Under the pieces are notes generated by a model. That model worked only from the letters and a program-made list of their open reading frames with translations. It had not been told where the DNA came from and searched no databases. A DNA stretch of 17,018 nucleotides, taken from IMG/VR virus record IMGVR_UViG_2606217117_000010; one strand, written 5' to 3'. The stretch is from a virus. Its lineage: Duplodnaviria; Heunggongvirae; Uroviricota; Caudoviricetes. Made by a program: the position numbers and the translations under genes. Shown here one piece after another: positions 1 to 17,018 of the stretch (the stretch's first letter is position 1; the number at the start of each line of letters is the position of its first letter).

Positions 1-257
1 CTGCGGCGCAGTTCACGATTTTCACGCTCCAGCTCTTTCAGACGCTGACGTTCAGCGGTGGTGAGCCCTCCATCACCGCCCCCGGTATCCCGCTCATGCT
101 GGCGAACCCAGACACGCAGAGTCTCCGGCGTACAGCCAATCTTTGGAGCAATGGAACAAATTGTCGCCCATTGTGAGTCATATTCGCCCTGACTTTCCAG
201 AACCATACGGACTGCCCGTTGACGGACTTCAGGGGAAAAACGAGTATTTTTAGTCAT
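1..257 (-). CDS. IS3-family transposase OrfA (IS629-like), 3'-partial in window
   Basis: Minus-strand ATG at 257-255. Translation [85 protein letters not shown] is an HTH plus leucine-zipper OrfA typical of IS3 family and matches my recollection of IS629 OrfA. The ORF runs off the window start. Confidence 0.85.
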
Positions 258-311
258 CCTGTTTACCTCTTTCTCAGGAAGTTTAGTCTCCAGGATTCCC
301 GGGGCGGTTCA
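1..311 (-). mobile_element. IS3-family insertion sequence (IS629/IS1203-like), partial: terminal inverted repeat plus 5' part of orfA; element continues past the window start
   Basis: Reverse complement of 281-311 reads TGAACCGCCCCGGGAATCCTGGAGACTAAAC, a TG-initiated IS3-family terminal inverted repeat, which I recall as the IS629 left end. It is followed by an orfA start with GAGG RBS. A near-identical terminus (TGAACCGCCCCGGGTTTCCTGGAGAG) occurs at 16150. Confidence 0.85.
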
Positions 312-474
312 CTTTGTGGTAATAGGCCAGTCAACCAGCAGGATGCGTGTAAGCGAATTTGCGGAGCTATTAGAGCTTATACAGGCATTCGGTACAGAGC
401 GTGGCGTTAAGTGGTCAGACGAAGCGCGACTGGCTCTCGAATGGAAAGCGCGATGGGGAGATCGGGCTGCATGA
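312..474 (+). pseudogene. ninB: ninB (NinB/Orf-family recombination protein) 3' fragment, 5' part removed by the IS insertion
   Basis: Frame starting at 313 reads [53 protein letters not shown] then stop at 472-474. This matches the C-terminus of lambda NinB as I recall it. The reading frame begins abruptly at the IS boundary (311/312) with no start codon. Confidence 0.75.
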
Positions 475-998
475 CTATCAAATCAAATACGCCAGCACAC
501 GACAAGGACTGCTGGCAAACGCCGCTTTGGCTTTTTGATGCACTGGATATTGAGTTTGGATTCTGGCTGGATTCGGCAGCGAGCGACAAAAATGCTCTGT
601 GCGCTCACTGGCTAACTGAGGACGACGACGCGCTCAATTCTGAGTGGGTAAGCCACGGTGCAATCTGGAATAACCCACCGTACAGCAATATCAGGCCGTG
701 GGTGGAAAAAGCCGCTGAGCAGTGTATACAACAGCGACAGACGGTAGTGATGCTTGTGCCAGAGGATATGTCTGTCGGATGGTTCAGCAAGGCTCTGGAG
801 AGTGTTGACGAAGTTCGTATTATCACTGATGGACGGATTAATTTTATCGAACCATCGACAGGGCTGGAGAAGAATGGAAACAGCAAAGGCTCCATGCTGC
901 TGATTTGGCGACCGTTCATCAGTCCTCGACGGATGTTTACTACCGTATCCAAAGCGGCATTGATGGCGATCGGGCAGGGCGTCAGGAGGGCTGCATGA
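471..998 (+). CDS. phage DNA N6-adenine methyltransferase (phage Dam family, PF05869-like)
   Basis: Translation [31 protein letters not shown]...WNNPPYSN... carries the N-terminal CWQTP motif and the NPPY catalytic motif IV of N6-adenine methyltransferases. ATG 471 overlaps the ninB stop (ATGA), and the stop overlaps the ninE ATG. In-frame alternative starts at 411 (GTG), 441 and 453 would overlap ninB and are less likely. Confidence 0.8.
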
Positions 999-1171
999 GA
1001 CGACAGCGACGAAGCATCACCGACATAATCTGCGAAAACTGCAAATACCTTCCAACGAAATGCTCCAGAAATAAACGCAAGCTAATCCCAAAAGAATCTG
1101 ACGTAAAAACCTTCAATTACACAGCCCACCTGTGGGATATCCGGTGGCTAAGATATCGTGCGAGGAAATGA
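995..1171 (+). CDS. ninE: NinE protein
   Basis: 58 aa [58 protein letters not shown] matches lambda/DLP12 NinE as I recall it. RBS AGGAGG at 984-989. The ORF-track start at 905 is an upstream extension overlapping the methyltransferase. Confidence 0.75.
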
Positions 1172-1173
1172 CA

Positions 1174-1515
1174 ATGGATTATTCACAGTTAAGTGATTTT
1201 GAAATTAACAGAATGGTAGGAGACATAATTTTTAAAGGCCTTTGGGCAAGTAAACCGGAAACATCAGGGAATAACACCAACAAATGGTATTACGGAAATG
1301 CTGATACAACTTTTGAGCCATTAAATCATTTGCCTGACTACTGCAATGATCCGAGCGCTTCATGGCCGATTATTGAGAAATACAGGATTTCTATCTTAGA
1401 CCAGTTAACTGAATGGTGTGTGGATGCAAAAGGCGTAAGCCCAATATTTGATACCAGACCTCTCCGCGCCGCCATGATTGTCTTTCTCCTGATGCAGGAG
1501 GCCAATAATGCTTAG
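1174..1515 (+). CDS. nin-region hypothetical protein (about 113 aa); possible NinX/DUF-type phage protein
   Basis: Uninterrupted ORF in the expected nin-region slot between ninE and the ninF-like ORF. GAGGA RBS at 1162-1166 and ATG at 1174, with an alternative ATG at 1168. The stop overlaps the next start. No motif recognised. Confidence 0.55.
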
Positions 1516-1702
1516 CCCATCTCAATCCCTTCAATACCTGAAAGAAAGCATAGAGCGGGCTTCAATGTGCACAGAGTGGATTCTATCTAGGTTTAGCGCA
1601 TACAGAAGATTGCCGGTAAAGGGCATGCCAAGCAAGTCGATGCTGCATATGCAAAAGAATGCGCGCTGGAAGGTATGGCGAGAACACAGGTTATGTGGCT
1701 AA
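1508..1702 (+). CDS. ninF: NinF-like small protein (N-terminus NinF-like, remainder divergent)
   Basis: The N-terminal [18 protein letters not shown] resembles lambda NinF ([18 protein letters not shown]...), but the remainder does not show the cysteine-rich NinF pattern I remember. Position immediately upstream of rusA. Confidence 0.4.
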
Positions 1703-1721
1703 AAGAGGGGGTTATTAAGGC

Positions 1722-2084
1722 GTGAATACCTACAGCATCACATTACCCTGGCCTCCGAGCAATAATCGCTATTACCGCCATAATCGCGGGCGCACGCACG
1801 TCAGCGCAGAGGGGCAGGCATACCGCGATAACGTCGCCCGAATCATTAAAAACGCAATGCTGGATATCGGCCTGGCTATGCCTGTGAAAATCCGCATTGA
1901 GTGCCACATGCCGGATCGCCGTCGCCGTGACCTGGATAATCTGCAAAAAGCCGCTTTTGACGCACTCACTAAAGCAGGTTTCTGGCTGGATGATGCTCAG
2001 GTCGTTGATTACCGCGTTGTGAAGATGCCTGTTACCAAAGGTGGGAGGCTGGAACTGACCATCACCGAAATGGGGAATGAATGA
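1722..2084 (+). CDS. rusA: crossover junction endodeoxyribonuclease RusA (Holliday junction resolvase)
   Basis: 120 aa [47 protein letters not shown]...[31 protein letters not shown] matches E. coli DLP12 RusA as I recall it. GTG start with upstream GAGGGGG RBS. Confidence 0.9.
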
Positions 2085-2221
2085 TGTTTGAGTTTAATAT
2101 GGCAGAACTTCTTCGCCACCGCTGGGGGCGTCTGCGCTTATATCGTTTCCCCGGTTCTGTTTTGACCGATTACCGAATACTGAAGAATTACGCCAAAACC
2201 CTGACAGGAACAGGAGTATGA
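2081..2221 (+). CDS. ylcG: YlcG-like small phage protein (46 aa)
   Basis: Below the ORF-track threshold. ATG at 2081 overlaps the rusA stop (ATGA). Translation [46 protein letters not shown] matches DLP12 YlcG as I recall it and occupies the same rusA-ylcG-Q position. Confidence 0.5.
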
Positions 2222-2306
2222 AGTCAGAGATAACAATCAACTAATACTGTTTTGTTGATTTTTGCTTGTAATTGGCGTTCTGGTCTGATTTTTGTGGAGT
2301 AAGTTG

Positions 2307-2690
2307 ATGCGTGATATTCAGATGGTTCTTGAGCGTTGGGGTGCGTGGGCGGCTAATAATCATGAAGATGTGACCTGGTCGTCCATTGCCGCCGGTTTTA
2401 AGGGATTAATTCCTTCAAAAGTAAAATCTCGCCCGCAATGTTGTGACGATGACGCGATGATCATTTGCGGGTGCATGGCCCGTCTGAAAAAGAACAACAG
2501 CGATTTACACGATTTATTAGTAGATTATTATGTATGTGGTATGACATTCATGTCACTGGCAAGTAAGCATTGCTGCTCGGATGGTTATATCGGGAAAAGG
2601 TTACAGAAGGCTGAGGGCATAATTGAAGGGATGTTAATGGCATTAGATATCCGGTTAGATATGGATATCGTTGCTAATAATTCTAATTGA
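2307..2690 (+). CDS. quuD: late-gene antiterminator Q (phage 82 / DLP12 QuuD type)
   Basis: 127 aa [62 protein letters not shown]... is cysteine-rich (putative Zn site) and matches 82-type Q/QuuD as I recall it. GGAG RBS at 2296-2299. The ORF-track TTG at 2292 is an upstream extension. Confidence 0.85.
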
Positions 2691-2827
2691 TATGCAATTG
2701 TTTACTAAAAGTTATTAAAAATGGGGCGTGGAAACGCCCCCAAAATAAAGGGTAATATATAACAGAAGGTTTATATAGTAAGAAGCAAGGTAGTGCTTCT
2801 AAAGGAAGTGGCTTGAGGGCTCCACTT
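2691..2827 (+). promoter_or_regulatory. possible Q-proximal late promoter / qut region (location uncertain; alternative site at 4160-4205)
   Basis: Inference from lambdoid architecture, where PR' and qut lie directly downstream of Q and upstream of a terminator. An intrinsic terminator lies at 2828-2868, but I could not identify a convincing -35/-10 pair here. Confidence 0.25.
2711..2740 (-). terminator. rho-independent terminator of the porin gene (minus strand)
   Basis: Hairpin GGGGCG-TGGAAA-CGCCCC at 2723-2740. On the minus strand it is followed by ATTTTTAATAAC (reverse complement of 2711-2722). Confidence 0.6.
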
Positions 2828-2878
2828 ATATGTTGCGGAGGCAAAGCCTCCCGCAACATATCTTTTTCGTAAGTCAGA
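2741..2878 (-). ncRNA. ipeX: porin 3'-UTR with strong internal hairpin; candidate IpeX-like regulatory RNA
   Basis: Untranslated stretch between the porin stop (2879) and its terminator, containing the 14-bp-stem hairpin at 2828-2861. An sRNA (IpeX) has been described in the equivalent nmpC 3' region of DLP12 and phage PA-2, as I recall. Sequence identity to IpeX was not verified. Confidence 0.3.
2828..2868 (+). terminator. rho-independent terminator on + strand downstream of Q (tR'-like, or terminator of early rightward transcription)
   Basis: Stem ATATGTTGCGGAGG (2828-2841), loop CAAAG, stem CCTCCCGCAACATAT (2847-2861) with a 1-nt bulge, followed by CTTTTTCG. Confidence 0.6.
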
Positions 2879-3961
2879 TTAGAACTGATAAACCAGACCT
2901 ACAGCGACGATGTCGTCGGTATCAATACCAGCTGTTTTGGTAAACTTACTATCGTCAATTAAGTTGATTTTGTAATCAACAAAAGTAGACATGTTTTTAT
3001 TAAAGTAGTAAGTAGCACCGACATCGACATACTTGACTAAGTCTCGGTCACCATGAACACCAAGGTCTTTACCTTTTGACTGAAGGTAAGCAACAGATGG
3101 GCGCAGACCGAAGTCAAACTGATATTGTGCTACTGCTTCAAAGTTTTGTGCTTTGTTTGCAATATGGTTATTACCAAAAACGGTCATATTCTGAGTTTCA
3201 GAATATGTGGTAGCCAGATAGATATTGTTCGCATCATATTTCAGGCCTGCAGCCCATACTTCCGCATTTTTGCCGGAGGCATTGAATTTGCTCTTACCAT
3301 AGGCGACCTGACCGTCAGTGCGATCTGATTTAGCATAGGTTGCACCCACGCCGAATCCTTCATACTCATAAGTAGTGGAGAAACCGAAACCATCACCATT
3401 GGCTTCAGTTACGTCAGTGCGGTCATTTTTACCCTGATACTGAGCAGCAAAGTTCAGGCCATCGACCAGACCAAAGAAGTCGTTGTTACGATAAGTTGCA
3501 ACACCAGTAGTGCGACCAGTCATGAACACATCTGTTTGGGTCCAGGTATCACCACCGAATTCTGGCAGAACGTCAGTCCACGCACCGATGTCGTATGCTA
3601 CACCGTAGTTACGGCCGTAATCGATGGAGCCGTAATCACCAAATTTCAGGCCTGCAAATGCAAGACGGGTTTTGTCTTTGGAAGAACCTTGAGATTCAGC
3701 ACGGTTGCCTTTGAATTCATATTCCCACTGACCGAAACCAGTCAGTTGATCGTTGATTTGGGTTTCACCTTTGAAGCCAAGACGGGCATAAGTAGTATCA
3801 CCATCATCTGCATCATTAGAGGAGAAGTAGTGCTTGGCATTAACTTTCCCGTATAGATCCAGCTTGTTACTGTCTTTATTATAAATTTCAGCTGCCTGAG
3901 CAGACATCGCCATCAGTACTGATGCAGCTACAGCAGAAATTGCCACTGTTAATTTTTTCAT
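2879..3961 (-). CDS. nmpC: outer membrane porin, OmpC/PhoE general bacterial porin family (prophage NmpC / Lc type)
   Basis: 360 aa from ATG at 3961-3959. Signal peptide [23 protein letters not shown] followed by [16 protein letters not shown], and C-terminal ...VAVGLVYQF ending in Phe: hallmark porin features. Located between Q and the holin as nmpC is in DLP12. The ORF-track start at 4021 is an upstream extension. Confidence 0.9.
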
Positions 3962-4159
3962 TGTACGCCCTTTTTTTGAACTATTATTAAAAAATGATGT
4001 CACTGCGCGATAAATATTCATCTAATCAATGTGATTATTTCAAGATGTAAGTTTTAGTTTCTCATTTAATTTGTGAAGTAGATCTCTATTTTTATCTGAA
4101 CCTTTTCTATCTAATCCTATTCATGGCTCTTGTCTGAACAAAAATAAATCTATTAGCTA

Positions 4160-4205
4160 ATTTATATTAATGGCACTTATTTATAAGTGCTCTATAATTC
4201 TTTAG
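4160..4205 (+). promoter_or_regulatory. candidate sigma70 promoter (possible late promoter PR' driving a short terminated leader RNA)
   Basis: -35-like ATGGCA (4170-4175), 17-bp spacer, perfect -10 TATAAT (4193-4198). It lies about 190 nt upstream of the intrinsic terminator at 4388-4420, analogous to lambda PR'-tR'. The region is AT-rich, so a chance match is possible. Confidence 0.3.
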
Positions 4206-4387
4206 CTTAATTTAAACAAACTAAAAATAACATCGGAAATTATTAACTGATTATTTGTTGAAGTTTTCTTATGTATTTGTGGTGGTGTTTTGAACACTCG
4301 GTGGCATTCTCACAAATATCATTTAGTAGTTTACGTACGTAAAAAATTGGTTATGCTGTTAAGAGTGGTTACTTCGTCACACAGCTT

Positions 4388-4420
4388 AAACCCGCCGTCG
4401 AGCGGGTTTTTCCATTTTTT
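4388..4420 (+). terminator. rho-independent terminator on + strand, 130 bp upstream of the holin gene (tR'-like candidate)
   Basis: Stem AAACCCGC (4388-4395), loop CGTCGA, stem GCGGGTTT (4402-4409), followed by TTCCATTTTTT. Confidence 0.55.
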
Positions 4421-4549
4421 GAGTCTCGATATTAGCTGATAACCCAATACCTGAGTTATTCACTGACTCCGAATCTGTTACGTTTCTGCCTTTATTGCGA
4501 TACGTAATATCCCCTTAATTTACACCCGCTTTGTCTGCGAGGTGGGGTT

Positions 4550-4765
4550 ATGAAATCCATGGATAAGTTAACAACGGGTGTCGCCTATGGCACCTCAGCA
4601 GGTAGTGCCGGTTACTGGTTTTTACCGCTGCTCGATAAAGTCACGCCCTCACAGTGGGCAGCAATAGGTGTGCTGGGTAGCCTGGTATTTGGCCTGCTGA
4701 CGTACCTGACAAACCTTTATTTCAAGATTAAAGAAGATAAGCGCAAGGCTGCGAGAGGTGAATAA
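4550..4765 (+). CDS. essD: class II holin / pinholin (phage 21 S21 type) with dual-start motif
   Basis: 71 aa [71 protein letters not shown] has two TMDs and a basic C-terminus. Met1-Lys-Ser-Met4 is the antiholin/holin dual start. Matches S21 as I recall it. Confidence 0.9.
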
Positions 4766-5262
4766 TGCCTCCATCATTACGAAAAGCCGTTGCTGCTGCT
4801 ATTGGTGGCGGAGCAATTGCTATAGCATCAGTGTTAATCACTGGCCCAAGTGGTAACGATGGTCTGGAAGGTGTCAGCTACATACCATACAAAGATATTG
4901 TTGGTGTATGGACTGTATGTCACGGGCATACAGGAAAAGACATCATGCTCGGTAAAACGTATACCAAAGCAGAATGCAAAGCCCTCCTGAATAAAGACCT
5001 TGCCACGGTCGCCAGACAAATTAACCCGTACATCAAAGTCGATATACCGGAAACAATGCGCGGCGCTCTTTACTCATTCGTTTACAACGTGGGTGCTGGC
5101 AATTTCAGAACATCGACGCTTCTTCGCAAAATAAACCAGGGCGATATCAAAGGCGCATGTGATCAGCTACGTCGCTGGACATATGCTGGCGGTAAGCAAT
5201 GGAAAGGTCTCATGACTCGTCGTGAGATTGAGCGTGAAATCTGTTTGTGGGGTCAGCAATGA
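4765..5262 (+). CDS. rrrD: SAR endolysin (T4-lysozyme-like, GH24; phage 21 R21 type)
   Basis: N-terminal signal-anchor-release domain [20 protein letters not shown], followed by a catalytic E...D...T triad region ([24 protein letters not shown]). GAGAGG RBS. Start overlaps the holin stop by 1 nt. Confidence 0.9.
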
Positions 5263-5723
5263 ACAGAGTAACCGCGATTATCTCCGCTCTGGTTATCTGC
5301 ATCATCGTCTGCCTGTCATGGGCTGTTAATCATTACCGTGATAACGCCATTACCTACAAAGCCCAGCGCGACAAAAATGCCAGAGAACTGAAGCTGGCGA
5401 ACGCGGCAATTACTGACATGCAGATGCGTCAGCGTGATGTTGCTGCGCTCGATGCAAAATACACGAAGGAGTTAGCTGATGCGAAAGCTGAAAATGATGC
5501 TCTGCGTGATGATGTTGCCGCTGGTCGTCGTCGGTTGCACATCAAAGCAGTCTGTCAGTCAGTGCGTGAAGCCACCACCGCCTCCGGCGTGGATAATGCA
5601 GCCTCCCCCCGACTGGCAGACACCGCTGAACGGGATTATTTCACCCTCCGGGAACGACTGGTAATGATGCAGGCCCAACTTGAAGGTGCTCAGCAATACA
5701 TAACCGAGCAGTGTTTAAAGTAA
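5259..5723 (+). CDS. rzpD: i-spanin Rz
   Basis: [61 protein letters not shown]... has an N-terminal TMD and coiled coil, and is near-identical to lambda Rz as I recall it. ATG 5259 overlaps the endolysin stop (ATGA). Confidence 0.85.
5479..5664 (+). CDS. rzoD: o-spanin Rz1 (outer-membrane lipoprotein), embedded in the +1 frame of Rz
   Basis: [24 protein letters not shown]... carries a lipobox (VVGC), followed by the proline-rich [15 protein letters not shown]. Entirely nested inside Rz. Confidence 0.85.
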
Positions 5724-5860
5724 AATCTTAACTACAATATGATTCATTTTGATGATTGTTTCATAAGGAACAGTGAAGTAAGATCTAAGAGGAGTTAAAT
5801 TTTATACAGTATAATCATAATATTGCAGCAAGGTGGTTATAATTGAAAGAATATTTAGAT

Positions 5861-7318
5861 ATGAATACATCTCATGTAAGAGTTGTTACTCATATGTGTG
5901 GGTTCCTGGTTTGGCTCTATAGTCTTTCAATGTTGCCACCAATGGTTGTAGCATTGTTTTATAAAGAAAAAAGCCTGTTCGTTTTCTTTATAACTTTCGT
6001 TATATTTTTTTGCATTGGTGGCGGAGCGTGGTATACAACTAAGAAATCTGGCATTCAATTACGTACCCGTGATGGGTTTATTATAATTGTAATGTTTTGG
6101 ATTTTGTTTTCTGTTATTAGTGCATTCCCTTTATGGATTGACTCAGAACTTAATTTAACGTTCATTGATGCTCTGTTTGAAGGGGTTTCTGGAATAACAA
6201 CAACAGGAGCAACTGTAATTGATGATGTTAGTTCATTACCTCGGGCATATTTGTACTATCGGTCACAGTTAAATTTTATAGGTGGTTTAGGAGTTATTGT
6301 TCTGGCGGTTGCTGTATTGCCATTATTGGGTATTGGTGGTGCAAAGCTTTATCAGTCAGAAATGCCGGGGCCATTTAAGGATGACAAACTCACTCCCCGC
6401 CTGGCCGATACGTCACGGACACTGTGGATAACTTATTCTTTATTAGGTATTGCTTGTATTGTCTGTTATAGACTTGCAGGAATGTCTTTGTTTGATGCTA
6501 TTTGTCACGGGATTTCCACAGTTTCGCTTGGTGGTTTCTCAACTCATAGCGAGAGTATCGGATATTTTAATAACTATTTGGTTGAGCTGGTGGCTGGTTC
6601 TTTTTCCCTGCTATCGGCTTTCAACTTCACTCTTTGGTATATTGTTATTAGCAGAAAAACGATAAAACCTTTAATCAGAGATATTGAACTTCGTTTCTTT
6701 CTGTTAATAGCCTTAGGGATGATCATTGTTACCTCTTTCCAGGTCTGGCATATAGGTATGTATGACTTGCATGGAAGTTTTATTCATTCGTTTTTTCTTG
6801 CCAGCTCCATGCTCACTGATAATGGTTTAGCTACGCAGGATTATGCAAACTGGCCCACGCACACGATAGTGTTTTTGCTGTTGTCAAGTTTCTTTGGGGG
6901 ATGTATCGGTTCAACCTGTGGTGGAATTAAGTCACTTCGATTTCTTATACTTTTCAAACAAAGCAAACACGAGATAAATCAACTTTCTCATCCCAGAGCG
7001 TTGTTAAGTGTAAATGTAGGAGGGAAGATAGTTACAGATCGTGTAATGAGGTCTGTATGGAGTTTCTTTTTTCTTTATACTCTCTTCACGGTGTTTTTTA
7101 TACTGGTGTTAAATGGTATGGGATATGATTTTCTTACATCATTTGCAACAGTGGCTGCATGTATTAATAATATGGGATTAGGTTTTGGGGCTACTGCATC
7201 GTCATTCGGAGTGCTTAATGACATTGCAAAATATTTAATGTGCATAGCTATGATTCTTGGTCGCCTTGAAATTTATCCTGTTATTATATTGTTTTCAGGT
7301 TTTTTTTGGCGCTCCTAA
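5861..7318 (+). CDS. trkG: Trk-system potassium uptake protein TrkG (TrkH/KtrB superfamily)
   Basis: 485 aa polytopic membrane protein with repeated selectivity-filter-like glycine motifs (GITTTGATV, GIGGAK, SLGGFS, GSTCGGIK). Matches the Rac-prophage TrkG of E. coli as I recall it. AT-rich gene downstream of Rz/Rz1, as in Rac. The ORF-track TTG at 5843 is an upstream extension. Confidence 0.9.
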   Translation: MNTSHVRVVTHMCGFLVWLYSLSMLPPMVVALFYKEKSLFVFFITFVIFFCIGGGAWYTTKKSGIQLRTRDGFIIIVMFWILFSVISAFPLWIDSELNLTFIDALFEGVSGITTTGATVIDDVSSLPRAYLYYRSQLNFIGGLGVIVLAVAVLPLLGIGGAKLYQSEMPGPFKDDKLTPRLADTSRTLWITYSLLGIACIVCYRLAGMSLFDAICHGISTVSLGGFSTHSESIGYFNNYLVELVAGSFSLLSAFNFTLWYIVISRKTIKPLIRDIELRFFLLIALGMIIVTSFQVWHIGMYDLHGSFIHSFFLASSMLTDNGLATQDYANWPTHTIVFLLLSSFFGGCIGSTCGGIKSLRFLILFKQSKHEINQLSHPRALLSVNVGGKIVTDRVMRSVWSFFFLYTLFTVFFILVLNGMGYDFLTSFATVAACINNMGLGFGATASSFGVLNDIAKYLMCIAMILGRLEIYPVIILFSGFFWRS

Positions 7319-7404
7319 TATATGGCTGATTTATAATTGTGAGTTTAATATTATGTTGACTCACTCATTGATCCAATACCTAACTTTACCAGCAACACCT
7401 CCGC

Positions 7405-7439
7405 CCCCAGTAGCACTGGCTGCTGGGGTGCGTTTTATT
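7405..7439 (+). terminator. rho-independent terminator downstream of trkG
   Basis: Stem CCCCAGTAGC (7405-7414), loop ACTG, stem GCTGCTGGGG (7419-7428, one G-U pair), followed by TGCGTTTTATT. Confidence 0.55.
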
Positions 7440-7455
7440 CATAAAGCAAGGCTGT

Positions 7456-8250
7456 ATGAGCGAGAAATTAAAGATAGTCTATCGCCCATTACAAGAATTG
7501 TCACCGTATGCGCACAATGCCAGGACGCACAGTACTGAGCAGGTGGCACAACTGGTAGAAAGTATTAAGCAATTCGGCTGGACTAATCCGGTGCTGATTG
7601 ACGAAAAGGGCAAAATTATTGCGGGTCACGGTCGTGTTATGGCGGCTGAAATGCTCAAAATGGATTCTGTTCCGGTCATTGTTCTGTCTGGCCTGACGGA
7701 TGAGCAGAAAAAGGCGTACCGCCTGGCAGATAATCGCCTGCCGATGAATGCTGGCTGGGATGAAGATCTGTTGCGGATGGAGCTGTCGGACCTAATCAAT
7801 GCTGATTTTGATGTCTCCCTGACAGGCTTCATCCCGACAGAAATTGATGAACTGTTGACGGATGTTTTGCCCGGTACAGGAAATGAGGAGGAGCCGTATA
7901 CGACGAAAATTGATACGCCTGTTTATGAGCCGTCGGGCGGTAAACCGGATATCAGTGAACTGTACGACGATACGAAAACTCAGGAGCTGATCAGCCGGAT
8001 ACGTTCGGCGTCCCTTGATCCTGATATTGAGAAATTCCTCCTGTGTGCGGCAGAACGTCACACAGTGTTTAATTTCAGCAGAATTGCGGACTATTACGCT
8101 CATGCCCCCGCTGAAATTCAGTGCCTTTTCGAGGAGTCGGCGCTGGTGATCATTGATTATCAGCAGGCTATTGAAAATGGATTTGTCCGAATGACGCAGC
8201 GCATGGTGGAGATCATGCATGGCGGGGAGGAGGAGGAGGAATATGCGTGA
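7456..8250 (+). CDS. ParB/sulfiredoxin-like nuclease-domain protein (ParB N-terminal domain plus uncharacterised C-terminal domain with poly-Glu tail)
   Basis: N-terminal IVYRPLQELSPYAHNARTH...NPVLIDEKGKIIAGHGRVMAAEM resembles the ParB/Srx fold, with a G-x-G-R box in place of the ParB GERRxRA patch. The C-terminus GGEEEEEYA is encoded by GGAGGAGGAGGAGGAA, which doubles as the RBS of the next gene. A Rac-prophage ynaK-like position is possible but unverified. Confidence 0.75.
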   Translation: MSEKLKIVYRPLQELSPYAHNARTHSTEQVAQLVESIKQFGWTNPVLIDEKGKIIAGHGRVMAAEMLKMDSVPVIVLSGLTDEQKKAYRLADNRLPMNAGWDEDLLRMELSDLINADFDVSLTGFIPTEIDELLTDVLPGTGNEEEPYTTKIDTPVYEPSGGKPDISELYDDTKTQELISRIRSASLDPDIEKFLLCAAERHTVFNFSRIADYYAHAPAEIQCLFEESALVIIDYQQAIENGFVRMTQRMVEIMHGGEEEEEYA

Positions 8251-9175
8251 TGATTTTTGCGCCTTTATTCTGACTCACGGGCGACCGGACAAAGTTCTGA
8301 CTTACCGGACGTTGCGTCGTGCTGGCTATACCGGGAAAATTTTTATCGTTGTTGATGATGAAGATAAGACACGGCATCAGTACATGGCTGAATTTGGTGA
8401 ACAGGTGCTGGTATTTTCCAAAGCCGATATTGCCAGTCGTTTTGACGAAGCCGATAATTTTGGTGATCGCCGCTCAATTTTTTACGCCCGTAATGCCTGT
8501 TTCGACCTGGCAAAACTGGTCGGGTGTAAATACTTCATTCAGCTCGATGATGATTATCACGAGTTCCAGTTTCGGGTGGATCGCAACTATGACCAGGCCT
8601 ATTTCCCGATAAGGAAACTGGATGCGATCCTTTCTGAAATGCTGGCGTATTACGAATCAATACCCGCGCTTTCCATCGCTATGTCGCAGGGCGGGGATTT
8701 TCTTGGTGACAATGGCGGCCATGCTTCGTGGGTGAAACGCAAGGCAATGAACAGCTTTATCTGTTCGGTTGATCGACCGTTCTCATTCATGGGGCGCATT
8801 AACGAGGATGTGAATACGTACACGAATCTCGGTCGCTGTGGTGAATTGTTTATGACGATCGGTGCTGTCCAGTTAGGGCAGAAACAGACTCAGAAAAACA
8901 GCGGCGGAATGACCGAGCTGTATCTGGATTCCGGAACCTACGTTAAAAGTTTTTACTCCGTCATGTATTCGCCGTCGTGCGTAAAAATCTCACTGATGGG
9001 TGCCAGCCATAAACGCATTCACCATCAGGTCACCTGGAACAACGCTGCAGTAAAAATCCTTCACGAAAAATACAGGAAGAAGACACCCTGCATATCAATG
9101 GGGGTGACAAATGATTCCGTATTCGAAAGTCGAGTCTCTGGCAGCGTGCCGGATGACTGCACAACAAATCGCTGA
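8243..9175 (+). CDS. uncharacterised protein with N-terminal GT-A (family-2-like) glycosyltransferase fold signature
   Basis: The coding region is well supported: long ORF, strong AGGAGG RBS, 8-nt overlap with the upstream stop. Alternative ATG at 8219 gives MAGRRRRN-. The function is a motif-level guess: AFILTHGRPD...IFIVVDDEDK...ARNACFDLAKLVGCKYFIQLDDDYHEF resembles the GT2 pattern (beta-strand with DD, then ARN...G.Y...LDxDD/DxD). Confidence 0.6.
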   Translation: MRDDFCAFILTHGRPDKVLTYRTLRRAGYTGKIFIVVDDEDKTRHQYMAEFGEQVLVFSKADIASRFDEADNFGDRRSIFYARNACFDLAKLVGCKYFIQLDDDYHEFQFRVDRNYDQAYFPIRKLDAILSEMLAYYESIPALSIAMSQGGDFLGDNGGHASWVKRKAMNSFICSVDRPFSFMGRINEDVNTYTNLGRCGELFMTIGAVQLGQKQTQKNSGGMTELYLDSGTYVKSFYSVMYSPSCVKISLMGASHKRIHHQVTWNNAAVKILHEKYRKKTPCISMGVTNDSVFESRVSGSVPDDCTTNR

Positions 9176-9362
9176 CGTTCTGGATGTTGATCTGAACCGA
9201 CTGAAAGAAAATCGGGAAGCAATGACAGATTTTTATGCGGCCATCCGTAAGGGCAGAGCGAAAGGTGAAGCCGAGTTACGAGCGGCATTGTTTAAGCTTG
9301 CCAGAAAAGGGGATGCCTTTGCTCTGCGCGAACTACTCAGGGTGGATAAAAATCAGGACTAA
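9111..9362 (+). CDS. small hypothetical protein, possibly DNA-binding (packaging-associated?)
   Basis: 83 aa ORF with GGGGTG RBS, ending 3 nt before the terminase small subunit start. Contains the HTH-like segment MTAQQIADVLDVDLNRL. It overlaps the 3' end of the upstream gene by 65 nt, and the alternative start at 9153 still overlaps by 23 nt. Confidence 0.45.
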   Translation: MIPYSKVESLAACRMTAQQIADVLDVDLNRLKENREAMTDFYAAIRKGRAKGEAELRAALFKLARKGDAFALRELLRVDKNQD

Positions 9363-9365
9363 CTG

Positions 9366-10460
9366 ATGAGCAGACCGGACTGGGGGGCGTTGCAGCAGGA
9401 GTATATTGCTGAATACACCCGCTCCGGTATATCTCCGGTGGCATGGTGTGAAGCAAGGGGACTGAACTACGCAACAGCCCGTCGTTACATCAAAAAAACT
9501 CCGAAAAATGCGCAGAAAGAAATGCGCAAAACTGCGCAAAAAAGTGCGCGAAAAAAAACTGCGCAGACTGCGCAAAGGCAGAACGGAAAATCTCAGAAAA
9601 AAAAGGCTGTATCCGATGCACTCCTGATTGAGGGGGACACGGAAGAAATTTCGTTCTGCCCCGATGAATTCGGTATTTCTGACCAGCAGGCAAAATTCGC
9701 CATGTTGGTTGCTCAGGGGAAAAAGCCGACAGAGGCATACCGACTGGCTGGTTATGAGGGGCAAGGTGCGACAGCTAACAGCAACGCCAGCCGTATGCTT
9801 AGAAATGCCAGGGTTTATCGTGCTATCAGCTACTTCCGCAATCAGTACCAGAAACGCTATACCGCAGACCTGGATTTACTGGTGAGCCAGTTGATGGCCA
9901 TTGTCCAGGCCGACCCCAATCAGTTGGCACAATTTCGCCGTGTTAACTGCCGTTATTGCTGGGGCGAGAATCATCTCTACCAGTGGCGTGATATTGCAGA
10001 ATTCGATAAGGCTGCGGCACAGGCCTCCAGAGATGGTAAACCCGAGCCGGAATATGGAGGCCTCGGCTTTGTTGATAACGCCATACCCAATCCTGATTGC
10101 CCGAAGTGCTGCGGTGAGGGAACAGGACAGCTTTATATGGCTGATACCACACTGCTTGATGGGGATGCGCGGCAATTATATGCAGGGTCAAAGCTCGGAA
10201 AATACGGTGTTGAGATCCTGCTGGAGGATAAGGCTGCCGCCCGGCGTGAATTGTTGCGTTTGCTTTCTGCTGGCGGGGCATTATGTGCAGATAAGCGGCT
10301 ACAGGAACTGGAAATTGAACGGCGCAGAATAGAGAACCAGAAGCTGCGCAAAGAGATCGAAACGGTGGAGGATAATGAACATCCCCAGCCTGTGGCGATC
10401 AATATTAATGTGGTTGATGCCAGATTAAGGAGTGATGAAGATGATCTCTCCGACGCTTAA
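9366..10460 (+). CDS. terminase small subunit (Terminase_2-like) with N-terminal HTH, lysine-rich linker and a CxxC...CxxC zinc-ribbon insertion
   Basis: Segment FGISDQQAKFAMLVAQGKKPTEAYRLAGYEGQGATANSNASRMLRNARV matches the terminase small-subunit pattern (LT.KQ..F...Y...NAT.A...AGYS...A...ASRLL.N). Lies immediately upstream of the large subunit. Cysteine pairs NCRYCWGE and DCPKCCGE. Confidence 0.7.
   Translation: MSRPDWGALQQEYIAEYTRSGISPVAWCEARGLNYATARRYIKKTPKNAQKEMRKTAQKSARKKTAQTAQRQNGKSQKKKAVSDALLIEGDTEEISFCPDEFGISDQQAKFAMLVAQGKKPTEAYRLAGYEGQGATANSNASRMLRNARVYRAISYFRNQYQKRYTADLDLLVSQLMAIVQADPNQLAQFRRVNCRYCWGENHLYQWRDIAEFDKAAAQASRDGKPEPEYGGLGFVDNAIPNPDCPKCCGEGTGQLYMADTTLLDGDARQLYAGSKLGKYGVEILLEDKAAARRELLRLLSAGGALCADKRLQELEIERRRIENQKLRKEIETVEDNEHPQPVAININVVDARLRSDEDDLSDA
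9490..9620 (+). repeat. degenerate tandem repeats (about 12 nt, TGCGCA-A-rich) with A7-A8 homopolymer runs, inside the terminase small subunit gene
   Basis: AATGCGCAGAAAG / AAATGCGCAAAA / CTGCGCAAAAAA / GTGCGCGAAAAAAAA / CTGCGCAGACTGCGCAAAGG, encoding KNAQKEMRKTAQKSARKKTAQTAQRQ. Confidence 0.5.
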
Positions 10461-11742
10461 TGTGCCTCAGGCGCGATTTCTTTCAATGCCCCATAAATTT
10501 AAAGCCTATATTGCTGGTTTTGGCTCGGGCAAAACATGGGTTGGGTGTGGCGGCATATGCAAGGGGATTTGGGAGCATCCAGGTATAAATCAGGGATATT
10601 TTGCGCCAACGTATCCCCAAATTCGCGATATTTTTTACCCTACAGTGGAAGAAGTTGCTGCTGACTGGGGATTGAACGTAAAAATTAATGAGGGAAATAA
10701 AGAGGTTCACTTTTATTACGGACGCCAGTATCGGGGAACCACTATCTGCAGATCGATGGAGAAGCCACAAACGATCGTCGGTTTCAAAATTGGTAATGCG
10801 CTGGTGGATGAACTGGACATTTTGCCGAAGGAAAAAGCCAGAACGGCGTGGCGCAAGATAATTGCGCGTATGCGTTATAAGATTGATGGACTTCGCAACG
10901 GTATTGACGTTACAACCACGCCGGAAGGATTCAAATTTGTCTACGAGCAGTTTGTTAAAGCCGTGCGTGAAAAAACAGAGCTGGCCTCACTGTATGGTCT
11001 GGTGCAGGCATCTACTTTCGATAATGAAAAGAACCTGCCAGCAGATTACATTCCTTCACTTCTTGAATCATACCCTCCAGAGCTGATTAAAGCCTATCTT
11101 CTAGGACGGTTTACTAACCTGACAAGTGGTACTGTTTACCATCAGTTTGACCGGAAACTGAATAATTGCGAAGAAGTGGAGCAGCCAGGGGAGCCGATTT
11201 ATATTGGGATGGATTTTAACGTTGGAAAGATGGCGGGAATCGTCCATGTGCTGCGTTTGGGGCTTCCATGTGCGGTAACTGAAATCATCAATGCCTACGA
11301 TACGCCGGATATGATCCGCCTCATTAAAGAACGCTTCTGGCTGTATGACGGGCATGATTACCGGAAAGTGAGGGAGATTTATATTTATCCAGATGCTTCC
11401 GGAGATTCCAGAAAATCAAGTAACGCAAGTACGACGGATATAGCCCAGCTTAAGCAGGCAGGTTTTAACGTTGTGGTGAACAGCTCGACCCCGCCAGTAA
11501 AAGATCGCGTTAACTCAATGAATGCAATGTTCTGCAATGCCAATGGTGAGCGTCGCTATAAAGTTAATGTGAAGCGTTGTCCGGTATATGCCGAATCTCT
11601 GGAGCAACAGGTCTGGGATGATAAGGGGGAGCCTGATAAAAAATCTGGCAATGATCACCCGAATGATGCCGGAGGTTATTTCATCGTTAAGCAATTCCCT
11701 ATTGTCAAACCGACCGGAAGAGTCACATCACTTCGGATTTAA
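10441..11742 (+). CDS. terminase large subunit (ATPase plus nuclease)
   Basis: Walker A AGFGSGKT near the N-terminus, and C-terminal nuclease acidic motifs (YPDASGDS, GNDHPNDAGG). AAGGAG RBS at 10426-10431 favours ATG 10441; the ORF-track start at 10432 (GTG) is also possible. Overlaps the end of the small-subunit gene. Confidence 0.9.
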   Translation: MISPTLNVPQARFLSMPHKFKAYIAGFGSGKTWVGCGGICKGIWEHPGINQGYFAPTYPQIRDIFYPTVEEVAADWGLNVKINEGNKEVHFYYGRQYRGTTICRSMEKPQTIVGFKIGNALVDELDILPKEKARTAWRKIIARMRYKIDGLRNGIDVTTTPEGFKFVYEQFVKAVREKTELASLYGLVQASTFDNEKNLPADYIPSLLESYPPELIKAYLLGRFTNLTSGTVYHQFDRKLNNCEEVEQPGEPIYIGMDFNVGKMAGIVHVLRLGLPCAVTEIINAYDTPDMIRLIKERFWLYDGHDYRKVREIYIYPDASGDSRKSSNASTTDIAQLKQAGFNVVVNSSTPPVKDRVNSMNAMFCNANGERRYKVNVKRCPVYAESLEQQVWDDKGEPDKKSGNDHPNDAGGYFIVKQFPIVKPTGRVTSLRI

Positions 11743-11744
11743 TT

Positions 11745-13151
11745 ATGGCTGATATATCAACACCCAACCTCGACTATAACGATATGCTGGAGGCGTGGGA
11801 TATTAACGACGCATTGATGGGCGGTACGCTTGAAATGCGCAGGCAGGGGGAAAATTATCTCCCCAAATGGCCTAATGAAGATGAAGACGCTTATAAAAAA
11901 CGCCTGTCTGTGGCTACGTTACTTCCTGTGTATGAAGAAAGCATCAAACAAAATATTGGGCGCATATTTGCAGAGCCGACAGTATTGAGTGAGGAAACGC
12001 CGGAAAAAATCAGGGAATATGCAGAAAATATCGACATGGAGGGGAGCCGACTGGATGTGTGGGCGCAGCAATTTTTCAGTCTCGCATTTCAGTATGGTGT
12101 GGCACATGCGCTGGTGGACTATCCACGAACGGATATGAACGAGATTCGGACAAAAGCCGATGAAAACGCGGCCGGTGGTCGCCCGTACGTTACGATGCTG
12201 AATCCACGCCAGGTTATTGGATGGAAATCGAAAGTTGAAAAAGGGAAAGTTGTTCTCACTGATTTGCGTATAAAAGAGGTCATCATTATTGATGGTGATG
12301 ATTTCGGGCAGAAGAAGGTGGAGCAGATCCGCCATATTATGCCCCGTCGAGTTGAAATTTATCGACGTAGCGAAGGCACTAATGGCGAATCTGTCTGGAC
12401 GCTTCATGAGTCATGGAATACCAGCCGTGATGATATTCCTCTGGTAACACTGTACACGAAGAAAACAGGATTTATGCGTGGTACACCGCCATTGCTTAAT
12501 CTTGGCTTGCTGAATATCAAGCACTGGCAAAGCCAGAGCGAGCAGGACAATATTCTTCATGTTGCCCGCGTTCCATTGCTGGTGGCCTACGGGCTGGACA
12601 GGAATGAAGAACTGACGGTTGGTGCATCCACCGCTACGATTTTTGAGGACAGAACAAAAAATGGCCTCGAATATGTTGAACATAGTGGCGCAGCGATAGA
12701 ATCTGGCGAAACATCACTTGAGAAGCTGGAAAATCAGATGCGTCATGCCGGCGCTAAACTTCTGCGTGCTGAAAATACATCCACCAAATCTGTTGATCAG
12801 ACTAATGAAGAGCGAATGCAGGAAAACTCGCCGCTTTATACAATGGCGAACTCCCTCGAAGATGCCCTCGATAATATTCTCCAGATAATGGCGGAATGGA
12901 TCGGAGAGAGTTGCGGTGGCAATGTGGATGTGCGCACTGAACTGGATGTATCTGCCCAGGTGTTTGACTCATCCTCCGCGCTGGCTGTTCAGTCATTGCG
13001 TCAGGGCGGTGATATACGTCAGATTGATGCGGTTCGGGTGTTGCAGGCGTTGAAATTTATCGATCAGGATTCCCGTCCAGAGGAAGTGATCGATGAATTA
13101 AAAAATCAGAGTGTAATGCTGATGGAAATCAATGATGCAAACCGTGAATGA
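11745..13151 (+). CDS. portal protein (putative)
   Basis: 468 aa ORF starting 3 nt after the large-terminase stop and followed by a Mu-F-like head morphogenesis gene: the canonical portal position and size. No motif confirmation. Confidence 0.7.
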   Translation: MADISTPNLDYNDMLEAWDINDALMGGTLEMRRQGENYLPKWPNEDEDAYKKRLSVATLLPVYEESIKQNIGRIFAEPTVLSEETPEKIREYAENIDMEGSRLDVWAQQFFSLAFQYGVAHALVDYPRTDMNEIRTKADENAAGGRPYVTMLNPRQVIGWKSKVEKGKVVLTDLRIKEVIIIDGDDFGQKKVEQIRHIMPRRVEIYRRSEGTNGESVWTLHESWNTSRDDIPLVTLYTKKTGFMRGTPPLLNLGLLNIKHWQSQSEQDNILHVARVPLLVAYGLDRNEELTVGASTATIFEDRTKNGLEYVEHSGAAIESGETSLEKLENQMRHAGAKLLRAENTSTKSVDQTNEERMQENSPLYTMANSLEDALDNILQIMAEWIGESCGGNVDVRTELDVSAQVFDSSSALAVQSLRQGGDIRQIDAVRVLQALKFIDQDSRPEEVIDELKNQSVMLMEINDANRE

Positions 13152-14247
13152 ACGGCTGCGTGATGAATCAATTGCTCATGCAGTCTGGATATCCCGCTAT
13201 AGCACTGGCGTGGCTGCCAGAATGGTGAAAATACTGAATGACAGCGATGCGGAACTTACTGCTCGCCTGCTGATAGCACTGGACAGCCTCGATCCAGGTA
13301 GTTTTACCGTTAAGCGCCTGGAGTCACTTCTGGCGAGCGTCAGAGAGGTTAACCGCACTGCTATTAACAGCATGTTTACCAGTCTCTCCGGAGAGCTGAA
13401 CGAGCTGGCAATTTATGAGGCTGGTTATCAGTTAAGTCTGTTTGATTCTATGCTACCTGATTTTGTTGCTGATGTTCACCCTCTGGTTGGTATCTCTCCT
13501 GATGCACTTTATGCCGCTGCAATGGCGCGACCATTCCAGGGACGACTGCTCAGTGAGTGGGCCTCAGATCTTGAGGCGGATCGGCTCAGACGCATAACAA
13601 ATACAGTGCGTCAGGGTTTTTTGCTGGGGGATACCAATGAGCAGATCGCAAGAAAAATTCGGGGACATGTCAGTAAGGGATTTCAGGATGGTGCATTGCA
13701 GATGAGCCGGGCTAATGCGGCCAGCATTGCAAAAACAGCGGTTGGACATCTTGCTGCTACTGCCCGTGAGAGTTTTGCCAGCGCGAATAATGATTTGATT
13801 AAGGGTAAGCAATGGTTATCAACGCTTGATAATCGTACTACGCCACAATGTCGAATCAGGGATCGCCTCAAATATACGCTGAATAATAAACCTGTAGGTC
13901 ACAGCGTGCCTTATTTGCAGGGGCCGGGAAAAATTCATTTCTGCTGCCGCTCAACGGAAACGTTCATTCTGAAATCAGCGAAGGAACTGGGTATTGATGT
14001 TCGCGATATTTCCCCGGCTGAGCGGGCCAGCATGGATGGCGTGATGGCCGGAGATACAACCTACAGGGAATGGTTTTTGCGTCAGCCTTACACCAGACAA
14101 AAACAGATTGTGGGGGAAAGCCGAGCAAAGCTGATTCGGGATGGTGGTATGTCGCCAGATGAATTTTACACCGATAAAGGCGAATGGCTGACGCTGAAGC
14201 AGCTCCGTGAGCGTGATGCACAGGTATTCAGAAAAGCAGGGATTTAA
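13132..14247 (+). CDS. phage head morphogenesis protein, SPP1 gp7 / Mu F family (minor head protein)
   Basis: Contains the family-typical segment GKQWLSTLDNRTTPQCRIRDRLKY (D-x-R-T-x-x-C). Overlaps the portal gene end by 20 nt. Confidence 0.8.
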   Translation: MMQTVNERLRDESIAHAVWISRYSTGVAARMVKILNDSDAELTARLLIALDSLDPGSFTVKRLESLLASVREVNRTAINSMFTSLSGELNELAIYEAGYQLSLFDSMLPDFVADVHPLVGISPDALYAAAMARPFQGRLLSEWASDLEADRLRRITNTVRQGFLLGDTNEQIARKIRGHVSKGFQDGALQMSRANAASIAKTAVGHLAATARESFASANNDLIKGKQWLSTLDNRTTPQCRIRDRLKYTLNNKPVGHSVPYLQGPGKIHFCCRSTETFILKSAKELGIDVRDISPAERASMDGVMAGDTTYREWFLRQPYTRQKQIVGESRAKLIRDGGMSPDEFYTDKGEWLTLKQLRERDAQVFRKAGI

Positions 14248-14266
14248 ATAAATCATTTATTACAAC

Positions 14267-14294
14267 AGGCTACCTTCGGGTGGCCTTTTTTATT
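14267..14294 (+). terminator. rho-independent terminator with UUCG tetraloop between the head morphogenesis and scaffold genes
   Basis: AGGCTACC-TTCG-GGTGGCCT (8-bp stem including one G-U pair) followed by TTTTTATT, beginning 20 nt after the stop at 14247. Confidence 0.6.
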
Positions 14295-14351
14295 GCTGCG
14301 ATCCGGATGGTGAGCAGCGTAACTGTCGGAAGACTTAAACCAGGTACTAAT

Positions 14352-15116
14352 ATGAAACTGAAAACGGTCGAGATTAACGGAAAACAATACGCAGAAATTG
14401 ATACTGCTGGCCTGCCAGTTTATGTGCACGACGATGGTAAAGAAATTGGCTTCGATGCACCGCTGGCGACAAAAAAAATTACAGAGCTTAATGGCGAGGC
14501 AAAAAATCATCGCCTGGCTAAAGAAGCTGCAGAGGAAAAACTGGCTAAGTTTGCCGCTATCGAAGACCCGAAGAAGGCGATCGAGGCACTGGAAATGCTG
14601 TCAAAAATCGACCAGAAAAAGCTGCTCGATGCGGGACAGGTTGACCAGGTTAAGGCAGAAATTACGAAAAATTTTCAGCAGCAATTAGATGAAGAAAAGC
14701 AACGCTCTCAGATGCTGGAGAAGCAGCTTTACGATTCTATGATTGGCGGTAGTTTTGCGGGTTCAAAATATATTGCCGATAAAATTGCGATCCCGGCAGA
14801 TTTATTACAAGCCCGCTTCGGGCAGGCATTCAAAGTGGAAGAAGGGAGGATCGTTGCTTATGACGCTTCCGGCAACAAAATTTATTCCCGCGCGAAGCCT
14901 GGCGAACTGGCGCAGTTTGATGAGGCGCTGGAGTTCCTTGTCGAAAATTACCCTCAGAAAGACTACATCCTGAAAGCCAGTGGCAACAATGGCGGCGGCT
15001 CCCGTCCGACACAGCATGATATTGGTCAGAAAACGATGAAACGCTCTGCTTTTGATGCACTGGATGTTGCAGGTAAGCAAAACGCATTGAAAGACGGTAT
15101 CACAATCGTTGATTAA
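14352..15116 (+). CDS. putative scaffolding protein
   Basis: 254 aa, highly charged and alanine/lysine/glutamate-rich with predicted coiled-coil character. Positioned between the head morphogenesis and capsid genes. The ORF-track start at 14280 lies inside the terminator hairpin, so ATG 14352 is preferred. Confidence 0.55.
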   Translation: MKLKTVEINGKQYAEIDTAGLPVYVHDDGKEIGFDAPLATKKITELNGEAKNHRLAKEAAEEKLAKFAAIEDPKKAIEALEMLSKIDQKKLLDAGQVDQVKAEITKNFQQQLDEEKQRSQMLEKQLYDSMIGGSFAGSKYIADKIAIPADLLQARFGQAFKVEEGRIVAYDASGNKIYSRAKPGELAQFDEALEFLVENYPQKDYILKASGNNGGGSRPTQHDIGQKTMKRSAFDALDVAGKQNALKDGITIVD

Positions 15117-15214
15117 CACATTTGTCAGCTTCCGGATGGGAGCTGGTGTCAGGGCTGGATAGCTCATTACTCCATCTATTCACAATTACGCAAATTTTTA
15201 AGGAATATTTAATT

Positions 15215-16149
15215 ATGGCTGGAAATACCCTGACCGGGTTGATCCCGACTATTTATACCGCCCTGGATGTTGTATCCCGTGAGCAGGTAGGTTTTATCCC
15301 TGCGGTAGCAAAAAACGCAAAAGCTGACGCCGCAGCAAAAGATCAGACGGTAACCGCGCCAGTTGCGCCTGAGGCGAAAACCGAAGATATCGTACCGGGG
15401 CCGTCAGCTCCGAATACCGGTGATCAAAATATTGGCACTGTTGATGTAAAAATTACTAAATCCAAAATGGCACCGGTTAAATGGAATGGTGAAGAACAAC
15501 TGGCTCTTGGCCCTTCAGGGACTTACAACACCATTCTGGCTGATCAGTTCAAGCAGGCTTTTCGCGCCCTTGCAAACGAGGTTGAGGCTGATCTTGGTGC
15601 GTTGTATTTCGGTGCTTCCCGCGCCGTGGGAACCGCAGGGACAACGCCGTTTGGTGTTAAAGATGATCTTTCTGATGCTGCTCTGGCTCGTCAGGTTCTG
15701 GAGGATAACGGCGCACCGACAACCGATCTGCAGATGGTGCTTGGCTCCACTGCCATTGCTAATTTGCGCGGAAAACAGTCTGTATTGTTTAAAGTGAATG
15801 AATCCGGCACTGAACAGCTACTGCGTGAGGGCGTGTTGGGGCGTCTGGAGGGATTCAATATTCACAGTTCGGCAGGTGTGAAACGAGCGCCAAAGGTTGC
15901 TGCAACTGGTTATCTCGTGAATGGAGAGAAAAAAGAAGGCGATGTTCTTATTTCCATTGATACTGGTTCGGGGAGTATTTCTGCAGGTCAGATTGTTACG
16001 TTCGCTGGTGATCCGAATCAGTATGTTGTGGCAGCAGCGACCAGCAATCTGATTACTCTTGCAGCGCCCGGACTGCGTCAGGATCTGGCCGATGATACTG
16101 CCATCACAGTTGTTGGGGCCTTTACTGCAAATATGGCGTTTGATCGCAA
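15215..16149 (+). pseudogene. major capsid (coat) protein gene, 3' end interrupted by IS insertion
   Basis: ORF with AAGGA RBS and ATG 15215, directly after the scaffold gene. The reading frame runs into the IS terminus at 16150 and ends 13 codons later inside IS sequence (...MAFDRN|EPPRVSWRVFYL*). Capsid identity is by position and size only. Confidence 0.6.
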
Positions 16150-17018
16150 TGAACCGCCCCGGGTTTCCTGGAGAGTATTTTATCTGTGAACTCAGGCTGC
16201 CAGATCATCGTTTCCGATGGAAGCATAATAAGCTTTTTCTGCTTCTGCCGGAGGAGTATGGCCCAGCCTTTCCAGCAATCGTCGATTGTTATACCAGTCC
16301 ACCCACGTGAGTGTGGCCAGTTCCACTTCTGCACGGTTTTTCCAGCTCTTACGGTGTATTACCTCCGCTTTGTAAAGACCATTGATGCTCTCCGCCATCG
16401 CGTTGTCATACGAGTCGCCTGTACTTCCTGTTGATGCCAGTAATCCGGCTTCCTTAAGCCGCTGTGTGTAGGCCAGCGATACATACTGAGAACCTTTATC
16501 ACTGTGATGGACCGTGCCGGACGGTCGACGGGCCCATAACGCCTGCTCCAGTGCATCCAGCACGAATGTCGTCTCCATGGACGATGAGACCCGCCACCCC
16601 ACAATGTATCCGGCAAACACATCAATGATGAACGCCACATAGACGAAGCCCTGCCATGTGCTGACGTAAGTAAAATCAGCCACCCACAGCTGGTCAGGTC
16701 GTTCTGCCACGAACTGACGGTTTACGCGGTCGCCTGCGGCAACGGCTTTCCGGCTGATGGTCGTACGGACCTTTTTACCCCGGAGAACACCGGCAAGTCC
16801 CATAACCGCCATGAGACGTGCCACAGTGCATCTGGCCACTCTGATACCTTCCCGTAACAACTGACGCCAGACTTTACGCACACCGTATACCTTGTGATTT
16901 TCATCGTATACGCGCTGTATCTCTTTCTTCAGCCAGTCATCGCGCTGCGCACGGGCACTGCGTTTATCCGGATGATGTCGCTGTTGCTGACAGTGGTAAT
17001 ACGTTGACGGGGCAATAT
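16150..17018 (-). mobile_element. IS3-family insertion sequence (IS629/IS1203-like), partial: inverted repeat at the orfB end plus most of orfB; element continues past the window end
   Basis: Terminus TGAACCGCCCCGGGTTTCCTGGAGAG at 16150 is an inverted-repeat partner of the terminus at 281-311. A DDE transposase gene follows on the minus strand. Confidence 0.85.
16192..17018 (-). CDS. IS3-family transposase OrfB (DDE integrase-like catalytic domain), 5'-partial in window
   Basis: Translation ...RKVWRQLLREGIRVARCTVARLMAVMGLAGVLRGKK...WVADFTYVSTWQGFVYVAFIIDVFAGYIVGW...HHSDKGSQYVS...DSYDNAMAESINGLYKAEV... contains a DDE motif (D...D...E). The frame stays open to the window edge, consistent with an OrfAB frameshift fusion. 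Confidence 0.85.
   Translation of the reverse strand, partial: IAPSTYYHCQQQRHHPDKRSARAQRDDWLKKEIQRVYDENHKVYGVRKVWRQLLREGIRVARCTVARLMAVMGLAGVLRGKKVRTTISRKAVAAGDRVNRQFVAERPDQLWVADFTYVSTWQGFVYVAFIIDVFAGYIVGWRVSSSMETTFVLDALEQALWARRPSGTVHHSDKGSQYVSLAYTQRLKEAGLLASTGSTGDSYDNAMAESINGLYKAEVIHRKSWKNRAEVELATLTWVDWYNNRRLLERLGHTPPAEAEKAYYASIGNDDLAA

Follow-up and report, generated by a model that had tools for sequence, protein, structure and literature searches.

The window analyzed here, the whole 17,018-bp stretch under study, opens with the end of an insertion sequence (IS) fused to the 3' part of the phage gene ninB, which raises the question of how the two came to be joined: by integration of the element into the gene, by a later deletion beside an IS copy, or by an error of assembly. 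The window is the complete draft contig JNQN01000069.1 of assembly GCA_000704145.1 (Escherichia coli 2-222-05_S3_C2/_C3). It starts 311 bases into one IS629 copy and ends 869 bases into another. The other flank of the left copy falls beyond the contig end, and of ninB the contig therefore shows the last third only. Our main reading, to which we assign a probability of roughly 0.93, is that IS629 integrated into ninB with its IRL end joined to nucleotide 279, leaving the gene dead. The features at the left end of the window are as follows (numbers beginning with L denote the loci fetched for comparison):

1 to 311, minus strand: partial IS629 copy comprising the leftmost 311 bp (IRL-proximal), with 100% identity to the corresponding end of complete 1,310-bp copies (L010, L014, and L022)
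1 to 257, minus strand: first 85 codons of transposase OrfA (ATG at 255 to 257; translation ...ELRR), running off the window start; Pfam HTH_Tnp_1, E = 9e-13, profile positions 1 to 72 of 75
284 to 311, minus strand: IRL, the terminal inverted repeat (inward reading, TGAACCGCCCCGGGAATCCTGGAGACTA), which ends at 311 with the canonical TG...CA, matching the inverted repeat of the other end (16150 to 16177) at 25 of 28 positions
312 to 315, no strand: target nucleotides abutting the IS (CTT or CTTT), the right-hand copy of a 3- to 4-bp duplication if the insertion is intact
312 to 474, plus strand: ninB remnant, comprising the last base of codon 93, codons 94 to 146, and the stop; 100% identical to nucleotides 279 to 441 of intact ninB (L002 and L016)

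The two IS pieces in the window, 1 to 311 and 16150 to 17018, were both 100% identical to one single 1,310-bp element (L010, L014, and L022). A full copy of this element is found in a sister genome locus (L022, 10936 to 12245, 1,310 bp), whereas both copies in the window are incomplete because the contig ends within them; both inverted repeats in the window (IRL and IRR) begin TGAACC. Compared with features annotated as "insertion sequence: IS3 family IS629" in Stx phages, the piece from 16150 to 17018 showed 99.9% identity, and a 100%-identical copy in LC-1302-2020 is described in RefSeq as "IS3 family transposase, programmed frameshift" with an AL1L pseudoknot. The near-identity, the length of ~1.3 kb with imperfect inverted repeats, and the combination of an OrfA helix-turn-helix domain with an OrfB rve domain are those of IS3/IS629; the frameshift region (IS ~312 to 441) falls beyond the window. 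Judged from its sequence, the element is IS629, which sharpens the "IS629-like" of an earlier note on this DNA. That note also had OrfA running away from the junction on the minus strand, and so it does, from 257 to 1 and out of the window (85 codons).

IS629, whose near-identical isoforms include IS1203, is inserted in lambdoid prophages of E. coli O157:H7 and its relatives, and the window has in common with these insertions the element, the prophage habitat, and gene truncation that often leaves no surviving duplication. The window differs from the O157 copies in its site (ninB nucleotides 278/279), which was found in 0 of 5,426 complete E. coli genomes, and in its host, a non-O157 draft isolate family (E. 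coli 2-222-05_S3). In O157, 62% of IS629 copies lie within prophages, the target-site duplication is 3 to 4 bp long but was seen at just 21 of 47 sites, and the target specificity of the element is stated as unknown; IS629 accumulates preferentially in prophages, driving prophage decay and small-scale diversification of E. coli genomes (PMC3271280).

The junction lies at positions 311/312 and reads ...CCCGGGGCGGTTCA/CTTTGTGGTAATAGG... (a slash marks the break), position 311 being the last base of the canonical IS terminus (reverse complement TGAACCGCCCCGGG...); the junction-spanning sequence is GGTTCA/CTTTGTGG. A megablast search of positions 1 to 1500 against the 5,426 complete E. coli genomes returned thousands of matches to the ninB region, all starting at 312, in keeping with the earlier claim that the reading frame breaks exactly at the IS terminus. 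The sole match covering the full 1,500-nucleotide query was rejected as a false join in which the IS sits in ninX and not in ninB. Alignment of positions 312 to 474 to intact ninB (references L002, 2723 to 3163, and L016, 9564 to 10004), which had been proposed as a check, was run and placed position 312 at ninB nucleotide 279, the third base of codon 93, with 100% identity downstream. Nucleotides 1 to 278, including the ATG, are missing from the remnant side and the IS end stands in their place; the disruption of ninB was thus rightly called.

Positions 313 to 471 translate as FVVIGQSTSRMRVSEF...GDRAA, i.e., 53 sense codons, and are followed by a stop at 472 to 474 that overlaps the ATG of the next gene at 471. 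The earlier statement that only 3' codons survive is true of this contig and may or may not extend to the genome; its number of 54 counts the stop. Similarly, the statement that no start codon is present holds for a native start but not for every possible one, as an in-frame GTG (316) and ATG (343) lie within the remnant; neither is native, and gene callers on other contigs sometimes use them. The remnant matched the NinB family (PF05772) with an E value of 1.2e-11 and 45 bits (cut-off, 23.8), at profile positions 97 to 131 of 131 only. It also matched residues 94 to 146 of lambda NinB/Orf (PDB 1pc6) at 52 of 53 positions, the exception being G107S, and the identification of the frame as ninB stands on both comparisons. 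The likeness to the lambda recombination mediator consists of these retained residues. In contrast, residues 1 to 93, about two thirds of the fold, are absent, so the remnant, which has neither a complete NinB domain nor a native start codon, is not a functional member of the family.

Promoter and terminator scans of window positions 1 to 700 found no promoter-like or terminator-like site, and an Rfam scan gave nothing relevant. Because only residues 94 to 146 of 146 are present on this side, with no native start and no promoter-like site, and because a complete IS would separate it from the early transcript, ninB is a dead gene fragment, inactivated. Positions 312 to 474 should be labeled a ninB pseudogene remnant and positions 1 to 311 a partial IS629.

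How this arrangement may have arisen can be read in part from related prophages. Window positions 312 to 5648 were 100% identical to an intact-ninB prophage in the sister genome OZ038772.1 (L016) and 99.98% identical to the prophages of L010, L012, and L014, and the ancestral state was thus an intact ninB. On the best explanation, ninB of a lambdoid prophage carried by strains of the E. coli 2-222-05_S3 type would have received an IS629 copy (IS3 family, 1,310 bp, copy-out/paste-in), with IRL becoming joined to ninB nucleotide 279. The lambda nin region is transcribed from the early rightward promoter, and a 1.3-kb IS upstream cuts the remnant off; here the complete IS would separate the ninB remnant from the early rightward phage transcript. 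The insertion is probably recent and strain specific. IS629 may be taking this prophage apart in several such events; 15.8 kb downstream, another copy with the same orientation cuts the capsid gene. NinB/Orf is a dispensable (accessory) recombination mediator of lambdoid phages. From what is established for lambda, we infer that the prophage, with its capsid gene also cut by IS629, is defective and that loss of ninB carries no expected cost to the host.

The earlier observation is confirmed and its interpretation supported. The feature is real and biologically ordinary, a case of routine prophage decay, and this type of event is already known: it is one more IS629 copy at a new position. No paper turned up in a literature search combining IS629 with ninB. 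The significance of the locus is mostly for annotation, with little beyond.

What became of the 5' half of ninB depends on what the other end of the left IS629 adjoins. If this is a simple insertion, the far side of the IS would read ...GGGAATGGCTT(T)/TGAACCGCCCCGGGTTTCC, with CTT or CTTT duplicated. If a deletion or rearrangement followed, the IRR end would border something else, such as O' GAGCGTAATG or sequence of int or ea8.5. Among the fetched loci, eight IS629 copies had both ends readable; four carried a 3-bp duplication and four did not, and the four without (L014, L010, L018, and L022) sit at deletion junctions. On the basis of these 4 of 8 copies, together with the published 21 of 47 (PMC3271280), we give roughly even odds that the 5' half of ninB is still beside the IS.

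The explanation that competes most closely is that O', P, ren, and ninB nucleotides 1 to 278 were removed by an IS-associated deletion or by IS-IS recombination, with the junction marking where it ended. We regard this as a toss-up. Two routes could lead there: IS629 may already have been present upstream, for example in O, or a new copy in ninB may have recombined with one upstream that shares its orientation. Either would leave no ninB 5' half next to the IS and no target duplication, and the frequency of copies without a duplication, in the fetched loci as in the literature, is in its favor. So is the genome LC-1302-2020 (L002/L010), in which a 100%-identical IS629 lies in the same orientation with its IRL 2,178 bp upstream inside O; the flanking prophage DNA is 99.98% identical, and the window equals L002 minus positions 823 to 3000. 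However, LC-1302-2020 is without the window's rare junction between the capsid gene and IS629 and thus belongs to a different lineage. The sister genome that does share the capsid junction, OZ038772.1, carries its O-adjacent IS629 in the opposite orientation, with IRR beside O' and ninB intact, and from that orientation a one-step adjacent deletion cannot yield an IRL end joined to the ninB remnant. On these two grounds, a one-step adjacent deletion from an O-gene IS629 was downgraded. To our knowledge, the copy-out/paste-in transposition of the IS3 family does not itself make adjacent deletions. The deletion route therefore still requires that IS629 first integrated into ninB, and it would follow on the integration that we favor instead of being a true alternative to it.

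Searches for both junctions bear on the same question. Exact 30- and 33-mers spanning the left junction were absent from the genome, metagenome, and IMG/VR contig collections; the left junction is private to this strain family and rests on its draft assemblies. The complementary junction, expressed as a gapped DNA pattern (ninB...AATGG, 0 to 8 bases, IS terminus), was found in none of the three contig collections. At the protein level, we looked up 13 exact sequences, i.e., 12 predicted products (duplications of 0 to 6, both IS ends, and two starts) and the intact 146-aa NinB as a control, in a collection of ~15 billion proteins that includes gene calls from the source assembly. For a 3-bp duplication, the expected product (NinB 1 to 93 plus FEPPRVSWRVFYL) was absent with either start. 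The product of a 4-bp duplication (NinB 1 to 94, stopped by the TGA of the IS terminus) was present, and 10 of 10 inspected places were contig-end partials from unrelated samples. In all, forms of 93, 94, and 100 residues were present; the 94- and 100-residue forms were contig-end partials of unrelated samples where inspected, and the 93-aa form carries "partial" source names. The missing 3-bp product leans weakly against an intact simple insertion and, to the same small degree, toward a deletion, because the absence of a protein depends on gene calling, contig ends, and N-terminal variants.

An artefact of draft assembly in repeat-rich prophage and IS DNA, affecting either the junction between IS629 and ninB or its placement in the contig, is very improbable. 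The suspicion has some basis: the window is a whole draft contig with IS629 at either end, and its left junction occurs in no other genome. Further, the window is a perfect hybrid of two prophages of OZ038772.1, so that an assembler could have mis-threaded a shared repeat. Positions 312 to 5648 correspond to the lambda-att prophage of that genome (100% identity) and positions 5215 to 17018 to its trkG prophage (99.99% identity), with the switch falling inside a 591-bp lysis-cassette stretch that is identical in both (5058 to 5648); SNPs of the lambda-att type lie just before it, at 4787 to 5057. However, the break coincides exactly with the last nucleotide of the IS, which is the outcome of transposition and is seen at every other copy, and a mis-join in the lysis cassette would alter the late genes after ninB and not produce an IS terminus fused to nucleotide 279. 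Two samples have the identical 17,018-bp contig on record. In addition, enterotoxigenic E. coli (ETEC) H10407 and ET745 show a collinear ninB-trkG-capsid order free of IS elements and aligning as one piece at 97% identity, which makes the gene order natural. In OZ038772.1, the lambda-att and trkG prophages are mutually inverted and ~1.27 Mb apart. These observations hint at either prophage-prophage recombination with a large inversion or mis-assembly as the source of the hybrid join. Finally, a circular or tandem contig with one IS at both ends was rejected, as the 311- and 869-nucleotide pieces do not overlap and the right-hand IS of the sister genome runs into tail-fiber DNA.

Integration of IS629 at this part of ninB has a close parallel in another genome. 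In GCA_965255975.1, an independent IS629 lies in ninB in the opposite orientation, 2 bp from the window break, with a 3-bp duplication (TTG). The insertion is split over contigs CBDGJG010000070.1 and CBDGJG010000079.1, one junction joining ninB nucleotides 1 to 283 to IRL (L060, 5880 to 6286) and the other joining IRR to ninB nucleotides 281 to 441 (L006, 1 to 288). A predicted chimeric product of 103 residues was found in the protein look-up and belongs to this opposite-orientation insertion (L060). The element and the gene are those of the window, and with both junctions recovered it is a simple insertion. It differs from the window in that IRL faces the 5' half of ninB and in that the phage background is different, which marks it as an independent event. 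Its 5' junction was also present in sample SRR31136351, in a different phage background and replication module. This clean, independent insertion nearby shows that the ninB site is a genuine IS629 target.

A looser parallel is found in a prophage of CFT073 (NC_004431.1, 1415867 to 1417080), where an IS629-type element in the spacer between ren and ninB adjoins ninB, as the IS of the window does. The nin module is also shared, with ninB, an N-6-adenine methyltransferase gene, ninE, ninX, rusA, quuD, and a porin gene in both. In contrast to the window, ninB of CFT073 is intact and undisrupted, the element being located upstream of it; this element has the opposite orientation and a GGT duplication. 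Among complete genomes, 36 carried such an IS end at most ~650 bp upstream of the 3' part of ninB.

Repeated use of one site was also seen in the O gene. At CAGGAG/CGTAATGTGG, IS629 occurs in both orientations with junctions 3 bp apart (L014, 7630 to 7700; L002, 790 to 860, and L010, 27010 to 28400). Here, IRR is joined to GAGCGTAAT in four genomes and IRL to CGTAAT in LC-1302-2020; neither arrangement has a duplication, and large deletions of the early region lie on the other side. In OZ038772.1 (L016, 4874 to 7136), the O-adjacent IS629 is itself interrupted by ~2.3 kb encoding a reverse transcriptase/maturase (Pfam RVT_1 and GIIM), a group II intron inside the IS.

Several IRL flanks share TGTGG, 3 to 5 nucleotides outside the IS end. 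It is possible, if doubtful, that ninB codons 93 to 95 (GGC TTT GTG G) form a preferred integration site of IS629, with at least two independent events within 5 bp and in opposite orientations. The sample behind this suggestion is small and was ascertained through ninB, and we treat it as a lead and not as a result. As such, recurrent IS629 at one ninB site offers a small, testable lead on target choice.

Dozens of unrelated draft contigs end at ninB nucleotides 279 to 287 (e.g., L039 to L048 and L061), coinciding with the IS629 target. Partial NinB proteins from such contig ends had 93, 94, and 95 residues on 45, 11, and 36 contigs, respectively, and no IS sequence was present in the inspected contigs with 94- and 100-residue NinB. 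This stretch has the look of a boundary in lambdoid nin regions, mosaic or repetitive, at which assemblies break.

The opposite end of the window carries the second IS629 copy, oriented like the left one:

15215 to 16149: P22-type major capsid gene, truncated by the right IS629; a chimeric ORF at 15215 to 16189 (324 aa) ends inside the inverted repeat
16150 to 17018, minus strand: right (IRR-proximal) 869 bp of the second IS629 copy, 100% identical to IS629 in L010, L014, and L022; Pfam rve, HTH_21, and rve_3 on the minus-strand OrfB

Searched for by exact match, the chimeric capsid ORF led to the source contig, which look-ups of the 52- and 43-aa remnant ORFs of ninB did not recover, and placed this junction also in the complete genome OZ038772.1 and in about 15 contigs. 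Apart from that complete sister genome, none of the contigs with the capsid junction was longer than 17,018 bp. In OZ038772.1, remnants of tail-fiber DNA follow the right-hand IS629 and no target duplication flanks it; a deletion between the capsid gene and the tail fiber is thereby indicated at the capsid-side junction. The 15.8-kb prophage remnant is thus bracketed by two direct IS629 copies, like a composite transposon, and we found no evidence that the bracketed remnant moves as a unit.

Between the two IS copies, the window carries two genes of host type as cargo. Downstream of the Q antiterminator gene there is an OmpC/NmpC-like porin gene (2879 to 3961, minus strand). The other gene, for the potassium transporter TrkG (5861 to 7318, plus strand), is flanked by the lysis cassette and the terminase genes, a placement that we take to be that of trkG in the Rac prophage. 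A short DUF1364/ybcO remnant (1636 to 1725) is located between ninX and rusA, and the equivalent position is annotated as a pseudogene in L001 and L002. Many genome matches to the window start exactly at 1636, which points to a mosaic boundary there.

Follow-up and report, generated by a model that had tools for sequence, protein, structure and literature searches.

The window, which is the whole 17,018-bp stretch of DNA analysed here, is a single short-read assembly contig from an E. coli prophage region, with both ends inside a multi-copy IS629 element. It is best read as a draft contig that ends in repeats and contains two ordinary IS629 junctions, and not as a composite transposon; the probability of this reading was put at roughly 0.8. 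The window was the whole of contig JNQN01000069.1 (17018 bp; assembly GCA_000704145.1), and its source is a human-associated E. coli lineage in which a 1310-bp element of the IS629 type (IS3 family) is present about 20 times. The sequence-only reading had seen two IS copies bracketing a 15.8-kb prophage block, unless the ends were assembly collapses of IS repeats; the latter proved to be so, since this complete draft contig breaks off in a repeat for which the related complete chromosome CP091756.1 has 22 matches. The element was found in 4258 of 5426 complete E. coli genomes, at a median of 4 places each. It would appear that the assembler was unable to span the repeat, so that the contig halted after entering it by 311 bp at one end and 869 bp at the other. 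The right-hand junction was present on eight draft or metagenome contigs (L004–L011, of which L004 is the window's own contig, 100% identical to it across 11804 bp), and every one of them terminated inside the IS, 53–869 bp in, while read-through was seen in the complete genome OZ038772.1 only. This resembles the repeat-induced breaks and chimeric joins of short-read bacterial assemblies, in that the contig starts and stops within a high-copy repeat and sister assemblies stop at the same IS and within a shared lysis cassette; it differs in that the contig reaches unusually deep into the IS (311 and 869 bp), and traverses an exact repeat of 591–861 bp rather than stopping in it. The contig contained no Ns and no obvious discontinuity. 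The main value of the case is one of caution: where a window has IS pieces at both ends, these may show no more than that a draft contig stops there, and the intervening DNA may itself be a chimera assembled through a prophage repeat.

Both terminal fragments lay on the minus strand and were identical to the ends of the 1310-bp element, a complete copy of which occupies L003 10936–12245 in OZ038772.1. Positions 1–311 comprised the left end, with IRL and the first 85 codons of orfA (311/311 identical to L003 11935–12245), while positions 16150–17018 comprised the right end, with IRR and the last 274 codons of orfB, encoding the rve DDE transposase (869/869 identical to L003 10936–11804); each was cut by the contig end. 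The termini fell exactly where they had been placed from the sequence alone, with IRL ending at 311 (...GGGGCGGTTCA/CTTTGTGG) and IRR at 16150 (GATCGCAA/TGAACCGCCCC...). The element ends were of the 5'-TG...CA-3' type (IRL, TGAACCGCCCCGGGAATCCTGGAGAC; IRR, TGAACCGCCCCGGGTTTCCTGGAGAG) and formed imperfect terminal inverted repeats at 271–311 and 16150–16190, the 41-nt arms being 78% complementary. Translation placed the first 85 residues of OrfA on the minus strand of 1–257, and the last 274 residues of OrfB on the minus strand of 16192–17016. Pfam identified HTH_21/rve in the OrfB part of the window's own contig, and the order of orfA (HTH; PF01527) followed by same-strand orfB with rve DDE (PF13276/PF00665/PF13683) was observed across the window's contig and the identical full copy.

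The fragments together covered 1180 of 1310 bp (311 + 869) as two separate terminal pieces rather than one complete element, and so the earlier estimate that about 130 bp were lacking was correct. The absent 130 bp correspond to IS positions 312–441, where the frameshift site lies, together with the greater part of the ALIL pseudoknot; these were annotated in a full, 100% identical copy in CP091756.1 as a programmed frameshift and AL1L pseudoknot (frameshift region IS ~312–452). An Rfam scan of the window returned no families at threshold because the pseudoknot region lies within the absent segment. In its TG...CA imperfect repeats, its orfA (HTH_Tnp_1) and orfB (rve DDE) order, its full 1310-bp copy in relatives, its multiple copies and its preference for prophage genes, the element resembles IS629/IS1203 (IS3 family, 1310 bp) of E. 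coli and Shigella lambdoid prophages, as catalogued for O157:H7; target duplications there are also often mismatched owing to secondary deletions. It differs in that the host here is a human commensal or extra-intestinal type of E. coli rather than O157, and in that RefSeq names identical copies just 'IS3 family transposase'. In O157:H7, 62% of IS629 copies lie within prophages, and target duplications of 3–4 bp were observed at only 21 of 47 sites (PMC3271280). Many gene inactivations and genomic deletions are attributed to IS629 (PMC9943667).

The junctions between IS and host sequence, in ninB at left and the major capsid gene at right, are both real. They were compared with OZ038772.1, the closest complete genome, which contains an att-lambda-site prophage (A), flanked by ybhC-ybhJ, and a Rac-site prophage (B), flanked by sitABCD-uspF-ompN-ydbK. 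At left, the IS followed nt 278 of the 441-nt ninB gene, leaving the last 54 codons as a 3' remnant (312–474, plus strand); ninB was intact in prophage A at L016 9564–10004, where window position 312 corresponded to L016 9842. A 200-bp probe did not recover this junction in any of 5426 complete E. coli genomes, and an exact 31-mer had no matches in IMG/VR, JGI metagenomes or GTDB species representatives. No record was found for a 63-aa ORF spanning the junction, and the 52-aa and 43-aa ORFs of the ninB remnant led only to ninB genes that were split or contig-terminal and unrelated to this one, and to a single IS629 insertion at a distance of 2 bp that had arisen independently. The strain therefore has a private history, given that its ninB junction was found nowhere else.

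At right, the major capsid gene (15215–16189, plus strand) was truncated after codon 311 of the 379 that encode the intact protein in relatives, and its reading frame ran on through 13 codons of the IS to a stop. An identical fusion protein was found on 15 contigs, and the junction occurred at the native Rac-site locus only. A 200-bp probe of this junction had a sole full-coverage match among complete E. coli genomes, in two pieces over 637 bp and with a different junction; the best matches of the window to complete RefSeq E. coli were 97–98% identical and carried neither IS copy. In OZ038772.1 the capsid IS was full-length with flanks CAA and GAT, and without a target duplication; the capsid 3' end and the tail genes were missing, and a tail-fibre remnant lay beyond the IS. 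A simple IS629 insertion would be expected to produce a 3–4 bp duplication (PMC3271280), although the outer flanks in the window itself lie past the contig ends. A simple insertion at the capsid was ruled out by the missing duplication and the different DNA past the IS in OZ038772.1. The lack of duplication and the remnant beyond a full IS indicate an IS-associated deletion in that genome, which begins at the capsid 3' end and reaches the tail-fibre region. CP091756.1 carried the same IS with more loss on both sides, IRR being next to the equivalent of window position 9357 and IRL next to L003 13076. IS-linked deletion, which had been suggested as a possibility for the window, was visible at the capsid locus of both relatives.

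The window alone is no proof of two IS copies because its fragments cover separate parts of the element; nothing is duplicated within the window, the pieces combined are shorter than one IS, and no SNPs distinguish them. It had been argued that the 130-bp gap spoke against a single IS split across a circular junction. As proof of two copies this argument was dropped, since contig ends within repeats are not obliged to meet, but the existence of two copies could be upheld from the flanks in OZ038772.1. There, the capsid-side IS was full and its IRL adjoined GATGGATTTTTGCAG (the tail-fibre remnant, then sitABCD-uspF-ompN-ydbK), while the IRL in the window adjoined CTTTGTGGTAATAGG (ninB); for this reason the two junctions almost certainly represent two different IS copies. 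Were the fragments instead the two ends of one IS, the contig would be a circular molecule or a tandem duplication of the block plus one IS. The fragments are indeed complementary, non-overlapping portions of one element, and their orientation fits the closure of a circle over the contig ends. However, besides the capsid-side IS running into the tail-fibre remnant rather than ninB, there was no terminal overlap or direct repeat between the contig ends, the CAA and CTT flanks did not make a target duplication, and the block itself encoded neither replication nor integration functions, all of which leaves a single IS extremely unlikely.

The interior, judged by its sequence matches, is a mosaic and not a single ancestral block. 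Positions 312–5648 showed no mismatches to prophage A in 5337 bp (100%), while positions 5215–17018 showed one mismatch to prophage B in 11804 bp (99.99%). Within 4548–5057 there were 30 mismatches to prophage B, the last at 5057, and so the switch from A to B lay inside an exact 591-bp repeat common to both prophages (5058–5648, no mismatch to either), situated in the lysozyme and Rz genes of the lysis cassette. Prophages A and B are 1.27 Mb apart in OZ038772.1 and mutually inverted. The closest sister, draft contig JOSM01000028.1, had the 11489-C allele of the window, yet a B-type base at 4787; its exact repeat probably spans 4788–5648. Among long assemblies with an identical TrkG, all six had a B-type left arm and none the A/B join of the window. 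The A-type lysozyme protein was followed by Rz-Bor and never by trkG, in all ten distinct places among the matches listed, which were drawn from 24 index blocks.

From this evidence, the join was considered somewhat likelier to be a chimeric assembly path through the repeat than a real, very recent recombinant, the odds of the latter falling a little short of even. If the join is chimeric, the two IS copies would lie in separate, distant prophages. The other possibility is that the original interpretation was essentially right: a real hybrid prophage, with an att-lambda-type left arm and a trkG-type right arm joined in the lysis cassette, would then carry two direct IS629 copies 15.8 kb apart, and could lose the block by homologous recombination between them or by deletion driven from an IS end. 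Such a hybrid is biologically plausible because phages with a collinear arrangement of these modules (nin, Q, porin, lysis, trkG, terminase, capsid) occur naturally elsewhere in E. coli, as a single alignment piece at 97–98% identity (H10407, ET745). Prophage-prophage recombination in E. coli is also documented (bioRxiv 10.1101/2020.12.02.407981). The unbroken contig and the IS629-linked deletions at this locus in relatives are also consistent with it, as is the relative orientation of the prophages, which differs between two related complete genomes and shows that large rearrangements occur in the lineage. Nevertheless, the halves are identical to two separate prophages and switch within an exact repeat, the join is missing from all six TrkG-identical assemblies, the closest sister takes the other path at 4787, and a megabase inversion would be required, given that the prophages are inverted and 1.27 Mb apart in OZ038772.1. 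A hybrid of this kind was therefore regarded as possible but doubtful. If the IS copies are truly 15.8 kb apart, the block would be a predictable deletion substrate, which is still standard IS biology.

Whether the join is chimeric or real, there is no sign of composite transposition; the window reflects the usual decay of prophages under IS activity, as it looks in a fragmented assembly, and the biology is already known. The composite-transposon-like architecture suggested from the sequence alone was not supported, with no sign of the block ever moving as a unit; its contiguity as one 15.8-kb piece is doubtful, since its halves match prophages 1.27 Mb apart. The unit was found in no second genomic context among 5426 complete E. 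coli genomes, or, for the left junction, in IMG/VR, JGI metagenomes and GTDB representatives. An active composite transposon, in which the flanking IS629 copies mobilise the porin and trkG morons, would account for the geometry, both IS ends facing the block in the same orientation. Against this, the inner junctions have their native prophage surroundings, with the ninB 3' and capsid 5' parts continuing collinearly into their own prophages. Comparison between strains, moreover, placed the right junction only at the native Rac-site locus and the left junction nowhere else, and the right IS in OZ038772.1 lacks a target duplication; this explanation is scarcely credible. Tn10 and Tn5 are similar in that two copies of one IS seem to flank a cargo, but here the cargo consists of native prophage DNA still in its original setting, the outer IS ends and any flanking duplication would lie beyond the contig, and the unit was found in no second location. 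Both IS copies are cut by contig ends, and what lies between is a mosaic of two distant prophages. Active composites are rarely formed by IS3-family elements. It is very improbable, too, that the hybrid segment is real, has a complete IS629 copy in direct orientation on either side, and is mobilisable or precisely excisable as a unit; in that case a porin gene, trkG and the ParB/TAGT gene pair would travel with it between prophages or replicons.

The events behind the two junctions would be ordinary. Each IS copy may have entered a prophage gene, ninB or the major capsid gene, by the copy-out/paste-in transposition typical of the IS3 family, after which the capsid copy would have been followed by the deletion seen in OZ038772.1, out to the tail-fibre region. 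The interior combines the att-lambda-site prophage (312–5648) with the Rac-site prophage (5215–17018), joined in the lysozyme/Rz repeat. This fits a well-documented pattern, in which IS629-type elements inactivate prophage genes and seed deletions that lead to cryptic prophages, while morons, trkG and the porin gene among them, are retained.

Pfam and RefSeq annotation confirmed that the interior spans the nin region to the capsid, including the porin gene and trkG. The nin region (471–2690, plus strand; Pfam on the 100% identical L016 and RefSeq names of homologues) encoded a Dam-like methyltransferase (471–998), NinX (1174–1515), RusA (1722–2084) and antiterminator Q/QuuD (2307–2690). The porin moron was a 380-aa ORF on the minus strand (2879–4021; Porin_1/Porin_4), the same DNA being called as 360 aa in some records. 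It was followed on the plus strand by the lysis cassette (4550–5723), with holin (4550–4765), lysozyme (4765–5262) and Rz (5259–5723), and by the potassium-transporter moron trkG (5861–7318; PF02386 TrkH, RefSeq trkG). The remainder (7456–15116, plus strand; Pfam on L003/L004) encoded ParB/Srx-like and TAGT/GREB1-like proteins, small and large terminase, a portal (DUF4055), a Mu-F-like minor head protein and DUF6651. Collinear nin, Q, lysis, terminase, portal and capsid genes, in identical or 97–98% identical DNA, identify the region as lambdoid. Its gene order and morons, with the porin gene following Q and preceding the lysis genes, and trkG downstream of the latter, resemble the cryptic lambdoid prophages of E. 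coli at the Rac site (Rac-like trkG) and att-lambda site (DLP12-like nin-Q-lysis with nmpC/porin). It differs from these in its head module, with terminase_2/terminase_6, a DUF4055 portal and a P22-type capsid, which is largely intact save for the IS insertion. The Dam, porin and lysozyme proteins were very widespread in look-ups.

The two ends of the window were identified as parts of an IS629-type element of the IS3 family, both on the minus strand. Positions 1–311 were identical (311/311) to the IRL end, and positions 16150–17018 (869/869) to the IRR end, of a full-length element (1310 bp) within the Rac-site prophage of the complete genome OZ038772.1 (L003 10936–12245), which confirmed the minus-strand IS629-like fragments with termini at 311 and 16150 described in the sequence-only reading. 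The left terminus, at 311/312, ran from ...GGGGCGGTTCA into CTTTGTGG; the right, at 16149/16150, ran from GATCGCAA into TGAACCGCCCC. By translation, the minus strand of 1–257 encodes the N-terminus of OrfA, and that of 16192–17016 the C-terminus of OrfB with its rve domains. The imperfect IS terminal repeats were the sole inverted repeat detected in the window. In IS coordinates the two pieces are disjoint, and therefore leave no duplicated sequence inside the window; the 130 bp absent from it correspond to IS positions 312–441, annotated in an identical IS copy as the frameshift/pseudoknot region, which explains why an Rfam scan of the window reported nothing.

An exact-sequence look-up of the truncated-capsid fusion protein (15215–16189) showed that the window is the entire draft contig JNQN01000069.1 of assembly GCA_000704145.1 (17018 nt; identical across the 11.8 kb retrieved), and therefore that both IS fragments are contig ends. 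Other draft and metagenome contigs with the capsid::IS junction (L005–L011) all ended 53–565 bp into the element; among sequences with this junction, only the complete chromosome OZ038772.1 read through it. The element is a high-copy repeat: the related complete chromosome CP091756.1 has 22 matching places, and of 5426 complete E. coli genomes 4258 contain it, at a median of 4 places. The bracketing ends, previously taken as structure, were thus reinterpreted as assembly effects of IS repeats at the limits of a whole draft contig, an outcome that the sequence-only reading had itself named as one that would refute it.

Comparison with OZ038772.1 showed that the bracketed block is a mosaic of two prophages. 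Window 312–5648 showed no mismatch in 5337 bp to the att-lambda-site prophage (L016; ybhJ-ybhC-int...), where ninB is intact, and diverged from it from 5649 on. Over its 11804 bp, window 5215–17018 differed at a single position from the Rac-site prophage (L003/L033), and a further 30 differences from that prophage fell between 4548 and 5057. The intervening 591 bp at 5058–5648 (lysozyme 3' end and Rz) were identical in the window and both prophages, which lie 1.27 Mb apart in opposite orientation. The closest sister draft contig, JOSM01000028.1, shares the window's C at 11489, absent from all other relatives; at 4787 its base is that of the Rac prophage, yet at 4981–5057 its bases are those of the window, and therefore the exact repeat in this sub-lineage was probably 4788–5648. 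The two assemblies exit this repeat on different sides. In the 10 distinct places displayed (from 24 index blocks), the window's lysozyme protein was always followed by Rz-Bor and never by trkG, and all six long assemblies with an identical TrkG had another left arm (DUF1367, YbcO, DUF1133-type Q, TolA-like, holin), the nin, QuuD and porin arm of the window occurring in none of them. The att-lambda/Rac join was interpreted as a chimeric assembly join, with a probability of about 0.55. A real, recent recombinant, judged slightly short of an even chance, would give the same join; phages with exactly the window's collinear architecture exist, and recombination between prophages occurs commonly in E. 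coli (bioRxiv 10.1101/2020.12.02.407981).

In the NCTC genome UGFX01000002.1 (L013/L032), the att-lambda-site and Rac-site prophages share one orientation and lie 0.70 Mb apart; set against OZ038772.1, this implies a large chromosomal inversion within the lineage.

Although the IS fragments are contig ends, both IS junctions are real. Relative to the intact ET745 and H10407, which matched window 312–16149 as one piece at 97–98% identity, ninB was cut by the left IS after nucleotide 278 of 441, and the major capsid gene by the right IS after codon 311 of 379. OZ038772.1 carries a full-length copy of the capsid IS, whose far end adjoins a tail-fibre remnant, beyond which come sitABCD, uspF, ompN and ydbK, i.e., the Rac attachment region; the outer flank of its IRL reads GATGGATTTTTGCAG. 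No target duplication was found at this copy (flanks CAA and GAT), and in the Rac-site prophage the 3' end of the capsid gene is missing, as are all tail genes. In the window, IRL adjoins ninB rather than the tail-fibre remnant, and therefore two different IS copies most likely lie at its ends. That both fragments derive from a single IS, or that the window is circular, is very unlikely in view of the structure of this relative and of flanks that do not match. An independent IS629 insertion in ninB was seen in GCA_965255975.1 (contig CBDGJG010000079.1, L039 1–300), 2 bp from the window's site (window 312–318) and in the opposite orientation, with IRR abutting TTGTGGTAATAGG versus IRL abutting CTTTGTGGTAATAGG in the window; this proximity may point to a local hot spot for insertion in ninB.

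A composite transposon, which the sequence-only reading had raised as a composite-transposon-like architecture, found no support. The outer ends of the IS copies, and any duplication around them, are out of view; on the inner side, each IS borders native prophage sequence that keeps its native order; the right junction was present at its native locus only, and the left had no other occurrence among complete E. coli genomes, IMG/VR, JGI metagenomes and GTDB representatives. That the morons (porin and trkG) are carried on a real, mobilisable unit bounded by IS629 is very improbable.

The capsid locus follows a familiar pattern, IS629 insertion and then IS-associated deletion. CP091756.1 (strain LC-1302-2020) carries the same capsid IS (L047 10498–11807; L053) with more loss on both sides: IRR adjoins window position 9357, 6.8 kb of the head-gene side (window 9358–16149) being gone relative to OZ038772.1, and IRL lies 830 bp deeper in the tail-fibre region. 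The two chromosomes form a nested, two-sided deletion series about one IS. In O157:H7, prophages harbour 62% of the IS629 copies, and a matching 3–4 bp duplication is kept at just 21 of 47 sites (PMC3271280); many genomic deletions are linked to IS629 (PMC9943667). The suggestion of deletion-prone architecture holds for IS629 in this prophage generally, given the losses in OZ038772.1 and CP091756.1; for this particular pair it would hold only if the two copies are truly adjacent.

Everything in the window fits known biology, namely lambdoid prophages with IS629/IS1203-type elements, cryptic Rac-like and DLP12-like prophages with trkG and porin morons, and short-read assembly limited by repeats. 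Another IS629, flanked by ea8.5 and a truncated O gene in the att-lambda-site prophage of OZ038772.1 (L016 4075–7659), is split by a group II intron with a 507-aa ORF (RVT_1 and GIIM; L016 5531–7054); CM128543.1, UGFX01000002.1 and LR890262.1 have this IS uninterrupted at the corresponding site. Window 7456–9175, situated between trkG and the terminase genes, holds two overlapping genes: one has a ParB/Srx N-terminal domain (PF02195), the other is of a TAGT/GREB1-like glycosyltransferase family (PF20691). The pair was conserved in all relatives seen and may serve the phage in DNA modification or anti-defence. The porin moron (2879–4021) is called as 380 or 360 aa by different records of identical DNA, and its true start codon is ambiguous.

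Follow-up and report, generated by a model that had tools for sequence, protein, structure and literature searches.

The region between the Q antiterminator gene and the lysis genes of this lambdoid E. coli prophage most probably carries a porin-plus-IpeX cassette, an element known as nmpC-ipeX in DLP12 and as lc-ipeX in phage PA-2, with the nmpC-type porin gene intact in the present case. We put the probability of this reading at about 85%. The cassette as such is already known and is an ordinary element of E. coli prophages. As to its mode of action, the complementarity to the ribosome-binding sites of ompC and ompF suggests a simple antisense mechanism, and we infer from the sequence that direct repression by an ordinary antisense RNA is the preferred one. 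That this pairing is functional and also not previously described, with an unpaired linker of IpeX mimicking the seeds of MicC and MicF and occluding the two ribosome-binding sites, is a tentative proposal, to which we give somewhat short of even odds. Positions below refer to the window, the whole stretch of 17,018 nt that was analysed.

The phage porin gene, an nmpC/lc allele, occupies positions 2879-3961 on the minus strand (ATG at 3961, TAA at 2881-2879) and encodes 360 amino acids. The protein matches Pfam Porin_1 (PF00267) over the full length of the family (E=1.9e-151; residues 29-360 against profile positions 1-337 of 337), and its C-terminus, ...VYQF, ends in phenylalanine. The first 23 residues (3893-3961, minus strand) are a signal peptide, with cleavage before AEIYNKD in the translation; their counterpart in the PA-2 lc record (J02580.1) is annotated there as a sig_peptide of 69 nt. 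The original prediction of a complete OmpC-family porin with a signal peptide, lying antisense between Q and the holin, is borne out by the open reading frame, the Porin_1 match and the PA-2 signal peptide. On one side of the porin, the Q antiterminator gene quuD (2307-2690, plus strand; Pfam Phage_antitermQ, E=6.7e-54) converges on the porin terminator. On the other side lies the holin gene essD (4550-4765, plus strand; Pfam Phage_holin_2_1, E=2.1e-34), the first of the lysis cassette. The name quuD is that used in RefSeq records that are 100% identical to the window across the region, and essD is also a RefSeq name. The gene order, quuD, porin on the opposite strand, essD-rrrD-rzpD, is that of DLP12, in a lambdoid E. 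coli prophage. The predicted likeness to the placement of nmpC in DLP12 therefore holds, K-12 differing only by the IS5 in nmpC. The interrupted K-12 gene is 88% identical to the window porin gene at the nucleotide level, and its IS5 separates nmpC and the promoter from ipeX, whereas the porin of the window is intact, so that the RNA can come from the porin transcript. PA-2 lc (J02580.1) resembles the window in its intact porin, signal peptide, upstream CRP sites, same 3'UTR and live lambdoid phage context; the porin alleles of the two differ.

The regulatory region of the porin contains a homologue of a CRP/CAP binding site at 4069-4089, the counterpart of the PA-2 misc_binding feature upstream of lc (1434-1454). 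This putative site, ATAGAGATCTACTTCACAAAT, has the same letters in the window, PA-2 and K-12. The porin shows some of the marks of a moron, namely its own terminator, a strand opposite to the Q and lysis genes and the conserved putative CRP site; a simple scan of the minus strand at 3962-4300 found no sigma-70 consensus promoter. Other features of the window phage are a trkG moron and head genes of the P22 type.

Downstream of the porin, the 167-nt ipeX orthologue (2715-2881, minus strand) begins at the stop codon of the porin gene, takes in the 3'UTR and finishes where the terminator ends. IpeX is described as a 167-nt RNA from DLP12 that is part of the porin transcript, is then processed and regulates ompC (PMC12197685), and it represses both ompC and ompF (PMC5069750; PMC7177473). 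The published ipeX coordinates (574365-574531, reverse strand, 167 nt; PMC8313858, supplement 1) correspond exactly, in NC_000913.3, to a span that starts with the stop codon of nmpC and ends just beyond the U-run of the terminator. The DLP12 element of K-12 thus has the same limits, the same length and the same location between quuD and the lysis genes as that of the window. The original prediction had called the 3'UTR IpeX-like and proposed an alignment of its minus strand with the published ipeX. That alignment gave 158 of 168 identical positions (94.0% over the 167-nt equivalent in the window), a clear similarity, with hairpins, linker and terminator all shared. The differences amount to 8 substitutions and 2 single-nucleotide indels, mostly in loops and in one stem position; none of them falls in the two blocks that are predicted to pair with ompC. 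The UTR downstream of lc in PA-2 (J02580.1) is identical to that of K-12 and about 93-94% identical to that of the window. At the level of sequence, the identity of the UTR as ipeX is essentially settled by this alignment.

The phage porins that precede the UTR share 60-100% identity at the protein level; the UTR itself falls into four divergent classes, among which its structure is conserved. The 174-nt RNA folds at -54.1 kcal/mol, compared to -31.9 +/- 4.0 kcal/mol for 200 dinucleotide shuffles (z=-5.5; 0/200 as good). Three hairpins and the terminator are kept in all four classes, with compensatory changes in 15 of 37 pairs. In the consensus structure 95.5% of cells are paired, compared to 42-47% in slid controls, and the covariation score is 0.367 (0.065-0.122 in the slid controls). 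Stem-loop 1 (SL1; 2828-2861, minus strand) has perfect arms of 11 nt; allowing for a single bulged G, the stem reaches 15 bp and encloses a loop of 3-5 nt. Among 15 homologues, 7 of the 15 pairs of this stem have compensatory changes, with pairing in 97.8% of cells. The hairpin predicted here is therefore real, its stem being corrected from 14 bp to 15 bp with the bulge. Stem-loop 2 (SL2; 2806-2827, minus strand) has a stem of 6-7 bp and a loop with an anti-Shine-Dalgarno-like CCCUCA motif, whose invariance is partly built in, as the motif was used for collecting homologues. Phage P7, which was found independently by BLAST, keeps it. Stem-loop 3 (SL3; 2781-2800, minus strand) has a 7-bp stem and a 6-nt loop, with compensatory changes in 4 of 8 pairs; the L032/L104 class has a different hairpin at the same place. 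SL2 and SL3 were not among the features originally listed for this region. The Rho-independent terminator of the porin mRNA and IpeX lies at 2717-2740 (minus strand) and consists of a stem at 2723-2740 (7 bp, 6 of them G-C, loop of 4) followed by AUUUUU at 2722-2717. Compensatory changes are seen at two of its pairs, with pairing in 98.1% of cells. A terminator at 2711-2740 and a UTR of roughly 140 nt had been predicted; both are present, but the terminator limits had to be narrowed to those given here, and the distance from the stop codon to the terminator stem is 138 nt.

These substitution patterns bear on whether the UTR could instead encode a small protein. A 58-aa reading frame at 2683-2859 (minus strand) is in the program-made list of open reading frames, the Chlobot record has a 'hypothetical protein' there, and phage annotators have called similar short frames. 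The frame stops after 26 codons in K-12 and PA-2 (TTC TAA, as opposed to TTC TTA in the window), the alleles differ by single-nucleotide indels, the ATG sits within the SL1 stem, and within stems the substitutions are compensatory, a sign that selection acts on the RNA. We rejected this frame as a gene because it is not conserved, and consider a coding function of the UTR very improbable.

A further alternative is a UTR with a purely cis role, which would shield the porin mRNA from 3' exonucleases and stop transcription before the convergent Q gene, and which would have no trans role in this prophage. The 3' hairpins are stable and the terminator is strong, the covariation shows selection on structure and not trans action, and a scan of the minus strand within and just upstream of the UTR found no sigma-70-like promoter of its own. 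On the other hand, the K-12/PA-2 sequence, which is 94% identical to the one here, was according to the literature recovered through its inhibition of OmpC and OmpF in multicopy (PMC12197685, PMC7177473, PMC5069750). The 8 substitutions and 2 indels relative to K-12 all spare the ompC-pairing blocks, and a cis role leaves unexplained why an unpaired stretch complementary to the leaders of host porins is conserved. We regard the cis-only explanation as improbable, if less so than the coding one.

That stretch is the linker at 2743-2771 (minus strand), AACCUUCUGUUAUAU-AUUAC-CCUUUAUUU, a putative seed with complementarity to ompC -31 to -7 and also to the ribosome-binding site of ompF. The consensus structure leaves it unpaired, and among the blocks not used for ascertainment it shows the highest conservation. 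It also overlaps the ipeX 'functional region', nt 128-142, given in PMC8313858 (supplements 1 and 4); the ipeX prediction in supplement 4 leaves out ranks 1 and 3. In the single-sequence minimum-energy fold the seed is partly hidden in a weak A-U hairpin (2756-2777), which is absent from the consensus structure. The complementarity was noticed by eye, against the two known targets ompC and ompF only. It was then assessed by block search, seed-restricted duplex, shuffles and cofold; full-length RNAduplex gave meaningless long-range duplexes. The linker contains two perfect Watson-Crick blocks with the ompC leader, one of 10 nt at -21 to -12 (window 2757-2766, UCUGUUAUAU) and one of 9 nt at -31 to -23 (window 2743-2751, the CCUUUAUUU segment). 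The match as a whole, -31 to -7, comprises the MicC site and the Shine-Dalgarno sequence. This 24-bp duplex has an energy of -26.4 kcal/mol, compared to -26.5 for MicC-ompC, and was equalled in 0/1500 shuffles (z=-4.2) and 0/400 (z=-6.1). In a full-length cofold of IpeX with ompC all hairpins are kept and only the linker pairs (ddG -19.9 kcal/mol). The K-12 ompC site can be taken as representative, since 5364 of 5426 genomes have an ompC leader with 99% identity or more. Against ompF -18 to +9 the linker reaches -19.8 kcal/mol, a value matched by 7/400 shuffles (leader positions -40 to +20) and by 72/1500 in the other test; for the allele of our window, the ompF pairing is only weakly significant. 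The leader of the window porin itself showed no complementarity to the linker beyond chance (z=-1.5). Judged by sequence, the linker appears to have what marks a MicC/MicF-like antisense sRNA, an accessible conserved seed complementary to the translation-initiation region of its target beyond chance.

For 20 years IpeX has been cited as regulating porins by an unusual mechanism, and not by simple base pairing. The 2006 abstract of Castillo-Keller et al. reportedly states that there is no complementarity to the required region of ompC and proposes a mechanism without base pairing. Accordingly, one may suppose that the element is IpeX and acts by titrating a protein needed for the stability or translation of the ompC and ompF mRNAs, or otherwise through its hairpins, the complementarity being incidental. 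Three conserved hairpins with an invariant loop could be protein-binding sites. IpeX is described as having one annotated target and as acting on ompC independently of Hfq, Hfq being needed for some IpeX targets (PMC5069750), and a review says that the mechanism does not rest on complementarity alone (PMC12197685). Such a mechanism, however, leaves to coincidence a duplex of 24 bp and -26.4 kcal/mol that covers precisely the MicC site together with the Shine-Dalgarno sequence and that none of 1900 shuffles equals. Moreover, no other unpaired block is as well conserved over the four classes as the one that pairs. In the divergent classes complementarity to one of the two leaders, ompF or ompC, is retained, together with a likeness to the seed of MicF or MicC. 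A match split into 10 and 9 nt would also be easily missed by a word-based search. We consider action without pairing unlikely, although it is the most serious of the alternatives.

The preferred antisense reading places IpeX beside two well-known regulators. MicC, which targets ompC, and MicF, which targets ompF, are antisense sRNAs of the chromosome, and MicC, MicF and IpeX are each encoded beside a porin gene. The predicted target sites of MicC and IpeX are the same: MicC has a perfect 16-nt block with ompC at -30 to -15, and the linker of IpeX covers -31 to -7 at equal duplex energy. There are also differences from these regulators. MicC and MicF are independent genes, divergent from ompN and ompC, and have their seed at the 5' end, whereas IpeX is the 3'UTR of a porin mRNA and has its seed close in front of the terminator, in two parts with an internal loop of 5 nt between them. 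MicC is associated with Hfq, unlike what is reported for IpeX in its action on ompC, and IpeX has no overall sequence homology to MicC or MicF. It also resembles 3'UTR-derived sRNAs such as SdhX, CpxQ and MicL, with which it shares the terminator of a parent mRNA, the lack of a recognisable promoter of its own, a conserved seed near the terminator and release by processing. It departs from this class in being phage-borne and in targeting paralogues of its own parent gene. The members of the class are, in addition, typically Hfq-dependent and have a long U tail. The Hfq-binding module consists of a terminator hairpin and such a tail, and the U-run of IpeX is only 5 nt (AUUUUUAA).

Taken as a model, the porin gene would be transcribed leftward from its own regulatory region with the CRP site, and the transcript would end at the terminator at 2717-2740. 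The last 167 nt of this transcript would be released by processing as IpeX, with the three hairpins and the terminator serving to scaffold and stabilise it. The linker would pair with the ompC mRNA at -31 to -7, over the MicC target site and the Shine-Dalgarno sequence, and probably also with the ribosome-binding site and start codon of ompF, and both pairings would block the initiation of translation. The mRNA of the phage porin would escape, because its own leader is not complementary to the linker. By lowering OmpC and OmpF, IpeX would let the lysogen trade the porins of the host for that of the phage. OmpC is the receptor of PA-2, and given this, such an exchange would yield superinfection exclusion. 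If the antisense model is correct, the supposed novel mechanism gives way to a conventional one that can be tested, and the replacement of a phage-receptor porin by the phage's own porin in the lysogen is explained. The MicC and MicF seeds would then have phage-borne mimics, which would bear on phage resistance and antibiotic permeability, both of which depend on the levels of OmpC and OmpF.

The region is matched in 3172 of 5426 complete E. coli genomes, and 39 phage records, PA-2 included, have a match to the element. A pattern search with two exact motifs in a contig library with one genome per species returned 3 E. coli records only and none beyond Escherichia. Five G+C-rich matches to the SL2 motif in viral contigs (L027, L038, L046, L051 and L054), which have no porin stop codon upstream, were dropped as chance. 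The prophage sRNA svsR (PMC12803456), considered as a possible synonym of IpeX, proved unrelated, since it targets lamB and a porin gene is nowhere mentioned in the paper. Annotation of ipeX is absent from the NC_000913.3 feature table (in which micC and micF are listed), from the phage 434 and PA-2 records and from the other RefSeq and phage records inspected. Rfam 15 gave no match at gathering score across the whole window, and a permissive scan of 2600-3000 gave only chance-level matches, such as sau-19 and snoRNAs. Rfam appears to have no IpeX model, and a K-12-type sequence would not match either. In RefSeq, the phage porin is labelled 'ompC' in many genomes. For these reasons, automated pipelines miss a silencer of host porins although more than half of the complete E. 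coli genomes match the region.

The evidence allows for a family of sRNAs from the 3'UTRs of phage porin genes, of which IpeX would be the founder and which would comprise four or more classes across E. coli prophages and phage P7. It likewise allows for variants of the seed that shift the predicted preference, toward ompC in the class of DLP12, PA-2 and the window, and toward ompF in the P7 and L032 classes. The latter two classes pair best with ompF (z=-4.0 and -4.2, respectively), and the linkers of the P7 and L104 classes have 12-14 nt identical to the MicF seed.

The window comes from a lambdoid prophage of E. coli and covers its late-regulatory and lysis region. Pfam matches place a porin gene (Porin_1, 2879-3961 on the minus strand, E=1.9e-151) between the genes for the Q antiterminator (2307-2690, plus strand) and a P21-type holin (4550-4765, plus strand). 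Positions 2600-4300 match E. coli NCTC86 at 100% identity, and 3172 of the 5426 complete E. coli genomes carry DNA resembling this stretch. The matches to the whole window are prophages sharing one gene order, which runs from the nin region (ninB, methyltransferase, ninE, rusA and ylcG) through quuD, porin, essD-rrrD-rzpD/rzoD, trkG, terminase and portal to a P22-type capsid gene. The trkG-like potassium transporter gene (TrkH family, 5843-7318, plus strand; Pfam TrkH, E=1.6e-143) is a second moron of this prophage, situated between the Rz/Rz1 lysis genes, which it follows directly, and the terminase genes. RefSeq names it trkG in the matching prophages; the trkG of K-12 is located in the Rac prophage. 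The prophage porin is labeled "ompC: porin OmpC" by RefSeq (PGAP) in many genomes and plain "porin" elsewhere, and the former label could mislead efforts to type ompC or to count porin losses.

The porin reading frame is complete, from the ATG at 3961 to the TAA at 2881-2879 (minus strand), and encodes a 23-residue signal peptide, the counterpart of that annotated for lc of phage PA-2. The region upstream, on average ~96% conserved among the window, PA-2 and K-12, contains a CRP site known from the annotation of PA-2. In K-12, where IS5 interrupts nmpC close to its 3' end, quuD, nmpC and essD follow in the same order, which bears out the predicted DLP12-like placement. On the minus strand of the 3'-UTR, the predicted hairpin at 2828-2861 (SL1) has perfect 11-nt arms, extending to 15 bp once one bulge is allowed, and the terminator stem (2723-2740) leads into AUUUUU. 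Two additional hairpins, SL2 (2806-2827) and SL3 (2781-2800), lie between them. The UTR fold of -54.1 kcal/mol, compared to -31.9 +/- 4.0 for shuffles (z=-5.5), is far beyond chance. The ipeX gene of K-12 is assigned to 574365-574531, reverse strand, 167 nt (PMC8313858 supplement); in NC_000913.3 this interval opens with the nmpC stop codon and closes two bases beyond the U-run of the terminator. Its window counterpart, 2715-2881 (minus strand), is also 167 nt long and aligned with 94.0% identity (158/168), and the K-12 UTR is matched base for base by the PA-2 DNA downstream of lc (J02580.1). The DLP12 arrangement and these identities therefore define an intact nmpC/lc allele followed by an ipeX orthologue. 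Thus, the porin and IpeX-like 3'-UTR of the original prediction are real and were correctly interpreted. This is a known and widespread element; it looks anonymous because Rfam returned no match and ipeX is annotated neither in NC_000913.3, which lists micC and micF, nor in the phage records examined.

A 58-aa reading frame (2683-2859, minus strand) begins within SL1 and extends across the entire UTR, and a comparable short ORF is called in phage Chlobot. That the UTR encodes a small protein is nevertheless highly improbable: the frame is not conserved, alleles of the region differ by 1-nt indels, and the frame meets a stop after 26 codons in K-12 and PA-2, so the ORF is probably an annotation artefact.

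Beyond the original prediction, the UTR belongs to a four-class family with a covariation-supported structure. Viral contigs were scanned for the SL2 motif, and only matches 53-56 nt downstream of the stop codon of a porin gene were kept. The result was 35 distinct UTRs in four classes: that of DLP12, PA-2 and the window; that of phage P7 (L006, 2400-2635), found independently by BLAST; that of contig L058; and that of contigs L032, L077 and L104. The adjacent porins have 60-100% protein identity to that of the window, and the L058 and L032 classes are likewise E. coli prophage cassettes, adjoining a different Q type. RNAalifold on a 15-sequence alignment recovered SL1, SL2, SL3 and the terminator, with compensatory changes in 15 of 37 pairs. 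Paired cells amounted to 95.5%, compared to 42-47% with slid partners. The covariation score was 0.367 against 0.065-0.122, and none of 500 column shuffles reached it; since the search motif itself accounts for part of the SL2 invariance and the aligned sequences are mutually related, the slid control carries more weight than the shuffles. The RNA structure of the UTR is clearly under selection. The SL2 loop (2812-2821, minus strand) holds an invariant CCCUCA, retained in P7, whose UTR did not come solely from the motif search. It is complementary to UGAGGG, the 6-nt block at -15..-10 in the Shine-Dalgarno region of ompF that is present in the ompC leader too, and may serve as a second anti-Shine-Dalgarno contact or as a kissing loop.

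IpeX of DLP12 is a 167-nt RNA made from the phage porin promoter within the porin transcript and then processed (PMC12197685). It represses ompC and ompF (PMC5069750; PMC7177473), and is termed Hfq-independent, with one annotated direct target (PMC8313858). Of the blocks not used for ascertainment, the most conserved is an unpaired linker that separates SL3 from the terminator (2743-2771, minus strand). For comparison with the linker, we used the ompC and ompF leaders of K-12 together with MicC and MicF. A further advance on the original prediction is that the linker is strongly complementary to the ompC site targeted by MicC and to the ribosome-binding site of ompF. The block UCUGUUAUAU lies perfectly opposite ompC -21..-12 (10 nt) and CCUUUAUUU opposite -31..-23 (9 nt), whereas the perfect block of MicC covers -30..-15. 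The best duplex (15 + 9 bp over -31..-7) includes the GAGGG Shine-Dalgarno, and its energy of -26.4 kcal/mol compares with -26.5 for MicC. No shuffled linker reached it (0/1500 over -81..+40, z=-4.2; 0/400 over -40..+20, z=-6.1). In the predicted full-length cofold with ompC, all four IpeX hairpins were kept and pairing occurred via the linker only (ddG -19.9 kcal/mol). Pairing over the ompF Shine-Dalgarno and AUG (-18..+9) gave -19.8 kcal/mol, which is weak alone, being reached by 72/1500 and 7/400 shuffles. The leader of the window porin itself is not a target of the linker (z=-1.5).

Of the 5426 genomes, 5364 carry an ompC leader of at least 99% identity, and the K-12 site is therefore valid for any strain hosting this prophage. 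The eight substitutions and two indels separating the window from K-12 ipeX all fall outside both pairing blocks. In the single-sequence minimum-energy fold, part of the proposed seed lies in a weak A-U hairpin (2756-2777, minus strand), absent from the consensus structure, which if formed could modulate seed accessibility. The published functional region of ipeX, nt 128-142 (PMC8313858), overlaps the second pairing block (nt 130-138). The target list in the same supplement keeps solely interactions covering at least ~80% of that region; the ompC duplex covers 9 of its 15 nt, so this filter would presumably have removed ompC. The complementarity was under-appreciated before, or is possibly unreported, and constitutes a modest, directly testable lead.

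Partner preference differs among the classes. That of DLP12, PA-2 and the window pairs best with ompC; ompF is the best partner of the P7 and L032 classes (z=-4.0 and -4.2; 0/400 shuffles). In the P7 and L104 classes, 12-14 nt of the seed are identical to that of MicF: they carry UUAUUUAUUACC(GU), an exact match to MicF nt 17-28 (17-30 in L104). These differences suggest class-specific targeting of host porins.

We favor an ordinary antisense mechanism, in which the linker would occlude the ribosome-binding sites of ompC and ompF and its pairing would cause the porin repression; IpeX is probably processed and stable in this lysogen. The original proposal reportedly invoked a mechanism without base pairing, and the abstract of Castillo-Keller, Vuong and Misra (2006) is said to state that complementarity to the required ompC region was not found; action of this kind is a less likely but plausible alternative. 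A purely cis-acting UTR, serving as mRNA stabilizer and terminator, is improbable, as it leaves unexplained both the published trans effect and the conserved complementary linker. The lysogen would express the phage porin from its CRP-linked regulatory region, and the same transcript would deliver the silencer of the host porins. Such a swap would leave a general porin in the outer membrane and, as OmpC is the PA-2 receptor, would exclude superinfecting phages.

Upstream of the porin, the A+T-rich segment 3921-4290 has ~82% identity to unannotated places in other E. coli genomes (matches H25-H29), with no accompanying porin match there, and may be a late-promoter or regulatory segment shared by porin-less prophages. 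On the plus strand, a promoter-like site (ATGGCA-17-TATAAT, 4170-4198) lies ~190 nt ahead of a strong terminator (AAACCCGCCGTCGAGCGGGTTT and a T-run, 4388-4409), which is kept in PA-2 and K-12 and lies 140 nt before the holin gene. The two resemble pR' and tR', with a 6S-like leader RNA. On this reading, the porin-ipeX cassette would lie between Q and pR', so that late transcription would not cross the porin antisense.

Follow-up and report, generated by a model that had tools for sequence, protein, structure and literature searches.

Small RNAs (sRNAs) derived from the 3' untranslated region (UTR) of an mRNA, such as CpxQ and SroC, are processed from that mRNA and share its terminator. An sRNA of the cryptic E. 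coli K-12 prophage DLP12, IpeX, is said to have been described by Castillo-Keller, Vuong and Misra in 2006; the lc gene region of phage PA-2 belongs to the same system. Convergent genes and bidirectional intrinsic terminators of E. coli were reportedly the subject of a SEnd-seq study by Ju, Li and Liu in 2019.

Passages of several papers state that IpeX lowers OmpC, and OmpF too (PMC12197685; PMC5069750; PMC3333887; PMC7177473), and one of them that it is reportedly processed from a longer porin transcript (PMC12197685); as for its dependence on Hfq, the published statements contradict each other (PMC5069750 among them). On the late side of lambdoid phages, Sy et al. report that the transcription start site (TSS) of PR' was mapped by dRNA-seq in Sakai, with an RNase E site GU|AUU at +173 and a 3' end at +258 (PMC7547250); reporter fragments starting 42 bp before the Q stop codon are described elsewhere as mitomycin-inducible in trans (PMC6266700).

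Gene Context of the Window

The window, i.e., the whole stretch of 17,018 nucleotides analysed here, represents the right arm of a lambdoid E. coli (pro)phage; the features discussed below are listed in Table 1. Its gene order is matched by the cryptic prophage DLP12 of K-12 MG1655, where the porin gene, nmpC, is split by IS5. Positions 2600-2950 are 100% identical to many E. coli chromosomes, including those of Nissle 1917 and ATCC 11775, in which the flanking genes are annotated as quuD and "porin OmpC", and the longer stretch 2292-4560 is 100% identical in viable phages, e.g., 2G7b and PhiR11_1; the porin annotation is shared by the matching genomes and phages. The porin gene, a moron expressed from a promoter of its own, gives rise to the IpeX precursor, and a spacer of 188 bp separates it (from 2879) from the end of Q (2690).

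Table 1. Coordinates of the features of the Q-porin-holin region, in order along the window.
Feature	Coordinates	Strand	Remarks
rusA	1722-2084	+	
ylcG	2081-2221	+	
quuD-type antiterminator Q gene	2307..2690	+	Start per annotation of identical records; open frame from TTG 2292; Pfam PF06530, E = 8e-54
ipeX homologue (167-nt sRNA gene and porin 3' UTR)	2715..2881	-	From porin stop codon to end of terminator U-run
Small hairpin GGGGCGT-GGAA-ACGCCCC	2723..2740	-	Terminator of the porin/IpeX transcript; U-run encoded at 2717-2721
IpeX nt 110-140	2742..2772	-	AU-rich, between hairpins; predicted ompC-pairing segment
IpeX stem-loop 3 (AGAAGCA / TGCTTCT)	2781..2800	-	From the fold
IpeX stem-loop 2 (AAGTGG / CCACTT)	2806..2827	-	From the fold; stem invariant, loop variable
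IpeX stem-loop 1	2861-2828	-	
Large hairpin	2828..2861		15 pairs and one bulge, loop AAA; IpeX 5' stem-loop on -, terminator-like on +
Phage porin gene, intact, NmpC/Lc/OmpD type	2879..4021	-	Stop codon 2879-2881; Pfam Porin_1, E = 2e-151
PR' homologue and terminator	4330..4415	+	-35 TTTACG 4330-4335, 16-nt spacer, -10 TATGCT 4352-4357, TSS ~A4364, hairpin 4388-4409, T-rich tail
P21-type holin gene	4550-4765	+	Followed by endolysin and Rz

Identification of ipeX

In MG1655, ipeX is given as the 167 nt of the reverse strand from 574365 to 574531 (supplementary material of PMC8313858), and the stop codon of nmpC lies at 574529-574531; ipeX therefore begins at the porin stop codon. Alignment of the K-12 quuD-nmpC spacer with our sequence puts ipeX on the minus strand at 2715-2881, with an identity of 93.8% over 191 nt, directly 3' of an nmpC/lc-type porin gene, on the same strand and before the Q gene. 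Judged by homology and position, these 167 nt are the ipeX gene of a DLP12/PA-2-type lambdoid (pro)phage, which is an already known and ordinary feature. The stretch 2711-2868, which an initial annotation of this DNA had read as nothing more than a pair of intrinsic terminators, thus falls almost entirely within ipeX: the terminator-like structures that it described are there, but the sRNA gene to which they belong had been overlooked. It follows that, on the minus strand, the large hairpin belongs to a functional RNA, whatever its role on the plus strand may be.

As a discovery, this carries little weight, since the terminator is ordinary and the sRNA gene, already described from a prophage, occurs in close to half of the complete E. 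coli genomes (2510 of 5426); the locus was also found in 36 phage records, including PA-2 and a 434/DLP12 hybrid. Its absence from annotation resources is of practical interest. Rfam 15, searched with the whole window at the gathering threshold and with 2600-2950 at E values up to 10, returned no credible family, ipeX being without one, and ipeX is missing from the RefSeq annotation of MG1655 that we examined, where micF is present (K-12 ipeX corresponds to 4366-4532 of our MG1655 locus). Because the inspected phage records lack it as well, annotation pipelines and sequence-only readers may take its hairpins for mere terminators. Some phage records place a "hypothetical protein" over ipeX.

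The ipeX-porin unit is kept in decayed DLP12 remnants that have lost Q, or Q together with the lysis genes (loci L088 and L090, from strains N68 and 720632). Across these two loci and those of BL21 (L093) and K-12 (L001), either Q and the lysis genes are missing or an insertion sequence (IS) replaces Q. Insertion sequences have also hit the porin gene more than once, with IS5 in K-12 and IS1 in BL21.

Hairpins and Their Tails

For the small hairpin, the minimum free energy is -13.8 kcal/mol when the minus strand is folded (z = -3.3 against dinucleotide shuffles) and -14.6 for the plus strand (z = -4.1), and our pattern scan ranked it second among terminator-like sites, on the minus strand with the tail ATTTTTAATA. 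Written as RNA, the 3' end of IpeX reads GGGGCGU-UUCC-ACGCCCC followed by AUUUUUAA, which is the make-up of a Rho-independent terminator. The large hairpin is more stable still, at -21.9 kcal/mol on the plus and -22.5 on the minus strand (z = -6.2 and -5.7), none of 200 shuffles being as stable; it is the second most stable 44-nt fold in 16,976 windows taken over both strands, i.e., in the lowest 0.1%. The pattern scan missed it, apparently because of its bulge.

On the plus strand, this large hairpin is followed by C2862 and then by T2863-2867. The T-tail scores are strongly strand-specific, with 2.35 (+) versus 0.20 (-) for the large hairpin and 2.39 (-) versus 0.07 (+) for the small one; a score of the d'Aubenton-Carafa type, calculated with modern energies, comes out negative for accepted terminators too and serves for relative comparison only. 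Each hairpin has a one-way U-tract, and neither shows the A-tract and T-tract around one stem that characterize a bidirectional terminator.

These results bear out a good part of the initial annotation. Coordinates, energy, and T-tail score all agree with a hairpin and minus-strand U-run at 2723-2740, and coordinates, energy, and one-way T-tract with a hairpin followed by CTTTTT on the plus strand at 2828-2861; the free-energy calculation that it had proposed as a check finds both stable (z from -3.3 to -6.2), so that an objection of weak stability fails. The minus-strand site also keeps its role as the terminator of porin-side transcription, as it ends the porin/IpeX transcript. The description of the pair as lying back to back holds insofar as both hairpins are in place, but their order is crossed: the porin-side terminator adjoins Q, and the putative Q-side one adjoins the porin gene. 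As each strand's terminator lies beyond the other's, transcripts ending there would overlap by about 150 nt (2715-2867).

IpeX Fold, Predicted ompC Pairing, and Allele Variation

Full-length IpeX folds at -53.6 kcal/mol (z = -6.1) and comprises, in order on the minus strand, a 20-nt leader starting from UAA, stem-loops 1-3, an AU-rich stretch, and the terminator. We searched for pairing with porin mRNA leaders by a windowed RNAduplex search, the unrestricted one giving only meaningless full-length duplexes. Nucleotides 110-140 of IpeX are predicted to pair with positions -32 to -6 of the ompC leader through 9 + 14 bp that cover the Shine-Dalgarno sequence; all of 30 dinucleotide shuffles (mean -19.8, sd 2.0) fell short of the energy of this duplex, -26.4 kcal/mol. 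This predicted pairing fits the published lowering of OmpC by IpeX during phage porin production. The windowed search found no significant pairing site for IpeX in ompF, although IpeX is reported to affect OmpF. Read on the plus strand, 2742-2772 resembles the ompC leader itself.

Allele variation was examined in a set of 21 distinct alleles, 89-100% identical to the window. Variable columns are rarer in the predicted stems (8 of 84) than outside them (25 of 85; Fisher p = 0.0016, uncorrected for relatedness). Among the 21 alleles, the stem of the small hairpin is nearly invariant while its loop reads GGAA, TGAG, TGCA, or TGAA; in the large hairpin, variation is confined to the loop and to a C/G plus G/A pair of changes, which switches the bulged base and so leaves 15 pairs in every allele. 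A covariation test on 20 distinct alleles found no compensatory double changes, because the alleles are too similar (at least 89% identical); the structures thus rest on thermodynamics and on the sparing of stems by variation. In stem-loop 3, four alleles change an A-U pair to G-U (minus strand) and two lose a C-G pair. Wobble changes able to discriminate between strands are split: in four alleles they would be tolerated on the minus strand alone, in two on the plus strand alone, and the stem-sparing test is silent on which strand is under selection.

Plus-Strand Role of the Large Hairpin

We infer at roughly even odds that 2828-2867 is a real plus-strand terminator. One reading goes further and makes this its primary role: the large hairpin would terminate the early-right (nin-Q) operon and be incidental in IpeX, and, with the crossed arrangement making Q-side 3' ends fully complementary to IpeX, early transcripts after induction would be antisense to IpeX and to the tail of the porin mRNA. 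The GC-rich 15-bp stem is indeed followed by CUUUUU, and the tail of one C and five U scores 2.35, near the 2.39 and 2.47 of neighbouring accepted terminators, even though the pattern scan makes no call there; the A-tract/T-tract asymmetry is that expected of a one-way terminator, and the hairpin is invariant except for its loop and bulge. The plus-strand T-tract, however, starts only behind a C and is not strictly conserved, with five T in most alleles and only four or three in five of them. Moreover, the hairpin is kept in the Q-less remnants L088 and L090, where nothing upstream is left to terminate, which fits a role on the minus strand, and PR is repressed in lysogens, so that little plus-strand transcription would arrive. 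We therefore take this reading seriously without favouring it. The supplementary tables of the 3'-end mapping study PMC7815308 hold no 3'-end entries for ipeX, quuD, nmpC, or essD.

One has to keep in mind which polymerase would reach the hairpin after induction. The phage PhiR11_1, whose sequence matches the window exactly over 2292-4560, carries N, cI, cro, cII, O, and P; with N present, polymerase that sets out from PR on induction would be modified by N and would not respond to 2828-2867, and only such N-modified polymerase from PR would cross it.

Among the best sigma-70-like sites of the window is TTTACA-16-TATTAT (10/12); it lies on the plus strand at 2504-2531, within the second half of the Q open reading frame (ORF), and faces ipeX. 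Going by its motifs, this site could be a candidate source of antisense RNA to IpeX ending at 2867, and 2828-2867 could stop unmodified transcription from weak internal starts of this kind.

In a more elaborate scenario, the crossed terminators would be functional as a pair: early N-driven transcripts would neutralise IpeX and the porin message through duplex formation and RNase III cleavage, thereby restoring OmpC or shutting off the moron in lytic growth, and the 5' stem-loop would have a dual use, giving structure to the sRNA on the minus strand and terminating transcription on the plus strand. We regard this as unlikely. If it were true, a plus-strand transcript ending at about 2867 would be perfectly complementary, over 150 nt, to IpeX and to the tail of the porin mRNA; the dual use of the 5' hairpin together with the 150-nt overlap makes a small, testable idea on the ways in which a moron may be shielded from lytic transcription or tied to it.

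Late Promoter of the Q Protein

The initial annotation had proposed that the two convergent terminators serve insulation, the plus-strand one being passed only by Q-modified polymerase, with antisense read-through of the porin gene as a likely feature of lytic induction; implicitly, this makes the plus-strand site tR'-like and the antisense transcription a Q-dependent late event. Both hairpins do have orientation-specific T-tracts, and the sigma-70-like site at 2504-2531 could feed transcription into the interval.

The Q protein of the window is 83% identical to Q of the Stx2 phage P13374 and a distant match to the solved Q21 structure. The coordinates of Sy et al. are offset by +142 from NC_002695.2, and what they call tR' is the second terminator. 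In the Sakai sequence (locus L005), taking A1346, 7 nt after TATCAT, as +1 puts the RNase E site at +173 and the end of the T-run of the second terminator at +258, exactly. Since all three landmarks (TSS, +173, and +258) fit, the mapped PR' is TTTACG-16-TATCAT, located where the Q gene ends; the mitomycin-inducible reporter fragments (PMC6266700) also support this placement. We had also considered a PR' inside the Q ORF, derived from the expression "258 nt from tR'", which would have upheld the initial annotation, and rejected it in view of the +142 offset, the identity of tR' as the second terminator, and the exact fit of the landmarks. In the Sakai block (L005 1312-1603), the first hairpin spans +26 to +49 and has 7 U behind it, yet it is read through in Stx lysogens, and the short PR' transcript has its mapped 3' end at +258, at the second terminator; in the window, only the first hairpin precedes the holin gene.

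The counterpart of this promoter lies about 340 bp past the porin start codon. Positions 4327-4411 are about 78% identical to a Stx-phage block overlapping the 3' end of Q, which the 933W record annotates as putative pR' (TTTACG-16-TATCAT), qut, and terminator. Across 80 IMG/VR loci, which were found via the porin and are all of one Q type, the PR' block is conserved at 95-100% and its flanks at 84-90%. An alternative identification of 4327-4411 as the short sRNA StxS was rejected, as the block consists of the promoter and the first hairpin. Next to Q itself, by comparison, the pattern scan found no promoter-like site between 2691 and 2827, i.e., from the Q stop to the hairpin, and hence no Q-dependent late unit at 2828-2867; the Stx promoter region shows no similarity to 2500-2880 past the homology of the Q coding sequence. 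Local alignment of the 3' region of Q, from Stx phages or from the window, with 4022-4330 gave nothing above shuffles.

If Q loads only at the PR' homologue, with its TSS at about 4364, Q-modified polymerase would never reach 2828-2867 or the porin gene. The read-through of 2828-2867 by Q-modified polymerase is thus not supported, the PR' homologue being downstream of the porin gene. Antisense transcription of the porin gene on induction loses its Q-driven form for the same reason, yet it could still occur through N-modified polymerase from PR. With the promoter of this Q family mapped and its homologue beyond the porin, no promoter near the hairpin, no Stx promoter similarity there, and IpeX left out of account, insulation with a Q-dependent terminator is very improbable.

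As far as the alignments tell, the ipeX-porin unit is inserted between Q and its promoter. A late promoter downstream of the porin insertion in porin-carrying phages corrects the regulatory picture for Q. In the Shigella phage SfII (L003, 829-2443), the same insertion point holds two unrelated minus-strand genes, with a Q of the PF06530 type on one side and the conserved late-promoter block on the other. The Q/PR' junction seems to be a place where morons insert repeatedly.

A further promoter-like site, ATGGCA-17-TATAAT, is found on the plus strand at 4170-4198, between the porin and holin genes; it precedes the PR' homologue and is directed toward the lysis genes. It may be related to the control of the DLP12 lysis genes by host factors (RpoE, Hha) that is mentioned in PMC7918800.

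Remaining Alternatives and Proposed Mechanism

A small protein is hardly credible as the product of the interval. There is an ATG-initiated minus-strand ORF of 58 aa at 2683-2859, and a few phage records have "hypothetical protein" features under the match; we rejected it, however, as it has no Pfam match and single-base indels between alleles (e.g., in the A-run 2741-2745 and at 2775) shift its frame, and the ORF also extends across the terminator and into the last part of Q. That the hairpins are palindromes arisen by chance in an AT-rich spacer between genes can be practically discounted: terminator-like patterns are not enriched window-wide (21 found versus 16.5 +/- 4.4 expected), but the z-scores of the two hairpins, the rank of the large one in the lowest 0.1% of local folds, the sparing of stems by allele variation (p = 0.0016), and the homology of the interval to a described sRNA gene all speak against it.

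We thus retain a minus-strand ipeX gene ending at 2740-2723, with Q acting only further downstream, as the overall explanation, to which we give a probability of about 85%. The porin moron would be transcribed leftwards from its own promoter; transcription would pass the porin stop codon and then the large hairpin, whose minus-strand form lacks a U-tract, and the transcript would end at the intrinsic terminator formed by 2740-2723 and the U-run. According to the literature, the 167-nt tail would then be released from the precursor by processing, and its AU-rich segment would, by our prediction, pair with the leader of host ompC over the ribosome-binding site. On the plus strand, the CUUUUU after the large hairpin would probably end unmodified transcription coming from Q, so that in lysogens the ipeX-porin unit would be shielded. 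Once induction has occurred, N-modified polymerase coming from PR would not stop at 2828-2867, while Q-modified polymerase would start at about 4364.

Comparison with Known Systems

The locus is closest to IpeX of K-12 DLP12, with which it shares its position, its length of 167 nt, about 94% identity, the stem-loops, and the complementarity to the ompC leader. It differs in that the porin gene of the window is intact whereas K-12 nmpC carries IS5, and by about 10 substitutions or indels, mostly in loops, among which a C-to-G change alters the bulged base of the 5' stem-loop.

Like CpxQ and SroC, IpeX shares the terminator of the coding gene upstream of it and is reportedly processed from a longer transcript; unlike these 3'-UTR-derived sRNAs, it is phage-borne and targets the host paralogue of the gene that it trails, and the statements on its relation to Hfq conflict.

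The lambdoid PR'-qut-tR' cassette, known from lambda 6S RNA and from StxS of Stx phages (PMC7547250), resembles our locus as a short, promoter-proximal terminated unit near the Q gene. Here, in contrast, the cassette is found at 4330-4415, split from Q by the ipeX-porin insertion, whereas 2828-2867 has neither promoter nor qut homology.

Finally, as with the bidirectional terminators of E. coli, two convergent units would end in a short spacer and their predicted 3' ends overlap; the difference is that a single hairpin flanked by an A-tract and a U-tract is replaced here by two one-way terminators (the plus-strand one putative), placed in crossed order, with an overlap of about 150 nt.

Follow-up and report, generated by a model that had tools for sequence, protein, structure and literature searches.

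The late regulatory switch of phage lambda (PR'-6S RNA-tR') combines a promoter, a promoter-proximal loading site for the Q protein and a terminator in front of the lysis genes, and its logic is that of Q-dependent read-through; in the textbook layout, PR' directly follows the Q gene. In the record of Shiga-toxin phage 933W, the corresponding elements (putative pR', qut and terminator) are annotated immediately 3′ of Q, and the PR' of this phage is the same as that of prophage Sp5 of the Sakai strain, which provides the 5′ end of the StxS-L transcript. For this Sakai Stx2a phage, Sy et al. used dRNA-seq and Term-seq to place the start at PR' 258 nt from the 3′ end at tR'. In the DLP12 prophage of Escherichia coli K-12, the prophage's own Q reportedly controls the lysis operon, as stated in a paper citing that work. 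A Q-controlled late promoter that is displaced from Q is thus a known type of switch, considering that Q control of the DLP12 lysis operon has been published and the 933W elements have been annotated.

Here, we have analyzed a 17,018-nt stretch of Caudoviricetes DNA (the window), which belongs to a lambdoid prophage of the PA-2/DLP12/2G7b type. Its plus strand carries, in order, genes for a Dam methylase, NinX, RusA, YlcG and a 127-aa Q antiterminator (2307-2690; Pfam PF06530, E 7.7e-54). A porin gene of the lc/nmpC/OmpD type follows on the minus strand (2879-3961; Pfam Porin_1, E 2e-151; its start codon appears as CAT at 3959-3961 on the plus strand), and its counterparts carry porin annotation in phages 2G7b, PA-2 and 434B as well as in K-12. 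The first late genes occupy 4550-5723 on the plus strand and encode an S21-type holin (4550-4765), a lysozyme (4765-5262) and Rz (5247-5723), with Pfam matches to Phage_holin_2_1, Phage_lysozyme and Phage_lysis. On the 3′ side of Rz are genes for a TrkH-like transporter, a ParB_N protein and a TAGT glycosyltransferase, and then the terminase genes; the late-gene end of the window contains the small and large terminase subunits, a portal protein, a Mu-F-like protein and a P22-type coat protein, all on the plus strand like the lysis genes.

Between the porin start codon and the holin ATG (4550) lies a gap of 588 bp (3962-4549). As the earlier note on this DNA had described, the gap is AT-rich, with a G+C content that drops to 26-33% across 3900-4400, and has no open reading frame (ORF) of 60 aa or more, the longest one within it being a 49-aa TTG ORF at 4290-4439. 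A coding role for this ORF was considered and rejected, given that it covers the invariant promoter and terminator described below, is lost in relatives with other upstream sequence and has no Pfam match. The gap shares 100% identity with that of phage 2G7b, 92% with the classical PA-2 lc region and 90% with K-12 DLP12, and among 5426 complete E. coli genomes, 3277 carry a version of it. Among 31 distinct gap variants, positions 4327-4445 are nearly invariant, and relatives with other cargo lose their homology to the window upstream of about 4327. Locus L016, with another Q class, cargo, palindrome and upstream half, has the downstream sequence and holin of the window, and locus L090 has the upstream half of the window joined to a different downstream sequence. 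Such mosaic joints on both sides suggest that the gap is made up of three parts, namely a porin regulatory region (3962 to about 4326), a late-promoter module (4327-4420) and an untranslated leader of the lysis cassette (4421-4549, plus strand). The last of these travels with the holin, as seen in L016, and contains a variable stretch (4486-4502) that is affected by a deletion in 11 variants, including a 17-nt deletion in K-12. The holin start lies 130 nt beyond 4420, which agrees with the distance given in the earlier note.

The 933W block containing pR', qut and the terminator has a sole match in the window, at 4327-4411 (77.6% over 85 nt, E 7e-14). When the two are aligned column by column, TTTACG-16-TATCAT of 933W corresponds to TTTACG-16-TATGCT of the window, and the 933W hairpin corresponds to the hairpin at 4388-4420. 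The PR' homologue thus occupies 4330-4357 on the plus strand, with the -35 hexamer TTTACG at 4330-4335, a 16-nt spacer and the -10 hexamer TATGCT at 4352-4357; its core hexamers match at four of six positions each, and it was missed by a consensus scan. The same 933W block was found in 363 records of the phage collection (E down to 2e-10); in some 300 Stx phages, the block and the 3′ end of Q overlap. In addition, viral contigs were scanned with the conserved leader start, which yielded 120 loci with 71 distinct 160-nt versions, in nearly all of which the -10 column reads TAnnnT, with A2 and T6 present in every variant examined. In K-12 and the other retrieved records of the DLP12/PA-2 locus, the late promoter is unannotated, and a limited literature search found no record or paper that places a promoter at 4330-4364 or describes a cargo slot between Q and its promoter.

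A location of PR' next to Q was also considered. The adjoining stretch (2691-2878), which is 93% identical to K-12 and PA-2, gave no match to the 933W block or to the whole 933W locus; it contains instead the 3′ untranslated region (3′-UTR) of the porin and two terminators, one on the minus strand (2723-2740) and one on the plus strand (2828-2868), and this candidate was therefore rejected. The plus-strand element is a hairpin followed by CTTTTT just 3′ of Q, within the porin 3′-UTR; its fold of -22.6 kcal/mol (z -3.4) was equalled by 1 of 200 shuffles, and it is a probable terminator for transcription leaving Q. The distance from the Q stop codon to the late-promoter module is 1670 nt, and the porin is a reverse-oriented cargo standing between the two, so that the arrangement departs from the textbook layout in which Q is immediately upstream of the promoter. 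These observations support the placement of the late promoter, the qut region and the first terminator in the gap beyond the porin insertion rather than adjoining Q. The earlier note had suggested such a placement as a possible relocated PR'/tR' unit; the place and the concept are borne out by the 933W homology, but its choice of promoter and its leader length are not.

The transcription start of this promoter could be placed to the base. In the plus-strand Cappable-seq data of K-12 MG1655 (U00096.2 coordinates), three consecutive starts are found at 576081 (score 90.2), 576452 (score 1.7) and 576907. Coordinates were converted by adding 777 (to NC_000913.3), subtracting 572499 (to locus L004) and subtracting a further 366 (to the window), by which start 576452 becomes 577229 in NC_000913.3, position 4730 of L004 and A4364 of the window, which is the A of AGTGGTTAC located 7 nt after the -10 hexamer. 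The K-12 start at this place is weak compared to that at the equivalent of 3994 (1.7 versus 90). In both 933W and Sakai Sp5, the A homologous to 4364 precedes the last position of the second terminator's U-tract by exactly 257 nt, and two independent data sets, the K-12 Cappable-seq and the 258-nt Sakai transcript, therefore agree on A4364, with the start data coming from orthologous prophages (K-12 DLP12 and Sakai Sp5) rather than from the window's own strain.

The initial transcribed region AGTGGTTACTTCGTCACACAGCTT (4364-4387, plus strand) is conserved in the 120 viral-contig loci and the 363 phage records, which have differing Q classes. All 71 versions share the initial transcribed sequence AGTGGTTACTTCGCCACACAGCTT, and all have a hairpin and U-tract 24-35 nt past the start. 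This region is expected to be the site of sigma-dependent pausing. Positions +7 to +12 read TACTTC in the window, TACATT in 933W and TACTTT in some relatives, and since the window motif does not have the final T of the 933W motif, such a pause is not evident from the sequence; the 'qut' annotation of 933W covers +8 to +15. A CRP feature of 21 nt in the PA-2 record (1067-1087) corresponds to 4364-4384 of the window, i.e., +1 to +21 of the leader, and may be reinterpreted as the conserved beginning of the late transcript.

The intrinsic terminator that the earlier note had seen at 4388-4420 (plus strand) was recovered by a terminator scan. It consists of an 8-bp stem with five G-C pairs (AAACCCGC/GCGGGTTT), the loop CGTCGA and the following TTCCATTTTTT; in the scan, the hairpin proper spans 4388-4409 and is followed by TTCCATTTTT. 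It is the sole terminator-like site from the late promoter to the holin and is homologous to the first terminator past pR' in 933W. All 53 distinct leaders have a terminator at the same distance, and distant relatives have unrelated hairpin and U-tract sequences there. Close relatives are too invariant for base pairs to be counted in a covariation analysis of the stem, and support comes from such replacement; the terminator is real in a comparative sense because the block is almost invariant (31 variants) and is exchanged for unrelated terminators in distant relatives. With a start at A4364, the leader is approximately 48-57 nt long, compared to the approximately 190 nt of the earlier note, and a 59-nt leader alone folds modestly better than shuffled sequences (z -1.56). 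The entries listed in the supplements of three papers include no RNA 3′ end at the K-12 equivalent of this terminator. In Stx phages, the first hairpin is at least partly read through without Q, because the mapped PR' RNA ends at +258; in the window, unlike in the Stx phages, no second terminator precedes the holin.

The Q protein of the window is 81% identical to that of 933W over residues 1-120 and is distant kin of the structurally solved Q21 (E 4e-8). A perfect 14-bp palindrome, TTTACGTACGTAAA (4330-4343), overlaps the -35 hexamer of the late promoter, is centred at -28/-27 and is a candidate Q-binding element. Each version of the module has a short palindrome and then an A-tract directly upstream of the -10 hexamer. 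Seven representative sequences fall into six sequence types, which match the six Q classes, and their palindromes all share the -28/-27 centre: TTTACGTACGTAAA in the window, TTTACGATCGTAAA in 933W, and GCGTACGC, GCGGTCCGC, ATTCGTTACGAAT, TGGAATTCCA and TGTTATAACA in the others. Complete Q genes are present in 102 loci, and in every one of these the type of palindrome at -34 to -21 matches the helix-turn-helix class of Q, without a single mismatch, whether the distance from Q to the module is 6-41 nt or 627-2886 nt, and at least 20 different inserts are found between Q and the module among the distant-Q loci. Such co-variation argues more strongly than any other observation that a distant Q still acts on the module, and it also speaks for the palindrome as the element to which Q binds. 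The inserted cargo is a porin in the window, and in relatives it includes Kiwa, a KAP NTPase (PDC-S20), a HEC-04 ATPase, an HNH protein and lipoproteins. A more general proposal is that the short Qs of the Q933W/DLP12 group recognise a class-specific palindrome at -28/-27 and that the interval between Q and the promoter is a widespread slot for reverse-strand, lysogen-expressed cargo; we hold the chances for and against this proposal to be about equal.

We consider it likely that positions 4330-4420 form a Q-dependent late regulatory cassette of the 933W pR'/qut/tR' family, which is parted from Q by a 1.6-kb opposite-strand porin cassette. RNA polymerase with sigma-70 would initiate at A4364 from TTTACG-16-TATGCT, a position demonstrated in K-12 DLP12, and would transcribe the conserved 24-nt initial region, probably pausing there. 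In the absence of Q, it would halt at the hairpin and U-tract (4388-4420) and yield a leader of about 50 nt. The Q protein, made from the early rightward transcript, may bind the palindrome over the -35 hexamer and load on the paused polymerase, which would then read through into the holin, endolysin, Rz and virion genes; this last step is based on homology and on the co-variation of the Q class with the palindrome. The same terminator would also stop plus-strand transcripts begun near 3994 and 4011.

These other transcripts arise in the AT-rich region upstream of the porin (3962-4326, minus strand, G+C 26%), which is part of the porin cassette and not of the late promoter. It contains the CRP-like site TGTGAAGTAGATCTCT (4072-4087), and a CRP feature of the PA-2 record corresponds to 4069-4089. 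OmpR repression of nmpC has been reported. The earlier note also expected the porin promoter to lie in the gap, a reasonable view that agrees with the PA-2 record and the literature. On the plus strand, the strong K-12 start 576081 (score 90) corresponds to A3994, 33 nt from the porin ATG and preceded by the -10 element TATTAT (3982-3987). The only sigma-E-like match in 3900-4600, GAACTA-N16-TCACT (3978-4004, plus strand), has an expected start at about 4010-4011. The reporter fragment of Pasqua 2021, described as '-121 to +650', has its primers at window positions 3890 and approximately 4674, which places +1 near 4011; its numbering was taken from Rueggeberg 2015, a study on RpoE control of the DLP12 lysis cassette. 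Farther along the same region, a palindrome inside the ATGGCA-17-TATAAT match discussed below (GCACTTAT-TT-ATAAGTGC, 4172-4189) was considered as a hairpin or operator and rejected: it is found in the window type only, and elsewhere one arm is altered without compensation.

Several other readings of the gap have to be weighed against the Q-dependent cassette. The earlier note had chosen ATGGCA-17-TATAAT (4170-4198, plus strand) as the late promoter, with a start near 4205 and a lambda-like leader of approximately 190-215 nt ending in the terminator at 4388-4420. The hexamers do match at 10 of 12 positions in a scan, TATAAT is kept in about 28 of the 31 distinct gap variants, and the -35 element of the window type is the best of all variants. 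However, promoter-like sites are rarer in 2400-5200 than expected by chance (3 found versus 6.6 +/- 2.7 in shuffles), and ATGGCA occurs in the window type only, being replaced by ATGGCT, ACGGCT or ACGGTT in other variants. The plus-strand Cappable-seq data of K-12, the sole data available and from a strain whose -35 element (ACGGCT) differs from that of the window, contain no starts between the positions equivalent to 3994 and 4364 and hence none near 4205. Furthermore, the stretch lacks homology to any Q-linked promoter, is absent from relatives of the same Q class with other cargo, and has its K-12 homologue within a published H-NS-bound 'promoter island'. The sequence match is genuine, but the site is probably not a used promoter, and a late promoter at this place is highly improbable. 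An equally small chance is given to the ~50-nt RNA from 4364 to about 4415 being a trans-acting small RNA (sRNA), an option that the earlier note had also raised in the form of an independent small RNA encoded in the gap. A precedent exists in that the prematurely terminated PR' RNA of a phage with the same Q family gives rise to the Hfq-binding sRNA StxS, and the leader in the window likewise ends in a terminator with a U-tract. StxS is, however, the 3′ 74 nt of the 258-nt RNA (approximately +185 to +258, with the rpoS/stx1B seed), a part that is absent from the window, only the first ~48 nt of the precursor being shared, and a search with the StxS-bearing part of the 933W leader (+48 to +274) gave no match in the window at E <= 1. 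Rfam 15 has no match at the gathering score across the whole window, and a search of 2650-4600 at E <= 5 returned chance-level matches only (best E 0.34). The conserved part of the leader is accounted for by promoter-proximal functions, and its folding is unremarkable. IpeX is said to be a regulator of OmpC and OmpF that stems from a porin 3′-UTR, after the nmpC/lc stop codon and on the porin strand; as the identity of the gap element it was rejected, since that site corresponds to the minus strand of 2691-2878, on the other side of the porin.

A different role for the hairpin at 4388-4420 would be mainly one of insulation. Transcripts from 3994 and about 4011 cross the porin promoter region toward the same terminator, which may therefore also shield the lysis genes: Q-independent plus-strand RNAs of approximately 400-430 nt, antisense to the porin promoter, would end there, the lysis genes would be almost silent, and the basal, stress-responsive expression of these genes described for DLP12 would come from low read-through. 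The far higher score of the K-12 start at the 3994 equivalent, the single sigma-E-like promoter and the reported RpoE control of the DLP12 lysis cassette, with a fragment numbering that puts +1 near 4011, are all in favor of such a role. On the other hand, the hairpin and the preceding 24 nt are conserved in hundreds of phages that lack the porin region and have Q directly upstream, which ties the origin and primary role of the hairpin to the late promoter. We thus regard a mainly insulating function as rather unlikely, and insulation would in any case supplement the Q-dependent late cassette rather than replace it.

The reassignment corrects how a prophage region very common in E. coli is annotated, in that the late promoter, its start and its terminator are placed to the base, and it reveals that the textbook rule that PR' directly follows Q fails for a large group of lambdoid prophages. 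Since expression of Shiga toxin 2 is driven by a Q of the same family, the candidate Q-binding palindrome offers a concrete target for toxin-induction experiments. If the class-specific palindromes do serve as Q sites, they would imply a symmetric mode of Q-DNA binding, unlike the direct-repeat mode solved for Q21, and the slot would keep cargo off the late transcript while the pairing of Q and its site is preserved over up to 2.9 kb. Searches for prophage-borne defence genes may, in practical terms, be directed to the interval from Q to the late promoter.

Compared to known systems, the closest one is 933W, which shares with the window the -35 hexamer, the spacing and the start nucleotide, the same kind of 14-bp palindrome, a homologous hairpin and a closely related Q. 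It differs in that its -35 hexamer overlaps the last codons of Q and only 18 nt separate the stop codon from the module, whereas the window has the longer interval with the porin; in that 933W has further terminators and a mapped RNA of 258 nt processed to StxS, whereas the window has one terminator; and in that the 933W cargo (tRNAs and stx) lies downstream of the promoter, whereas that of the window lies upstream. The resemblance to lambda claimed in the earlier note holds for the logic but not for the size, considering that the leader is approximately 48-57 nt long and the 6S RNA 194 nt; the lambda Q also belongs to an unrelated family, its PR' directly follows Q, and there is no sequence similarity. 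For phage 21 PR' (solved structures 6P18 and 6JNX), Q is also in PF06530 and binds an element within the spacer region of the promoter; Q21, however, is a 162-aa protein whose helix-turn-helix includes a long loop and which binds two direct TGAGCA repeats at approximately -25 to -12, whereas the window Q has 127 aa and a short turn, and its candidate site agrees in position but not in symmetry. The K-12 DLP12 nmpC-essD region and the PA-2 lc upstream region represent the same locus (90-92% identity), with orthologous porin, Q and lysis genes; a response of the DLP12 lysis operon to both the prophage Q and RpoE has been reported, and K-12 DLP12 differs by an IS5 in nmpC and by the deletion in the holin leader. 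Finally, the 'noncontiguous operon' tai/ati of phi80 is similar in having an opposite-strand, lysogen-expressed gene near a Q-controlled late promoter, but late transcription overruns its reverse immune gene, which is located on the downstream side of the late promoter, whereas the porin in the window is located upstream and is not overrun.

The interval separating Q from the late-promoter module (window 2691-4326) is a variable cargo slot. Among the 102 related loci with a complete Q gene, Q and the module are only 6-41 nt apart in approximately 27 and 627-2886 nt apart in the remainder, and the genes occupying the long intervals lie almost without exception on the reverse strand. The cargo of the window is the reverse-strand porin gene, and the contents recorded among these loci also include lipoproteins, Kiwa (KwaB match, E 2e-126), the KAP NTPase PDC-S20 (E 1e-177), the HEC-04 ATPase, an HNH protein (PDC-M68A), NA37 accompanied by a membrane protein, and an alpha/beta hydrolase. 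Loci with such a slot include L007, L029, L050, L057, L098, L111, and L119, as well as others.

Two hairpins are found between the stop codons of Q and porin. The porin terminator hairpin (2723-2740, minus strand) has a U-tract on the minus strand only, and a very stable hairpin on the plus strand (2828-2868; -22.6 kcal/mol, z -3.4) is followed by a U-tract on that strand only; the latter would halt transcription coming out of Q. The stretch that holds both hairpins is the porin 3′-UTR, the region in which the regulator IpeX has been described. Close to the other end of the porin gene, a strong plus-strand transcription start of K-12 (Cappable-seq score 90) corresponds to window A3994, just 33 nt off the porin start codon, and a sigma-E-like promoter (GAACTA-N16-TCACT) overlaps this start region (window 3978-4011). 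RNAs initiated here would run antisense to the porin promoter and 5′ region.

Within the plus-strand promoter that had been proposed in the earlier note (4170-4198), a perfect 8-bp inverted repeat, GCACTTAT-TT-ATAAGTGC, was detected at 4172-4189. It is confined to the window type, and the other gap variants alter one arm without compensation.

The CRP-binding site annotated in the GenBank record of phage PA-2 (1067-1087) corresponds to window 4364-4384 and so coincides exactly with the first 21 nt (+1 to +21) transcribed from the late promoter; this sequence is kept in phages without any porin. Porin-type variants have GTCACA in this segment, whereas all others have GCCACA; the former represents a better CRP half-site and gives a weaker small 5′ hairpin. 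Further downstream, 4421-4549 varies among the 31 gap variants at one place only: 17 nt within the holin leader (4486-4502) are deleted in 11 of them and in K-12 DLP12, the remainder being invariant.

On the late strand, the Rz-to-terminase interval (5843-9175) carries genes for a cation transporter of the TrkH family (E 2e-143), a protein with a ParB_N domain, and the TET-associated glycosyltransferase TAGT (E 6e-35), an unusual set of cargo for a lambdoid late region.

When the window Q was compared with that of the Stx phage 933W (window 2667-2690 versus 2860-2935 of L005, the 933W locus), identity was found to end at residue 120, and the final 7 residues stand in place of 24 residues in the 933W protein. 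This break and the swapped C-terminal residues place a mosaic joint within the 3′ end of Q; in 933W, the coding sequence for those 24 residues overlaps pR′.

Follow-up and report, generated by a model that had tools for sequence, protein, structure and literature searches.

The trkG region of a Rac-type lambdoid late module, a probable cargo cassette

The stretch of viral DNA analysed here, hereafter called the window (17,018 nucleotides), carries at positions 5724-7439 what is very probably the trkG cassette in a lambdoid late module of the Rac type, that is, an intact, foreign and AT-rich gene of the TrkH family lodged in a variable cargo slot. This slot would extend between the lysis cassette, composed of holin, lysozyme and Rz/Rz1, and the packaging genes, which comprise the ParB-like gene, the TAGT-family gene, terS and terL. 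In the lysogen, trkG would be transcribed from its own sigma70 promoter within the 137-bp upstream spacer, as the literature shows for the identical K-12 sequence, with H-NS, again according to published work, expected to damp transcription without silencing it. The hairpin with its U-tract (7402-7439) is predicted to terminate the lysogen transcript, which would leave the packaging genes off. Together with host TrkA, TrkG would then perform Na+-dependent K+ uptake that backs up TrkH, a role taken from the literature on a protein differing at four of the 485 residues. During lytic growth, Q-antiterminated late transcription would also read through trkG, because the gene is co-oriented with the late operon.

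The gene is real and intact, but it is an ordinary and already described cargo gene, as its low GC content, its location in Rac, its independent promoter and its partial silencing by H-NS have been published. The region nevertheless provides a clean textbook case of a prophage cargo gene adopted by the host, and its exact joints document K-12 Rac as the deletion remnant of a late module that is still common in E. coli. Modest additions to the published picture are a terminator that belongs to the backbone edge of the slot while the promoter spacer travels with trkG, a set of chromosomal homologues and a probable shift of the start codon.

The transporter gene and its late module

The + strand of the window represents a late region of lambdoid type. 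A gene for a Q-type antiterminator can be placed at the equivalent of about 2307-2690 on the basis of quuD annotated in the collinear prophage of ETEC H10407, and a porin gene occupies 2879-4021 on the strand opposite to the late genes. The + strand genes for the holin (4550-4765), the lysozyme (4765-5262) and the i-spanin Rz (5247-5723; Pfam Phage_lysis, 3.7e-53) constitute the lysis cassette, in which Rz comes last and borders the cargo slot on the left; the o-spanin lipoprotein gene Rz1 (5479-5664, + strand), with a lipobox and a proline-rich tail, is contained within Rz in another reading frame. The slot itself holds, on the + strand, the AT-rich spacer of 137 bp with the trkG promoter region (5724-5860), the trkG coding sequence as annotated (5861-7318), for a TrkH-family K+ transporter subunit, and, marking its right edge, an intrinsic-terminator-like hairpin with U-tract (7402-7439), which ends 17 nt 5' of the start codon of the ParB-like gene. 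The latter, a full-length ParB_N-like gene for 264 amino acids (7456-8250, + strand; Pfam ParB_N; PHROG 620 at 4.8e-90), forms the right border of the slot. Directly downstream follows a TAGT-family glycosyltransferase-like gene (8219-9175, + strand), and 3' of it terS, terL and the genes for portal, MuF-like head protein, scaffold and major capsid succeed one another in this order. The location of trkG between Rz/Rz1 and the packaging genes, as proposed in the initial annotation, is therefore borne out by the positions of the Rz and the ParB-like gene. Neither an Rfam scan nor a tRNA scan of the window produced a match, and a literature search for TAGT and ParB together in phages found nothing.

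On the + strand, the open reading frame of trkG starts with ATG 5861, stops at 7318 and codes for 485 amino acids. Residues 40-483 match the Pfam TrkH family (PF02386) with an E value of 1.5e-143 and 479 bits against a cut-off of 27, and the TrkH-family subfamily model TIGR00933 is passed with 413.6 bits against a cut-off of 331.15. The NCBIfam TrkH equivalog model NF008020, on the other hand, is matched with 452 bits, which is under its cut-off of 866 and characterizes TrkG as a paralogue of TrkH. An end-to-end alignment with the Vibrio parahaemolyticus TrkH structures 4j9u and 3pjz (residues 7-485, E 8e-122) shows that the pore-loop stretches TTTGATVI, LGIGG, GGFSTH, GST.GG.K and NN.G.G.G are kept, with four pore-loop repeats and their conserved glycine motifs matching the solved TrkH structure; the fold family is common to TrkG and to the TrkH proteins encoded on the chromosomes of E. 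coli and V. parahaemolyticus. The early description of a Trk-family K+ transporter gene of 485 amino acids consequently holds with respect to open reading frame, family models and structure alignment. With K-12 TrkG 481 of the 485 residues are shared, the changes being P209S, V287M, S330N and C458Y, and judged by its sequence the window gene is the orthologue of TrkG of K-12 Rac, as opposed to TrkH. The assignment of the glycines that form the selectivity filter follows the work on K-12 Rac trkG, which demonstrated TrkA-dependent K+ uptake by K-12 TrkG and showed this uptake to be Na+-dependent, with Na+ also taken up, unlike in TrkH (Tanudjaja et al., 2022; PMC9898762). Function and regulation of the window allele would be those extrapolated from these K-12 experiments.

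Base for base, the 1716-bp interval (5724-7439) is 99.2% identical to K-12 Rac DNA, and it recurs with 100% identity in one E. coli clinical isolate. The trkG of K-12 Rac, reportedly described by Schlosser and colleagues in 1991, is the same gene; the spacer 5' of it is identical to that of the window, and Rz and ynaK adjoin it in the same way. This Rz-trkG-ynaK adjacency corresponds to window 5279-7709 at 99.1% identity (22 nucleotide differences), so that both the Rz-trkG adjacency claimed for Rac and the comparison with Rac that had been suggested as a check come out as anticipated. The K-12 gene ynaK is the truncated 5' end of the ParB-like gene, and homology to K-12 ends at window 7709. 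How the truncation came about can be read from the collinear prophage of ETEC H10407. Positions 11556-13986 of the K-12 locus (L002) correspond to 20968-23398 of the ETEC locus (L162) at 99.7% identity, while the adjoining K-12 positions 13985-15744 correspond to ETEC positions 34958-36717 at 99.9%; from these joints it follows that K-12 has lost 11.6 kb, starting within the ParB-like gene at the equivalent of window 7709 and reaching as far as ydaY, a gene located between the tail tube and the tape-measure genes in the full module. By a second K-12 deletion most of the tape-measure-to-lom region is gone. In the window the full-length ParB-like, TAGT, terS, terL, portal and head genes are present, whereas K-12 Rac lost these by deletions; upstream, the window likewise contains the complete Q-porin-holin-lysozyme-Rz region, lost by deletion in K-12 Rac.

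These joints directly establish K-12 Rac as a deletion derivative of the late module represented by the window, which makes the fuller form the ancestral arrangement. The suggestion in the initial annotation that trkG is here embedded in a more complete and possibly ancestral morphogenesis context is supported by the K-12 deletion joints relative to ETEC H10407. The ETEC H10407 prophage is collinear with window 312-16149 at 97.1% identity and runs on through the tail genes to stf, whereas IS3-family elements delimit the copy in the window. Parts of two such elements, directly oriented, occupy window 1-311 and 16150-17018, and the major capsid gene is interrupted by the right-hand element at 16149, about 200 nt short of its end; the late-module copy of the window is damaged by IS insertions.

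Of 5426 complete E. coli genomes, 1551 carry the trkG interval; so do 10 phage-database records, among which those named 'Escherichia phage vB_EcoS-...' originate from prophages in clinical-isolate genomes (bioRxiv 10.1101/2022.06.29.498070) and were not counted toward inducibility. The segment composed of the ParB C-terminus, TAGT and terS is kept in at least 841 genomes, and 80% or more of the whole window is covered by 30 genomes; among sequenced genomes the fuller form is common and no rare relic. The module is found at ttcA in K-12, beside ybhC at the lambda site in ETEC H10407 and at the DLP12 site beside emrE and ybcK in 118C_1_fosA3, and it sits behind different early regions, with a lambda-like one in ETEC H10407.

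Such a distribution raises the possibility that TrkG, besides helping the lysogen, also serves the phage, for example by countering K+ loss and so maintaining K+, by maintaining or altering membrane potential late in infection, or by excluding other phages, and that it has been kept in the module for this reason, with delivery by its own promoter plus Q-antiterminated read-through. The linkage of trkG to the 3' end of Rz and to ParB in about 29% of the E. coli genomes is consistent with this idea, as are the presence of trkG in all 10 of the 10 phage-database records with a high-identity ParB-TAGT segment, its co-orientation with the late operon and the occurrence of the same module at three different attachment sites. 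However, trkG is also kept in decayed prophages incapable of lytic growth, such as K-12 Rac, and in E. albertii it resides in a non-phage context, observations which both point to a benefit for the host, and relatives of the packaging module do without it. A role for the phage in addition is consequently unlikely, and the reading as a cargo gene that serves the lysogen is preferred.

Transcription, translation start and termination

The spacer between Rz and trkG (5724-5860) shows 0 differences from K-12 and is 98.5-100% identical across 152 viral-contig loci. With respect to a promoter, the initial annotation had pointed to the AT-rich upstream region with the hexamer TATAAT at 5810-5815. The hexamer is present, as is a second TATAAT at 5838-5843 which overlaps the likely start codon, but its value as evidence for a promoter did not stand, as shuffled spacers contain at least one TATAAT with a probability of 0.29 and a promoter scan identified no good -35 partner for the hexamer at 5810 and no excess of promoter-like sites in the spacer. 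As it is likely to occur by chance and is unaccompanied by a -35 element, the hexamer alone is no evidence for a promoter, and with scan and shuffle test unsupportive the claim of a promoter rests on the literature and not on the sequence. The hexamer at 5810 is located within a 19-nt block, ATTTATACAGTATAATCAT, which is invariant between E. coli and E. albertii.

The literature in question is on K-12, where an upstream trkG fragment drives luciferase expression (PMC9898762). The primers of this reporter, given in the supplement of the same work, map the fragment to approximately window 5350-5860, and in this reporter-equivalent stretch the window has five differences from K-12, all of them inside Rz. 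By genomic SELEX, a constitutive trkG promoter bound by the RNA polymerase-sigma70 (RpoD) holoenzyme has been recovered, one of few such promoters inside prophages (PMC5811629). Transcription of trkG is up in hns and hns stpA mutants, in line with a partial repression by H-NS that does not amount to silencing, and by qRT-PCR the expression level of K-12 trkG is about that of trkH (PMC9898762). The K-12 literature in combination with the identical spacer thus supports the conclusion that trkG would have its own promoter, active in the prophage, with the hexamer at 5810-5815 on the + strand as the candidate -10 element and a predicted transcription start near 5822.

It could be argued that trkG is a mere passenger of the late operon, transcribed from the Q-dependent late promoter only, silent in the lysogen and flanked by AT-rich DNA of no regulatory function; the gene is co-oriented with the late genes and located directly 3' of Rz, and scanning did not find a sigma70 promoter of canonical form. 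Yet K-12 Rac, which possesses neither a Q gene nor a late promoter upstream of trkG, expresses the gene at about the level of trkH, the upstream fragment is active in the reporter (PMC9898762), the holoenzyme binds in vitro (PMC5811629) and the spacer is identical to that of K-12, which makes the passenger scenario very improbable. Transcription exclusively from the late promoter, which the initial annotation had named as the outcome that would speak against it, is excluded for the identical regulatory sequence. An own promoter active in the lysogen remains the preferred reading.

The translation start may have to be revised. An in-frame TTG at 5843-5845 is located 18 nt 5' of the annotated ATG 5861 and is preceded by the Shine-Dalgarno-like sequence AAGGTGG (5830-5836, + strand). 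A TTG at -18 with a Shine-Dalgarno sequence before it is kept in four homologous loci (the window, E. fergusonii, Citrobacter and a Pectobacterium-like genome), and in two of these loci CTG or ATT stands where the annotated ATG would align. Among the matches listed, most of the homologues at 69-75% identity are 491 amino acids long, and 491 positions is also the length of the PHROG profile. The true start of TrkG is probably TTG 5843, which would result in a protein of 491 amino acids and place the annotated start 18 nt too far downstream. With translation starting at 5843, the TATAAT at 5838 would be irrelevant as a promoter, and the resulting layout, with a -10 element at 5810, a transcription start near 5822, the Shine-Dalgarno sequence at 5830 and the start codon at 5843, would be a sensible one.

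At the other end of the gene, a terminator scan identified a stem at 7405-7428 with 10 pairs, 7 of them G-C, followed by TGCGTTTTAT. Folding of the hairpin at 7402-7432 gives a dG of -25.2 kcal/mol (z = -3.97), and 0 of 200 shuffled sequences fold as well. Homology to the relatives that do not possess trkG, the viral contigs L075 and L082, starts at 7386-7402 and includes the terminator, with L075 and L082 displaying a different hairpin and a U6 tract at the terminator position, and 3' of the E. albertii trkG the terminator is absent. As the homology to the trkG-less relatives covers it, the terminator belongs to the backbone edge of the slot and was not brought by trkG. The structure of the terminator that the initial annotation had assigned to trkG at 7405-7439 is thereby confirmed, while its designation as the gene's own does not hold by descent.

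The cargo slot and its boundaries

A moron is an extra transcription unit in the genome of a lambdoid phage, in the sense of Hendrix and colleagues. The description of trkG as a self-contained AT-rich moron applies with respect to its distinct composition and the terminator structure but not with respect to full self-containment by descent, the terminator being part of the backbone. As regards another feature of a moron, the location between genes that are adjacent in relatives, no Rz-ParB joint was detected in 5426 genomes, although different cargo occupies the slot in phage 2G7b and in L075 and L082, which share one flank or the other.

Phage 2G7b is identical to window 312-5648 at 100%, and the identity ends 75 bp before the Rz stop codon. 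3' of Rz, a Bor-like gene and a YlcI/YnfO gene are located in 2G7b where the window has trkG. The viral contigs L075 and L082, on the right side of the slot, contain the ParB-TAGT-terS module at 95-96% identity without trkG, preceded by a different lysis cassette with two holin families and an M15 endolysin, and the cargo of their slot consists of small unrelated open reading frames including a KTSC-domain gene. The gene bor of lambda and of phage 2G7b, the latter with the same Rz allele as the window, occupies the same post-Rz slot as trkG, and both bor and trkG are AT-rich cargo genes useful to the lysogen. They differ in orientation and product: bor, on the opposite strand, specifies a small lipoprotein, whereas trkG points in the direction of the late operon and specifies a transporter of 485 or 491 amino acids.

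Among 155 viral-contig loci the stretch from about 5450 to 8150 represents a single conserved haplotype with a divergence of roughly 2% or less. The divergence profile of these loci is under about 1% from 5450 on, with the 3' part of Rz linked to trkG, while mosaicism is seen in the holin gene and the 5' part of Rz. In the complete genomes, trkG (1551 genomes) and the 5' end of ynaK (1557 genomes) are tightly linked. An empty site was searched for with a synthetic joint of the Rz end and the ParB start as the query, at a required coverage of 80% or more, and a direct Rz-ParB joint was recovered from 0 of the 5426 genomes, which implies that the insertion event itself is not recoverable from them. 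In this lineage of the module, trkG is a fixed component.

The E. albertii reference genome carries a trkG with 84.5% nucleotide identity and a GC content of 38%, located beside genes for CopD, an NleF-like protein and a metallophosphatase; neither Rz nor ParB can be recognised there. A weak resemblance to the last approximately 30 nt of Rz persists upstream of this trkG. The upstream spacer is 85% conserved, and the similarity fades about 45 nt beyond the trkG stop codon. As the spacer is kept with the E. albertii trkG and the terminator is absent, the spacer, unlike the terminator, moves together with the gene. There are hints in the sequence that the E. albertii copy might also descend from an Rz-trkG joint.

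A foreign gene with sharp composition boundaries, in a window that contains IS3-family copies at 1-311 and 16150-17018, might have been brought in by an autonomous mobile element (a transposon or an IS-bounded unit, for instance) that inserted 3' of Rz. However, a repeat search around 5724-7400 found no bracketing direct or inverted repeats, only short AT-rich chance matches, genes for a transposase or an integrase are absent from the cassette, what the IS copies flank is the entire 15.8-kb segment and not trkG, and exchange has apparently taken place by recombination inside Rz and near the ParB start, which leaves the mobile element with scarcely any probability. A cargo gene in a slot of the late module is the preferred interpretation of the region.

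Base composition and origin of trkG

The GC content of trkG is 37.8%, with 42% at the first, 40% at the second and 32.3% at the third codon position (GC3), while GC3 of all other genes of the window is in the range of 38-59% (Rz 52%, ParB-like gene 54%, holin 51%). The flanking Rz and ParB-like genes have an overall GC content of 49-52%, and that of the spacer between Rz and trkG is as low as 25.5%. The 1716-bp interval as a whole, with a GC content of 37.1%, ranks within the bottom 84 when 15303 sliding windows of equal size are compared, and as all of these 84 overlap one dip, which is located at trkG, it represents the most GC-poor stretch of this length; non-overlapping windows of 1716 bp elsewhere have 41.8-50.3% GC. 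The initial annotation was therefore right to call trkG markedly more AT-rich than its neighbours (GC3 of 32% versus 52-54% in the flanking genes), and the uniform base composition it had named as the opposite outcome is not what the profile shows. In K-12, a GC content of 38% for trkG versus 53% for trkH has been reported and horizontal acquisition assumed (PMC9898762).

The dip is most pronounced in non-coding DNA and at synonymous sites, and for this reason cannot be a side effect of the residues of a membrane protein. That the low GC content should be a by-product of the amino acids of a polytopic membrane protein and no sign of foreign origin, as low GC1 and GC2 values fitting a protein rich in Phe, Ile and Leu would permit, is hardly credible, given that GC3, which is independent of amino-acid composition, is only 32% in trkG but 51% in the holin, likewise a membrane protein, and 38-59% in the other genes, that the non-coding spacer is AT-rich as well and that host trkH has 53% GC (PMC9898762).

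A foreign gene remains the preferred reading, and the homologues indicate where it may have come from. The Escherichia trkG lineage comprises E. coli, E. ruysiae and E. albertii. Among the homologues looked up, the nearest ones outside this lineage share 75-79% amino-acid and about 70% nucleotide identity and are chromosomal, namely in E. fergusonii (beside porin genes), in Citrobacter and in a Pectobacterium-like genome (3' of pth-ychF), with GC contents of 42-46%. These relationships place trkG in a second clade of Trk paralogues of the Enterobacterales, and a phage would have captured it from a donor of lower GC content. More distant members are found in Buttiauxella, Serratia, Morganella and Xenorhabdus.

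Translation start and further locations of trkG

Upstream of the annotated trkG start an in-frame TTG codon is located at position 5843 of the window together with the SD sequence AAGGTGG (window 5830-5845). The TTG is kept in the homologues from E. fergusonii, Citrobacter and a Pectobacterium-like source, two of which have CTG or ATT at the position of the annotated ATG. As it is conserved, in-frame and equipped with an SD sequence, this codon suggests, from sequence comparison, a TrkG protein of 491 aa with the N-terminus MKEYLDMNTSH versus the 485 aa annotated.

A diverged trkG cassette consisting of spacer and gene (approximately 85% identity, GC 38%) is found in E. albertii NBRC 107761 (locus L167, 2877-4458). 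It is flanked by a CopD-family gene on one side and by NleF-like and metallophosphatase genes on the other. The 3 kb to either side contain no recognisable genes for lysis or packaging; the locus is probably a decayed prophage remnant. Within E. coli, the trkG interval has 1558 matches, 15 of which reside on plasmid records instead of chromosomes and may represent phage-plasmids or assembly artefacts.

AT-rich genes upstream of the lysis genes

A second AT-rich cargo gene, located downstream of the Q antiterminator gene and ahead of the holin gene, encodes a general porin of 380 aa (window 2879-4021, minus strand; Pfam Porin_1, 2e-151). The porin gene, oriented opposite to the late operon, has a GC3 of 38% and is neighboured by an AT-rich spacer (window 4022-4549; 33% GC). 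An identical gene is carried by phage 2G7b, where it is annotated as OmpC/OmpD/NmpC-like.

In L075, a viral contig related in its packaging module but lacking trkG, an AT-rich gene upstream of the lysis cassette (3614-4096, plus strand) shows a weak, below cut-off match to Pertussis_S2S3 (E 0.002). This gene may correspond to the pertussis-toxin-like genes of full-size Rac-like prophages reported by Jobling (as cited in PMC5917428).

The ParB-like/TAGT gene pair and terS

Downstream of trkG, window 7456-9175 (plus strand) holds two genes, the first of which is ParB_N-like (264 aa). The second matches PHROG 842 ('beta-glucosyl-HMC-alpha-glucosyltransferase', 1.5e-103) as well as Pfam TAGT ('TET-associated glycosyltransferase', 6e-35). 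Both are located shortly before terS, and the window contains no TET/JBP gene. The two genes may constitute a DNA-modification or packaging-associated pair; a literature search for TAGT together with ParB in phages gave no match. The K-12 Rac gene ynaK is a truncated remnant of the ParB-like gene. The trkG-bearing viral contigs L109, L113 and L115 lack the entire pair (relative to window 7466-9230): position 7465 is immediately followed by 9231, with an 'AGA' microhomology at the joint. The two genes are therefore dispensable or a separate indel.

Directly 5' of terS (window 9366-10460), an 83-aa ORF (window 9111-9362, plus strand) matches the middle positions 145-218 of 319 of the small-terminase family phrog_309 (8e-23). 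This ORF may be a piece of terS left by a split or a duplication, or else encode a DNA-binding subunit in its own right.

IS elements at the window ends

The 15.8-kb phage segment is bracketed by partial IS3-family elements in direct orientation (window 1-311 and 16150-17018), which possess terminal TGAACCGCCCCGG repeats and match an IS of 1310 bp in strain LC-1302-2020 with 100% identity. Because the major capsid gene is cut short at 16149 by the right-hand element, this prophage copy is defective.

Follow-up and report, generated by a model that had tools for sequence, protein, structure and literature searches.

The window is a 17,018-nucleotide stretch of viral DNA, in which we analyzed two overlapping late genes of a Rac-type Escherichia coli prophage. 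Gene 1 (positions 7456-8250, plus strand) is a full-length ynaK that, according to the ORF call, encodes an acidic, two-domain adaptor protein of 264 aa (pI 4.5), and gene 2 (8243-9175, plus strand; ATG at 8243 and stop codon at 9173-9175) encodes a 310-aa GT-A glycosyltransferase of the TAGT (TET-associated glycosyltransferase) family. The ORF list and direct reading of the sequence confirm both long ORFs and the coordinates given for them in a first-pass annotation, and all the peptide motifs cited there (IIAGHGRVMAAEM, FILTHGRPD, FIVVDDEDK, and YFIQLDDDY) were found. The two genes meet at a coupling junction (8224-8250, plus strand) that reads ATGCGTGA, with the start codon of gene 2 at 8243-8245 and the TGA stop codon of gene 1 at 8248-8250, giving an 8-nt overlap. 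The start of gene 2 is preceded by GGGGAGGAGGAGGAGGAA at 8224-8241, which codes for the GGEEEEE tail of gene 1 and holds a GGAGG-rich Shine-Dalgarno sequence within the Glu codons. The proposed use of poly-Glu codons as the Shine-Dalgarno sequence of gene 2, together with the 8-nt overlap, is thus present in the sequence. The translational coupling that had been read from this arrangement is real and conserved: the stop and start codons overlap, by 1 to 20 nt, in 36 of 38 non-redundant loci, and the gap is at most 13 nt in the other two. An in-frame ATG further upstream, at 8219, has no support as the start of gene 2 because the homologues all start with MR(D/E)DF.

Upstream, the module is bounded by the intrinsic terminator of the trkG moron (7405-7437, plus strand), which consists of a 10-bp stem (CCCCAGTAGC/GCTGCTGGGG) followed by a T-run and at which the GC content jumps from 0.35 to 0.50. 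trkG is AT-rich (GC content 0.33-0.41), whereas the pair, at 0.48-0.50, resembles the flanking lysis and terminase genes. Downstream, a small ORF of a terS-associated family (9111-9362, likely start at 9153, plus strand; phrog_309 'terminase small subunit', E = 8e-23) overlaps the tail of gene 2 and is annotated as a 70-aa CDS in ON470595; it is followed by the genes for the small (9366-10460, plus strand) and large (10432-11742, plus strand) terminase subunits, which jointly match Terminase_2 and phrog_51. The pair lies at the head of this packaging operon, with which it agrees in composition, and no terminator divides it from the terminase genes. Based on composition and terminator placement, we rejected the earlier view that the pair sits in a moron slot; rather, trkG, with its own terminator, is the moron.

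Gene 2 matches the TAGT family (PF20691) over aa 8-222 with 121.6 bits against a cut-off of 27.5 (E = 5.5e-35) and phrog_842 over aa 1-298 (E = 1.4e-103). Reportedly, the founding paper on the TAGT family is that of Iyer et al. from 2013. The core of the protein comprises aa 1-282 (pI ~8.6), and its invariant residues in the homologue alignment include R14, D38, D41, R83, D102-D104, E188-D189, and H260-H261. Using the published definition of the active-site motif, R...DDD...EDY/F (bioRxiv 10.1101/2023.12.21.572611), we identified R83 (in YARN), D102-D103-D104-Y105, and E188-D189-V190, which are invariant or nearly so in 24 to 46 homologues; the third motif ends in V (EDV) rather than in Y/F. 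A PDB sequence search found no relative of gene 2. An AF2 model (pTM 0.78) gave 28 PDB matches in Foldseek at E ≤ 1e-3 (TM 0.28-0.46), nearly all of them nucleotide-sugar GT-A enzymes and two of them ADP-glucose pyrophosphorylase chains; the list includes the peptide and protein glycosyltransferases SunS/ThuS, GalNAc-T2, ColGalT1, and glycogenin, and one is the nucleoside glycosyltransferase AvpGT with Ara-A. Altogether, gene 2 encodes a TAGT-family GT-A enzyme in which the nucleotide-sugar and metal motifs are intact, which bears out the GT-A fold with a DxD motif that had been suspected. The C-terminal 180 aa had been described as unrecognizable; they belong to the conserved family core, which is covered by the TAGT and phrog_842 matches and has invariant positions up to H261. 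The last ~25 aa form a lineage-specific disordered tail.

YnaK matches phrog_620 over aa 1-250 (E = 4.8e-90). Its N-terminal part (aa 1-141; 7456-7878, plus strand) is a predicted ParB/Srx NTP-binding module, as the first-pass annotation had supposed: PF02195 (ParB_N) matches aa 23-90 with 28.0 bits (cut-off 26.3), PDB sequence matches are to ParB/Spo0J (E = 6e-5), and aa 3-141 match phrog_498 'DNA methyltransferase' (E = 1.9e-50) and the PADLOC model MTase_II (1e-38), the only PADLOC match of gene 1. The module matches 431 phage records, many of which carry a DNA methylase annotation. In PDB alignments read with a published residue list (PMC13229309), R23, S35, G40, R60, and N94 line up with CTP-contact residues, Asn21 stands in place of the catalytic Gln, and His58 in place of the catalytic Glu; the catalytic Glu is lost because Box II reads GHGR instead of GERR, while R60 is invariant among homologues. 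This residue pattern suggests NTP binding with altered hydrolysis. The acidic tail of YnaK had also been recognized before, but what precedes it had not: a second conserved domain, the C-terminal domain (CTD; aa ~147-264; 7894-8250, plus strand), which consists of an extended YTxKIxTPVYEP motif, a helical bundle, and the poly-Glu tail. The CTD is previously undescribed and is named in no database. A Pfam scan of YnaK found no HTH or other DNA-binding domain and no dimerization domain. The identity of YnaK as a partition ParB of a ParABS system was considered and rejected: there is no HTH, TIGR00180 stays below its cut-off (37 against 58 bits), parA was not found in the annotated neighborhood of Rac-type prophages, and repeat and palindrome searches around the pair yielded no convincing parS-like site.

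The pairing of the two genes goes far beyond chance. A TAGT gene adjoins the CTD in all 28 phage records that have a CTD and in all 38 non-redundant loci, and the CTD is the invariant partner of this TAGT subfamily, either fused to a ParB/Srx module or as a stand-alone protein; many pairs lack the ParB module. Pairwise distances in the TAGT correlate with those in the CTD at r = 0.78 and with those in the N-domain at 0.45, and the two partners are of opposite character, in that the TAGT is basic, with a family median pI of 8.4, while its partner is acidic. The TAGT may depend on YnaK, with which it co-occurs strictly, is coupled, and has diverged in a correlated manner. The ParB-fused form was found in Proteobacteria, Firmicutes, Actinobacteria, Bacteroidota, and a halovirus, and the terminases encoded right after it belong to at least five unrelated TerL families (Terminase_6, Terminase_3, TerL_ATPase, GpA, and a T4-like type); in nearly all loci with a detected TerL, the latter is encoded 0.2-1.6 kb downstream on the same strand. 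Stand-alone CTD+TAGT pairs do not adjoin terminases and lie in DNA-metabolism clusters with extra glycosyltransferases, an epimerase, PIG-L, DNA methylases, ThyX, and dCMP deaminase. We also observed a Tad2-like gene and nucleotide-metabolism genes near some of them. Within E. coli, YnaK copies that are 98-100% identical occur in 889 to 1580 of 5426 complete genomes. Estimates of dN/dS are ~0.07 for gene 2 and 0.12-0.16 for gene 1, based on four usable pairwise values, with most of the distant pairs being saturated at synonymous sites.

With roughly even confidence, we propose that the pair is a two-subunit, late-expressed glycosyltransferase for which phage DNA is the most likely target. Our best reading, which we trust about as much as we doubt it, is a ParB-tethered, post-replicative DNA glycosyltransferase. 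In this model, the acidic CTD of YnaK would bind the basic TAGT, probably via the extended YTxKIxTPVYEP motif. By analogy to ParB176 and its dioxygenase and to KorB-KorA, the NTP-bound ParB/Srx module would hold or activate the TAGT on double-stranded DNA, and a UDP-sugar would in consequence serve to glycosylate replicated phage DNA during packaging or shortly ahead of it. Neither the host chromosome nor the repressed prophage would be modified, and the likely gain would be evasion of restriction or of another DNA-targeting defence in the next host. A DNA target is suggested by the N-module that YnaK has in common with DNA methyltransferase fusions and by the DNA-metabolism clusters in which stand-alone pairs lie. 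Arguing against it, no acceptor-making enzyme was found, the TAGT GREB1 glycosylates a protein (PMC7968844), and YnaK is very acidic and has no DNA-binding domain. Of the three functions put forward in the first-pass annotation, a DNA-modification accessory module is the best supported. A defence cassette finds no backing in PADLOC-DB 2.0, of which no defence model matches gene 2, while gene 1 is matched by MTase_II only via its ParB module. A packaging-associated nuclease is unsupported as well: a nuclease motif was not detected, and packaging does not require the module. Gene 2 has proved to be a glycosyltransferase, and the pair is syntenic with terminases yet not a core component of them.

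The canonical acceptor of such an enzyme is missing because no TET/JBP dioxygenase or thymidylate-synthase-like hydroxymethylase was found. Neither type was detected in the PGAP and GenBank annotations of two Rac-type prophages, in the complete 31.8-kb genome of phage c5, or in Pfam scans of ten unannotated neighbors, and both are absent from 20 Pfam-annotated neighborhoods, save for one ThyX (Thy1) gene in locus L100. In a set of 137 neighbor proteins drawn from 22 diverse loci and falling into 74 families, no recurrent source of hydroxymethyl-pyrimidine is among the 25 commonest families. A hidden dioxygenase or hydroxymethylase, a rare singleton aside, was rejected on these grounds. A tentative version of the DNA reading, which we hold to be rather unlikely, is that YnaK-TAGT may glycosylate canonical DNA directly, without a hydroxymethyl-pyrimidine precursor; the sugar could go to an exocyclic amine or elsewhere on a base, whether ordinary or methylated, or to a DNA end made during packaging.

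The lack of a hydroxymethyl-pyrimidine source in the annotated genomes would fit a protein glycosyltransferase like GREB1, a human TAGT that O-GlcNAcylates ERalpha (PMC7968844). YnaK would then either bring the TAGT to a DNA-bound or assembly protein (terminase, portal, or a host nucleoid protein) or be the acceptor itself, with, for instance, the invariant Tyr or Thr of YTxKIxTPVYEP glycosylated in a glycogenin-like manner; the modification would regulate packaging or block a host factor. Consistent with this idea, protein and peptide glycosyltransferases are among the Foldseek matches of gene 2, and the CTD motif, in which Y148, Y157, and E158 are invariant, has a low pLDDT when modeled in isolation, as expected of a docking or acceptor peptide. 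However, the N-module of YnaK is that of DNA methyltransferases, and the clusters that hold the stand-alone forms are devoted to nucleotide and DNA modification and include additional sugar-tailoring enzymes. Moreover, the neighboring terminases, portals, and capsids are of freely varying types, so that no conserved structural protein stands out as the obvious acceptor. Taking all its versions together, we consider protein glycosylation possible but unlikely.

We regard it as very improbable that the acceptor is a nucleotide, a nucleoside, another small molecule, or RNA, for example a nucleotide for immune signalling or chain termination, with the ParB/Srx module supplying or sensing the nucleotide. 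ParB/Srx folds bind a range of NTPs (PMC12704722), and the AvpGT match and the Tad2-like and nucleotide-metabolism genes near some stand-alone pairs would agree with such a role; however, the ParB module is missing from many pairs, PADLOC has no match for gene 2, and the closest characterized relatives act on polymeric DNA. About as improbable, in our view, is that the pair is left over from a decayed three-gene pathway of ParB, dioxygenase (or hydroxymethylase), and TAGT and now has no substrate and no function. ParB, glycosyltransferases, and terminases are the domains that occur most commonly alongside phage 5mYOX dioxygenases (PMC13229309), the acceptor-generating enzyme was not found, and many E. 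coli copies of ynaK are truncated, with K-12 retaining only 87 aa of YnaK. Against decay, the dN/dS values of 0.07-0.16, with saturated dS, indicate strong purifying selection, all catalytic motifs are invariant, the dioxygenase-free two-gene unit recurs in five phyla, including in annotated genomes of viable phages, and the partner domain forms 1,390 clusters at 50% identity. Finally, we see hardly any likelihood of a functional packaging part, in which the ParB-like protein would mark or organize pac/cos for the terminase and the glycosyltransferase would be auxiliary: the pair does directly precede terS/terL in most temperate-phage loci, comes first after cos in the phage c5 genome, and is followed after 3 nt by terL, with no terS between, in Nocardia phage NTR1, and a short ParB alone fills its slot upstream of the terminase in E. 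coli phage vB_EcoM-613R2, but it is combined with the at least five unrelated TerL families listed above, stand-alone pairs keep away from terminases, and deletions have destroyed both genes in Ld25A, LL-Ku, and Ld17, viable Lactobacillus sister phages of c5 that kept the same terminase. Because of these natural deletions, we conclude that the pair is dispensable for packaging.

Approximately two thirds of phage contigs with genes resembling those for DNA glycosyltransferases lack a recognizable hydroxymethyl-base pathway and have been set aside as unexplained (bioRxiv 10.1101/2023.12.21.572611). The window is a tractable E. coli representative of such contigs, with a two-gene unit under strong selection and a defined partner domain, and its ParB module ties the pair to the recently demonstrated principle of DNA-modifying enzymes being turned on by ParB-like proteins. 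If the acceptor is on DNA, the pair could make a new DNA modification, with bearing on restriction evasion, sequencing artefacts, and enzyme tools; otherwise, a DNA glycosyltransferase family could have been turned to protein glycosylation in phages. Direct glycosylation of canonical DNA, if true, would be an undescribed chemistry that a ParB-type nucleotide switch puts onto DNA concatemers just before packaging; it would occur widely among temperate phages of both bacteria and archaea, among them those in about one sixth to one third of complete E. coli genomes. Our analysis also corrects two widespread annotations, namely, the labeling of intact ynaK as a pseudogene and that of TAGTs as 'beta-glucosyl-HMC-alpha-glucosyltransferase' in genomes without hmC.

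The combination of a ParB-like with a glycosyltransferase-like protein had appeared unplaceable in any described system. It can be placed: gene 2 belongs to a named Pfam family, ParB genes have been recorded beside phage TET/GT clusters (PMC8256090; bioRxiv 10.1101/2023.12.21.572611), and ParB-like activators, including that of a dioxygenase (PMC13229309), were published in 2026. While ParB/GT pairing has thus been noted before, the CTD of YnaK as invariant TAGT partner, the breadth of terminase types, the lack of a TET/JBP or hydroxymethylase companion, and the dispensability for packaging are new here.

The TAGT family includes the base-J glucosyltransferase, GREB1, and phage 5hmC glycosyltransferases; the characterized relatives that act on DNA are the base-J enzyme and phage GT-A enzymes with the R...DDD...EDY/F motif (bioRxiv 10.1101/2023.12.21.572611). 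Gene 2 is like the TET/JBP-associated glycosyltransferases of PF20691 in sequence membership, GT-A fold, the R...DDD...ED motifs, phage origin, and the ParB and terminase genes nearby. Unlike them, it has EDV as its third motif, resides in a phage in which neither a TET/JBP dioxygenase nor a C5-methyltransferase partner nor a ThyS-type hydroxymethylase was found, and has an obligate and translationally coupled partner domain, the CTD of YnaK, that is undescribed for those enzymes. GREB1 shares the Pfam family with gene 2, which RefSeq sometimes calls 'GREB1-related protein'; GREB1 differs in being a eukaryotic multidomain protein of large size, in acting on a protein, and in lacking a ParB partner.

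YnaK resembles the chromosomal and plasmid ParB proteins Spo0J, KorB, and Noc in the fold of its N-domain, in which Boxes I-III are recognizable and several CTP-contact residues are kept, but it lacks an HTH or parS-binding domain as well as a canonical dimerization domain, and neither ParA nor a ParA-binding motif is present. Closer are the phage fusions of ParB to N6/N4 DNA methyltransferases, to which YnaK is homologous over its N-terminal ~140 aa, GHxR box and linker included (the phrog_498 match), and which often occupy the position of YnaK upstream of the terminase. In contrast to these fusions, YnaK has no methyltransferase domain in Pfam, PHROG, and PADLOC searches, its match to them being confined to aa 3-141; in place of a fused catalytic domain, there are an adaptor domain and a separate glycosyltransferase. 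A ParB-like protein without an obvious DNA-binding domain has been shown to activate a phage DNA dioxygenase on double-stranded DNA (O'Toole et al. 2026, PMC13229309). In that 5mYOX176/ParB176 system, the partner enzyme is a dioxygenase and not, as for YnaK, a glycosyltransferase. As judged by its description, ParB176 is nevertheless built like YnaK, in that its nucleotide-binding N-domain is followed by a C-terminal domain and no obvious DNA-binding domain is present, and both proteins are encoded beside a post-replicative DNA-modifying enzyme (putatively so for the TAGT), often near terminase genes.

The gene pair consists of gene 1 (7456-8250, plus strand, 264 aa) and gene 2 (8243-9175, plus strand, 310 aa), which overlap at the junction ATGCGTGA; gene 2 starts at 8243, and the stop codon of gene 1 occupies 8248-8250. 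Just 5' of this start, the Glu tail of gene 1 is encoded by the purine-rich run GGGGAGGAGGAGGAGGAA. The start at 8243 is preferred over the upstream ATG at 8219 because the homologues of gene 2 all start with MR(D/E)DF. All motifs quoted in the first-pass annotation are present in the window, and the translational coupling that it proposed is borne out by the overlap and its conservation; the two genes share 1-20 nt in 36 of 38 non-redundant loci, and no more than 13 nt separates them in the remaining two. The pair is carried at 95-100% nucleotide identity by 1580 of 5426 complete E. coli genomes (full-length in 889) and also by ten phage records.

Profile, fold, and motifs place gene 2 in the TET-associated glycosyltransferase (TAGT) family, with its catalytic motifs intact. 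It matches Pfam PF20691 over aa 8-222 (E 5.5e-35) and phrog_842 over aa 1-298. Among 24-46 homologues, a 280-aa core is conserved throughout and R14, D38, D41, R83, D102-D103-D104-Y105, Q149, D152, R166-K167, N187-E188-D189, T216-Q217, K235, R258, and H260-H261 are invariant. These residues fit the R...DDD...EDY/F signature that the base-J glucosyltransferase shares with phage DNA GT-A enzymes (bioRxiv 10.1101/2023.12.21.572611). An AlphaFold2 model has a GT-A fold (pLDDT 79.7, pTM 0.78), and its 28 Foldseek matches in the PDB at E<=1e-3 are distant (TM 0.28-0.46) and nearly all nucleotide-sugar GT-A transferases, together with two ADP-glucose pyrophosphorylase chains; a PDB sequence search found no solved structure for any family member. 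Thus, the GT-A-like character originally ascribed to gene 2 holds, while the claim that its C-terminal 180 aa match nothing was mistaken; what is specific to the E. coli lineage is confined to the last ~25 residues, a disordered stretch overlapping the next ORF.

Gene 1 is ynaK at its full length. Its residues ~147-264, here referred to as the CTD, have no Pfam family and are the invariant partner of TAGT; across the initial collection of 93 loci with TAGT, the gene immediately upstream of TAGT encodes the CTD without exception (38 of 38 non-redundant), and all 28 records with a CTD in the phage collection have an adjacent TAGT. In most loci, the CTD is fused to a ParB/Srx module, and fused N-modules missed by Pfam are ParB-like by PHROG profiles. 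In a minority of loci, such as those of the 195-kb Vibrio phages and of several lytic-type contigs from metagenomes, the CTD forms a protein of its own (112-157 aa). Searching 1.84 billion representative proteins with a profile returned 1,390 clusters at 50% identity, with the CTD C-terminal in every match; about three quarters of the best 150 matches are 230-320 aa long. CTD divergence correlates with that of TAGT more strongly (Pearson 0.78) than does that of the N-module (0.45), and the partner is acidic (median pI 5.3), whereas TAGT is basic (8.4). The strict co-occurrence, overlap, correlated divergence, and opposite pI argue that CTD and TAGT form a complex, with the ParB module as an optional third element.

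As initially proposed, the N-terminal part of YnaK (aa 1-141) is a ParB/Srx module; its PF02195 score is barely over the cut-off, and it matches ParB/Spo0J chains in the PDB (E 6e-5 to 4e-4). Among profiles, it is closest to the N-terminal parts of phage ParB-DNA-methyltransferase fusions (phrog_498, E 1.9e-50; PADLOC MTase_II, 1e-38), and it matches proteins in 431 phage records, many labelled DNA methylases. Compared with the CTP-contact residues listed for ParB (PMC13229309), YnaK retains R23, S35, G40, R60, and N94, and both hydrolysis residues are altered (Gln to Asn21; GERR to GHGR). From this alignment, nucleotide binding is likely and hydrolysis uncertain. No HTH, ParA, or parS-like repeat was found in the YnaK domains, the prophage neighbourhood, or the surroundings of the pair, ruling out that YnaK is a partition ParB.

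In E. coli K-12, ynaK (3878-4141 in the K-12 locus L111) is a stump of only 87 aa because a deletion took the gene from codon ~82 through to the tail genes, and the K-12 Rac prophage lacks CTD, TAGT, terminase, and head genes. In a strain whose sequence is 100% identical to the window (L001, 20001-20258), RefSeq/PGAP marks the intact 264-aa ynaK as a pseudogene 'missing C-terminus'; this label likely traces to the 87-aa K-12 reference, itself a deletion stump. Over-expression of the truncated K-12 YnaK, which is a ParB/Srx fragment only, is reported to increase the MIC of six unrelated antibiotics (PMC12924614).

The window represents the late region of a lambdoid E. coli prophage of the Rac type; over positions 4534-16149 (holin gene through coat gene), it is 98.6% identical to Escherichia phage vB_EcoS-683R6. 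On the plus strand, the genes for holin, lysozyme, spanins, and trkG precede the pair, which is followed by a small ORF matching a terS-associated family, terS, terL, portal, and head genes. The first-pass annotation placed the pair in a moron slot; rather, the moron is trkG (5843-7437), which is AT-rich (GC 0.33-0.41), is inserted between the spanin genes and ynaK, and carries a terminator of its own (hairpin and T-run, 7405-7437), whereas the pair matches phage late genes in composition and is not separated from terS by a terminator in the window. A P22-type coat gene and an IS3-family element occupy 15122-16881 (transposase ORF 16192-16881, minus strand); because the element cuts the coat gene, truncated at about 16150, this prophage copy is defective and cannot make capsids. 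Upstream of the lysis genes are a phage Dam-type N6-adenine methyltransferase-like ORF with an NPPY motif (411-998) and an OmpC/NmpC-like porin gene (2879-4021, minus strand), in an early-right region unlike that of vB_EcoS-683R6. Inside terS, four direct copies of the 13-nt unit AAAAMTGCGCARA (9504-9567, spacing 10-27 nt) coincide with a Lys/Ala/Gln-rich TerS peptide repeat and could be a putative pac-type recognition array or merely reflect that repeat.

The ParB-fused pair lies immediately upstream of the terminase genes in prophages of E. coli, Salmonella, Pantoea, and other enterobacteria. It has this position also in metagenomic phages from soil and gut, in the Lactobacillus phages phi jlb1 and c5 (ORF1-ORF2, directly after cos), in Nocardia phage NTR1, and in a Porphyromonas phage, whereas it is about 3 kb upstream of terL in HHTV-2, an archaeal halovirus. 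The adjoining terminases fall into at least five families that are unrelated to one another, arguing that the association is with the head of the packaging operon as a position, not with one machine. In NTR1 (L013, 3-3408), 3 nt separate the TAGT stop from the terL start, with terS absent between them, and the gap in locus L090 is 178 nt; either terS is encoded elsewhere or the ParB-like protein assumes part of the TerS role. In Escherichia phage vB_EcoM-613R2 (L109, 3935-6938), a 196-aa ParB with 60% identity to the YnaK N-module, and with neither CTD nor TAGT, directly precedes a terS-like gene and terL; the ParB module thus also fills this slot alone. Stand-alone CTD+TAGT pairs lie amid replication and nucleotide-metabolism genes, with further glycosyltransferases, a sugar epimerase, PIG-L, SAM methyltransferases, C5 or N6/N4 DNA methylases, ThyX, and dCMP deaminase as neighbours, a setting typical of DNA-hypermodification clusters. 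SAM-dependent methyltransferases (among them a C5 DNA methylase, an N6/N4 methylase, and Methyltransf_23-like proteins) often adjoin CTD+TAGT pairs (L094, 8868-9614; L096, 10914-11636; L099, 8561-9370; L100, 9161-9979; L008, 358-975), which hints at a possible combined methylation and glycosylation pathway.

Characterised TAGTs add a sugar to 5-hydroxymethyl-uracil or -cytosine. No TET/JBP dioxygenase or thymidylate-synthase-like hydroxymethylase is annotated in Rac-type prophages or present in the complete 50-ORF c5 genome, and none was found in 20 Pfam-annotated neighbourhoods, save one ThyX gene, or among the recurrent families of 137 neighbour proteins (25 commonest of 74 families). Published surveys show the same absence overall: such a neighbour is missing from about 65% of phage GT contigs, which were set aside (bioRxiv 10.1101/2023.12.21.572611). 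The phrog_842 label 'beta-glucosyl-HMC-alpha-glucosyltransferase', copied into NC_019449 (c5), NC_021340 (HHTV-2), NC_024206 (phi jlb1), PP754928, and other phage records, is over-specific because the genomes so labelled have no visible hydroxymethylcytosine pathway. That the pair glycosylates canonical DNA directly is a possible but unlikely reading.

We infer that the CTD would dock TAGT and that the NTP-bound ParB module would hold or activate the enzyme on dsDNA. ParB176, the ParB-like activator of the phage dioxygenase 5mYOX176, acts thus on its enzyme and is needed on dsDNA only, and KorB acts likewise on KorA (PMC13229309). Phage DNA would be glycosylated after replication, before or during packaging, probably for evasion of DNA-targeting defences. 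We give this model an even chance overall, and its weakest link is the acceptor. That TAGT is instead a protein glycosyltransferase, for which GREB1 is a precedent, seems doubtful, and a small molecule or RNA as the acceptor is improbable. It is likewise improbable that the pair is a relic of a three-gene pathway, given that dN/dS is about 0.07 for gene 2 and 0.12-0.16 for gene 1 in the only comparisons with unsaturated synonymous sites, so that both genes are kept by selection. Least probable is a packaging factor: natural deletions through the module in three sister phages of c5 (Ld25A lacks c5 nt 362-1560, LL-Ku 194-1038, and Ld17 everything up to nt 1114 or so), each a viable isolate keeping the same terminase, show that the module is accessory and dispensable for packaging, and thus not the core terminase component that the first-pass annotation had considered.

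The co-occurrence of ParB, glycosyltransferase, and terminase was noted earlier, and the idea that ParB steers modification machinery during packaging is credited by citing papers to Aravind and co-workers. As far as we found, there is no earlier description of the CTD as a dedicated adaptor domain, of ParB-CTD+TAGT as a class of strictly coupled, dioxygenase-free units found across bacteria and archaea, or of its acceptor. Compared with known systems, gene 2 belongs to the TAGT family but fails the TET association, the contextual feature behind the family name; and YnaK has the ParB/Srx fold, yet stands outside the partition ParBs. In architecture and context, YnaK is similar to the ParB activators of phage dioxygenases; however, the enzyme class differs.

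Follow-up and report, generated by a model that had tools for sequence, protein, structure and literature searches.

An IS629 copy truncating the capsid gene of a Rac-site prophage of Escherichia coli, and a probable deletion beside it

The truncated capsid gene and the genes around it

The window, that is, the whole stretch of 17,018 bp that was analysed, was the entire contig JNQN01000069.1 (GCA_000704145.1), and both of its ends lay within copies of the insertion sequence IS629. A packaging and head module on the plus strand led up to a capsid gene that was cut by the right-hand copy. Upstream of the cut, this module contained the terminase small subunit (9366-10460), the terminase large subunit (about 10441-11742), a DUF4055 portal protein (11745-13151), a Mu-F-like minor head protein (13132-14247), and a scaffold-like protein (14352-15116) with matches to DUF6651 and to PHROG 206 “head scaffolding”. 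The head-module genes from 9366 to 15116 were apparently intact, since their lengths equalled those in relatives whose capsid gene is whole. Further to the left were trkG (5843-7318) and a ParB_N gene (7456-8250).

The capsid ORF ran from an ATG at 15215, preceded by AAGGA, to a TGA at 16187-16189 and comprised 324 codons and the stop. Its native portion, the 5′ part of a P22-family, HK97-type capsid gene, occupied 15215-16149 on the plus strand (935 nt, codons 1-311 plus 2 nt). Residues 1-312 of the product were identical (312/312, 100%) to those of the intact 379-residue protein WP_000918487.1, a “P22 phage major capsid protein family protein” that many E. coli chromosomes encode in intact form. 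The DNA match to the intact alleles broke off exactly after position 16149. From 16150 the sequence (TGAACCGCCCCGGG... / TGAACCGCCCCGGGTTTCCTGGAGAG...) was that of the inverted-repeat end of a 1310-bp IS, and the ORF thus ran into the IS terminus at the very position named in the first-pass annotation. The junction split codon 312 between AA and T, with the asparagine retained. The IS-derived tail of the ORF (16150-16189, plus strand) supplied the third base of this codon, 12 further codons (EPPRVSWRVFYL), and the TGA; the stop had earlier been placed 13 codons into the IS, a count that is equal within convention. These same bases doubled as the terminal inverted repeat at the orfB-proximal end of the IS.

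Database entries from E. coli 2-222-05_S3_C2 and _C3 list the truncated product as “phage coat protein” (KDX83157.1 and others); the product is best handled in annotation as a pseudogene fragment. The exact 324-residue product was found on at least 15 contigs from isolates and gut metagenomes (NCBI, ENA, and Logan assemblies), and because of this recurrence the junction between capsid and IS is taken to be real and inherited. An identical junction was present in OZ038772.1, a complete chromosome of 5.19 Mb. A mis-join of capsid and IS at a repeat, with an intact capsid gene in the cell, might be suspected because the contig end falls in a multicopy repeat. Such an artefact is extremely unlikely, since the junction sits in unique sequence that runs into the IS end, and the same junction recurs in the complete chromosome and in the independently assembled contigs.

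Extent of the capsid loss

The intact capsid gene has 1140 nt and encodes 379 residues, so that the 935 nt retained in the window leave 67 residues (18%) missing at the C-terminus. Comparison with intact homologues, a check proposed together with the claim of a missing native C-terminus, bore that claim out, and neither outcome named as refuting it was encountered. In a search of 5.8 billion proteins, nearly all of the best 120 homologues listed had 377-379 residues and did not end near residue 312; the few of other lengths among them were all partial, fused, or rearranged copies from E. coli. Named full-length homologues among those listed came from E. coli, Citrobacter, Salmonella, Klebsiella, Serratia, Leclercia, and Phytobacter. 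In an alignment of 18 sequences the lost segment of 67 residues was mostly invariant, for example at R319-P324, G326-D328, R351-Q355, and R357-V366. The conservation of these missing residues suggests that the function of the capsid protein has been lost.

Profile comparisons pointed in the same direction. The truncated product covered positions 2-316 of the 385 positions of PHROG 283 “major head protein”, and the intact protein covered 2-383. Against Pfam PF11651 (P22_CoatProtein) the truncated product scored 33.6 bits and the intact protein 48 bits, with a gathering cut-off of 24, and the truncated product lacked a full-length match to the family profiles. Judged from its sequence, the capsid gene of the window, although truncated, is a member of the P22 coat family by descent, because the Pfam score passes the gathering cut-off in both the truncated and the intact alleles. 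The likeness to the P22 coat protein family (PF11651; PHROG 283, HK97-fold) consisted of these significant profile matches and of the gene order of portal, Mu-F, scaffold-like protein, and capsid. The intact protein differed from that family in its length, with 379 residues against a Pfam model of 423 positions, and it aligned well in the middle only. Neither allele matched any NCBIfam model, and searches of the PDB with the protein sequence and with a profile gave no meaningful match to a solved relative. An AlphaFold2 model of the intact protein, built from the 18-sequence alignment, in which the sequences were 82-87% identical to the first one, had a mean pLDDT of 31 and was unusable. Proteins named “YdaY” in the 90% cluster of the capsid protein were dismissed as a clustering artefact, being dissimilar to it (E = 0.74).

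The IS629 element and the probable deletion beside it

The complete IS was obtained from the Rac-site locus of OZ038772.1 (extract L003), where it measured 1310 bp at 10936-12245. Its ends, TGAACCGCCCCGGG... and ...CCCGGGGCGGTTCA, agreed as inverted repeats at 31 of 40 positions, and it encoded a 108-residue HTH_Tnp_1 product (orfA) and a 295-residue rve product (orfB). Identical copies carry the annotations “programmed frameshift” and AL1L pseudoknot; the frameshift region lies outside the window. Many E. coli genomes contained copies with 100% identity to the element. Its identity was 99.6% over 795 bp to a copy annotated as “IS3-like element IS629 family”, a name that comes from PGAP, and 96.0% over 1310 bp to one with the annotation “IS1203 family”. 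IS1203 is an isoform of IS629 (PMC3271280). A length of about 1.3 kb with 5′-TG...CA-3′ inverted repeats, the orfA/orfB arrangement, and the identity to named copies together identified the element as IS629 of the IS3 family.

Both copies in the window were on the minus strand, in the same orientation, and each was cut by a contig end. The right copy (16150-17018) matched positions 1-869 of the IS at 100%, which settled the earlier claim that a second IS629-like copy cuts the capsid gene, and it contained the 3′ part of orfB (16192-17018, minus strand) encoding the rve transposase. The left copy (1-311) matched IS positions 1000-1310, the orfA-proximal part, also at 100%, with its inverted repeat at 271-311. 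A family of 29-nt direct repeats (D1) was taken as chance, its two further copies being only 69-76% identical.

Because the contig ends inside the IS, the far side of the right copy is invisible in the window, and it was read from OZ038772.1, which differed from window positions 5215-17018 by 1 mismatch in 11,804 bp. In this chromosome the IS was flanked by ...GATCGCAA on one side and GATGGATTTTTGC... on the other (...GCAA, IS, GATG...), and no target-site duplication was present. Simple insertions of IS3-family elements produce a short target-site duplication of 3-4 bp. The right flank was not the remainder of the capsid gene, which in intact alleles reads CGCAAC GCG TTT CTG at the cut and has the 3′ remainder CAACGCGTTTCTGCTGG..., but the last 665 nt of a side tail fibre gene.

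The deletion was delimited against an uninterrupted, syntenic prophage, L013 of E. coli A1_136, with which the locus shares the right-hand neighbours sitDCBA-uspF-ompN-nifJ. Positions 6421-10935 of L003 corresponded to L013 1-4515 (99.6%) and positions 12246-14656 to L013 20001-22408 (99.3%), both on the plus strand, and the IS occupied the place of L013 4516-20000, that is, of 15,485 bp. The missing DNA contained, on the head side, the 3′ end of the capsid gene, a 58-aa ORF, and three small head-tail connector genes. These were followed by the tail terminator, tail tube, ydaY, and tape measure genes, by the genes of the tail-tip proteins M, L, K (a C40 peptidase), I, and J, and by lom. At the fibre end, an N-terminal tail-fibre fragment and the first 1333 nt of a fibre gene with a “head spike fiber domain” were missing. 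The marks of an adjacent deletion, an intact IS between collinear flanks from which the intervening DNA is gone, were thus all found in OZ038772.1, the one complete sister genome. The first-pass annotation had read the locus as an IS copy that truncates the capsid gene. The truncation stood, whereas insertion alone did not suffice, since about 15.5 kb was also absent in OZ038772.1 and the target-site duplication was lacking. Its view that the prophage is defective was strengthened, with the capsid gene truncated and, in OZ038772.1, the stretch from the capsid 3′ end to the tail fibre gone. The A1_136 reference itself carries a tape-measure pseudogene, and a defect may thus have existed already in the ancestor.

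The intact IS, the lack of a target duplication, and the collinear flanks with the middle gone indicate that the IS629 copy very probably marks an IS-associated deletion within a lambdoid Rac-site prophage. Since the window contig ends inside the IS, we infer the deleted state in its own strain from the near-identity to OZ038772.1. The window's strain might instead carry a simple IS629 insertion, with the capsid 3′ end and the tail genes still lying beyond the IS and the deletion arising later in the OZ038772.1 lineage only. The far side of the IS is unseen in the window, and the source strain and OZ038772.1 differ by at least one IS event, since the window has an interrupted ninB and OZ038772.1 an intact one. 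This history is nevertheless improbable, given the single mismatch in 11.8 kb, the identical junction, and the outcome of the junction searches. The junction that it predicts, IS-CAA-capsid remainder, was not found in metagenome contigs, and neither was the other presumed ancestral junction, fibre-GAT-IS. The actual left and right IS junctions were not found in viral contigs, and neither occurred in 5,426 RefSeq complete E. coli genomes. Even with a simple insertion, the capsid gene would be broken.

Two routes to an IS-associated deletion were considered. In the first, a single IS629 would have inserted in one of the two genes, capsid or fibre, and a transposase-dependent, one-sided adjacent deletion would then have cleared the DNA between both points while the IS was retained. 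We favour this route, with limited confidence. In the second, two IS629 copies in the same orientation would have recombined homologously, which is a serious candidate though somewhat less probable. The missing target-site duplication fits either a secondary deletion or recombination and was not counted against the identity of the element as IS629. The end state is the same for both routes, and the junction searches turned up no genome retaining the presumed ancestral simple insertion from which the order of events could be read. IS3-family elements including IS629 are known to cause adjacent deletions that range from a few bases to over 40 kb, some of which preserve the IS, and in O157:H7 strains 62% of the IS629 copies lie in prophages (PMC8860574, PMC9943667, PMC3271280). 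Insertions and adjacent deletions in O157:H7 involve the same 1310-bp element (TGAAC... repeats, orfA/orfB) in lambdoid prophages, and the present locus resembles them in the inactivation of a gene and in a deletion beside a preserved IS (PMC3271280, PMC9943667, PMC8860574). The host differs, being here a non-O157 human isolate lineage (the 2-222-05_S3 series).

The result of either route would be a capsid fragment of 324 residues without 67 strongly conserved C-terminal residues. Without tail genes the element would be unable to form virions and would survive as a cryptic remnant with trkG and, downstream, sitABCD. This head module also occurs in GenBank “phage” records (vB_EcoS-...R..), which were rejected as proof that intact relatives form particles; the study behind them appears to concern phages “located in” the genomes of clinical isolates.

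The loci of OZ038772.1 and A1_136 were of the Rac type, having the uspF-ompN-nifJ/ydbK neighbourhood together with trkG and ynaK-like genes; the prophage genes trkG, ynaK (ParB-like), and ydaY were named from annotation. The Rac cryptic prophage of K-12 shares the uspF-ompN-nifJ/ydbK site as well as trkG, ynaK, and ydaY, and it is likewise a deletion remnant that retains trkG. K-12 Rac stems from the same type of phage through a different deletion, in which packaging and head genes were lost and tail-fibre remnants were kept. Here, by contrast, the packaging genes and the head genes as far as the capsid gene were kept, the tail module was lost, and sitABCD lay at the right end. The locus is a clean case of IS629 fixing a lambdoid prophage as a remnant, with the cargo (trkG, sitABCD) kept and particle formation lost, and it illustrates that a far larger deletion can be masked where a contig ends in an IS. 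The reduction of a lambdoid prophage to a cryptic remnant by an IS629-associated deletion is ordinary, already known biology, and the importance of the case is limited to little beyond bookkeeping.

The left part of the window and decay in other strains

The left IS629 copy abutted a 3′ remnant of ninB (312-474, plus strand) comprising the last 52-53 codons, and Pfam NinB is on record for the 52-residue product. A look-up of this remnant was not informative, its matches being unrelated phages in which the same fragment is merely called. An intact ninB of 146 residues occupied the same place in a lambda-like prophage of OZ038772.1 (L037 5564-6004), which lies at 3.53 Mb and has Bor, Nu1, and lambda-type head genes after the lysis genes. 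Window positions 312-5648, which contained the ninB remnant and genes for a Dam-like methylase, NinX, RusA, Q, a porin, holin, lysozyme, and Rz, showed 0 differences in 5,337 bp from this prophage. Positions 5058-17018 matched the Rac-site prophage of OZ038772.1 at 2.27 Mb. The two prophages of OZ038772.1 are 1.27 Mb apart, and their lysis cassettes are inverted relative to each other and 97.1% alike over 1.1 kb. Mismatch maps delimited an identical stretch of 591 bp common to both (5058-5648, plus strand), in the lysozyme/Rz part of the lysis cassette, and it was here that the window switched from the lambda-like to the Rac-site prophage. A comparison of the window with locus L025 gave zero lysis-region differences past 5057.

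Hence the contig is a short-read chimera formed at the 591-bp repeat, or else a genuine inversion or recombination produced it, and the ninB disruption and the porin may sit in a different prophage from the truncated capsid gene. The two IS hits had been read as damage to one decaying prophage. The IS damage on both sides was confirmed; that it concerns a single element is doubtful, because positions 312-5648 correspond to a separate lambda-like prophage in OZ038772.1. Whether one prophage or two, both elements bear IS damage.

That one decaying prophage extends from one IS629 copy to the other, both included, with the order nin-Q-porin-lysis-trkG-capsid real in this strain, is plausible, although we lean against it. 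Two prophages could have given rise to it through recombination, or a 1.27-Mb inversion, at their lysis cassettes. The cassettes of OZ038772.1 are inverted and share 591 identical bp, so that one crossover yields exactly the order of the window. The order porin-lysis-trkG is contiguous in 34 complete E. coli genomes, among them MIN10 at the argU/intD site, and the same 17,018-bp contig was recorded from two samples. Against a single prophage, the closest complete genome has both parts 1.27 Mb apart in separate prophages, and the join falls within an exact repeat that exceeds short-read length. Moreover, most of the other assemblies with this capsid allele break within the repeat, as expected if it is unresolvable. 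The contig may thus join two prophages, and features at its opposite ends are not safely assigned to one element. Two lambdoid prophages with a near-identical inverted segment that are able to recombine have likewise been described for prophage-mediated large chromosomal rearrangements in O157:H7 (PMC8743559); in contrast to those cases, a real rearrangement and a short-read chimera are indistinguishable here.

The segment at 312-16149 (about 15.8 kb) carries the porin, the lysis genes, trkG, ParB/TAGT, and the packaging and head genes between two identical, direct IS629 copies. It might accordingly be imagined as a hybrid unit from prophage-prophage recombination that could be moved or excised as an IS629 composite element and is not a passive remnant. 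This is very improbable. No second site with the unit was found, both IS copies are cut by the contig ends, and in OZ038772.1 the halves of the segment lie in different prophages.

Decay of this capsid gene is recurrent. The protein search revealed other independent breaks near residue 294 (P0007) and at residue 269 (P0052), a frameshift at residue 307 (P0018), and a fusion of capsid and tail fibre at residue 304 (P0019), as well as ParB-capsid (P0020) and TAGT-capsid (P0022) fusions. In other strains, an IS629-group copy was located between the scaffold and capsid genes (L002) or right after the 58-aa ORF (L044).

Two prophages and the left IS629 copy

When the window was compared with the closest complete chromosome, OZ038772.1, its two parts matched two different prophages. 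Positions 312-5648 matched 5842-11178 of the lambda-like prophage (L037), and positions 5058-17018 matched the Rac-site prophage (L003/L025). The two matched prophages were located 1.27 Mb apart in inverted orientation in that chromosome, and the two parts of the window are joined through 591 bp of the lysozyme/Rz region that form an exact repeat between these prophages. The contig is either an assembly chimera or the product of a real prophage-prophage inversion.

At window 1-474, a 52-codon remnant of ninB directly adjoined the left IS629 copy, of which only one flank, the ninB side, lay within the window. Since ninB was intact in OZ038772.1 (146 aa), the left insertion is specific to the strain of the window. 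The lambda-like prophage of OZ038772.1 also carried an IS629 insertion, in the replication gene O (L037 75-3659), and this copy was in turn split by a group II intron encoding a 507-aa reverse transcriptase (RVT_1 and GIIM).

Erosion of the capsid gene and head module

The prophage family that carries the capsid gene of the window is repeatedly eroded by deletions. In other public genomes, the capsid gene showed several independent truncations and in-frame fusions (P0007, P0018, P0019, P0020, P0022, and P0052), the fusions being of the capsid-tail fibre, ParB-capsid, and TAGT-capsid types. The same head module in other E. coli strains contained further copies of the IS629/IS1203 group, 96-97% identical to the IS629 of the window: one was located between the scaffold-like and capsid genes (L002 4062-5371), and another was just 3' of a 58-aa ORF downstream of the capsid gene (L044 2988-4297). 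The 90%-identity cluster of the window capsid protein (P0001) also included 119-aa entries named "protein YdaY". These were rejected as capsid relatives because they had no similarity to the capsid, and their presence is probably a clustering artefact caused by a fused or bridging sequence.

The prophage of A1_136 (L013), used as the "uninterrupted" reference, may also be non-viable, because its tape-measure gene was annotated as a pseudogene with an internal stop (L013 8462-11695).

Accessory genes of the Rac-site prophage

The interval between trkG and the terminase genes (window 7456-9175) contained, on the plus strand, a gene for a 264-aa protein with a ParB_N domain match, overlapped by a plus-strand gene matching PF20691 (TAGT), whose 310-aa product was called at about 8243-9175 within a longest ORF of 8219-9175. 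These two genes could form a putative DNA-modification pair, provided that PF20691 represents glycosyltransferases.

In the upstream part of the Rac-site prophage, a 754-aa NACHT/NCH1 protein, possibly an anti-phage NTPase, was encoded intact in UGFX01000002.1 (L024 306-2570), and its gene was broken into ORFs of 267 and 365 aa in OZ038772.1 (L025 306-2563). At the right end of the remnant in OZ038772.1, beyond the window, the iron/manganese transporter genes sitDCBA (L003 14672-18121), flanked by tail-fibre genes on one side and uspF on the other, were kept as cargo although the tail module had been lost.
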